From Convolutriloba macropyga (Eukaryota), in assembly GCF_964194025.1 (NCBI RefSeq), contig NC_134468.1, forward strand, positions 49,414,001 through 49,478,000: a stretch of 64,000 nucleotides of DNA, read 5' to 3'. This document shows, piece after piece, positions 1-64,000 of this stretch. Below the pieces are notes generated by a model. The model saw nothing but the letters and a program-made list of their open reading frames with translations. It had not been told where the DNA came from and did no database searches. Every line of letters starts with the position of its first letter. Positions within the stretch are counted from its first letter, which is position 1. The position numbers and the translations under genes are program-made.

Positions 1-1284
1 GAGGAACACCTATCAAAATACAACCTCCTATCCAAAACACAGTTTGGATTCAGGAAAAAATTTTCAACAATTGATGCTCTTGTATATCTGACAGAAACTG
101 TAAGACAGAAACTTGATGAAAAAAAAGTGGTCACTGCGGCGTTTTTAGATTTGTCAAAAGCTTTTGATTCAATCGACCACTCAGTTTTACTAGAAAAACT
201 TAAACACCTTGGTTTCTCTTCTTCGGCTATCCTTTTCATTAAGAGTTACCTCACTAACCGACATCAAAGAGTAGTGATACCAGAAGCTGAATCTGACTGG
301 CTGGAGGTTAGGCAAGGAGTTCCACAAGGCACAGTTTTAGGACCACTCCTATTCAACCTATATGTAAATGATCTACCAAATTTCATCAACTGCAGTTTAA
401 TCCAATACGCTGATGATGCAGTTGTTTATACTTTCGGCAAAAAAATTACTGATTGCAAGCTGCATTTAGAGAAATCAATTTCTTCGCTTGTTGACTATTT
501 TTCATACCATTCTTTAAAACTGAATTCAGAAAAAACTGAGTTCATTGTCTTTGGCACTTCTTCCGCAGCAGAGTCTATTAAAGTTGACAACCATATAATA
601 AAAGAAGTTGAGAATGTGAAATATCTCCGAGTAATTTTGGACAAAAAATTGATGTACCAACAACAAGTTAAACAAATACTCAGCAAGATGGCGCAAGGAA
701 TAAAAACACTTTACGTCCTGAGAAACGTAGTACCATACCATTTGCGCAAAATCCTACTGAATTCTCTTGTTATTAGTCATCTCCAGTACTCAGCTGTTTT
801 GCTTTCGTCAATTTCAAAAAATCTTCTGACAACCTTAGAAAAGCAACTCAATTGGGCAGTTAAAGCTTGTTATGTTCAACGATTTAACAGTTCATCACTT
901 AGTATCAAACTAGATAACTATATACTGCCAATTAAACAACTACTTGAATACAGAACAGCAATGTATGTCAATCAACTCTTGACATTTAAGAAGCCTGCCT
1001 TCCGAAGAATAACAGGACTTAGCTTGCCAACCTATAAGTTCTACAGACATTCAAGGACGAAAACTATTTTTCTTGAAGAGAGGTCAAAAACATCATGGTT
1101 GGACAAAAGTATTATCCGAAAAGGCTTATCAATTAATAATTGTCTTGAAAAATACTTAAAAGGGAATGAATCAAACAGGCGGGTTAAAAAAGTCTTCAAG
1201 AACTACTTTTTCCAACAATTTCAGAAGGACCCAATGGGAAACATTGTCGGCAATGTTTCTTGGAAAGCTTTTAAATTTAAATAA
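1..1284 (+). mobile_element. Non-LTR retrotransposon (LINE, CR1/L2/Jockey-type) reverse transcriptase ORF, 3' part; runs off the left edge of the window
   Basis: Frame 1 is open from base 1 (QFGFRKKFSTIDAL...FLDLSKAFDSIDH, GVPQGTVLGPLLFNLYVNDL, YADD, LKLNSEKTEFI, VKYLRVILD), which are the canonical LINE RT motifs. Stop at 1282-1284. Confidence 0.93.
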
Positions 1285-2424
1285 CGCTTCATTTTTGAGT
1301 TTGTATAATTTGTTTCTTCTACCTGGAGAAGAAAATCTTTTACCTGTTATTTATTACTTATGTTATATCTTTACGCTGCCATTTGTGTTATGTTTAGGCT
1401 CCTTGACCTATTTATACTCATTTGGAAATTCAGTGTTTTTTTTTTTTATGGGTTTTATTTTGCGTCGTGCTATTTATCTGTTGGTGTTGTTTTGTTTCTA
1501 GGTGTCACAATTCTTTAATTTTGGTTTTCTTATTAGTGATAGCGTGTTCGAAGTCTTCTCGTAATCGTTTATCGGTTCTTTATATATCGTTTATTGTTAA
1601 CTTAACCGCTTTACAATTTTTTTCTTTTATGTGTTAATTTTGTGATGATCTTAGTTTTATTACTGTAAGCTTATTTCTAAAATGGTCAGAATCTTTTAAA
1701 ACTTGTTAACCGTGCTGGTGATTATTTTGTTTTCTTGATTCTTTGAACAAGTTGTTGAAATTAAAGAAATCGTTTTCTCTCATGGGTACCTTTGAAATAT
1801 AGTGCTACGGCATTTTCTTGGATTTGCTATAGATTTCTTGAGTTCAATCATGTTATTGCCAGTATATCCTGGTTCTGCAATGAAATTGTTAGTTTGATTT
1901 TTTGTTTCCTAACGTTCGGCTGTGTCAAACGAAAAAAAAACTTTCAATCGAATTGGAAGCAATGGCTCATAACAAACGGTTTTTGCGGTTTTCATGGTTT
2001 TTCACCGATCATAAGTAAACTTTCGAAAACATGCTGATTATAAAAATATGAAAAACCAAAACGAGGCATGGCCAAGTGTTTATTTTACTAATTTAATATT
2101 CCTATTTATATAGATTAAAATCGTGATGAAACGATAGAGGGGTGAATAAATCGGGCTGTAATAGGAAATGGTTAAATAAATAGGGGTGAAAAAGCGGGAC
2201 ACCGTTCATACCTATTGGTCGTTTGTTTCAAGCTGTCATTGGAAAGTTTTCAGCTCAAGAGTTTTAAACTGAAATTGTTAATGGACTTGGTCGGAAATTG
2301 GTTTACGCGTGCACAATAGCGAGTTTTTCATTTGTTGATGGTATTTAGGTCAGAAACGAATACATAGTAAATATAAATTTATAATATTTACAGTCATTTT
2401 ATTTTAATCTACGATTATCTATCT

Positions 2425-2755
2425 ATGTTTTAATCTAGAATGTACATAAAGTTATCTAGTATAAAGCCACGTGACTCTCACTGTTAGAGGGAGGTTATGT
2501 CAGTTTGCTAATATAATATGTATTTCTCCATTAAGTACCGAATCCACCTCCGGTTGTAGCTTGTTCCATAAGAAGTCGCATGAGGTCTTCGTCCATTGGA
2601 GAGGCTCTTTACCGTTCGTACTGTTGTGGTTTCGGATGACTTGTCAATGAAACTTCCGGCGATTGAATATATTTATCTCTAGCTTTTTTTGAAACTTCTA
2701 GATTTAAGACTTCAAGAATGGTTAGCTGTTCGCTAACTGACAACTACAATTAATG
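2425..2755 (+). mobile_element. LTR-like remnant, copy 1: purine tract followed by a ~245-bp TG...CA unit (2498-2742)
   Basis: GAGGGAGG directly precedes TGTCAGTT (2498), and the unit ends in the inverted AACTGACA (2735-2742). A diverged second copy lies at ~4340-4680. No TSD is visible. Confidence 0.45.
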
Positions 2756-2759
2756 TTGG

Positions 2760-3510
2760 TCGATTTCAAGTTAGGAGCAGGATAAGAGTTACACCTGTTT
2801 GTTAAACAATTTGGATAGTGTTTGATAAAAAGAATTTGAATTATGGCTGTTAAGTTGGTCAAATGAGTAAATCAAAGTTGAGCAATTTTATGAATGAAGC
2901 TTCCTGGACCTTAAATGGTAGTAACCGTTATGTAGTTTTGTGTTCCAAGGCTTTCAACATAGAAGGTATGTTTGCCCAGTAGTAAGATAATAATGTTGTG
3001 TCAACACATGATAATAGTAGGTGGACAACAAAGCATGTGATCTGCAGTTTACGGTGTGCTGCTTGCTTTTCATTAAAAATGACTAAACTGCTTTAATAAT
3101 AGGATTAGTCAAATTACTAGTTAATGATGAATAGTGCCATATTTGCCACCAAAGTTGCGAACAATATTTCAACCGGAGGGACATGATTCTTGAACGAGCG
3201 CCTACTTTTTGTCAATAAACAAGCTTGAAAAATCCAAAACACTAAGAGCATGCGCTCGGCGTATAGCTGGAGTTGGAGGTATGTCAAAACTGCAATCCTG
3301 GCTATAGATGTTTTCATCCAAAACCTAATCACAGACCGACCCATCCTTTTGCAAGAAAAATTGTTTTCTTTCTGGTTAGGTTTCATAAGTCGGCTTTCTT
3401 GAGTACACGAAACGCAATCTCAGCACAATTTATCTACTTGAGTCGGTTACTCCTTATGCAAATAAACTTTATTTCCAATTGTTCTAACCCAAATAGCGGT
3501 CGAGGAACTT
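2760..3510 (-). pseudogene. Degraded rhodopsin-like GPCR pseudogene (tentative)
   Basis: Minus-strand fragments occur in receptor order across frameshifts and stops: PLFGL..IKFICIRSNRLK..AFRVLKKADL (TM1-TM2-like), YAERMLLVFWIFQACLLTKSRRSFK..VEILFATLVANMALFII (TM3-ICL2-TM4-like), AAHRKLQITCFVVHLLLSC (TM6-like). Confidence 0.4.
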
Positions 3511-4043
3511 AATGGCAGCGGTTTTTTCCTACGCTATATTTTTATAGTTATATATAATTTTTTGACGATTTTTCTGTCGAGTGTTAAAAGGTTTGGACGT
3601 CGGTACTGGCTTTGCAAGATACTGCTTCCACTAGGCGGAAGATAGACATTTAAATTTAATGAAAAATAAGAAAATAATTATGCCAAGAATTTATTTGTTT
3701 TCAATTTATTTTTATTTTTGACTTAAGAGTACAGAAAACACTTTTAATTCAACCAATCAATGGTATTGCAATTTAGAGGTTTCCCTGCGAGAAACATAAT
3801 ACTTGATTATAAATTCAAATAAACAAAATATGGAAATGTTTAGCCAAAGATCGTCATTACTCTCTTGATCTCGAAGCCTAATTAGAATTGCTGACCATAA
3901 AAGAACAATTTAAAAAAACAACTGTCCAACAGTGGCGGAATTTTATTGATTTCACTAGGAGAACTAAATGACATGAATTTTTAAAACATGTATTGTATGT
4001 ATCTTTGACATTTTTTCTCAAAAAAGATTTAGTGCGTCAAAAC

Positions 4044-4350
4044 TTTTTAATTGCGCTCGAAGGAAGTTTGAAGCAATTATTGTGAACGTCTGTCTTTTTT
4101 ACGCAACATTTTTGTTTGACCGATTTGACTTGTTGAGTGAGTTTTGCGACCTGAACTTTTTTCGTTTTGCTTGATTTAAATTTCTCTCTAATTCGCAATT
4201 TTAAGCCGCTGAACTCCAAGTGGCTGCAGTTCACCACAAAGTCAAATGAGAAGGACGCCAAAATTTTTCGAGTTTTCCACTTTAATTTGATTATCGTTGA
4301 TAGTGGTATAACCTCTAATGACGTCGTTTGAAGCCCCTCTGTTTTAGTCT
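4044..4350 (+). mobile_element. Helentron/DINE-1-like non-autonomous element, 5' part
   Basis: TTTTT-AATTGCGCTCGAA (4049-4061) with the partial inverted repeat AGCAATT (4072-4078). The interior 4255-4350 resembles 4738-4835. Confidence 0.55.
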
Positions 4351-4680
4351 AGAGTTTAAATAAAGTTATCTAGTATAAAGCCACGTGACTCACTGATTGA
4401 GGGAGGTTATGTCAGTTTGGCAATTAAATATTATAATGCATTTCTCTATTAAGTACCGAGTCCTCCTCTAATTGTAGCCTCTTCCATAAGAACTTGCATG
4501 AAGTCTTCATCCACTGGAACGTCCCTCTCTACCGCTCATACTGTTGTGGTTTTGGATGACATTTCAATAACACTTCTGGCGATTGAATATATCTCTACCT
4601 TTTTGAACTTCTAGATTTAAAATTTTGAGACTTCAAGATTGGTAGCTGTTCTTTAACTGACAAATAAGATTTAATATTAA
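4340..4680 (+). mobile_element. LTR-like remnant, copy 2 (TG...CA unit 4410-4662)
   Basis: Aligns with 2425-2755. GAGGGAGG tract, then TGTCAGTT at 4410 and AACTGACA at 4655-4662. Confidence 0.45.
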
Positions 4681-4701
4681 GAAGATAAAGTTTGCCAAAT
4701 C

Positions 4702-4920
4702 TTTTTAATTGCTCTCGAAGGAAGTTTGAAGCGATTACGCCAAGATTGATGTCATTTTCTCACTTTAATTTGATTATTGGTTATAGTGATATAACCTCTA
4801 ATGACTCACTTGAAGCCCCCTTAGTGATTTTAGTCCCCCGACTGATAGCAGGGTGCAATAGGTTAGAGCTCCCACTAGTCGTTCAAGAGCAGTTTCTCCG
4901 ACGTTAGTCGGTTTTGTTTT
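4702..4920 (+). mobile_element. Helentron/DINE-1-like non-autonomous element
   Basis: 5' T-run + subTIR AATTGCTCTCGAA (4707-4719); 3' subTIR TTCAAGAGCAGTT (4882-4894); hairpin CCGAC-GTTA-GTCGG (4898-4911); T-rich end. Confidence 0.65.
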
Positions 4921-5749
4921 AAGATTTAAATTCTGGTTTGAGCACTAACTTTTCCACCATCATTGTATAAACCGTCAAAGTCGGTATCAAAGTGTTCTAT
5001 TTTATTGTTCTCATTCGGCTCCTTACAAGCTAATTGAATCAATCTAATTTCTCAAAAAACAAAATGAGCTACTTTAATTGTGTCATAGCTCTACAGAAAG
5101 ATTTTAAACATTGTATCGAAGATGTCTGAAAATTAAAACTGTTCGAAAGAATGGTTTTTTAATTGTTTTTCACAATTTTGAACTCTTGACCTCTTGAATC
5201 CATGGAGAACCATTATTTTTGGGGGTATGATTTTTCAGTTGTCACTGCAAGGGCAAGTAACAGCCAATTGTTGAAAAAGTGTAAAATCTATTACTTTTTT
5301 CGAGTCTGCTTCATCATCTATTGCTTCTACAACTAAATTTTCTGGGGGTAAAGAGCTCTTAATCAATATCTTGATACTTAGTTTGTGAGTGTGACATGCC
5401 TTCTTTCCTTTCGTACAGATTTGCAAATTCCAGGAAGTTTTTTGGCTATTAAAATTTCTGATTTTAAAGTTAGAGCATTGTTACTTATCGTACTTTCTTT
5501 AGCGAGCTTCATTTCAAATTTGTATTTTACAATTTATTGATTTTATGAGAACGGTCGGAGTATTATGTACAATCGCACATTGCGGAGCTTCTTGTCTTAC
5601 GAACAATTGATTGTTCCAATGCAGGAACAAACATGCGAGGCTGCCTTTTTTTGTCAGTCGAGTTCTCACTTTTTTGTTTACGCATCGTGGAGAAAAGGGA
5701 AAACACCATTTTGTAGCCCTCAGGATCTTGGTTTCTTTTTTCTATATAA

Positions 5750-7364
5750 CCAAGTGTAGACTGATTGAGGCAATTGTATTGTTGGCTCTGAGCTTTGAAT
5801 TGAAACTTTTCAAAGTTTTTCGAAGAATTTTGTTATTTTTGGTGTCTCATGAGCATAATAGGCCAATTGTCTAATACACCCACACAAGCTCACGCAAACA
5901 CATTTACAAAAATAAAAGTAAATACCCATGGTTCGCATCGTTCATTTATGTCTTCTTTCTTATGTCTCTTGTTTTCTTTGGTAGACTAGGCGTGGACTTT
6001 TTGGGGCAATTGTGACAGTAAATGTAAAACTGACACTTGAATTAAAAATGAACTTTCCAAAAATTTTCATTTTTAATGTTTCATGAGCATGATGGGTCAA
6101 TTCGTTTTTCTCAAAATTGCGCGGATGTGTTACCAAATTACCGTTGTTACCGACTTTATGAACAAATTTTGGTTATTGACATATCTGAAACCACAATTTG
6201 TTGTAAATTTTAAGTAAATTTTCCACTTTAAGATTTCTGACAGTTTTTGAACTCTGCCTCTACTTGTGTCTAACATTTAAAGGAACTGATACTCTCGGAC
6301 TAATTCTCTCGTTTTCTCTTTTACAAACACATAAAAAACATATGAAAAACATACGCAGTCACATACATACACCCACGCAAGCGCAAGCAGACAAACTTAA
6401 ACAGAAACACACAAATAAAACACCGACATAATCTTGGCCCTTTTCATTCATCGGAGTATTTTTGGAGAAAGTAAATCTTAATATTTTTTGTGAGCTAAAA
6501 AAACTTCTTGTCACATTCTAAAAAGTTGAATGTAATACAATTCGAAAGATACAGGCACAGACAAATCATAGAGACACACAGAGAAAATCACACAGTCCTC
6601 TTCATTTTTTTTTCTAAATAATCAGTTGTGGACTGATTGAGGCAATTGTGTCGGTATTTTTTTGCGAGCAAAAGTTTTGAAATGAAACTTTTCGAAGTTT
6701 TTCGAAGACTTTCATCATTTTTGATGACTCATTAGCGTAACGAAAATATTAATTTGTTTTAAGCTCGCAAATAGGGTACCAGTGAGATGTTAAAAGCTGA
6801 ATTTTGTTTTGGGACAAATTTGAAGTCAAAATTGTAACAAATATTTAATTATTTTGATTTCTGACATTTTTCTGCCTATTTGTGTCTCGGCCCCTTTTCA
6901 TTCATCGGAGTATTTTTGGAGAAAGTAAATTTTAATATTTTTTGTGAGCTAAAAAAACTTCGTCACATTCTAAAAAGTTGAATGTAATACAATTCGAAAG
7001 ATACAGGCACAGACAAATCATAGAGACACACAGAGAAAATCACACAGTCCTCTTCGTTTTTTTTTCTAAATAATCAGTTGTGGACTGGTTGAGGCAATTG
7101 TGTCGGTAATTTTTTTTCTGGCAAAAGTTTTGAAATGAAATTTTTCGAAGTTTTTCAAAGACTTTCATCATTTTTGATGACTCATTTTGGTAACGAAATT
7201 ATTAATTTGTTTTAAACTCGCAAATAGGGTACCAGTGAGATGTTAAAAGCTGAATTTTGTTTTAGGACAAATTTGAATTCAAAATTGTAACAAATATTTA
7301 ACTATTTTGATTTCTGCCTATTTTTCTGCCTATTTTAAGAAAAAGCAAATATCTCAGACTAAAG

Positions 7365-7399
<35 letters not shown>

Positions 7400-8060
7400 A
7401 CTCACACATATCACACACACGCACTCACATGCATACACCCGCACAAATGCATGCTCACACGAATAAAATCACGACACACAAATTTTTAAATTCTCTTTTT
7501 GGCAACGAATGTTTACCCATGGTTCCAGTCGTTCAATGTCTTGATTGTTCTAACTGGAAAACTAGGCGAGGACTTCTTGAGGCAATTGTATCGGTGGTTG
7601 CAAAATAACACTTAAAATTGTTATAAATTTCTTTGAATTTTTCAAACACATTTGTGTTTCAGCATAATGAGATTTAGTAAACACAGTATTGACATTTAAC
7701 ATATCTGAAACCACAATTTATAACAAATATTAAATATTTTTTTTTACAATTTTAAGATTTTTGACAGCTTTTGAATTGCCTACTTGTCTAACATTTAAAG
7801 GAACTAATACTCGGACTAATTCTCTCGTTTTACAATTCTCTCGTTTACAAACAACACACACATGAAACACATACGCAATCAAAAAACCACATCAACACAA
7901 GCGGAGGTGTACACACGCATGAACACAAACACACATATAACAACGTCACAATCTTCGGGCTTTTCACTCCTTGGGAGCTTCTTCTTGAAGTTCCTTTTTA
8001 ACGAAAAAGCAATTTTTATTATTTGTGAACTGAAAAGGATTTTTTTACTACATTTTTTTT
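5750..8060. repeat. Modular dispersed repeat family B (module with GAGGCAATTGTRTCGG and CA-rich tracts); opposite orientation to 8570-10370
   Basis: The module motif recurs at ~5767, 6003, 6638, 7090 and 7578. Its reverse complement (CCGATACAATTGCCTC) occurs at ~9558, ~17750 and ~18373. Confidence 0.75.
6436..7336 (+). repeat. Recent tandem duplication, ~453-bp unit x2
   Basis: Near-identical copies begin GGCCC(C)TTTTCATTCATCGGAG at 6436 and 6889. Confidence 0.92.
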
Positions 8061-8569
8061 GTATCTCAAATTTCTACCGGATCTGTCACCCCAGCCCCAG
8101 CGATGTTTTCTTTTCGTTTTCGATTTTTCCTTCAAAATCTCGCCCTCTTTCAAACTTATCCCAAGTTTCAAGATTTTAACTACTTGACGGAAAAAATAGG
8201 TTTTGTTTTTTCTCGGAGTTTTGTTTAGACTTTTTTCTGTCCGTTTTCTGCTGATTAAAAACTATTGTGAAAACCAATATTTCTCTGTATCAATCAGATA
8301 TTTTTGAAAGTAGAATGGCATTTTTGAGCTCTCAAAATAGCCAAATATATCAAATTTGAAAATGTAAAACTGAAAGCAGAAAAACGCATTCATTTCTAAT
8401 TTACAGTGTTGTTTTTGCAAACAATTCCTCTTATTTTTATCAGAACTGCCCGTCGCATTGTTTTCAAAACCGCGGAGACGTTAAAAACGGTTTTATGGAA
8501 TGAACATGAAATCAACCGATTTCTTTATTGAAATATAAAGATGGAAATCTTATAACTTTTTAATCTATG

Positions 8570-10370
8570 TTTTTCATGTCAGAGGCGATCGTTCGAACTA
8601 AACTCCTCTAGTATAGTGCAATACAGAAGATTATCAGTTTTATAATAGCCAGGTTGAAAACTTGTTACAAAGGTTTTTTATAATGAAATTTACAAGAAAG
8701 TTATTTTTCATTTCTGTATTTTGAAATTGCTCTTCCGATTGATCTTTTCCTGACTAAAGGCTTTTCTGTAAATTGAAGAACTAAACAGTTTTGATTGTGA
8801 AATGGTAAAAGAAGAAGTGTGATTTTGAAAGATTAAAATTATTTTCAGCCCAAAAATTTTGAAAATTTCCTTCTTCAAGAATATACCGAGTGAAATAGCG
8901 GAAACGGCAAGTTTGCTGCTAACGAATTTTCGTCATTAATGCTAGCAGCTGACTTTATGGACGGCCTTTAACGTTCCCTTACATGTTCCTTTACTTGTTT
9001 AAATACTGGTAGAATTATAAAAGTTACCTAATTTTCGCTACAAATTGAGGTTTTAAGTATGCGCGAAGCCGAAATTGCGTTGATTAAATCTGGTTGATAT
9101 TAAAAGAGCTCTGTGGGATTTTGAATAGAAAGCTATTTGGCACATTATGCTCATCAAACCTCAAAATTCATGAAATTTTGGGAAAAAATATTCAAGTAAG
9201 TTCATTTCAATTTAACGTAGTGTCAGTTTTAACAATTACTGATACAACCTCCCCAAGAAGTCTTCGCCTAGTATGCCAGATGAAACGAACAAGACACTAA
9301 TGAACGTTGGAGCCATGGGTAAAGACCGGTTGCCAAAAGGAGAATTTAAAATTTTTTGTGTCGTGTTTTTTTTGTGTCTGTGTGCATGCGGTTTTGGGTC
9401 TAACTATGTGACTGCGTATGTTTTGTGTGTGCGCGTGTTTGTGTGTGAGTGTGTTTTGTGTTTGTAAATAAGAGAAAAGAGAGAATTAGTCCAAGAGTAT
9501 TTTTTTAGAATAAATTCAAAAATTTAATTTAAATTTTAGTGTCAATTTCAAAACTACCGATACAATTGCCTCAAGAAGTCAATCCTAGTGTCAACTAGTT
9601 CTCCAGTTAAAACAAGCAGGATTTTAGAACGATGCGAACCACGAGTAAAGATGATTACTTTGTTTGTGTGTGCATGCGGTTGTGTTGGTGTTGGTATGTG
9701 AGTGCGTTTGTGTGGTATGTGTTTTTAAGAGTTAGTCAGATAGTTGGTTCCTTTAATTAGAGACAAATGGACAGAGTGCAAAAACCGTCAGAAATGAAAA
9801 AAAGCTTAAAGTTAATTGTTACAAATTTTGTCCAAATACAAGATTCAGCTTCTAACATCTCGCTGGTAACCTATCTGTAAGAATTTTTTTAAAAAATTAA
9901 ATAAATTTTAAGTTCATGAGACGCCACAAATGAAAAAATTCGAAAAACTCTAAAAAGTTTTAGTTCAAAGTGTACTGCCAGAATTACAATTACTGATACA
10001 ATTGACGAACAGGACCTAATTGAAAGTGACGAACCTTGCGTAAAGTTAGGGTACCAAGAAAAAAAATTTTTTGAAATTTTTTTTAGGTTTGGGGTTTGAA
10101 TTGTGATTTTCTGTGTTTGTATGGTTTGTCTGTGTCTGTTTCTTTCAAATTGAACTACACTTACCTTAGTACAATGTGATGTGCAGTTTTTTTTTTGTTT
10201 GCCGAAAGAAGACGGCATGTTTTTGGTTAAAACAGTACACTTATTTTTCTCCAATGTATATTAGTTGTTTTTCCATACTCCCAAAGGTTTCTCTGGCAGG
10301 AATTTATGGTTGTTTTATAATCTTGCAATCTTGAGGGTTATGTTGGTATATACTTTGCTGCGCACAGACT
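8570..10370. repeat. Dispersed repeat family B copy (unique segment + modular part)
   Basis: 8570-8810 aligns with 17215-17460, and 10200-10360 aligns with 18845-19000. An inverted copy lies at ~44990-46970. Confidence 0.7.
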
Positions 10371-10886
10371 CGCAGGGCCATCTTGTTAATTAAACAATTT
10401 GCTGGTTGTCTACGTCAATGCTTGCAAATGTCTTGCAACTGGAATTATTTTTCGAGTTTATATTTCCGCTTGCTCATTAGAATAATTTGATTTTTTTATT
10501 ATGGCTGCCGAAGGTAGATATATTGGGGTGATCTTGATTTTTTACAACTAGAGATGGAGTATTGGTACTCTATAAGTTATTACCAGAAATTATAGTCATT
10601 GAGATTTATGCAAATAGACATTAAGCACGCAATTAGTTGGGAGTAGAAATAACTGATTTCAATTTAAGAAATTCTAAAAATGTTCAGTTACCTTTTCGGA
10701 AGAATTGACGGTCACCGAAAGTGTGTACGTGAAACAATAAGAGAATCCTACCAAGTGAGAGTGTGCTTGGTATTTTCAGAAAAATATGTGCCCAACGGTT
10801 GTCAAATTAGAAGCTGCTGGTTATATTCAAGGTCGAAGGGCATGTTGAAGTTTTCTCAGTCTTTTCTCTGTATTCAAACCACTGAA

Positions 10887-11450
10887 TCCCCCTCCCCCAC
10901 CTGCCTAAATACACATTACCACCCCCATTAACTACCTACCGGACCCCCGCTACCTACTAGGCCCAGAATTATTGCCTACCCCCCCCCCCCCCCCCCAGCA
11001 AGCTACCTACCGCCGCACTCCCCCAAACATAACTACCCGTCGCGCAAGACCATGCCCCCTGCCAAACCACACCTACCCCCACCGTTCAACTAAGAATTTG
11101 TCTATTTTAAATAAACGCTTTCTATAGTTTTATTAGGCTCAGTAAGGTGATATTGCATGATTATTAGGTAATAATAGTTGAGCGATTATCTAATATAGGG
11201 TGATAGGAACTGCTTGTTCTTCCCATAGCACTCCCTCCACCCCATTTGAATCAGACAGCCCCCACTTAACTGCCCACCCTACCCACCTGCCACGCCCACC
11301 CAAATAAAGACACCGGTTCCCAACCACAGACACCCCCACCCCCCTTCCCCTCTAAACCTACGTACTCCGTGCCCCCACAAAAGTTTCTACCTCCTCAATG
11401 CCCCCACACCACTTCCCACAAACCAACAGCCTACTCCGCACGTACCCAGG
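10887..11450 (-). other. C-rich tract (G-rich on the minus strand, G-quadruplex potential) including a C18 run at 10979-10996
   Basis: Dense C3-C5 runs and ACCTACC-like motifs in an otherwise AT-rich background. Confidence 0.6.
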
Positions 11451-11810
11451 CCTTCAAACAGACATTTCTAATTTTATTGGTTATTGCTTTTTTCCTTGGT
11501 ATTTCTGATTTAGATGAGTCTTTTCTACGGGCTTTATTTCTTAGTCGCAAGTTTGTTCCTGACTTTGTTGGTTTCAAACCTTCACTTACATTTTAGAACG
11601 ATGTTTTCTGTTTCTGAACTTTGAACTTCAAGCAGTGGCTTATTTCCTAATATATAGTAACTAGGAACTGGGGGGTTTTCTTCATTACATTCACTCCCTC
11701 TATCAAAATTGCAACATCCACCAACGCACGTTATTTGAACATGGAAATTCAGCTTCAATATCTTTTTCTGCTACTTAATCTGTAAATTAGAGATATATGA
11801 GAGTTGCTCG

Positions 11811-12120
11811 TTTTTAATTGCTCTCTGTAAACGTGTCTTTTTATGTAAAATTTTTGTATGACAGTTTTTTCGAGAACATTCTTTTGATTTCACTTCTCTT
11901 GACTTTTTGATTTAAAAAATCGATTGTGAGAGTAGGCCGTTCATAGGCCGTGTAGTTTAGTGGTTACTGTTGATGATTCCCATCTGGGAGAGCGCGGGTT
12001 CGAACTCGTACGTACCTATTCAGAAAATTTTGCATCAAAAGTTTCTTTAGCTTATGCCCCCTTCTAAATTGATTGCCTAGCCAGTCATTCGAGAGCAATT
12101 TTTTTGACGTCAGTCGTTTT
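11811..12120 (+). mobile_element. Helentron/DINE-1-like element carrying a tRNA-like sequence
   Basis: AATTGCTCTC (11816-11825) ... TTCGAGAGCAATT (12088-12100), degenerate hairpin (T)GAC-GTCA-GTC(G) at 12105-12116, T-rich ends. Confidence 0.65.
11946..12017 (+). pseudogene. tRNA-derived pseudogene or SINE head
   Basis: A-box TAGTTTAGTGG (11953) and B-box GGTTCGAAC (11997) at tRNA spacing. The T-arm is partly paired; the acceptor and anticodon stems are degenerate. Confidence 0.55.
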
Positions 12121-12377
12121 ATGTTTAATGATTGCCCAACATTGGCATCATAATTAAGGTGAACCAAAGATGAAGTTTATCGCTCCAACTCTGACTTTTT
12201 CCTCAAAGTCTTAGACTGTTTTGATCACCAATGCAACTATCTACTCGATTTTTTCCGCGGAGACCTTTTTTGCCATATTGTTCAAAAGAGCTTTGGGTTT
12301 TACCATGATTCCTTTAAGCTTGCATATAAGTCTGCGGCATTTTACAACTTATGTAAGGTTGATTTTCCAGATTTAAA

Positions 12378-15300
12378 ATGCTGCGCATTTTTCATTCTCG
12401 CGGGAGTTTTCTTATTTTTGACAAAGAAACCTACAAAACATTGAGAAGTGACCATCGCATAGTTGCACGTCTTGTTGGAGTTGGCAACGAGAACCAGTCG
12501 CAATTACTCGTTTGTGAAGGTAGTTTGCCGGGAGTGCTGTCCAATGAGCAGGCTAGATACTTGAGTGAGAGACTAATTGCTGAAGTATGCGAGTTGGAAT
12601 CGGAGAAGTTGGACGAGAGACTTGGATCAAAGCATGATGATGGGAGCGTAAAGAGCACAACTCTCAAGAATATTGATAGCCAGCATCAGATAGACGTAGG
12701 TACGAATGTTTTTTGTTGACTTAATTTTTGAATGCTTTTGTGACAACAAAGTTAGTTGCTGTTATCCATGGATAGCGATAGTCTCTACTAACATAGAGGG
12801 GAGAGGAGAAACAAAACTCCATTCAAATAGATGGAGAAACTGTTTAAGATTGAGAACTTTTAAAATCTGGGCTGAGGGAGCTTGCCATTTCAATTGAAAA
12901 GTGGTATGTTTATTGGACCGCTTGGTATATATATGTGAGATTCTAATTCATGTTTAGAATGATGATATTGGCACAAGGAAACGGTTGGAAGGGAAGCGAA
13001 AATTATGGACATCTAATTTGACCATCGAAGAATTGGCCGAACGTCTCATGTTAGAACATTCGAGGAAGCGACAGAAGATGCTGACTTCAAACAAGGTTTC
13101 AGAATTTACGAAGTCAAGGCAAGAATACTTGATGCATCTCGGAATGGACCATTTCACATCCATTGCACGAAACATGCTGGAGAAGGAAAAACAGCGAGCT
13201 AATATTCCGAGAAAACCTTTTGAGTTCCTATTTTGCGTCCAAATGTGCTAACCGATTTTTTAAAAGTAAGTTGTTTCAGATTATTCTACATTTTGTTCGA
13301 TGCGAATTTTTTAGAAAACTGATAGGTATATTTTATGGAAAAATCCATGCTGCTCTTAGCAAATTTAGGAAATCTAATTTAAACGTCTTACCATACGCAT
13401 ATTGAAAAACGAGGAAAGAGCCCTGTAGAGTAATGATAATGGCATCCTTGCAGTCGCATGCGAAAGTCGTAATGACTATTACATCTTTTTTGGCTCTAAA
13501 TGTCAATTTTGATGCAGAAAGGACGCATTTGTTTGTTCATAAGGGCTGATAATCGTAATTGGTTTTAATGAAGCTTAGATTGATATAATTTGAGATAGGC
13601 TCGCAACTTGAATTATTTAACGTTTTTAACAGTAGTCGTAGTTCATGATTCGCCGTGGACTCACTCTACGGTCGAGGATTTTATTATTTCAAATGAAACC
13701 CAGGAATTTTAACAGAAGTTTAATGTGGTTTGCAACTGTTCAGATCAGATCAGATCAGGCTTCAGATTGACCATCAAATATTATGACTGATAACGAATGA
13801 AGAATGGTTTTCCTCCATTTGCCTTTAAAGATATGAAAACTTTGGTTGTCGCTACGACTAGATTATTTTACTCAGAGATCCATGTGACGGATATGGCTGT
13901 ACATGGTAATTTACTTCAGAGTTGATCTATTAATACAAATGTATTTCCGAAGTGGGGTTTAATTTTCATTTGTGTAAGACTGCTTTCAAAACGAAAACCA
14001 AAAACGACCAGTAAAATTGAAATTGATATGTCATGATTGTGATTATGTTGCGTATTTTTATGGAGAATGGATGCGCTAATTTGTAATAATCTTCAGCTCA
14101 AATATAAACTTGTTGAAGTTCCCTTAAAGTTGATGAAGAATATTTTTGCCACAATGTACAGTATGTTTATTTAAGGCAGGGTTAAGAACATATTTGATGT
14201 TTTTACAGCAGTTCGTACAATAACTATTTCACAATCCTGCGAAACAATTTTCACTGCGTGTTTATATAAGACTGACTGAAGTCTGGTTTCTGAACTGGTT
14301 GCTATTGATGACTGCTACTAAAAAGATCGTTTGAGCTCTCCTCTCATTGCGTTATACAGCATAAAAAATGTCAAAGCTTTGAATAAAGTACCGGTATCTG
14401 AAAATGGTTTGAAACCTTTTGCAGGAAAGTTGGTGTCCTCCACACAATCGAGCGTATCTGGCGCCTTAATTTTTTTTTGGAGCGAGCCAGTTCAGTGTTG
14501 CGGAATAGTAGCTGCAGTTTAGTGTTGACCATGTCCTTCGGTGGTGGCCTCGTCAAATTGGACATTATTTTTGGCAGTATGTGTGTCACGTTATTAGCGG
14601 CTGTTAATGCCCATTTTATATTCTTGATAATCTACCGCCATTTTGTTGATATTTATATTCTATTATAATTTTGAGCTTGAAGGAGCGATTGGCAAAAACT
14701 GATTTGTTGCAGATGTTCAATTGATTAAAACGTTTTGTTTTTACGAACCAAGGTGAGCTTTCGAACCGAAAGGTAATTTGATCTTTTGTCGTCAGTGAAA
14801 CAGGATGATAAAGTCAATGACGCACGTTAAAGTGAAGTGTTCAGGTAAAGCTGCTGAACAGAAGTCGAAGGCAGAGAAAGGAGTGAGAAAAGCAGAATGG
14901 TTTTTGTTCATGCATTTTTTGAGAGACGAAGCAAAAAAATAGTTGTGAAAAAAATTGTCAAGCGGGCAGAATGTTTTCGATCGGGTGGTTTCTCGATTCA
15001 AGGCAGTTTTTTTAGTTTAAACTCTGAATTCTTCGGTGAAAATGGCGTATTTCAAGTATGTTAACAACTAAACAAGCGTTTGGGAGCGTTTTGACAGTTA
15101 GTATGCTTATTAATAGCCGACTCAGATCTCAGCCGGCAATTCAAAGAATTTGAATTGTATTGAGGCGCTGTCTTTTTTTTAATTGCTCTGGAATGAAATG
15201 CATAGCAATTATTGTAAACGTGTGTGTCTTTTTGATGCAAATTTTTCGCTTGACAATTTTGCGCTTTTCTTCTAGAACATTCTTTGACTTCTCAAGTGAC

Positions 15301-18300
15301 TTTTTCACGCTTTCGTTCTTCATTTTTGAGTAATCTCTATTGCTCTCACTCCGAAGTAAAGCTTGTTGCTCATATAAATTGGTTGCAGCACATCAAGAAG
15401 TAGGTTCTGTAGGTGTTTTGCACCCATGAAGAAAAATTGATCTAGGCTACAGCCCCTCAATTAAATTGCCTCGCCTGTCGTTCAAGAGCAATTCTTCCGA
15501 CATTGTCGGTTTATGTTTAAGATCTGTTCACACATTTTCATGATTTTTGAAGTCAAATTGAGTAGTGATTCTGGTCACGCCGAAACAGCAAGCGGAGCAA
15601 AAAAGCGAGTGGTTTTGCAGCGTGAAATTTTTTTCGCTCTAATTTTAAAGTAGAGTGAGAAAACGGTTTTTCAACGGAAATTCGCTTTCTCGCAAGTGGT
15701 TTTTTCACATGCGGCAATTTCACTTTGAGTTTTACTGTTTTTTCGATTTTTTGGATCGGATTTTTTTTCTAAACAGTTTTCCCAATCCATTCTTAGTTCA
15801 TTCTAGGCCTAGTTTTTTGAACCAAATTTCTGTTACTCGCTAGTTTTTTTGTTCACATGCGTTATTTTGACCTTGATTTTTTATTTTTTTAAAAAATTTT
15901 TTGATTTTTTAGAAATCTTTTTCCCAATTCACTCATAGTCCGTTCAAGGTCTGGTTATTATTGTTTAGTCAATGAAAATTCTTTGAGTTGTACGGTTTTT
16001 TTTTACTTCGTCGAATAACATGTTTTCGCTTTACCTTAGTTCACAGCTTGTTCAACATTTTGCGTGAAATCTTTTTTGACTTCTCTAGTCTAGTTTCACT
16101 CTTCTCTCATTCTGCTAAAAGTATTCTTAGACAGCAGCGGGACAAACCGATAGAGCCCAGTTTTAGATGCCCGTTACTCGAAATTGGTTCTTATAAGTCT
16201 TAGTTACCATCTCTAATGCTTATTGGTATTGATACTAGCGCGTTGTACGGTTTTTTTACATCGTCGAATAACATGTTTTCGCTTTACCTTAGTTCACAGC
16301 TTGTTCAACATTTTGCGTGAAATCTTTTTTGACTTCTCTAGTCTAGTTTCACTCTTCTCTCATTCTGCTAAAAGTATTCTTAGACAGCAGCGGGATAAAC
16401 CGATAGAGCCAAGTTTTAGATGCCCGTTACTCGAAATTGGTTCTTGTAAGTCTTAGTTACCATCTCTAATGCTTATTGGTATTGATACTAGCGCCTATAG
16501 CGTCTGACTATGAAACAAGAGTACATTCAACTACAAAATGACATCCAAATAGTTCGCACTTTAAAATTGTTTTTCTACAAAAATTTTTTTTCTCTATTTT
16601 TTCCTCTTCTTTCAATCCCAATCGTTATGGAAATCAACGGCAGCTATTTTCCCGCAATCTGCCGGGTATGTTTAGCTATTTAGATGCGATTTAGTTTTCT
16701 TCTTTGTCCTTTTTGATGCCGTTTTATGAAATGCTGTTTATTTAAATAATTGGAAACATTTTAGATTATTGATTTTCTGCGTTGATTTCGTTTTTTCGTG
16801 GCTTGCTGTAGTTTCTGTTAAATAGAGAATTGCGGATTTGAACAGAGACTTTGTCAAAAAAAGCTTGATCGTCACTCATGTTGTGTCCGTAACATGTTTG
16901 TAGGTTTTGAAAAATTTTATTTCGTTTTGTTTTTATTAGTTATTATATTATTATTATCATTATTTATTTTTTATTATTGTTATTTTTTATTACAGATCAT
17001 TTATTATTTTATTTTTGTTTCTCATGTTTGACTCAATTTCTGCAGTTGTTGCGGTTTTAATTGTTTTATTTTATGATCTGTTGTTTATTTAAAAAAAAAA
17101 CATTTTTAAAATCTTGGAGAAGTAAGAAAACAATTTCGTGAAATGAAAATCAAAACAGTCAGAATTATTCCAAAAAAGTTAAGATAGAAATTTTTTCTTA
17201 TCTTTTTTCTATTCTTTATGTCAGTTTAGATCGTTCCAAGTAATCTCCTCTAGAATATTGAAATACATGCAAATGTAAGAGATGGAGTGTTTATGCATCA
17301 TCAGGTTGAAAAATTTAATACAATTGTTCCTAATTGTTTTGAAATCAAACAATTATTTTTCACTTCTCAGTGTTCTGAGATTTTCTCTTCAAACAGATCT
17401 TTTTCAGTCTTTGAGCGTATCTGTAAATTGAAATATCAGATTGTCTTTTGATTGTGAAACCCTCATATGAAGAACGAAATTTTTTCTTTTCATTGCACCT
17501 CACTTAAAAAAATTAAAGATTACTATTTCTCTATAAGATATTGAAAAATAACCTTTAAGATATTGAAAGCGCCAATCCATGAAATCAATGAATTTTTTTG
17601 AACATTTTTTAAATTTTTGCTACAAATTGTGGGTTTCGATTTTTCCATTACCAAAATTGTTTGTTTTCAAATCTCGTTGATATCCCGTCTGCGAGATTTT
17701 TAGATTTCAAGGAGTTCATTTCAGTTTGTTGTGTCAATATAACGATTACCAATACAATTGCCTATCGAATTCCACAACTAGTTTTCAAAAAAACAGGAGT
17801 TAGACGGACGGTGGTGAGGAGCCTTGCAGAAAAATCAGATGCGACAAAGAGAATTTTAATATTGCTTTTCATGTTTGTGTCTTTTTATGCATGTGTGCGT
17901 GTGCTTGTGTACATGTTTATATCTGGATGTGTGATGCCTGGTGTTTGTTTGAGAGAGAGAGAGAAAATGAAAGGTGATCTGAGAGAGTTGGTTCCTTTAA
18001 ATGAGATACAAGTAGAGGCTGAAAGCAAAAACTTTCAGAAGATATGATAAATTACAAAAATTTAATAACTGCTACAAATCGCAGCTTCAATTATGTCCAA
18101 AACCAAAACTTTTTACTGTTTTTTAATTTCGTTGATAACACCGTCTGTTAGATTTTAAGAATGATAGTTGTCCCATTATGCTAATGAAACATCAGAACAT
18201 CGTGAAATTTTTGTCCAGTTGTGTGGCATTTATAATGTACATAATAGTCCAGTTATAATTGTCCCATTATGATCATTAAACATCGGAAATGAGGAAATTT

Positions 18301-21289
18301 TTCGGAAAACTTTTCAAATCAAATTTCAATTTCGAATTTTTTTTTCAGTTTTTAGTACCGGTTTCACTATTACCGATACAATTGCCTAATGATCTCCACA
18401 CCTAGTTTTCCAAAAATAACTTAGACTAACGGTGACAAACCTTGATGACTAAAGATCAGATGTGGAAATTCAAATTTTAAAATTGTTTTTTTTGGTGTCG
18501 GTTTTATTGAGTGTTGTTTGTGTTGCTGCTTGAAGTAAGTACAAAACTCAAATTGTTTGTTTTCAAATCTCAAAAATTTAAATTTATACCTATAGTTGCC
18601 TCAAAAAGTTCGCATATAGTTGTTTTTTTAAGAAACAAAAGACAAAAAGTCAGAAAACCTAAATGAACAGTGACGAACCTTGAGTATTGACCAATTGTCA
18701 AAAAGAAAATTTTCAAAGTTTTTTGTTTTTTTTTTGTGCAGTATGTGGTATGTGTTGGCTTAAATGGTTTGTCCGTGTCTCTGTGTTTCATTTTGTACTA
18801 CACTTATCTTTCTAGAATATAGTGAAGAGTTTCTGTTTTTGTCTGCCTAAAAAAGGCCGCGTATTTTTTGGTTCAAACAGTACAAGTAATTTTCTCCAAT
18901 GCATATAAGTTGTTTTCGGATAATCCCAACGGTTTCTCTGACAAAATTTAAAAGTTGTTTTTGCAACCTTGAGACGTATGTTGGAACATTCTGTGCTACT
19001 CCGTTTTGTTTCGTTTATGTTAGTCCGTTCGATAAAATTTCTTTTATTCTGTTGTAGTTATCGGTGTTCTTCAGCGAGTTAGAGTTCAGACGATGTGATT
19101 TTTCCTTTTTCGCAGACGTTCTCTTTAAGTGTTTGAGTCAATTGGTCTACGGTTTGTTTCCGGAAGTCTTCGGGCTATGTGTTTTTGTTATCTATCTGAA
19201 AACCAATGGAACTAGATCTTTCTAAAATTGTGAAACCAGCTCAAAGAAAGCTCCGCTCTCCGGTCAACTGGCAGCAGGACAATGACTGCACCAAGATGAC
19301 GGAACCAGCCAGCGTTTTTCTATATTGCGGCAAATTTTAATAAAAACGTTTGACGTGACGAAAAGGCCATTTTTATGAGAAACTGACTTATTGACTGTTT
19401 TGTGAATATCTGCTAGGTATATCCGAAAGATGCACTGGATCTATCAACTCATTGGGAGACATCTGAACGAAAATTGGCCCTCGGATCTGGCTTTTTGCAA
19501 TCAACGTGATAAAAAATGTCGCGTTGCTATAATAGAGCGAGCCTGACTGAGCGGTTTGTCAATTGAATACAAAAGCTGTTATGAACTATCTCCTTCGGAA
19601 TTTCTTAAAACTATTTCTTCGTACAATTCTCAAACACTAAAAAGGCGAAGAATTTAATTGAATACCAACATCGCTAATTTTTAAGTGTACACCTTGTACT
19701 TAGTGTCCTGTGCAGTTGTTAGAGCTGAGTCTTGGCGGTGAATTTGGTCTGATCTTAAGCTTCCGGTGGATTATCATTCCATTTGGCACGTGAGCGTCGC
19801 TGGCTGTAGTTGTTGTGTAACTTTTTCCGCTCAAAGATGAGATGGAAATTTGCTGAACAATAGCCTTAGTGTTGTCTCTTAAAGGATTATGGCGTGCCAT
19901 AGAATGGTAGCAATCACGACATGCATGCAGATCCTTGAAAGCTCGGCTTACCTAGACTCCTTTATTTGTTTTTACTAGTATTTCTCGGGTGCAGTAGGAC
20001 ACCCAATCGAATCGACATCTAAGAGAAATATTGTACAGATGGTATAGGATTGACAATCAGTGGTCCTGATTGCGGAAAGAAAGTGATATCAATCGATAGC
20101 TTTGCTCTGCTTTCATTAAATGATGTATTGACCTGTAGTTAATAGGGGGCAACTTCACATAGGTCGTCAATGGTTTTGATATATGTGGTGACTTCAGTCG
20201 TTTTCTGCTTAGTCAGTTCTTCTAGTGTAGGTGATTGGCAAATTAAAACCACCACAAATATGGCCATACCTTGCTGATCTCATCTCTTAAAAAAACACCA
20301 GTTTTGATGATCGGAGGACAACTGGTCACATAAAGTGTCTGACATTTAAGTTCCTTCAAAAATTGTTCATTGAGAGATAATCAAATTCCGAGGAATTTTT
20401 TTGCGACGGCAGGTGAAACGCATTGAGTGATTGATCTATAGATAACCATGACAATACAGCAAAATACCAATGAGGTACTGCGAATTGTCCAAGTATGCTA
20501 AATTGTCAATAAGATACTCCAGCCTAAGTTTTAAGTACCAAATTGAAGTTCACAATTGGGAATTCTTTAAATAAAATGTCATCAAATTGTTAAAATCATG
20601 CTGTAGGATTTTATTGGTACTCAAAATCTTTTTGGGCGAATATGGTTGTTTCTTCTCACGCGACGTTTTAAGGTTGGGCTTTTATCTGATTAGGTCTTCG
20701 GGTTATGAAAGAACTGTGTCGGTATCGCACCTTCTGTGAACTTCATGATAGAGGCTTCTTCCTGACGTCTGCGTGTAAGTTTGGCGCTGACTTTTTGGTG
20801 TACGAAGGTGATCCGATGTTGCACCATGCAACTTATACAGCAGTGTGTCTCGAAAATTCAAATGTCAACGTCAATGCTGTTTTGTCTCAGGTACTTTTTT
20901 TGCGAACAATGACAACAAAGGTATAAATTTCCTTGAAATCTTTCATGGTTCGTCATTGTATCTAGTAGCAAAGTTATATCTAATAGCGAAGTTCGACTCA
21001 TTGATTCATCAATTTTCGCCATTTTTTTAGGAATCCTTATAAGTCAAACGATATGTTTGTTGATTTTTTTAATTGATAATTTAGATATCCAAACTTCTTA
21101 TTAAGCTTTTGTTAATAGTTTACTGTTCCCTTATAAATTTAATGTTGTTGTTGATCTTAGATCCGTGTCTCACATTCCGTTGGAAAGAAGCTCCTCCTTT
21201 GCGAGCTAGAGTCAGCCGACAACGACGGAGACAAAAGTTCAAAAATGAAGTATATATTGTTAAATTATGAGAGGGAAGCTCCGAGCTGA
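12378..21289 (+). CDS. TSEN34: tRNA-splicing endonuclease subunit Sen34; exons 12378-12695, 12958-13265 (frame break), 20694-20890, 21161-21289
   Basis: The N-terminus (LIFDKETYKTLRSDHRIVARLVG..LPGVLSNEQARYL) matches the Sen34 N-domain. Exon 3 RYRTFCELHDRGFFLTSACKFGADFLVYEGDPMLHHA carries the catalytic Tyr and His; exon 4 IRVSHSVGKKLLLC carries the catalytic Lys. GT-AG junctions: 12696/12957 (phase 0), 13266/20693 (phase 1 only after a +1 shift in exon 2), 20891/21160 (phase 0). Confidence 0.88.
15173..15515 (+). mobile_element. Helentron/DINE-1-like element
   Basis: T8-AATTGCTCTGGAA (15181), partial IR AGCAATT (15204), 3' TTCAAGAGCAATT (15481-15493), hairpin CCGAC-ATT-GTCGG (15497-15509), then T-rich. 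Confidence 0.7.
15600..16665 (+). repeat. Dispersed repeat family C; second copy at ~51160-51800
   Basis: Shared collinear blocks AAAAGCGAGTGGTT, AGTTCACAGCTTGTTCAACATTT, AAGTCTTAGT and AAATAGTTCGCACTTTA in both places. Confidence 0.7.
15987..16494 (+). repeat. Tandem duplication, ~255-bp unit x2
   Basis: Copies start GTTGTACGGTTTT at 15987 and 16242 and are almost identical; this explains the twin ORFs in the track. Confidence 0.95.
17210..19000. repeat. Dispersed repeat family B copy inside TSEN34 intron 2
   Basis: Collinear with 8570-10370. Confidence 0.7.
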
Positions 21290-21610
21290 AGTGATGGTGT
21301 TTACTGCTCATGAGATGCACTGATGGGCTGCTGTTATTGGACAGGAGAACGGCTCACGTTGATCAGTACTCCGAATTATGATTCGACGCATTCTGAGTTT
21401 TGAGCCTTGTTTGCTAACTCTTATATACTCTGGAGGACTGAATTTGGCCAATTTGGCTCTCTAACTGTAAGTTTATTTAATTAAAAATGACTGAATTAAT
21501 TATTGAAGAATTGTTTTTATAGCTCCAAAGCTGTAAGCTGAGTGGAGCTATATTGCGGTGCTCTCAAGAATTTGGATTGTATTGGTGCTGTGTCTTTTTA
21601 CGACTATAAG

Positions 21611-21774
21611 AGGAGTATTGGTGGAACGTCTTTTTTATCGATAATTTTCTGAGTGTATTTGAAACAGGATACAAAAGTCAATGCCGCACGTAAAGCTAAG
21701 TGTGTAGGTCAAAGGTTGAACGAATTGAAGAGCAGAGAGATGAGAGACTGCTTTTCTGCTCATGCCGCGGTTTT

Positions 21775-21800
<26 letters not shown>
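21611..21800 (+). repeat. Dispersed repeat family F (starts GGAGTATTGGTGGA); copies at ~55065, ~57365 and a partial copy at ~14795
   Basis: Shared ~170-bp sequence GGAGTATTGGTGGARCG..ATAATTTT..GAGTGTA..GAAGAGCAGA. This copy ends in a (GA)n tract at ~21775-21800. Confidence 0.7.
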
Positions 21801-21806
<6 letters not shown>

Positions 21807-21877
21807 GAAAAGTAGGTATGAAAAATTTTTCGCTGATCGATCAAACTTTTTTGATCACTTGCAGACTTTTCAATGCA

Positions 21878-22234
21878 TTTTTTAATTGCTCTCAAACAAA
21901 GTTTGTAGCAATTATATTAGCCCTGTGGTCTTTTTATGTGGTGTTTCGCTTTTCGTCTGTCTCATATGTTTTCGTCCTCAAAAACGGGATAAACAGTTAA
22001 AGCGCAGAGGGCTTTAAGCTCTTAGAGCTTTTCAGCTCTATATTCTCCAAGTATGCGATTCACTAAAACTGTTTTTGAGATGTTTTACCCACCCGGTGCT
22101 CGCCACCCCCGCTGCGCCTACCTGACGCCCCTTGAATTAAGTTAATGCTAGCCTCACTAAACCGTAGCTAGCTACTGAAGAAGCCAACCGGTCGTTTGAG
22201 GGCAATTCTCGCGACGTTGGTCGACTATGTTTTT
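21878..22234 (+). mobile_element. Helentron/DINE-1-like element
   Basis: AATTGCTCTCAAAC (21884-21897) versus GTTTGAGGGCAATT (22194-22207) is a 13/14 inverted match. Partial IR AGCAATT (21907); hairpin CGAC-GTTG-GTCG (22212-22223). Partial relatives lie at ~44530-44680, ~49346-49500, ~50268 and ~51806-52066. Confidence 0.7.
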
Positions 22235-24692
22235 GTTTCAATCAGTAATAGTTCGTTGGAAAGTATTATTGAACATTTGATGCTAATATTGCACTTAAGA
22301 TTCTATTTTATGCTTTTTAAACCACTTTGCCTGGTTTTAAGCTTTTATAAAAATTTTTGTATTCGCCTTAATTTTTAATAGCATTCGAGTTGTGTTAATG
22401 AAATTATTTGTGTTCTCAGTTTTTCTGGTCTTTCAATTTCGCCGAGTTTTTAGTTTTTATTAAAGGTAAATTTTTAAAGTTTGAGTCGATTTTTGTCTGT
22501 TAAGTGTTTCGCCTATTTGGTCTGATTTTACGCTTATCGCTGTAGTTTTTCTTAATAATTATTCAGTTGACAGTTATTATATAGGTGTTGCTATTTAGAG
22601 GTGCACTTAGAGGTTAAGGTTAGAAATGGCACTTTTATTCAATTTTTCGCTGCCGTTTATTGAATGAGCGACTGATCTAGCAGAATAAATTATAAATATT
22701 TTTCTCCAAATAATATGTGAGAAGAAACTTGAAAGCTAAAGGGACATTTTTCACTTGAATAGGTCTAAATTTCTTAAATTTTTCAGGTTTTTTTCGTTGC
22801 ATTTAATTGTTCACTTTTTCTCCGCCAAATTTGAAATGGAGAATTGATATACCAGAAAATCAAATTGATTTTTTTAAGATGAACTTGAATTTTTTTCAAT
22901 AATGGTTGCTAAGTTGCATTTTATCATTTTGTAGATAATTTTGATCGAAAGTTTTTTGGAAATTATTTTTTAGTTTAGTTTTGTCCATCGTCATCCGCGT
23001 TCCCTTTCCTCGGGTTTTTCTTTATAAACCCACTTTTTAAAGATGACTAATAACTGGTAATGATATGCTCCACACTACCTGTATTACAGTATCTTGTGCC
23101 AGTAGTTTGGTGTGGCAACCAAAAGTAATTTTTATCAGAAGCTTTGTCAGTTTTTGTCAATAAGTTTCCTCTTGTTATTTTTCCGGCTGTTGTTTCAAAA
23201 TTTTTAATATATTTGTAGAATATGCATTGCGTCATTGGGGTCGTTTCTCTACTTCGAGTCGTCTCCGGAATTCTTCCGTCTGCTTTTTTAAGATATGTAT
23301 GTAAAACTCGGCCATCGTTACGTTGTTTCCGAGCACCTCAGCTGGTTTTAATTGCTTTTTAGGTGATTAATGTGTTGAAGCTGCTCTAAGGCCTAAGTTC
23401 AAGGTGAAATGGTCACTTTTTGCTGTTTTTTATGCAATTTTTCCTTGCATCTTTTTGATCCTGAATGAAGCAATTTTTCCTTGTCATTTTTCATTTTGTT
23501 AATTTGTTTATTTTAAAGGATGGTTTGTTATAGAAGAGTTATTAGTAGAGATTTGTTATATGGCTCTTATGCTATGCTAAATGTTTTCATACAGTTTTTT
23601 ATTTTATTGTTGCCAATTTTAACACCGAATTCAAAGCATTTTCAAGTTTTTCGGAAATTTTTGTTTTTTTTAGTTGTTTTCGATCTTAGAAGGCAAACAA
23701 ATTTTTTTGGGTCTTGAAAGTTGGTTAAAGTATTGATTTTGACGACCTGTCATCATCGATTTTTGCAACTTATTGAATTTTTGCTATTTTGTGGTATTTT
23801 TTTTGAAATTTATTAAATTTTTGGGTTCATTTATTTTAGTGGCCAATGAAACGGTAGTCAATTTTAAATTTCGGTTAATGGATGCCTTTTGATTACCCAG
23901 ATATTTTTTAAGATATAAAGCTGAACAGATTTCGGAAACTTCTTTATTTTTTTTTGCTATTTTTAGGTTTTTAATTTGTTTTTTTAGTAAGTTTCATTTT
24001 TTAACTTTGGTCTTTAGATTTCGTTTAGTTTAATAGAGAAACGAAAATTTTTAAACCCCAAGATTAGGTTAATAAATAGATGTTTCCGTTACAGAAGCTA
24101 TTTTAAAAGTTTCTTGTTGGATTTTAAGCACCTTTTTATATTTTCGATTATTTTTCTGTTTGGATCAGTTTCTGCCCGGTTTGGCTCGTATACAACCGGA
24201 ATTTTTGTTGTAGCCTGTAGGTTTGCTACAACAATTAAATTTTTTAAGTATCAGTTAAATTTTTTAAGTTTTTCAGTGTTGTTTTTAACAGCGTTTTGTC
24301 AACGTGTTTTTAGTTAAAACTACAAATTAATGAGTATTGTATCTTGCTGATGCATTATTGAATCTTTTTCAGCAACACGAAAATGTTTCTGATGACAACG
24401 ATTTTGGTAATATAAGGATATTAATTCTGTGGTTTTATATTATGCATTTTTGTATACCTTTCAAGTATTTCTTTACCTTTTGCGTATTTGTATTTATTTG
24501 CACATTATAAGTTTTTATAATTAAAACAAATATTATTTCATGATTTTCTGTTTTTGTTTCCAGTGTTCGATTTTGGTACATATTTAAATTTTGACTGAAT
24601 TTTGTACAGACCTTAAGGATTCTGTAAATTTCAAACACTCCTATAGTAGTGCCTAAGTTAGTGAAGAAACTTAGTTTAGAAGCATGCTTTTC

Positions 24693-25286
24693 TCATGTGC
24701 AAAAGTCACATGTGCAAAAATTTCTGCCGTTTTCTTCGCAAATTTGGTCATTGAAAATTGTAATGAGAAAGTATTCCCAATAAAACTCGTGCATGTGTTC
24801 TAAGGTTTCGAAATCTCCGGTGGCTGGCTCAATCAGGTGTTCAAATGCGCAAAGATCGGATGTTTTCTGTACCAACAGTTTTATTCGCCTATTTATACGG
24901 CATTATCACGAAATTTTACAGAAAAAAAAACCTTTTTCCAAGATATGCTTGGTTGGGGAAATCATGGTTGAAATCATTTCTAAGTTCAGTCGATTCTCAG
25001 AAAGTTTTCTTGCGATCAGCCTTGTGCCCACAAATTACCATGGTGCCCACGCAATTGAGTATTTGCCTTTTATTTGTTCCCAGAAACCCTCACAATCGCG
25101 TCTTCAAAATTTCGTCATCATCAACCCACACAATCGGATTGAACGGAAGAAATGAGCATTGTCCCCACTCATTAGGTGACAAGCAAATTCGCGCACAGCA
25201 ATAACTGGGCAACTAAAATTGGGAGAGCCAAGACTGTAAATTAACCATTGTGGGGCTGAGGGCGTTGTCGCAGGAATGAATCTCAT
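24693..25286 (-). pseudogene. Degenerate ~197-codon ORF immediately downstream of the CRE-like RT-RLE ORF, ending in a Cys cluster (CEENGRNFCTCDFCT)
   Basis: Track ORFs 25104-25286 and 24693-24875 are in the same frame. There are four internal stops (25104, 25035, 24906, 24903). The ATG overlaps the upstream TGA (ATGA). Confidence 0.4.
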
Positions 25287-34835: not shown

Positions 34836-37668
34836 GCACAGGAGATTATTGAATATGCATTTTGCTCCAAAGTCCAATGCCTGCAGAATATTTGCTCTGT
34901 TCGCATAATTTTTTTCCTGTGTCAACTGGTCAAATTAAATATCAAGTCAGCTTTTTGGGATTTTTTCTGCTTCCCCGCCAGTCTGTTTGCAACCCCAGTT
35001 ACATTTGCACGTGTGCTTGGGAAGGGGTCGGAAAAGTTGTATGCGCAGTAAGCTGGGGGCTCCGAAACAATTGGAATTTTCCCCCCTTGGTTAAGCGGGA
35101 AGTTATAGAATATTGTATTTTGTTGTTAGAAAGTTTCCAGCTGGGAACTGACTAGCGCCCAAAAATTATCAAAATTCCAAAAGATTTGTTTGGTGGTTCG
35201 TATGTTAATTGGGAGTGTACTGTTTTGTCCCAAAAAATGGTCTCTCAACTGCTTAAAAGTTCACTTCGGATAAATGAATCAGTTATTCCAGCAACTGATA
35301 AATTTATAGCCAGAAACATGTAATTGAGTAATATCGACAATCCAAAAGTAACTTTTTAACAAAACTAAATAATGGCCCACAGTTAATCAAACCAGTTCAA
35401 TCAATTTATCCACTGGTGTCAAATATTCATTCGACTGACGTCCTAAACAAGATAACTGTTCTGCTAGCTATGCCTCCCAGTAGCTCTTACTGACCAAAAG
35501 CTTAGTTTCCTCGTAGCCAACGATTTTGCTCTGCATTTTCATTCGCTGAAGCTAGGCAACTTTATCCTTTCGCAACGAATTAACAAAATTCAGATTCCGC
35601 TCTCTGACAACCAACTATTCGCTTCCGTTTTTTCTCCCCCCTCGCGTGTGATCGTTTTTCTTCTGCCTTAGGGTACTCAGTCTTATCAACTTTTATCAGC
35701 GATAAGTAACGTGTCGTTTCATTCAGCAAATTATGACCTAACGCAAAAACGGATTAGTGGTCGTAGGATGGCTCATTGAATCATTAACAAGATGGCTCAT
35801 TTTGTAGCATCATTAACAAGTGTAGAGACAACAGTAATAAGTAAAATCAAGAAACCTAAGACCTTTCGTTTGTTTTCGTCCCCTATTTGAGAGTTTTATG
35901 CCATCGTTAACTGTGGCATTAAAATGATGCCCAGTTTGAATCCTTAATGTGTGAGCTATTTTTTCAACAGGCAAAATGCTTCTGACAAAAACTTCCTTTC
36001 TTGATAGTGCGAAAGAAGTCTTCAGGTATTGTTTTAAAACGAGAAGTTAATATCTTCGTGATACCGTATCAAGCTCGCTGTTTTTCTAATTGCATACGCA
36101 AATGTTCGGTGCACCATCGGTTCAATTTTTGAGGCAAATTGGATTTTAGGAAGTACTATTTTACAGGGGTCGGGATGGGGCGTCGAAAATTCAAACGCTT
36201 ATACTTTAAACAAAAATTCTCTCTGCCAAAAATCTTCCCGACAACCCTCCTCTTATTCTGTCTTTGAGTCTTGTAAAGAATTCTAAGCAGTGATTGCTTT
36301 TTTGACTGATCTCAAACATCTACCATATCGCAATGTTTCCACTCAAAAACTTGGCTGTGAGAATTTTTGTTATAGAATTGCCCCAACTTTTCATGCTAGA
36401 TTCCATTGACAGCATTGATTTTCTCCACTGTGAGATTAGAAAAGCTCTAGCTAAAGTTAATGTTTTCTGTTAAATATCATGAAAAACATTATTTTTTCTC
36501 GAATTTCTTTTTTGCGCCAAACCTTTGTTGCATTTTCTGTTCTTGTCTAGTTAATCCCTCCAAGCGGGTAATTGCTTAAAGGGAACAGTCCTTTTTCAAA
36601 ACAAATGCGTTCTTGGAATATAACTTTTATAATTTAAGGAATACCTCTAAGCAAAAATGTCCAGTGGTTTTTGCTCAGTATAAGGTTCTTTTCTGTAACC
36701 GAATTGTGTTCCTCGCCTGCGATATCCTCCTTACTTCTTTCTTTGTCTTTCTAGCAACCTAATGAGTTGGAACAACAAGGTTCCCTTTTGTTAAATTTAT
36801 AATGTGAAAGAAATTCACTCCAACTTTACTGGTCGATACTGTCTCTAGTTTGTTTTTTTGTAATCCTTAATTTTTTGAAAAAAAAATATGGACCATAAAG
36901 TGCTTTAAAAATATGTTGAGCGTTTTTCCCATTTTTTGGTATTTTTTCGAAAAATCCTAAATTGTTTTTGCCTGAAAGAACTATTCATTACCTCCCAGCG
37001 CTTAATTGCTTACAGGGAACACTCAGTCATTTTCGATATCGACTGAGCTTTTATAAGTTTAGTTCTACTGTTTTCGGGAAGACTTCGGAACCAAAAATAG
37101 CATTGGTTTTTGCTAAGTATTCATTTCTTTTCTGGTGTAATTGTATTGGGTTCACTGCATGCGATATCTTCTGTACTTTCTTCTTTGTCTTTCTGGGAAC
37201 TTTGAGTTTGTAAAGAAATTTTTTCTTTTGTTTGTTGCTTTTGCTCGCCAATTCTTCAGCAAATAACACAGGAGCACGTGTTGTGTAGCAACAAATAGAA
37301 TTTAATTGTGAGCCATAAAAACACGGGGAGGAAACTGAATAGATACCTGAATTGATCTGTCTTTCGGTCGATGCATCGAATGAGCGGCTCCAATGAACAA
37401 TCCTCCGAGTAACATATCCTCAATAGTTAAAAATTACAAACTGCCCTACCAGTCGCAAATGTTTACCTTCGCCCTAGGTTAAAGAGGTGGTGTGATGAGA
37501 AATAATCCGTTGCCCTGATCAGCTACAAGATCTTCAGATTTGTTTCTAGATAAAAATATGGATGGGATAGAAGATATTAGATGCGTGTGAACCAATTATG
37601 AAAGATATCGGGTACCCTAATCATAGCATCATACAGTGCTAACCTTCGAACCGAACCAATTGTCACAA

Positions 37669-38895
37669 ATGGAGCGGACAGCGGGCCCGCCTGTTGCGCA
37701 GGGAGATACAAGACGACCTATACTGCCCCAACATTTCCCCTCTCCCGATAGCCGAGTAACTGTCAATATTGTAGAAGACCATGATGATGCTCTCCAGTTG
37801 ATCTATCGTGAGATTGGCGCCAAACGTGTACCATTCAGTAACCTAGCTCTTATTCACTTTGACGCTCACCCGGATCTTATGATATCCGATAAATTACAAG
37901 CTGACGATGCTACTAATAAGTCTGCCTTGTTCGATACTTTAGGAATTGAAAATTGGATTTTTCCAGCCGTTTTTGCTGGGCATTTTTCAACTGTAGTTTG
38001 GATTCGACCTGCGTGGGCTTGTCAAATTCCCGATACGGAACCAAATAATCCACTTGATTTGTACATTGGCAAAGATCCAGTTTCGGGACTCCTGAAGGTG
38101 TCATGTTTACATGATTACTTTTTATCAGCATTGATTTACTCGCCTGCTGAGAAACTAAAGAATTCTGTTCCCTTTAAACTCTACGTTCTAAACGGAACTG
38201 ACGATGGAACAGCTGCACAACTTCGTCAAATTACCAGAGAGCACAAGTACATTTTAGACGTTGACTTAGATTACTTCAGCTGTCTGAATCCATTCAAGAA
38301 AATATTTTCCTCTGAGGAGTATGAAATAATAAAAAACTTGTACCATTTTGATCCTCCTAAGTTTAAATATGAGAAACGTGATGTTAATTTCTGCTTGGCT
38401 AGACGTCGCCGTCAGTTGCGAACTTTGGAAGACATAATTGTAAAGGGAACTCCAATTACTGATGAATACAAAAAACTGGCCATTGTGCTGGATAAGGGCC
38501 ACGACCCAGAAATAATACACAATTGTGGGCTGACCTTTGACACGACTGAGTTGCCGCACCACAAGAGCTCAGAGTTGGAGATCAAGACTTCCATGTACGA
38601 GTTCAGCCACTTAATAGCATGTGCAATGTCTTCCCCTGGCTTCTGCCCTTCCCTTATTACAATTGCCAGAAGTTCTCTGGACGAGTACTGCCCGAAGGAC
38701 CAGGTGGATCTGATCCAGTTCAAAGTGATTGAGACGTTTGAGGAGTTTTACCAGATGATGAGTATCATTTATCACTATGAATTTGTAGAGTACAAAGGTG
38801 AGAATGAGGATGACGATGGGCAGAGGACAAGTTTGAATCAAGAGGAGAGATTGAGTGATCAGATGATATTTTTGAACAACCTTAGAACTTCTTAA
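37669..38895 (+). CDS. C5orf22: UPF0489 family protein (C5orf22 homolog), intronless
   Basis: IVEDHDDAL, LIHFDAHPDL, IENWIFPAVFAGH, ILDVDLDYFSCLNPF, LPHH, ITIARSSLDEYCP. First ATG at 37669. Confidence 0.9.
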   Translation: MERTAGPPVAQGDTRRPILPQHFPSPDSRVTVNIVEDHDDALQLIYREIGAKRVPFSNLALIHFDAHPDLMISDKLQADDATNKSALFDTLGIENWIFPAVFAGHFSTVVWIRPAWACQIPDTEPNNPLDLYIGKDPVSGLLKVSCLHDYFLSALIYSPAEKLKNSVPFKLYVLNGTDDGTAAQLRQITREHKYILDVDLDYFSCLNPFKKIFSSEEYEIIKNLYHFDPPKFKYEKRDVNFCLARRRRQLRTLEDIIVKGTPITDEYKKLAIVLDKGHDPEIIHNCGLTFDTTELPHHKSSELEIKTSMYEFSHLIACAMSSPGFCPSLITIARSSLDEYCPKDQVDLIQFKVIETFEEFYQMMSIIYHYEFVEYKGENEDDDGQRTSLNQEERLSDQMIFLNNLRTS

Positions 38896-39195
38896 ATTAA
38901 AACAAACTTTTCTCAACTTAATTATTATAGATGACTGAATTGAATTTCTACCTCTTGTTTTTATGAAAATGCCCTCTGGAAAAGCAACGCTTCATTTCGA
39001 AAATATTTGGAAACTCAGAAGAGAAAAATATACAAGTCTTACGATCTTCTGCGAGGAACTACTAGCTCTAATCCAAATATGATGATGTAATTGAAACCCT
39101 TGTATTAGCATAAGCTTTATTTTCAGAGTAGTTATGTCCTTTGAGAGTTGCCAGATTAGCGCCTCGCTTGTAAACCAGAAACGTGATGAGCAACA

Positions 39196-42100
39196 ATGAG
39201 TTTTGGAAACTGTTCGAACCTGGTCCAAAATGAGTCTAACAGCCAGAGTGGTCTCCATGTTCCTCGTGGAAAACTGTGGCATGAATTGAAAAATCAGAAC
39301 AACACCCTGACATCTGGCTCTGATAGCTTAATTTATTTGTCTTCTGATGATGAAGAATATCTTGACATAAATGGGAACCGCACAGTGAATGATTCAAATG
39401 CGAAGCCTAACCGTGTGCCTAATCATCACGCAGATAAGACTTCCAAAAAGCGAATTGTTGTTCAAAAAGGAGCACCATCAGCTGTCAGAGAGGATGACAA
39501 TTTTCTTGTTCAGTGCAGCTCCAAAAGCTCGATCAACGAGGCTCAAAACAGTTCAGGTAAATCAAAGAAGAGATCTAAAAAGAGTAAACGATCAATGAAA
39601 ATAGACTCTTGCTCCTCTATTGAGGCGACCAAAAAGAATAAGAGGAAGATAAAGTGTCGAACAAAGAAGGCAAAGTCAAAGGCTAAAAAGGCGAAATCGG
39701 AAGATGATTCATCAACAATTGCAGAAAAAAACAGTGCAGTAGAAAGTGGTTCACTTGCTAGCTTATCGAGCAAAAACGCTAAAAAGGCATTGAGTCATAT
39801 TAATAACGCCGAATCGGAAACTGTAAAGGAATTGGGAACGCCAGAGGATATACGTGATGGCTCGAAGGTTAGAAGAAAAGCTTTGGCTGGAATCTTGGAT
39901 AAGCAAGGTAAACATAACATTTCAATAAATAATATTAAAGCAAATTAATCGAAGGTAGTCATAGTTCCTTTTTTCAGAAATCTGTAGTTCAGTTAGAGGT
40001 TCTATCCGAAAACGTTGCTTTGATTCCAATTTCGTTCGGCGTTTCGTCAAGTATAGGGTGCGAGGAAAAATTCTGCCGAGTTAAATTTTTAGCTGGTTTG
40101 TAGAGCCGTAAAGCTACATACAGCCAACTGAATAGTACTACTGCAGCGGTAGTAACCCCTGACTGTCGGAATTTCACTCCGTAACTTAATTTTCGTTCTA
40201 TTTTCTTCAGCCAAACAAAAGCTGAAACCTTGATAGTTTCTTCAACTACTTCGTGTTACATTGCCTCCAATCAATCAATCAATCTCAAATCAAAATTGGT
40301 GCAATCATATGGGCCCTGTCGGCTTGCGGTTTGTGAATAGCTCTTAATGACGCAAAAGAAGTTATTGGTTCTCTAATTTTTCAAGATACATATGTGCGTT
40401 TTTAACAGACCTTGTGATGATTATTCTTCTGGGTTAAGAGTGCTCAAAAGGCAGGGGTTGATGAGAAATTGAGAATAGCTTTTTGAACAAAGAAAAAATT
40501 TTGCCTTCACATTTTTGTTGCAATGTGATATTCCTGCTGCTTAGCTTAATGCTCTGTGAATAAAGACTGGAAGTGCCGATTTTTAATAGACATTGCAATG
40601 TGTTGCCATCTAATAATGCTCCCTGCAATCTTTATCTTAATTATGCTGCATTATTTTACTAGCTCTGTAATGGTTAACGATTGTGGTATCATCATAAAAG
40701 TTTCCAGATTGTTCCGACCCCCACTTTAGTGTGGAGGGAGGAGCTATATACTCAAATGGGTTTTTTTGTTCAGACAATTTTGGCCGATCGATATAATCAT
40801 CGTAGAGAGTTGTGAATGGTATCATTAGAAAGCCAGTCCAGCGTAGAATATGAAATTTAAAAAAAATTTCAATTTTTGTTTTTTATAGGGAGATATCGAG
40901 GTTTAAAGTTTTGTGAATAATTGCTGTTTTTATTCGCGTTTTCAGTATTTTTGACCAAGTTTTCGTCAATTTGGCTAAAAAAGTTTAAACTTGTTAACTG
41001 TACTGTTATTTATTTCAAGATAAAAGAGGGTTGCTGATTTGTTCGATCCGAGTTTTTTTTGGCAAGAATTTATCCTAAATTTTTCAAAATTGACTTTTTT
41101 CTAGCCCACTTGCTTTAAATTTGCAGGAAGTAGGCACCTTAAGACTGCGGTCGAATTCTTCTTAAGCTCAGAAAAGAGCTAGTTGTAATCCCACTGGCTT
41201 TAAGAGTCTTCTGGATCATAATTTTGCAAGTTTTTTTGCAAATTTAAACTCGATCCTTACAAAAAAGCATTATTTTGACAGACTGAAAATTTTGTTTAAA
41301 AACTGATCTTTTTCGCAATCATTTGAAAAATTGACTGTTTTGTTAGACGCGCAGCAATGTCTTGGCTGATATTGAACTCACCGTGGATAAAGAATTTTTT
41401 AGATTTAAATGGGGCGCGACCTTTTTTTCAAAGAATTTCCGCTATGTAAATGTTTTTATGTAAATTACTGACAAGAATCTCAAATCAGGGCTCAATTAAT
41501 GACAGATACCATTTACAAAAAAGATATCCAACGAATTTATAATATGGTTTCAGAGTTAAGCTTATGGTTTTTATGGCTTTGACCAATTGTTTTCGTAAAA
41601 ATTTTATAGACTTCTTGAGTTTTGCTTTGATTTGTTATACTTTTTGTAGCTCAATGACTTAGTGTCCCCAACCAAAGATGCATTTAGTTTTTTAGGAGGT
41701 ATAGATGAACCTAGAAAACTCTTTCAGTTGTTGTCAAATGTCTTTTATGATTTTGAATTTATTTGTTTTAAGAAAATATCCGTGATTTTTTTAACTTTGC
41801 CAATTTTATCTTATTTCTTTCAACTTCGGGCGCAGCCTCAGTAAAAGCAGACAGTAACCAATTTTGTTTGAGTAATAATTTTTTTTGGAAATTGTTTTAT
41901 ATTCAACTAATGTTTTCCTTGTTTTCATACTACGCGTTTTCAAATATTTTTATTCATTTTCATTTTTAAGCATAATTGCATTTTTTATGAGTCCATTTTG
42001 TTTGCTTCTCGAAATATCACATTGTTGGCAAATTTACTTGAAAGGAAAACAAAGTAAGAAAATTGAACATTGTTGGAAAAGTGCGTATCTGTATATGTTA

Positions 42101-45100
42101 ATTGTTTTTGTTGAATAATTTATGCTTTTTGGGCGGAGACCAAGTTACCTCGCAAAATTTTAAGGATTTTGTTTTTTTTCTATGTTTTTCTTTCTTTTTG
42201 TTGTAGTCCTTCATATTCCTGATAACGATAGGTCTCAATTGCTTCCACAGGACCAACTACTCCACCTACATAAAGATTTTAGTTTATAGCTGTTTGTTTT
42301 AATGACTTTCAAGTTAAATTTTTAAAAAAAGTTTTTTTAAATTTCTCTTTTTGCTTTCAATTTGGTCACCATGTAACTCAATCTCACTAATAAGAATTCT
42401 CAATTACTTTCGATGATTCATCCACTTTTATCGTTTTATGGCGCTTTGTTATTCGTTGTGACTGATTGCTTCCACCATTTATTTTCAAAAAGGTTTTCGA
42501 TATTTCTATACTGTTCAATTTTCGGGTTTCTTGTTGTTGTCTTGTCTACGTTGTCCTTTTATAGGGAAGGCTTGTTGATGTTAGGATGAGGAGAGCGGGA
42601 TGATTTACAGTTTCTGCGGGTAAAATCTTATTAGTATAGTGCCTTGAATAGTGTAATGTAAAATTGTTTGAGGTTTTGGCTTCTTTGTGTGTTTGTTATT
42701 TATTTGTTATTTTGTGGAGTCTTGAAGTCGTCTCATTATTAATAGGCTCAATTGGCTTCCTGAGGTGTAGCAATTGAGTCCGTCTCAAATCTGTTCTGAC
42801 TTTTGGAAATATTTGTTTCCAAAACATATTTGGGTTGTAAACATAGGTCACAACCCGTTTGCAGTGAGCTATAAATTAACTCTTATAACGGTTTAAGCTT
42901 CAAATTTTTGTTTCTTGGCTTTGTTGCTACTTTTACTACGAGAGTTCATAGAATGTTTGAGATTTTTATATTTTTGTACACTTTAGGATTTTTGTTTTCT
43001 TTTTGGTTTATAACAATAATCGTAAGTCCCCATTGGCTTTAAGTTTTTGTGCTATTGAAGATTGGATTATGGCATGTCTGAATTGCTTCCTATGGAGATA
43101 TAAATGAAAATTTCGATGATTTCTGGTGATATCTAATGACATTAATAACTGTGAAGTTAATTGTTTTCAAAAATAGAAACGTTTTTTTTTAACTTTGCAC
43201 CTTTTTTCAACTTTTGCAACTTTGCTATTTTTTCAGTTTTTTGTCGACCTGTTAACCAGTCGCATTGAGAACCGGTCCCATATCTTTTCTGATGAAGTAT
43301 AGGTTAAACTGTTTTGTTTATGTTTTATCTGATGCTAGTTCGATTTTGTTATGATTTTTTTAATTATAGACATCGAGTTGTGGTCGTAAATAATGTTTGT
43401 TTTTTGATTTTTTATGCTCCTTGTTAGTAGTTCTATTATCAAAAACGTTCATCGGCCCTCTAGCGTGGCATTATTGTATTCCATGGGTTGTTTATTGAAC
43501 GATATGTATGTTTTTGATCTCTTCATCAGTTGGTAGCTAATTAAGTTAACAATGTGGATGAGCGGGGTCGGAACATTATGTGCGCACGCACATTACCGAG
43601 CCTCCTTGTTAACGTTGAAATTTGGTGATGAAATATTTTAACTTTATGTTTATTTAATTTTTGAGATGCTGATAGTCTGGTCACCTTGACACCAGAAGAT
43701 CCAAAAAACGGCTTTCTAAAACAGTCTCATGAATTTTGATTTTGCGAGCAAATTTAAAGTTCACTTGGTTATTTTTGTCTCATTTTATGGAGAGATATTG
43801 TCTCAAAAAGAGTTTTGATGGAAATATTTTCTGTCTGTTTTGATTACTGAGGTTACGCTGAAATTTTGACCGGAAAGTTTTAAGATCATTTGTACAACTC
43901 GAGAATAATAAGTTTTAGTACTAGACCGAAGTGCTATAGCTTTGAGCACACCGAAAAGGGATTTGTGTATGGACAACTAATTGTGTTTGAAGTGTGTAAA
44001 ATATTACTGAGACGGTAACTTTGTATCGTTTTTAGGGCATTAATGGCACTGAATAACATTAAGGGACTTTGATACAGCCAATGAAAATGAAGTAATTGTC
44101 GAATAGCAAAAATTGCAATTAGGGATGGAAGGATTTTGGCAATAATGTCTTCAGATCTTGACTTCATGATGTATCAATTAATTCCAAATTTTTGTGACAA
44201 CAATTACAAACGAAAACTACGGATCAGTTAAATTTTGTTCGGCCTCCAATGAACATTAGCTCTGGACAGTTGTAAAATTGTTTTTTTTTTAAGTTGAGTT
44301 GGAAAAGTCCATGGGTATTGATGTACTCTTGGCCACCAAATCAGCTGGAACTTATCTAACCCCCATGCTCTTTACGCAGCACACTTTAATAAGAGTTATT
44401 GCTTGAATGCACGTAGTACCTCACGTAGAGAATATTTATTACACTGAAACTTAGTTTGTAACATTTATATTAGAACTGTTGGTCTTTATATGCGATATTT
44501 CGTACTTTCGACTTTCCGTTTAATTTTTTTGATCTTCTGACTTTTCGTCCTCGAAAACAAGATAAACAAGAGTCCGGAGGGAATTAAGTCGCTAATAAGC
44601 ACAGCTAGCTACTGTCGAAGCCAACCGCCCGCCAGCCGTATGAGAGCAATTCGCACTCGGGTTTAGTTGGTTACGTTTTGTCATTCTACGTAGTTATGTG
44701 ATCTAATATTTTGAATACGTTTTCAATTAGATAAATGACTTGCGGCCGCCTGCGTGCAATTTCACCTGGTGCCCAAATTTCACCTGGTGGAGTCGTATAG
44801 AAGAGTGCTAAAATCTGTACTTAAATTGCGAAAAGGTGTTATGTTAAAAAGAGATAGATAACATTTTATTGTCATGTCAAATTTCAGTCAACATTTATGT
44901 ATGGCATGAGAAGTGTAAGTATAATACAAATGAAAACATTAAACTCGACATTTATCATTTTATTAACACGAATACAACTTACGCATCCTTCAACGAGGCG
45001 GCACCCGGAGTCTGTGCATAGCACAGAATGTTACAACATGCCTGTCAAGGTTGCTAAACTTAAATTCTGCCAGAGAAACCGTTGGGAGTGTCCGAAAGCA

Positions 45101-48100
45101 ACTTATATGCATGCATTGGAGAAAATTACATTTGAACTGCAACACCAAAGCCCAACAAAAAATTATTTTTGTTTTTGTCAATTAGTCACTACTCAAGTTT
45201 CGTAACTGTTCTTTGTTTTTTTTCTATAAAACTAGGTGCCGAATTTCTTTTTCAATATTCGATATGATTTTTCGAAATTTCATGAGCACAACATGACAAA
45301 TAAATTTTCAAATTCTCGCAGAAGTTTTATCAGCTACATTTAAAAATAGTTAGACACATTTGTCGAAATTATTAAGTACTTATTCTAATTTTTCTTTCTG
45401 ACAGTTTTTGAGCTCTGCCTGTATTTGTCTAACATTTGAATGAACTATCTCTCACACTTACTATCCGTCTCTCCCTCCATCATACACGCATACCAGAAAC
45501 ATAAGAAACACACCCATGAATGCACGAACACCAGCGCGCACGCACACGCACAATAACATACACAAACACATAAAAACCGTACCTCCAAAAAATCTTAAAT
45601 TTTCTTTGACATGTAATCATAATTCGAAAATCGTCAGCGTTTATAATATGGCTCGACTGTTTTTCTTGAAGAATTGTTTTTTCTAGTTGTGACTTCTCTA
45701 TGAAATTATATCGGTATTAGTAAAATTGACAGTGAAATCCGAAATTACTTTTAAAGGTTTCCGAAGTTTTTTGTCATTTTTGATGTTTTGTGAGCGTAAG
45801 GGCACAGTAAATTTTCAACATTTTTCAAAATTTCAACGGCGCAATAAATTTTCCTCTGAGATTAACAAGCACACAGCCTTGCATTGGACATATTGAAATA
45901 CGCGATTTTCTGTTTCCCTTTTCGATGTAATTTTTGTCTATTACCATTTCTGCGGGTTTTTGCTCTCTGCCTCTGTTTGTACCTAACGTTTGAAGGAACA
46001 ATTTCTCTTATGAAAACTTTCTCTTTCTCTCTCTCTCACACACAAACACTCCTCTCTCTCACATATATCACGCACATTGAAAAAACGCCCATGTATACAC
46101 CCACACAGCCGCGCATGCACACATACAAACACACAAACCTCGCCACCCAAAAAAAATTGAAATTCGAAAATATTCTTTTTGACATTTGATCTTTACAAAA
46201 TATTCGTCTTGGTTGTTTTTTTTCTGATGAACCAGCTAAGGACTTCTTGAGGCATTTGTATCGCGGTAATCGTCAAATTGACTCTAAAATCCGAATTGAA
46301 CTTTTTGATTTATTTCGAAAAATTCATGTCATTTTTGATGTTTCGTGAGCATTTTCGTTCCAGAGCCCATTCCAGAGATGTTTCCAGAGCCCATTCCAGG
46401 GATGTTTCGTTCCAGAGCCCATTCATTTTTCAAAATATACCAAGACGTGAAAAAAGTTAGAATTTTTTAATGCTTCTGACAGTTTCTGAATTCCGCCTCT
46501 AATTGTTTTTAACATGTAAAGGAACGTCAGAAGCTGTTCGTAAAGTCGTGTGTCAATTAGTAGCTTTGAGGAACTTTGTTTATCATATAATTTAATGTTT
46601 TGGCTTTTCTTTTTTTTAAGTAGGAGTATTTGCAAAGAAATATGAAAATTCAATAATTTTTTTGAGCACTGAAAATAAAATATTTTTCTTTCAAAAAAAA
46701 AAATTTGCGTTTACAGATGCGGAGTTTCGTAGTCAATGAAGGATCTATTTTTTCATTTATAAACGCCCAAAGACTTAAAAATTTCAGTTCCAGGAGTAAT
46801 TTCCAGTTAAAGAGAAATGAAACATTATTTTCTCATTTTCAAAAAAAAATGTAAACGTATTAAATTTTTCAACCTGACAATCCCTAAACTCTCTAACGTT
46901 CAATTTTATCTGTTTTTCTTTATACTAGGGAAGATTAGTTCGAACTATCTGCTCTGACTTCATAAAGAATACAAATAAAATTTTCCCCTTTTTTCAATAT
47001 TTAATTTGGTTGATTTGAAATTCATTTCTTGATACTGATTTTCTTTACTTAAATCGTAAGTTCTGATTAAATGAGACGAATTATTTGCAGAACTCTAGAA
47101 TTTTGGAAAATCACTTATGAGAGCTCTAAAGCCTGAAGTCTTCAATTTCCCACAGATCTTTTTGATACAGAGAAAAAAATGTTTCGTACAATATTTTTTA
47201 AACAACAGAGAGGCGTATAGAAAGGTTTTTTAAACAAAATTTTGAGAAAATATTTTTGGAAATTTTTGGTCATATAGTTCAATTTGTTAATTTTTAGGCT
47301 TGAAACTGTAATGTATTATTGAAAAGTCTCCATTTGACCTTACTAAATTTACTACAATATTTTTCTTGGTTTCCATCTTAACTATGAATCCGATTTGACA
47401 CCCCTTCCCCCTGCACCCACTCCGCCCTCGAGCGATCGTTTTTTCTTTCTCAATTTTTCTTTCGAATATTCCAGTGTTCCACCTTTTTTCAAATTTCTGA
47501 TATTCTTAAAAATGAAAACTTGATCCTGAGGGCTACAAAATGGTGTCTTTCTTTTGTTTCTCTACGATGCGTAAACAAAAGTAAAAATTTGACTGAAGAA
47601 AAACGCCAACCTCACATATATATTCCCCCATTTTTGAAAAAAATGTTTGAACATTAATAAATTTGGATGTGCAGGATTTGTCGTTGGGATGTTGTTTTCT
47701 CCCTGTATACATGAATAGATAGTTTCGCTTTTTATAACGCAGAGGCCTCAATTGTTTTTCTTGTTTGCTTTTCTAACTACGTCAATTCTGTATATGTAAA
47801 ACCATTTATTAGCAGAAAGCAGTAGTGAAGATGACTGAGGACAAAACTATTGAACAACATCATAAGTTCTTGCTTTGAAAGTCTGTTTTGTAAATACTTG
47901 TGTTTGAGTTTATTTGTCATGCTCCTGAACATATATTCCTAAACGTATAGACGTTTCGTTTTTGAGTAGTTTGCTATGCGCAAGAGCGTATTAGAGCATT
48001 TATTGTTGATTGATACTTTTAGATTGTCTGCCCGTTCAAACCCCGCAATCAATTAGTCTCGATGAGTTTTGGCAGATTCCGCCTCTAACAGATAAAGACA

Positions 48101-48408
48101 ATATAGCGCATCTTGCCTTAGAGAAACGAAATATCGTACAAGACAAATTGAAGAAAACAGCTGCTGTTTATCCCACAAGTGCTCTGCTAATCTGTAATTT
48201 GGATGTCGTTGCAAATCAGTTTTGTGTACCTGAAACAAACAACGACATTGGTAGTTGGCATTGCAGCTTCATTGAGAGTTCCGATTCCTACCAGCTACCT
48301 GACACCATTTTTACTGTTGGTAAGTCCAGGAATTCTGCGCATGTCAAATCTGTGTCTGATCTGAGCATGGTGGGTGTTTATAGAATCGAAGGTCAATTTC
48401 AACTGTAA
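39196..48408 (+). CDS. Orphan gene A: two exons (39196-39907, 48023-48408), 365 aa; Lys/Ser-rich disordered N-terminus and C-terminal divergent dsRBD-like domain
   Basis: The phase-1 donor CAAG|GTAAAC (39908) and phase-1 acceptor TTTTAG| (48022) join in frame (1098 nt). Sequence on both sides of the junction is homologous to gene B. Confidence 0.72.
43270..43480 (+). repeat. Dispersed repeat family E; related copy at ~59920-60150
   Basis: Shared CATATCTTTTCTG, TTTTATCTGA.GCTA, TAGACAT.GA, CTCCTT and TTCAT.GGCCCTCTA blocks. Confidence 0.6.
44990..46970. repeat. Dispersed repeat family B, inverted copy inside the gene A intron
   Basis: The reverse complement of 45010-45125 matches 18893-19000, and the reverse complement of 46860-46970 matches 17210-17320. 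Confidence 0.7.
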
Positions 48409-48824
48409 AATTCCCAACCCAAGAGTCATACAATTCTCTTGTTTCGGTCTTCATATTAAGTCTTCATTTCGTTCTTCAAATCCCTCAATTTTGTGAATCT
48501 CCCTAACCACTGGAGATCATCTCCAATGGGTTAACAAACGGGGTTGATGTAAATTTTAGAATTTTGAATTGTGGCCTACAACCTATCATCTCTCGAAAGG
48601 TTACACACCAGGCCTTTTTTCTGACTGTGTAGTAAGTTATGGCTGTGAAATAAATTGATTTCTTTCATCTGTAAAAATGCTGAAAAACATGAAAATGGTA
48701 CATCTGCAATACGTATTAAAAATTTTGTTTTTTTTTTGGTTTTGACTCCACTTTCAGCCAAATTGGTTTTTTAGACAATGTTAACATGTTATTGTAAATT
48801 TGTGAACCTTCCTATTAGATTTCT

Positions 48825-50215
48825 TATGCAATCTTGAGCGCTCGTTTTTGCCTTTTTAGACGCCGTTTAGTGGTTTTTATACCCATTTTCATTTAGTGTC
48901 TGGGGTAATTTTTTTGCTTGAGTTTAGTTTTTATGGCGGTCTTTTTGGTCTTTTGATTTTGTTAATATCAATTTGAGTTCGTTTTATTTGAAGAAGATGG
49001 CTAAATTAAAACTTTTTTTGCTGAATTTTTCTGTTTTTGTTTTTTTTGGCTATTTCTACTTTTTTAGGCTTTCAGAATATTTTTAATGTTCAATTAGGGT
49101 TGTTCGTATAGTAATTGTTACTAAATGGAAACAATTTAAGGTTTCATGGTACATATTTTCATAAAATAAATTAATATTTTCTGCAGTTTCTGGAAGTTAT
49201 ACTTCTTGCCAATGTTTTAGGTGTTTTCCAGTGCGTTTAGGTGCTCAGCGAATTAACAGGAACTGTTTGTTAGGGTTTGTTTAGAGTAGTCATTGAGACT
49301 TCGCAAGTTTCAGAGTTTTATTTTTTGAAAAATGACAGGTTGTTGAATGCTCTCAAAGGGAGCTTGTAGCAATTATATTAGTCCTGTGGTCTTTTTTGCG
49401 ATTTTTGGCTCGACCGATTTTCCTGTGTCCCTATTGACTTTTCGGTCTCGAATACGGGATAAGTAGACAACACTTGGAGGGCAGTAGGTTCTGTTGGAGG
49501 CCTATGCTTTACTTCACAAGTCTAAGAATACATTTTGTCAAAACTTATGAGGAGAAGCTTTCATTGTGTGAACGTGGTTCTTAATTTTAAGAGATTGCCC
49601 TTCCCAATCTCCTCCAACACCCCCAGTCAACCTGACTCACTTGGTTTTTTGAACCCCTCTTGTCCGGCCCTCTCAATAGAAAAGAGTGGGTAACTATATA
49701 CCGCTTTTTTGATCAAGTTCGAAAAAATTAGATAAGAAAATTTTTTGACTATATACTAGCGAAATTTTTTTGATCATGCGGCTTCTTTGAAGCAGTTATT
49801 ACTTCTTTTTTTTCGAAAAAGTGATTTTTCTAAACCAGCTTAACAATCAACTGTGTTTGGAAATATTTTGACCATCCCAACTAATATTAGAGTTTTTATG
49901 CAATCTTTATCTATTTTTTTCAATACCGCCGTTTGACATGCTTTCTTAGCGGTTTTATACTTTTCATGTTTTTGGTGTCGTCGGAGTTTTTTTGGTTGAC
50001 AGTAGTTTTTGGGTTGGTATTGGTGGCCTTATATTTTCTTTAATATCAATTTAAGTTTGTTTCAGTTGAAGATAGGCAAAATTTTGGCTTAATTTACCTA
50101 ATTTGGAGGGCTGTTTTGCTTTATTCTTCTCTTTTTTTTGGCTTGATAGTACTTATTTGCATAAAATAAATAATTTCTGCAGGTTGTTGTAGTTATGCTT
50201 CTTGCCGATGTTTCC
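48825..50215 (+). repeat. Diverged direct repeat pair (~48825-49220 and ~49898-50215)
   Basis: Shared ATGCAATCTT, TTAATATCAATTT.AGTT, CATAAAATAAAT and TTCTGCAG..AGTTAT.CTTCTTGCC.ATGTTT. Confidence 0.6.
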
Positions 50216-53022
50216 GTAAGAAACGCTTCTCAGGGTTGGCAGAGAGTTTTTTGTGAGACTCTGTTGAATTTTTGTCCTCAAAAACGGGATAAATAGGTAA
50301 CGCCAGGAGGGCATTAAGTTCTATTATAGCCTTGCACCTTACTAACTAGTCTCGAGGAGTACAATTTTGTATTATTACAACTTGTTTCAAAGTGAATGTC
50401 ATAAAGAAATTAGTTATCTCAGTTAGTGATTGACTATGGTGTAAATTAGTTTTCACTTTCAATTGATTTCAGAATCTTCCGGCTATGGTTTTCAGTAATT
50501 TTCACGTTGAGTAGTTTAATTTGGTTTTTTTAGGGTTTTCTATGTGAAAAATCACATGTTTAAAATCACTTATTTTGTTAGATAAATTTTTTAAATCTAC
50601 AATTTGCTGTTTACTTCTTGCTCATGTTGAAAGCGCCTTTCAGTGCGTTCGGGTGTCTTGTGGGTTCCCACTGAAAAAGCAGGAATTGTTTTGTTAGATT
50701 TATTGAACAGTTATTGAGTCTTCGTAGTTTTAGAGAACATTGCAGAGAATATTTTTTTTGTTTTCACAGGTTCTTTAGTTTTTGGTGCTTACCTTCTTGT
50801 TTTGCTGGGTTGGTCACTTTTCTTGCATTGTTGGTTATGTTTTTCCATCATTTGATATTCGTTTTTGAACACAATTGAGTCTTACCGGTTAATCTATTTT
50901 TAACAAAGCTTCTGAAGTCGCAACTAATTAGCTTTTTCCATGACAAATTGCTTGCTTTTGCTGTTCGAAAGCGAATAGTTTTCTATTGTGAAGTTAGTAG
51001 TTTTGTCAATTGGTTGTTGGTTAGGTTGAAATTTTTTTTTAGTTCGAGTCGATTCCGGAGTCGTCCGGCTGTTTCTGGAGGTCTGTTCACTCATTTTTAT
51101 GATATTTGAAGGCAAATTAAACTGACGATATTAGTAACAGCGAAATAGGATTTAGAGTGAAAAAGCGAGTGGTTGTGAACCGTAAATTTTTTGCGCTCTA
51201 ATTTTGAAGTAAGATTTTGTAGGAGAATTTTGCTTTCTCAATACTGGTTTGTTCAATGCGGCAGTTTGACTTTGATTTTTGATGTTTTCATTTTTACTGT
51301 TACTTCTAAATCATTTTTCTTTTTCTTGTTCGTGTTTTGTCAATAAAACTCTTGGAACTGTTTCGTCGAGGCAAAAATTGTGTAGCCTTACCTCAGTTCA
51401 CAGCTTGTTCAACATTTCGCCTGAAATCATTTTGTTTTTAGGATAGGTTCATTCTTCACTCACTCTGTTTAATATGCTTTTAAACAGCAGTTGCTCGGCC
51501 TATTTATCTAAAATTAACAGAGTCAACACCGAAAACCGAGATTAATTATTAAAACTGCATAAACCCGTAAAGCCCAATCTTAACCTGCTACTTGAACTTT
51601 ATCCTTACAAGTCTTAGTAACAATTCCTATTTTTGTTGATATTGGTACAAGCCCATGTTTCCCCTTATTAAGAATCACGAGTATGTCTGACTATGGATTG
51701 ACATCTAAATAGTTCGCACTTTAGACGTATTTTTGTAAAAAAAAAACCAATTACCTTTTTTGCAGTCTTTTTACGGGGCTATTTTTCGGCAATCTGTGGA
51801 AAGAAATGGGATAAACTGGTAAAGCCTGGGGGCATTAAGACTCTGAGCATCTCTCTTAACGCCTTAGTAGAAACTTAGTATACGGTTCAGTAACGCTTCT
51901 AAGGAACGGTAGAAGAGGCAGCTGTCTAGTTTTAAAGGCGATTTTGATTCCGCCTTTTATTTTTTCCTCTGAGGCTGGCCTCCCTATCATAAATCTGCTA
52001 CAACCAAAGCCAACCCCCGCCTGTCATTTGAGTGCAATCCGTGCGACGGTTATCGATGTTTGTTTTTAAATTGAAAGTAACCTGCATCGCATACTTCAAT
52101 TTGCTTCAAAATGTCTTTTTTGGATATCATATATTTCGCTTAAATGAAAAAATAAGAGACACTGACCCTCTGTTTTCTGCTGATCGAGGGTCGACTTGGT
52201 TTTCCGAAGCTTGGTCCGAGATAATACTGTAGTGAGGCCAAAAAAGTAATAAAGTTGAAATCTTACTTTTTCCTAGCTTTTTTGTTCAATTAAGTTTGGC
52301 TAAGCGAATAATAGCGCTCGCTTTACTACCTTAAGCAAGCATTTTATTTGGTACGTTGACAGAGAGTGGTAGTACAAAAAGACAATTAGCTAGCAACTGA
52401 GAACATGTATTAGGTTCAATTATGCCTCATTAGAAATCCGTTGAGATCTCTCAATTCAAGTAATAAAAGAACAGTAATATTTTTTTAAAACAGTTAGTAT
52501 CAAAATCATCAAAACCTTCAGCTGCCCATCGTAAGATTTGAACAACTGAGACTATGTACCAGTAGAACGTATGTACGCTCCCTTTTTTGTTGCGGCATAA
52601 ATAAAATCAATGTTCCGATTTTATTTCGCATTAATGTTTCTCGCTAAGTAAAAAAATGCTAAGTGGAGCTATCTAAAGAAATTGAACAGGTCCTTAAAAA
52701 GACAGCACCCCGGAACAATTCAACTTTTAAGAATTGTAAAAAAAACGCTGAGACCAATAATAGCCTAGCTACCACTTTGCTGCATGAAAATTTAAAGACT
52801 GTTTGTTTGTGTGTTTGTATTGTGTGTATCAGGGGCGTATAAAAAAATCAAAATTGTTGAATGCTTTCTTGTTTTATGTTGATTTTTTGACTGCGTTTTA
52901 TGGGCTTGAATCTTTCTCATCTTTCGGAGATGAGGCAGAATAATTTGAATTTTGGCTCCGAAACGACCGGTTCCAATATGATTCCTTATATTTTGAAAAA
53001 ATGTCGGAACGATATCTAATGA

Positions 53023-54192
53023 ACTTTATTTGATATCCCAGTATCATCCAATATATTTTGGACAGCAAAAAAATCTGCCTTCGGTGGGTTTTGTTATCGG
53101 ATGAGCTTATATCTGATGAGAGATGAACTTGTTTTAGCAAATGATCCGAAGCTCGCTATGCAGGCAGCAGCTGCTAAATTTCTTCAGGTTTATTTTGGAG
53201 AGGAACAAATCGCCAATTTACTTCTATCTAACTACATGAACAAGAAAAAGTCACTCAAATTGTACAAAGATCCTATTTTTGAGACTAGCAAAAGCTGGAA
53301 AGAGTTAGAACCATGTAAGAATAATGGAAACGCTAAGACGTCTATCACTCCAAGTCCAGGAAAGTGCCACCGATCAACTGACCAGCAAAATGTGTGTTCT
53401 ATTGATACTCCTAGCAAAAAATGGAAGATGAAAACAGCAACTTTAAAGAAAACAGCAACTTTAAAGAAAACAGCAACTTTAGCTTCATTGAATCGATGCG
53501 AGAATTTTATGCCATATCTTTCGATACCTTTGGACAATCCGCTCAAATTGGGCAGTCGTCGCTTGTTCTTGAAAAAAGAAAATACAATGTTAGTGAACAA
53601 GTTGGCGTCCCTTAAAAACGAGTTGAGTGAAGTTCGAAAGCATACCTTTCAAAGCCGAAGAGACGAGAGTTGTGTACAACCCTCCTTTACTAGCCACTAT
53701 GACACTCTAATGATCACTCTACAATCACTCAAAAAGGTTGAATTCGTGGACAGTTTATCGATTGACATTAAAGTTGAACCAAGAACTGATATGCATAAGT
53801 TAAAACTGCATGTGAGTGATCGCTACACTTTTACATGCGAATCGGCACTGGGATTTGAAGCAGCTCTTATGAAAGGAGTTGAACAAGCGGGAGAGTTCAT
53901 GCAGGCTGTGAGAGTGGAAGGGCGTGAAGTCTTGATACCCAGAAGCCTAAAATTTAGCACTACCTCATTGGTGTCATTATTGGAGCTGCAGACGGGGATA
54001 CCTCTGGAATCAATTAATCTGAGTTACTATCTACACGAAGACAAAGGTCACACGTATGGAGGAAAAATACTGATCAATGGAATAACCTGTGAATACAAAG
54101 ATAAGCTATCTAAAGAGATGAAAAAGGACACCGTCATTTGTTCGCTTCTTCAGAAGTACTTGATTGAGCATTTGGGTTTCAGAATTGTTTAA
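53023..54192 (+). CDS. Orphan gene C: intronless, three divergent dsRBD-like units; true start uncertain (first in-frame ATG 53101, frame open from 53023)
   Basis: 363-aa ORF. KLAMQAAAAKFLQ resembles dsRBD helix 2, and GHTYGGKILINGITCEYKDKLSKEMKKDTVICSLL follows the beta2-beta3-alpha2 pattern. The domain call is by eye only. Confidence 0.7.
   Translation, partial: TLFDIPVSSNIFWTAKKSAFGGFCYRMSLYLMRDELVLANDPKLAMQAAAAKFLQVYFGEEQIANLLLSNYMNKKKSLKLYKDPIFETSKSWKELEPCKNNGNAKTSITPSPGKCHRSTDQQNVCSIDTPSKKWKMKTATLKKTATLKKTATLASLNRCENFMPYLSIPLDNPLKLGSRRLFLKKENTMLVNKLASLKNELSEVRKHTFQSRRDESCVQPSFTSHYDTLMITLQSLKKVEFVDSLSIDIKVEPRTDMHKLKLHVSDRYTFTCESALGFEAALMKGVEQAGEFMQAVRVEGREVLIPRSLKFSTTSLVSLLELQTGIPLESINLSYYLHEDKGHTYGGKILINGITCEYKDKLSKEMKKDTVICSLLQKYLIEHLGFRIV
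53430..53481 (+). repeat. In-frame 18-bp coding minisatellite (KTATLK x~3)
   Basis: GAAAACAGCAACTTTAAA repeated ~2.9 times. Confidence 0.92.
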
Positions 54193-56833
54193 TGCCTTGT
54201 TTAAGTTGAGCTATATGATGACAGTATAGCTGGATACAATTGGTTTTCTGCATTACTTTCTCATTAATTGTTTAGACTTATTTAGTGATAGATTAATTTC
54301 TCTTCGATTTTATAATTTATACCTGCTGATTAAGCTAGAGATCTCAGTTAAATTAATTTTATGCAAAATATTTTTATACGATTTTTCTGACAGGGAGATT
54401 CGGTAATGAGCGTTTACACAATCTTCTGACCGATCACATCCGCTTTTTTAAAATCAAAACAAAGATTAGACAAGGAGGAGCGATAACGTCCTTCGACACA
54501 GATTTCCGACCCTCCCGGCTTACGTTGAATTTTATAATCGAGCTGAATATTCAAACACTGAACACATGGCCAATGGTATGTAATGAAACAGAATGTAATT
54601 GAAACAAGTCTTCAGTGAACATCTATTCAATAAATTAGTGGCTCGATAGTTAAAAATTTATCGATAAGATTGAGAAAGGAACAATTGGTTTGTTTTAATT
54701 GTTGAGTTTAGGTCGCAACCTGACCAAAAAGTCTTCAAGAACGGCAATATGTTAACACAGTTTAATTTGAAACTGACAGCTTCCGTATGTTAAACCCGGT
54801 TCTATATTCAAACAATTTCATCAAGTTCAACTGAAGGAGCAGTACAATTTTGCGGGAAAATTATTACCGAAAATGGAAATAGACTAAATATTTGTTCCGG
54901 AAAAAGTACTGCTAACATCCATTTCTTCAAAATTTACATACATACACATTTTCAATAGCCGCCGCCGTCGGCCTCTCAGCGGCTATTATTGGATTTTAAT
55001 GGGACTCTGTCTTTTTCTTATGACTCAAAGAGGCCTTATGGTTTTCTGTTTTACGACTCGAAGAGGAGTATTGGTGGAGCGCCTTTTTTATCAATAATTT
55101 TTGGAGTGTAATTAAAATATGTAAACGTCTATGTCGCACTAAATGTTTAGGCCAAACGGCTGAACGAATTGAAGAGCAGAAGAGAGAGTATTTTTCAGTT
55201 CGTGCTGTAGTAATTTTGAACAATGTCAAAATGATGTTTCTTTATGCACAAGGTGCAACTGATTTCAATGTGTGTTATTCGAGCGTCTGTGTCTTATTCG
55301 AGCTTCTGTGTGTTATTCGAGCGTCTGATAACATTGATTAGTCTTGAAGTGACAATTGTCAAAGTTGATAAAGGTCTTTTGAATGATATAGTTACTTTTT
55401 ATGACCATTCAATGAGCTGCATGTTTTGGTAAACAGCAAAAAATAACCGGACCAGCCAATATTCACCTAGTGTTGGGGAGGAGCACTTCTATTAGGTTGG
55501 GGAGGAGCACTTCTACATCATTTGGCCCTCTATCTGTTTAAGAGAAGAAAATTTGTTTTGCAGCCCTTTCGTCGCAGCTATAGGTTTCGACAATGAAGCT
55601 TCGCTTAAAGATTTTTAAAATTTGGCTCATTTGAATAGTTTCAAATACGCTTTTCAGTGAACAGAAAAGTTTGTTCGTACTGGATCCGTTAACTATTGAT
55701 TCATTGGCGACTTCATGCCTTGCTGTGCACCCACCGTCTTTCGGTCATAACACCGTTTTTCGGCTCAGAAAGACGTGACCAGCTGGAAAATTTTCGCTTT
55801 ACTTGTAATTCGTTAGGAATAAAAGTACACTGAAATTCAAAAACTGTAGCTATCGAAAAGGAGATGTGTAGAGCCACCGGATTTTCTTCTTATACCTGAA
55901 TAAATTTGATTAATGTTGCCTACAGTAAATGATTACTGTTTGATATCACTAATATGGCAAAGATGCTGTTGTACAATTTTAAGACCCCGTTATCTGGATA
56001 ATAACCTTGCCAGACCCAATTGTGGTCAGAAATTTGTGAGTGGTTGTGTACAGCACATTGTTCCGGAACACTTACAGCAGGCAATTTCTTCCAAACATGG
56101 CCATAAAATTTAAAATTTGTTCAATAACTAGTTCTATTTGTCGTTTTTTTAGTTGTATAGAGAAAATCAAGATTGATATAATATAGTGATACTGAAAAAG
56201 AATACTCTTCACTTGCTTACCTGTAGTATATTGCAATTATTTCTTGTTAATTGAGGTGCGTTTCGTCCTCTTGTACGTGACCACAACTTGTCTTTAGCCA
56301 AATACCGATGGGAATAGTTAAGCTTGAGTGAAAGTTCTGCCCTTGGATTTTATAGTGCTAATTGATTTATTAGCGAAGGTTAAAGGGACGCCTATAAAGA
56401 GGTTCAGAAATAGCATCAATGGACAATTACCTGTGCGTTGGAATTTTAGGACCTGCTCTTGCCTCCACCTGCTTTCCATGTGTGCGTGAGGTGTGCTTAA
56501 AATTGAAACTAATTTAAAACGTCTGCTTCAAGGAACCAATCTGAGGAGAAATAAAGCGACGAGTGTATCAGACTTGTCAAAACTATTATTACAGCCAGGA
56601 GAGAAACATATGAGAGCTCTAGTCTGGCACGTTGCCTCAATAAATTCGCCCTTTCAAAGACCTTTGTGTTGATCATTTCTGGTTAGGTTGTGCCTTAATC
56701 CTCGAATTTCATTATAATCTCACTGTGAATATTAGAACCCCAATTGTGATAACTTTCAGACCTGTTTTCTGTTTGTGAGGCTGTCACGACGGCCTCCTGT
56801 GGTGTGAGTACCATTTATGTTTGTGATGTGATA

Positions 56834-59800
56834 ATGGCATACGATCCTACCAGATGGGAGTACGAAGCATATTTCGCTCCACAATTACAGCTAGGGCACA
56901 CGTCTCTCCCGATTCACTACAACGCTCACTTCAACCGGGGTCCTTGGTCCAGCCATCTACAGACTGGGATTTACAATCGAAGCAATTTGGATTCGCAAGA
57001 CTACAGTAGCAGTTCGTCAAGATTGCAAAACTATCATGCGTCAGTTCCATTTGCATTTGTACCGCCGGGTTCGTCTAATTACCTCCCAAACTCATCAAAC
57101 GAAATCAGACAAAAAGAAAGATATGCTGGTTCTCAGTTTGTGACTACCAAAAGCGCACTCTCGATGGCTCCGCTGGGGAAAATTGTGCCAAACAAATTCA
57201 GAAGAAATGTTCTTCCCGGCTTAATGGATTTCAAAGGTGAGCTGATAGCTGCATATCAAAACTTCAATAGTTGCTCTCATTGACTTCAAGTTCCTTTTTT
57301 AAACAGCTCTCGAACTAATCCAAAAGTGAATATTGGGGTTCTAGCGTTCTTTAGGACTCGCTAAGGAGTATTGGTGGAACGACTTTTTGATCAATAATTT
57401 TGGAGTGTATTTGAAACAGGAAATGTGGCACTTAAAAAATAAGTGCTTAAGTCAAATTCCTGAATGCTATTGAACAGCAGAGAGTAGAGTGATTTTCTGT
57501 TTATACTGCATCTTGAAGAGCGACCAAACTACGAGTAAAATCAATTTCCATTGTCAAGCAGATTATTCTTGTTTTTAAAGTTTATAGTTATTGTGAAGCG
57601 TTTTTTTTAAATCATTCTTAGGCCAAAATGTCTACTTTTCTGTTGTGACAGGATTTTTTTCTCAACTTCTCAAAATTAACGCAAATTTGAGAAAGCGACA
57701 AATTTTGAAATATTTTCTTAGTTTTCTTTCAATTTCTTCAAAGAAACTTCAATTCCCCATTTAGTGTCGGTTTTGTACTTTGGTACGATGAGATTTTTAT
57801 TAATCTAGATTCAGATCATAACAGCTTACGACATTTTGATTCTTTTGTTACTGAGTGCTTAATTGGTCCGATCCACTTAAGTGGGCGGAGGAACTATATA
57901 CTCAACTGTTTTTTTGTTCAGTCAATTTTGCCGGTCGATATACTCATCCTGCAGGATTGTGTGTGGTATCATTAGAAAGCTTGACAAACGTAGATTTTCA
58001 TGTTAAACATATATCTTCGAATTACGCTTTTTCCGGGGAGTTACGGAGGTTTAAAAATGTGAACGTGAGCCGACGTGATGAAATTGTCAACGATAGTCTC
58101 ACTGGTTTTACGTTTTATGATAGACGAGAGTTTCTGGATTGTTTGAACCAACTGTTTTGGCAAAATTTTTAAAATTCAAGGTTTTATATAAAATGGCATC
58201 AAATATGACTATTTGTTCCTCTTTTGCCCAGTTTGACCGTTGGTGCAGACATCACTACTACTGACATAAACCTTCCTTTTTCAGACATGGGCTGATTTTT
58301 ACCTCCGATTCTTAAAAACGTTTTCAGAAAATAACGTTTTTGCTGTCTTCCGCTAATTTAAACCGATATTTAAAAAAATGGATATTTTTTTATATTATAA
58401 ATTTTGTTTACCAAATAAGCTATTACGCATTTTTAAAGACAAATGAGTTTTGCAATAACCGCACATCGATAGCAAGGCCAGTCCTTGGTCTCAACGTTCA
58501 TTTTTGCATTGAAAAATGATTGATCGTTTTTTGTTCTGTCATTTTTGAAATATTTCTTGCATTTTTTTCATCCCAATCAAAAGTTTCTTTCATTTAAAGG
58601 TTCAATTAATAGGAGCTCCTTTTATATTCCGTTATGGTCCAATGACAAAATATTGAGTTCTGTAAGTAAAGTTTTTGGTTTTTATGACTCCCACAAATTG
58701 TTTTGGTTAATTTTAAATGAATTCTTGAAATTTGCAATATTGATGTTTTTTGTAGTGTCATGGCTGAGTATATTTATGCAAATGTCTAATGCGGTATCGA
58801 AGGACCTATTAAAAAACTATCTAGTGCTTTCAGTGTACACAATGGTGTCTTGTTAATATAACTAAATTTGTATCCAAAATTCATCATCTGTTTTTGATAA
58901 TAACTTTTTGATCAAATTAGATAATTTGATAACATTTGGGACATTTGTTGTAATTGAGAAGCATGAAGAGCAGGACCAGTTCTGGTCAGGTTGTTGAGGT
59001 TAATTGTCCAAAAATTAGTCCGATTGTAACGGTTTCCTGTATTTAATTTGCTTTGCCTTTGATTTTTTTTTACAGACCAGAATTTTTTGACAGGTCATAT
59101 TTACTTGCAAAGGGAGGCCAATGAACATACATAATAAATTCAGCGCAAACCATGTGGTTTTTGGTTTCAACACCATTTGCATAAAATTACTCGTGAAATT
59201 TAAGTTTTGCCTCTATTCATTGTTTTGTGTAGTCTTGATTTGGTTCCATTAATGGCTTGCATGATAGGTTTAAGCAGCAGCAATGTAAACTACTTGACAT
59301 TTTCAAGCTGAAAGCCTACGGTTGTTATGCCTTACGCTTTTATAAAATATTTGTTTCAAAAAATATTGGACATTCGAAATTTGATCTTATTTCTGCAGCT
59401 TCTCAGCGTAGTTTCAGCAAAGAGAGAGGTCACATTTTTTCAAGTGAACTGTAATGTAGTCTTCATTGCTGTTTTTTTAATTCAAATGATGGTTTTTTGT
59501 TGATACTACGAGTTCTTATATTTTCTTTTTTGACATTTTTAGTTTTTGAGGTTCTCTTTTGCTCTTTTCCAGTCATCACATTAATGGCATATTACTGATA
59601 AGTCGCTTATCACATTAAGGGCGCTGAAATAAGCCGCAATTGATTATACATATTTTTAGTGAATAGGTTTTGATTTTATAGGCTTCGATACGGTTTCCTC
59701 GCAAAACTTTTGATTTTGCCTTCACTTGCTCTATTTATTGTAGTATGGCATTCTCAATAATGACAGATCTCAATGGTTTTGTACAGGGGTATAAACGAAG

Positions 59801-62800
59801 CCTATGATTGATTTCAGTTGATAGCTAATTGCTTTCAAAACTTTGAATTTAATTGTTTTCGAAAAGTGTAGATTTTGCCCTTTTTGTTTTCTGTCTACTT
59901 ATTAAACATTCTCAATAAAGATAGGTCTCATATCTTTTCTGGTTGAATGCAAGTCATTTGATTTAGATTACGTTTTATCTGAGGCTATTTTGACTGTTTC
60001 GTTAAGTTTTTTTTAAGAAAAAGTTGATAGACATTGAATTTTTTGGTTGTAAGTAATGCTTGTTGTTTTTGTTTCATTTTGTTTTTTTTTTGGTTTGTCT
60101 CTTACTCTCCTTAGTGACTGGTTTCATTGGCCCTCTAATGTGTTAATGTATATTTTGTATAGAAGTTTGAGCTTAAAGCGAATTTTTAAATGGATACACC
60201 ATCTATTTTCGAACATTAAGTGATTTTTTGAAAGTTTTCTTTTCATCATTTTTTGGACAATTAAGTCAAAAATGTTTTTGATTGAGTCAAAAATATGGAT
60301 CTAAATGCATTTTACGAGCCAGTAACAGGAGGGCAAAAGCACAGGCGTAACAACGACTAAAGAATTCTTGAAAGAATAAATCGTTGGAGCAGCGGAAACT
60401 TCGGAGAGCTCTGGAACGAAGCTTGCTCTGTGAAGCAAACAAAACGATCAAATACAAACTTTGAAGAAATTATCAGACGTGTAAAAATTTTGTGCTTCCA
60501 GGGCCAATATGGCACAGCAGCAGAAATTTTGACTTCTGAAGGTTTTGCAACAGTCAACAAGGCAACTCTCGATGCTCTGAAAAAATTGCATCCCACTGAA
60601 GAAAAGCCTAGCATAGTCCAAAATTTTTCGTCACAAGCTTATCAAATCAGTGAGGAAAATGTTATGGAACAGCTGAACTTGTTTTCTAAGTTTACAACCA
60701 CTGGTCCTTTAAATATGTTTGCCGAACATCTTTTGCATGCTGTACAGTGTACCGCTTCATATCAGTCAAAATGCTTTGAGAGTTCTAAGCTGGTAAACGT
60801 AATTTGCCGTGGAGAACTTCCTGAATGTTTCACAGGCTCTCAGTAGTGCATCGCTATCAGCATTGAAAACGAAAGGCGGTATTCGCCCTATTGCAGTCGG
60901 AGAAGTCTTGAGGAGGCTAATCGCTAAATGTTTAGCCAAGGAAGCAAAAAGCAAATTCAGAAGCAAAAGAAATTTTCCATAGCCTGCAATTGGGTGTTGG
61001 AGTGAAGGGTGGCGCGGAAGCCATTAAACATACATTTGACTAAGCTTTCGTAAGAAAAATACCTCGTCAAGTTCCTCGGGTATTTTGCAATTTGATTTTT
61101 GCAATGCCTTCAATTCTATAAAACTCAGTGAAATGTTGAAAGCTGTTGCCAATTCAATGTCTGGCATAGCCGCTTTCACCTATTCCTGTTATTCACAACA
61201 CAGCCGATTATTATTTTACAAATTTGTTGATCACAGTGAATGCGGTATCCAACAAGGCGACCCACTTTACTTTTTTCTCTGACGCTTTGGCCCATTATAG
61301 AGAAAATTCAGGAATTGTCGCCAAACCTTCAACGACATGTAACGACATGAACTGTGGTACACTGTAGATTTAGACAGACTTGATGAAAGAATGAAACGAA
61401 ATGATATTTCGGGCCTGGAGCTGCGTTAGGATCCCCAGAGTTTGTCTGCATGCAAATTTACGAAAGTATGGGGAAAATATTGGTATTTTTGAAAATTTGG
61501 CCTACCTTGATGACCCTCAGTGCTCCTTAGGTATTCTACGTCACTGCATCGGGTCCCAAAAATGGTGTGTCCCATCGGATCCCAAAACGCCCACCAGTTC
61601 TGTTATTAAATCCTTAAAAGATTTTGATGCCCAACAGCGTGAAAAACTTGAGAATATCCTTGGAACTGTTCTTCCAGAACAAACATTGACTCAAGCAACC
61701 CCACCCATAACCCTATCAGGGTTGGGTGTTCGCCTATGCCAAGACCAGTATAAAGCATCATACGTTGGTTCTGTTCTGTCCTCTGAAGAGCTTGTTTCAA
61801 AAATAACTGGTGAAAACCCAAAAAAAACTGCGAAATTTTTGAGGATCTTTATTCCGATATAGCACAATGGACATTTCAGACTTTTCGCAAAAGACGATCC
61901 AACAAGCTCTTGATAACGAAAAGTTCCAAGGTCTCAAAGAGAATCTAGCTTCTGAAATAGAGGCCGCCCGACTTCTCTCATTGTCTGTTCGACATGCTGG
62001 AGCATGGTTGTCTGCTCCCCCCATTCCAGCTCTTGGGCTTCATATGGCACCAAATGAGTTTAGAGTTAGTGCAAAATACAGGTTGGGTGTCCCTGTCTAC
62101 GACGCAGAAAGGAAAATGCCCTTCCGTAAAGCTGGAATTTTTGATATCTATTGTGATCATGCCATTGCGTGTCACGGTGGAGGAGCCGAAATTGCCAGAC
62201 ATGACCGGATTCGGGATAATTTAGTGTATGTTTGCTCTTCTGCGAACCTCTCTCCAGTAGTGGAAAAAACATATTCCAGAAAGCCAATCACGCCCGGGAA
62301 ACTTCTTTGTCCCGGCCTGGAAAGCGGGGAAACCTGCTGGATTTGATGTAACTGTTACTTCGTCGGTGCAATCCAACTCATTAATGCGGCTACAAAGGCA
62401 GTATATGCACTCTATGCGGCAGATGAACAAAAATATTTCCTCCACGACGAGAACTGCGCAAAAATGGTAATTACATTTGTTCCTCTTGCAATCGAAGTCC
62501 TTGGCGGAATATTAGCAACTTTCAAAAAACGAGCGTTTGGTTGTGTTAAGTGACAATCGTTCTTTCGCAGGGGTTGTCTGTAGCTTTCTGTAAACTCATT
62601 CAAGGCTTGTCAGTCACGACTATTCGGGGATCAGCAAGAATGTTATTAGCACGAGCTCCCTAGTTGAGTATTTGATATTTTAAATTCTCGCCCAATCAGA
62701 TGGCAGATTGCTTGATCCACTTTATAATCAAGTGGTCTGTCTCGATTATTTTGGCTCCCGCAATTCAATTACGAGTCGAGAATTAGAAGAAACTAGATTG

Positions 62801-63837
62801 TTCCTTTTGTGATGAGCCGTTGAAATGCCTGCGGCAAACGGGACCCTTATTAATATGGAGTTCTGCCGTTTTTATTCGTACCTGACCAAAGTGGGGAGAA
62901 TAAAAACAAACATTTTAGATGAAAAATACTGTTGAAAAATACTGATGGAATAAGATTCATAATCTGTTGATTTGTTGTATTGATAACCACCGTTATGTTA
63001 ACCAAATCAATTGTCAATTAAATATTATTTTAATTCTCGAAACATGGTTTTAAAAATGAGATTGAACTAGAAAATACTGTTGCAAAACACTCTAAACAGA
63101 AGAAATAGGCAGAAAAATTTGAAAAGCACGCGCCGAAATTTGGTATCAAATTGCTTTATGAAAAACAGGGTAAAATCAGGTTAAAACAGGTTTTGAAAAG
63201 CACGTGCCGAAGTTTGGTATCAAATTGCTTTATGAAAAACAGGTTAAAATCAGGTTAAAACAGGTTTTGAAAAGCACGTGCCGAAGTTTGGTATCAAATT
63301 GCTTTATGAAAAACAGGTTAAAATCAACACCAATTCACTAAAATTTTCTAAATATAATTGAGTAGAACGACTTCGATTGATAAATTTACACTTAAAACAA
63401 CTTGTTTTCACGTGCGGCATTTGACTTCGTTGAATTTTTTGAAGCTATAAATAATGAATAAATTATGGATTTCATTCCCCCATAAAATAAGGTCGACGTG
63501 ACTATGCACTTATATTTTAGGGAACCCTATGAAGGTCAATGCACCTGTCACAATGAGAGTAGATGGAGTGTTCAGAACTGCTCCTTTGTGCGACACCAAC
63601 AATGTAAGACGACTTGAGGATGAGAAACGGAGCAGAATTCTCAATCTGATGAGCAAGAGGAGAGACGTGTTTCCTGTAAACGCCTTGAACCAGTGGTCAA
63701 CAAAGCCAGCCACTTGTGAGCGCTCTTTTCGAACGGATGGAAAACCAGTGCGCTACTGTTCCATCGACTGCTCCAAAGACATCGTACTGGTTGATCAGAT
63801 ACTTGTATTCGGTTATCATGACTTTCCAACTCTTTGA
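56834..63837 (+). CDS. Orphan gene B (paralog of gene A): exons 56834-57236 and 63521-63837; C-terminus truncated by a 38-nt insertion, possibly a pseudogene allele
   Basis: The phase-1 donor AAAG|GTGAGC (57237) and phase-1 acceptor TTTTAG| (63520) join in frame. FPVNALNQW resembles dsRBD helix 1. Homologous to gene A. Confidence 0.7.
60300..62663 (+). mobile_element. CRE-clade non-LTR retrotransposon, 5'-truncated and heavily frameshifted, within the gene B intron
   Basis: GGIRPIAVGEVLRRLIAKC, QFDFCNAFNS, GIQQGDPL, AGAWLSAPPIPALGLH, DHAIACHGGG..RHDRIRD. Collinear with the minus-strand copy but a distinct subfamily. Confidence 0.88.
63118..63326 (+). repeat. Tandem repeat, 74 bp x~2.8
   Basis: GAAAAGCACGYGCCGAARTTTGGTATCAAATTGC... 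at 63121, 63195 and 63269. Confidence 0.93.
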
Positions 63838-64000
63838 GTTTATTATGACTTCCAAATGACTCTTCTCGAGTTGCGGTAAAAGGAATAATGATCAACGACC
63901 TTACGTTAATCAAGTATCTGAGATTGTTTTTTCCGAGATTTTGCATTAGCACTTTGAGGTCCTTCCAGCATGTTGCTATTAGTCTAAGAAAAGATTTGCT

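What the first reader, a model, noticed from the sequence alone, without database searches (positions are those of the whole stretch)
39196..64000. Hidden paralog pair (genes A and B) defining an unnamed, fast-evolving gene family with a divergent dsRBD-like C-terminal domain
Seen in the sequence: four apparently unrelated ORFs splice into two genes across 8115-nt and 6284-nt phase-1 introns at an equivalent position. The exon-1 ends align (KVRRKALAGILDKQ versus KFRRNVLPGLMDFK). The exon-2 sequences also align: LPVQTPQSISLDEFWQIPPLTDKDNIAHLALEKRNIVQDKLKKTAAVYPTSAL..CSFIESSDSYQLPDTIFTVG versus MKVNAPVTMRVDGVFRTAPLCDTNNVRRLEDEKRSRILNLMSKRRDVFPVNAL..CSIDCSKDIVLVDQILVFG. The N-termini are unrelated low-complexity regions: Lys/Ser-rich (NLS-like) in A, and Ser/Asn/Tyr-rich in B. 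Established: dsRBDs begin with a PxxxL helix (PVSALNE in ADAR-like proteins) and end in GxSKKxA. Inference: a lineage-specific family of RNA-binding adaptors with swapped disordered N-termini, which I cannot match to any named family.
Basis: partly seen in the sequence, partly recalled or inferred. Interest (0 to 1): 0.8.

Follow-up and report, generated by a model that had tools for sequence, protein, structure and literature searches.

The report
Tandem acoel-type dsRBD-fold gene pair
Two neighbouring genes are real, diverged duplicates of an unnamed protein family so far named only in an acoel worm; each has three exons, not two, and ends in a pair of degenerate double-stranded-RNA-binding-type folds of unknown function.

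Summary
The paralogy and both proposed splice junctions (39907/48023, 57236/63521) hold up by comparison, but the gene models were incomplete. Both exon 2s end at a further phase-1 donor. Gene A continues at 53138 into the ORF that another note calls intronless "gene C". Gene B continues about 524 nt past its exon 2, beyond the window end.

Spliced A is an open 687 aa. It aligns with spliced B (574 aa, from a second haplotype) in one HSP across both junctions (29% identity, E 1e-43). A metagenomic relative has the same two phase-1 introns, at 336 and 58 nt. Two Convolutriloba macropyga RefSeq proteins (674 and 690 aa, "uncharacterized") read straight across the exon 2/3 junction.

AlphaFold places two confident alpha-beta-beta-beta-alpha domains at the C-terminus of exon 3, and Foldseek matches them to PACT, TRBP, Loqs and Staufen.

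No Pfam model hits any member. The KKxAK and GPxH RNA-contact motifs are not conserved, so a protein-binding (type-B-like) scaffold role is more likely than classical dsRNA binding.

No RNA evidence was obtainable. The result is a lineage-restricted, unnamed dsRBD-fold family of moderate interest.

The parts
39196..39907 (+). Gene A exon 1: ATG to the phase-1 donor (G|gtaaac). Encodes residues 1-237, a Lys/Ser-rich, NLS-like low-complexity N-terminus ending in the conserved KVRRKALAGILD tail.
39908..48022 (+). Gene A intron 1, 8115 nt, phase 1, GT..AG.
   Evidence: the A-B HSP is collinear across the junction
48023..48319 (+). Gene A exon 2, 297 nt, phase 1 at both ends. Carries the conserved short motif SISLDEFWQIPP (48049-48084) and the start of the middle alpha/beta domain (from about 48160).
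48320..53137 (+). Gene A intron 2, 4818 nt, phase 1 (GTTG|gtaagt ... tgttttag|CA). It splits an Ala codon at the same site as in B and in the metagenomic relative L005. It holds high-copy repeats, and the other haplotype has a roughly 5 kb structural difference near 48411.
53138..54192 (+). Gene A exon 3, including the stop; this is the ORF another note calls 'gene C'. It contains:
- the last helix pair of the middle domain (53138-53244)
- a variable linker with a KKTATL repeat (indel at 53430-53465)
- a coiled-coil helix (53539-53658)
- dsRBD-fold C1 (53698-53919)
- dsRBD-fold C2 (53959-54168)
56834..57236 (+). Gene B exon 1: ATG to the phase-1 donor (G|gtgagc). A Ser/Asn/Tyr-rich N-terminus ending in KFRRNVLPGLMD.
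57237..63520 (+). Gene B intron 1, 6284 nt, phase 1. Contains reverse-transcriptase-type retroelement ORF fragments (60430-62346).
63521..63811 (+). Gene B exon 2, 291 nt, phase 1 at both ends. The donor is G|gttatc here and G|gttagt in the other haplotype.
63812..64000 (+). Start of gene B intron 2. In the other haplotype the intron is 524 nt and exon 3 (343 codons including the split Ala, = P0002) follows, so B's last exon lies about 335 nt beyond the window end.

Best explanation
A and B are tandem, same-strand paralogs of an unnamed protein family whose only named members come from the acoel Convolutriloba macropyga.

Gene structure (shown by sequence comparison). Each gene has three coding exons joined by two phase-1 introns at conserved positions. 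Gene A is 39196-39907 + 48023-48319 + 53138-54192, giving 687 aa. The ORF called 'gene C' is A's last exon. Gene B's last exon lies just beyond the window.

Protein layout:
- a gene-specific disordered N-terminus (shown)
- a short conserved motif of the type [ST]-I-[ST]-x-x-E-F-x-x-x-P-P (shown)
- a middle domain of about 70 aa with a dsRBD-like pattern, split by intron 2 and ending in a conserved helix pair (A..A.AKF.Q....G......LL.NY); its fold is inferred, not shown
- a variable linker
- a coiled-coil helix (predicted)
- a C-terminal tandem of two alpha-beta-beta-beta-alpha dsRBD folds (predicted with high confidence)

Function (inferred). The RNA-contact signatures of canonical dsRBDs are not conserved. 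The proteins therefore most likely act as multimeric scaffolds or adaptors that use type-B-like dsRBD folds for protein or RNP contacts. The different N-termini would send the two paralogs to different places: A's Lys-rich tail suggests the nucleus. Classical dsRNA binding seems less likely.
For: Splice sites and frames:
- Sites read directly.
- Spliced A is an open 687 aa; spliced B (from locus L002) is an open 574 aa.

Collinearity across junctions:
- A and B align in one BLASTP HSP, A223-687 to B120-574, 29% identity, E 1e-43, crossing both junctions.
- Intron 2 splits an Ala codon at the same alignment column in A (G|CA), B (G|CT) and the metagenomic relative L005 (G|CT, intron only 58 nt).
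- RefSeq protein P0019 (XP_075251100.1) is contiguous across the A exon 2/3 junction: A314-370 to P0019 304-361, 41% identity, E 3e-9. B181-574 aligns to P0019 275-687 in one HSP, E 4e-13.

Family:
- phmmer of exon 3 against 1.84 billion representatives gave 11 hits with E from 4e-200 to 3e-6.
- Cluster members carry C. macropyga names.

Fold:
- AF2 gives pLDDT 85-94 for residues 200-363 of the exon-3 ORF, forming two alpha-beta-beta-beta-alpha units.
- Foldseek top hits are TARBP2, Loqs-PB, DRB4, MLE and PKR in the PDB, PACT, Staufen, ADAR and TARBP2 in Swiss-Prot models, and DRBM proteins in AFDB clusters.

Constraint:
- A exon 3 is 99.0% identical between haplotypes, against about 95-97% for introns. 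dN/dS is about 0.27 (5 nonsynonymous, 5 synonymous changes).

RNA-contact motifs:
- They are absent or not conserved. The type A/type B distinction is taken from PMC5716075.
Against: - No transcript evidence. The only runs holding the locus are genomic DNA.
- One haplotype carries a nonsense change at 54103 that removes the last helix of C2, so gene A may be dispensable or decaying in part of the population.
- The middle domain's fold is unproven.
- Gene A's own C2 has a Lys-rich stretch (DKLSKEMKKD) at the start of alpha2 that resembles SKKxAK, so some RNA binding cannot be excluded.
- The functional part of the statement is inference only.
Confidence: 0.7

Rival explanations
1. A and B are two-exon genes that end shortly after exon 2 by read-through into the intron. 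The ORF at 53101-54192 is a separate, intronless gene C.
For: - ORF 53101-54192 has its own ATG and is 363 aa.
- The exon-2 frames of A and B stay open for a few codons past the donor.
- No RNA data contradict this layout.
Against: - Similarity of ORF C to every homolog starts exactly at the AG acceptor at 53137; the 12 residues upstream are unmatched.
- The acceptor is phase-compatible with the exon-2 donor.
- A and B align in one HSP across the junction.
- B, L005 and the RefSeq proteins place the same two pieces next to each other.
- A stand-alone gene C would begin with the orphan last helix of a domain.
Confidence: 0.06
2. The proteins are true dsRNA-binding cofactors: a very diverged acoel counterpart of Dicer/Drosha partners such as TRBP, PACT, Loqs or DGCR8, or of Staufen.
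For: - The best Foldseek matches are those proteins.
- The family has three dsRBD-like units, like Dicer partners.
- Gene A's C2 has a Lys-rich alpha2 start.
- Language-model neighbours include dsrm, DND1_DSRM and Loquacious-like clusters.
Against: - No Pfam dsrm-clan hit in 12 members, even at E 0.1-1.
- No PDB sequence hit with family profiles.
- KKxAK and the loop-2 His are not conserved.
- The architecture differs from all of them: about 690 aa, a coiled coil, and the tandem at the extreme C-terminus.
- Fold matches are generic and do not favour one family.
Confidence: 0.15
3. One or both genes are decaying duplicates (pseudogenes in the making) rather than functional genes.
For: - A nonsense allele at 54103 and a 36-nt repeat indel in the second haplotype.
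- Two nonsynonymous and no synonymous polymorphisms in A exon 2 among the sequenced individuals.
- B exon 1 has dN/dS of about 0.5.
- No expression data.
Against: - Both three-exon frames are fully open, with intact GT/AG sites, in the window. B is also open in the other haplotype.
- Exons are three to five times less diverged than introns, and dN/dS is about 0.27-0.3 for the structured parts.
- Core residues are invariant across 12 members.
Confidence: 0.1

Closest known systems
Uncharacterized proteins LOC142343223 (XP_075251100.1, 690 aa) and LOC142337219 (XP_075242471.1, 674 aa) of the acoel Convolutriloba macropyga
   Same: True homologs. They have the same length class as A (687 aa), the same middle-domain helix pair, coiled coil and C-terminal tandem, and they align collinearly with spliced A and B.
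   Different: Only 23-27% identical over the long alignments, rising to 41% in the 58-residue middle-domain stretch. They carry an extra N-terminal copy of the middle-type domain where A and B have low-complexity tails; B238-279 matches P0019 135-176 with E 0.002. They have no annotation or known function either.
Dicer-partner dsRBD proteins (TRBP/TARBP2, PACT/PRKRA, Loquacious, R2D2)
   Same: Several alpha-beta-beta-beta-alpha domains. These are the best Foldseek matches (E 2e-5 to 4.5e-4, probability 0.97-1.0). Their last dsRBD is a type-B, protein-binding domain, which is the behaviour inferred here.
   Different: No sequence similarity is detectable. The partners are about 300-370 aa with two canonical RNA-binding dsRBDs first. 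Here none of the three domains keeps the RNA-contact motifs, there is a coiled coil, and the protein is twice as long.
Staufen dsRBD5 / STAU1 SSM-RBD5
   Different: Staufen has four or five dsRBDs recognised by Pfam, plus Staufen_C. None of these is detected here.
Bacterial ribosome hibernation factors HPF/YfiA
   Same: The highest VIA-align Z for domain C1 (9.5, rmsd 2.7 over 81 residues). Their beta-alpha-beta-beta-beta-alpha fold is close to the dsRBD topology.
   Different: No N-terminal extra strand appears in the model's DSSP. There is no sequence match, the context is eukaryotic and multidomain, and Foldseek ranks tandem dsRBD proteins first. This is treated as fold resemblance only.

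Membership tests
dsRBD (Pfam dsrm PF00035 and related DSRM-type models) | An alpha1-beta1-beta2-beta3-alpha2 fold of about 65-70 residues | tested here: met
   Met for the two C-terminal domains of gene A exon 3. AF2 gives pLDDT 85-94 with H200-211/E219-226/E231-238/E242-248/H252-273 and H287-298/E306-312/E318-325/E328-334/H342-356. Foldseek and VIA-align match dsRBDs.
   - AF2 of homolog P0019 gives pLDDT below 50 before the last helix.
- Language-model neighbours of P0019 262-366 are mostly dsrm, LIX1 and DND1_DSRM at 0.79-0.86, which is a lead only.
- Exon 2 alone gives noise.
- The spliced window protein could not be submitted.
dsRBD (Pfam dsrm PF00035 and related DSRM-type models) | A significant match to the family's sequence profile | tested here: not met
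   - No dsrm-type Pfam hit in A, B or 10 homologs at E up to 0.1-1.
- Family profiles find no dsRBD chain in the PDB at E up to 10.
dsRBD (Pfam dsrm PF00035 and related DSRM-type models) | Type-A RNA-contact motifs: His in the beta1-beta2 loop (GPxH) and KKxAK at the start of alpha2 | tested here: not met
   Family columns at these positions hold 0-2 basic residues and no conserved His in any of the three domains. Only gene A's C2 is Lys-rich. The positions were set from the AF2 secondary structure, not from a residue-level structural alignment.
dsRBD (Pfam dsrm PF00035 and related DSRM-type models) | Binding of A-form dsRNA | not testable with these tools
   Needs a gel-shift or similar assay with recombinant protein.
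Dicer-partner dsRBPs (TRBP/PACT/Loqs/R2D2) | Two canonical N-terminal dsRBDs plus a C-terminal type-B dsRBD that binds the Dicer helicase insert; about 300-400 aa | tested here: not met
   The architecture is about 575-690 aa with a disordered N-terminus, a middle domain, a coiled coil and a C-terminal tandem. There are no canonical dsRBDs. Dicer binding was not tested.
HPF/YfiA ribosome hibernation factors (PF02482) | A beta-alpha-beta-beta-beta-alpha fold with an N-terminal strand, and a Pfam Ribosomal_S30AE match | tested here: not met
   [not shown]
The unnamed acoel-type family itself (window A and B, P0002-P0012, P0019) | Collinear similarity over the middle helix pair, the coiled coil and the C-terminal tandem, with invariant L, Y, F, M and P core positions | tested here: met

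The most novel reading that the evidence does not exclude
Acoels and their relatives evolved their own family of scaffold proteins built from three or four degenerate dsRBD folds plus a coiled coil. The family duplicates in tandem and swaps disordered N-termini. It stands in for, or adds a lineage-specific layer to, the canonical dsRBD cofactors of small-RNA or RNP-localisation pathways.
Probability: 0.1. Interest if true: 0.6.

Novelty: new variant of a known kind. Interest (0 to 1): 0.33.

Why it matters
- It corrects the annotation of this locus. Three supposed genes (A, C, B) are really two three-exon paralogs. An annotator using ORFs alone would split gene A and miss the domain that straddles its second intron.
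- It defines a protein family that sequence profiles cannot name. The family is seen in at least two acoel-type genomes and in environmental contigs. Its confidently predicted part is a tandem of degenerate dsRBD folds.
- If these proteins take part in RNA pathways, they would be candidates for lineage-specific cofactors in a phylum whose RNA biology is little known.
- If they are only protein scaffolds, they are one more example of the dsRBD fold being reused for protein binding.

Tried and rejected
- RNA junction check. The look-up of sequencing runs returned four runs of guessed kind. Laid on 48001-54000 they had even depth across introns, so they are genomic DNA. The single read-laying run was then spent, so no splice reads could be obtained.
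- Word-indexed protein searches. The exon-3 query found only the other haplotype. A 13-sequence profile found only its own first row. The C-terminal region of P0019 found nothing. The family came only from the exhaustive phmmer search.
- Pfam on all pieces and 10 homologs: nothing relevant.
- PDB sequence searches with the exon-3 profile and the middle-domain profile: only coiled-coil noise, or nothing.
- hhalign of the middle domain against C1 and C2, and of C1 against C2: no significant internal repeat signal, probability 10% or less.
- AF2 of full-length P0019, to test the middle domain: low confidence there because only three sequences cover it. An alignment that included the window's exon-2 fragments misaligned them and was not used.
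- Atlas features on exon 2 alone: noise, 0.64.
- I first put the exon-2 donor at 48310. Translation showed the error, and the donor GT is at 48320.
- I guessed that the roughly 5 kb haplotype-specific insert in L001 was Polinton-like from its ORFs. Pfam did not support that, so I dropped it.
- tblastn of seven family proteins against the whole window: no further copies.


Full report
**What is at the coordinates**

The window is AT-rich (about 35% G+C) eukaryotic DNA with long introns and retroelement debris. Reading the DNA confirms canonical sites in phase 1.
- Gene A exon 1 ends ...GATAAGCAAG|gtaaac at 39907. Exon 2 starts after cttttag| at 48023.
- Gene B exon 1 ends ...TTCAAAG|gtgagc at 57236. 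Exon 2 starts after attttag| at 63521.
- The introns are 8115 and 6284 nt, as stated.

**Is the A-B similarity more than chance?**

Yes.
- The exon-2 peptides give BLASTP E 2e-9.
- Their Smith-Waterman score is 77, against 24.6 +/- 4.4 for 2000 shuffles, none of which reaches it.
- The two 14-residue exon-1 tails score 36 ungapped. That is the joint best of all 27,104 window pairs between the two exon 1s (2 pairs reach it).
- The rest of the two exon 1s is unrelated low-complexity sequence.

**The gene models were incomplete**

Downstream of A's exon 2 lies the 363-codon ORF at 53101-54192. Another first-stage note (s1-232301) calls this an intronless gene C. It has an acceptor, tgttttag|CA, at 53137/53138 in the matching phase.

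Joining 39196-39907, 48023-48319 and 53138-54192 gives an uninterrupted 687-aa frame. The junction reads ...DTIFTV-A-NDPKLAMQAAAAKF....

**Comparative proof of the third exon**

An exhaustive phmmer search with the 53101-54189 ORF found 11 proteins.
- P0001 is the same gene on a 116-kb ENA contig (locus L001), a second haplotype or strain.
- P0002 is 31% identical and lies on that same contig, 524 nt downstream of B's exon 2 (locus L002).
- In L002, B's exon 2 ends GTATTCG|gttagt and exon 3 starts after ttgtttcag|CT, giving ...DQILVF-A-SHYGLAVQAAYAKF.... The same Ala codon is split at the same column as in A.

Spliced B is an open 574 aa. Spliced A and B align in one BLASTP HSP, A223-687 to B120-574, with 29% identity and E 1e-43. 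The alignment therefore runs without interruption across both junctions of both genes.

A third, more distant relative sits on a 2.2-kb metagenome contig (L005, P0007).
- It has the same layout with short introns: exons 159-420, 757-1047 and 1106-2190, and introns of 336 and 58 nt.
- Both introns are phase 1, and the second again splits G|CT = Ala.

Cluster look-up gave two full-length RefSeq proteins of the acoel Convolutriloba macropyga: XP_075251100.1 (690 aa, P0019) and XP_075242471.1 (674 aa, P0012). Both are named "uncharacterized".
- P0019 reads straight through the position of A's exon 2/3 junction. A314-370 aligns to P0019 304-361 at 41% identity, E 3e-9.
- B181-574 aligns to P0019 275-687 in one HSP, E 4e-13.

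I conclude that gene C is the last exon of gene A, and that B's last exon lies about 335 nt beyond the window end. tblastn finds no further copy in the window.

**No RNA evidence**

The four runs that hold the locus have flat depth across introns, so they are genomic DNA. With only one read-laying run allowed, junction reads could not be checked. All splicing claims here are comparative.

**Constraint and polymorphism**

Between the window and the second haplotype:
- Intron and intergenic DNA is about 95-98% identical.
- A exon 3 is 99.0% identical, with 10 substitutions. By Nei-Gojobori counting these are 5 nonsynonymous over 798 sites and 5 synonymous over 213 sites, so dN/dS is about 0.27.
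- B exon 2 gives about 0.29, and B's disordered exon 1 about 0.5.

The structured parts are therefore under purifying selection and the N-termini less so.

The other haplotype also has two notable differences:
- An AAA-to-TAA change at 54103 cuts off the last 29 residues, which form the final helix.
- It lacks 36 nt of a KKTATL repeat at 53430-53465.

Two variants in A exon 2 seen in the DNA runs (48119 T>C and 48248 T>A) are both nonsynonymous by my reading of the frame. "Fast-evolving" is a fair description: tandem copies are only 29% identical, and identity to Convolutriloba is 23-27% over the long alignments. The genes do not look neutral, however.

**What the protein looks like**

Pfam finds nothing in any exon of A or B or in ten homologs. 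Family profiles find no solved structure by sequence.

AlphaFold2 was run on the exon-3 ORF with the 12-sequence family alignment.
- Residues 200-363 have pLDDT 85-94 and form two alpha-beta-beta-beta-alpha units.
- A long helix at 147-186 has pLDDT 71-86.
- A helix pair at 16-48 has pLDDT about 73.

Structure searches on that model:
- Foldseek against the PDB ranks TARBP2 in the Dicer complex, Loqs-PB, DRB4, MLE, PKR and TRBP first (E 4.5e-4 to 6e-3, probability 0.94-0.99).
- Against Swiss-Prot models it ranks PACT, Staufen, ADAR and TARBP2 first (E 2e-5 to 1e-3).
- AFDB clusters and the ESM Atlas give generic DRBM and RNase III proteins.

I take the dsRBD-type fold of the C-terminal tandem as supported, and membership of the dsrm sequence family as not met.

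Exon 2 supplies the putative alpha1 and three strands. Exon 3 supplies the conserved last helix and a following helix, with consensus A..A.AKF.Q....G......LL.NY.
- Its length and pattern fit a dsRBD.
- The language-model neighbours of the homologous P0019 segment are mostly dsrm, LIX1 and DND1_DSRM clusters at 0.79-0.86.
- AlphaFold on P0019 was not confident there.
- hhalign sees no similarity to C1 or C2.
- Exon 2 alone gives noise.

The label remains a reasonable but untested guess.

Upstream of this domain, exon 2 carries a short motif conserved in every member that reaches that far: SISLDEFWQIPP in A, TITPAEFLALPP in P0019 and MTIKEFLASFP in L005.

**How it probably works**

Canonical (type A) dsRBDs touch RNA through a His-containing beta1-beta2 loop and a KKxAK motif at the start of alpha2. 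Type B domains lack these and bind proteins (PMC5716075, abstract).

In the family alignment these positions hold 0-2 basic residues and no conserved His in any of the three domains. Only gene A's own C2 is Lys-rich there. The invariant residues are hydrophobic core positions plus an E..IP linker between C1 and C2.

My best reading is a multimeric scaffold or adaptor.
- The coiled coil would provide self-association.
- The degenerate dsRBD folds and the short motif would bind partners.
- The paralog-specific disordered N-termini would set localisation. A's tail is Lys/Ser-rich and NLS-like; B's is Ser/Asn/Tyr-rich.

This is inference, at about 0.35 on its own. Classical dsRNA binding or a Dicer/Drosha-partner role is the main rival (about 0.15). 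Partial decay of the genes is a minor one (about 0.1).

**Novelty**

The fold is well known. The family is unnamed, undetectable by Pfam, and so far seen only in acoel-type genomes and unidentified environmental contigs. No paper in the library links acoels with dsRNA-binding proteins.

I rate it a new variant of a known kind, of moderate interest. The main practical result is the corrected gene structure.

Noticed in passing
window 54103 (and L001 about 10952): The second haplotype or strain (ENA contig ctg33092) has AAA changed to TAA here. This truncates gene A by 29 residues, removing the last helix of the final dsRBD fold. The window copy is intact.
   Followed up: partly
window 53430-53465: A 36-nt in-frame indel in a KKTATL tandem repeat of gene A's linker; the window has two more units than the other haplotype. 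Logan contigs of the DNA runs break at 53445/53466.
   Followed up: partly
window about 48411-48450; L001 1-4995: The other haplotype has about 5 kb of unrelated sequence upstream of the point matching window 48411, inside gene A's intron 2, so A's exon 2 is not in L001. Its ORFs (133, 100, 218 aa) have no significant Pfam match. Contigs of all four DNA runs also end at 48425-48449. This is probably a polymorphic insertion or rearrangement.
   Followed up: partly
window 49201-49400, 50201-50400, 51201-51600: Word depth in the DNA runs jumps from about 50 to between 1,500 and 36,000, with many alternative joints between about 49390 and about 50265. These are very high-copy short repeats (a pair about 870 nt apart) inside gene A's intron 2.
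   Followed up: no
window 60430-62346 (+), inside gene B intron 1; also 25283-27872 (-) and 127-1284 (+): Retroelement ORFs. The first-listed set are fragments inside B's intron and resemble the 534-aa ORF at 25283-26887, which hits Pfam RVT_1. The 127-1284 ORF also hits RVT_1.
   Followed up: partly
window 28390-31707 (+) and 37636-38895 (+): Two long single-ORF genes lie just upstream on the same strand. One is a 1105-aa DEAD/Helicase_C helicase, RecQ4-like by eye. The other is a 419-aa UPF0489 protein ending 300 nt before gene A's ATG.
   Followed up: partly
P0017 and P0010 (ENA contig of 420,756 nt); P0019 residues 135-176: In a Convolutriloba-type assembly two family members also share one contig, so tandem duplication recurs there. 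The Convolutriloba proteins also carry an extra N-terminal copy of the middle-type domain; B238-279 matches P0019 135-176 with E 0.002.
   Followed up: no
[not shown]
   Followed up: no
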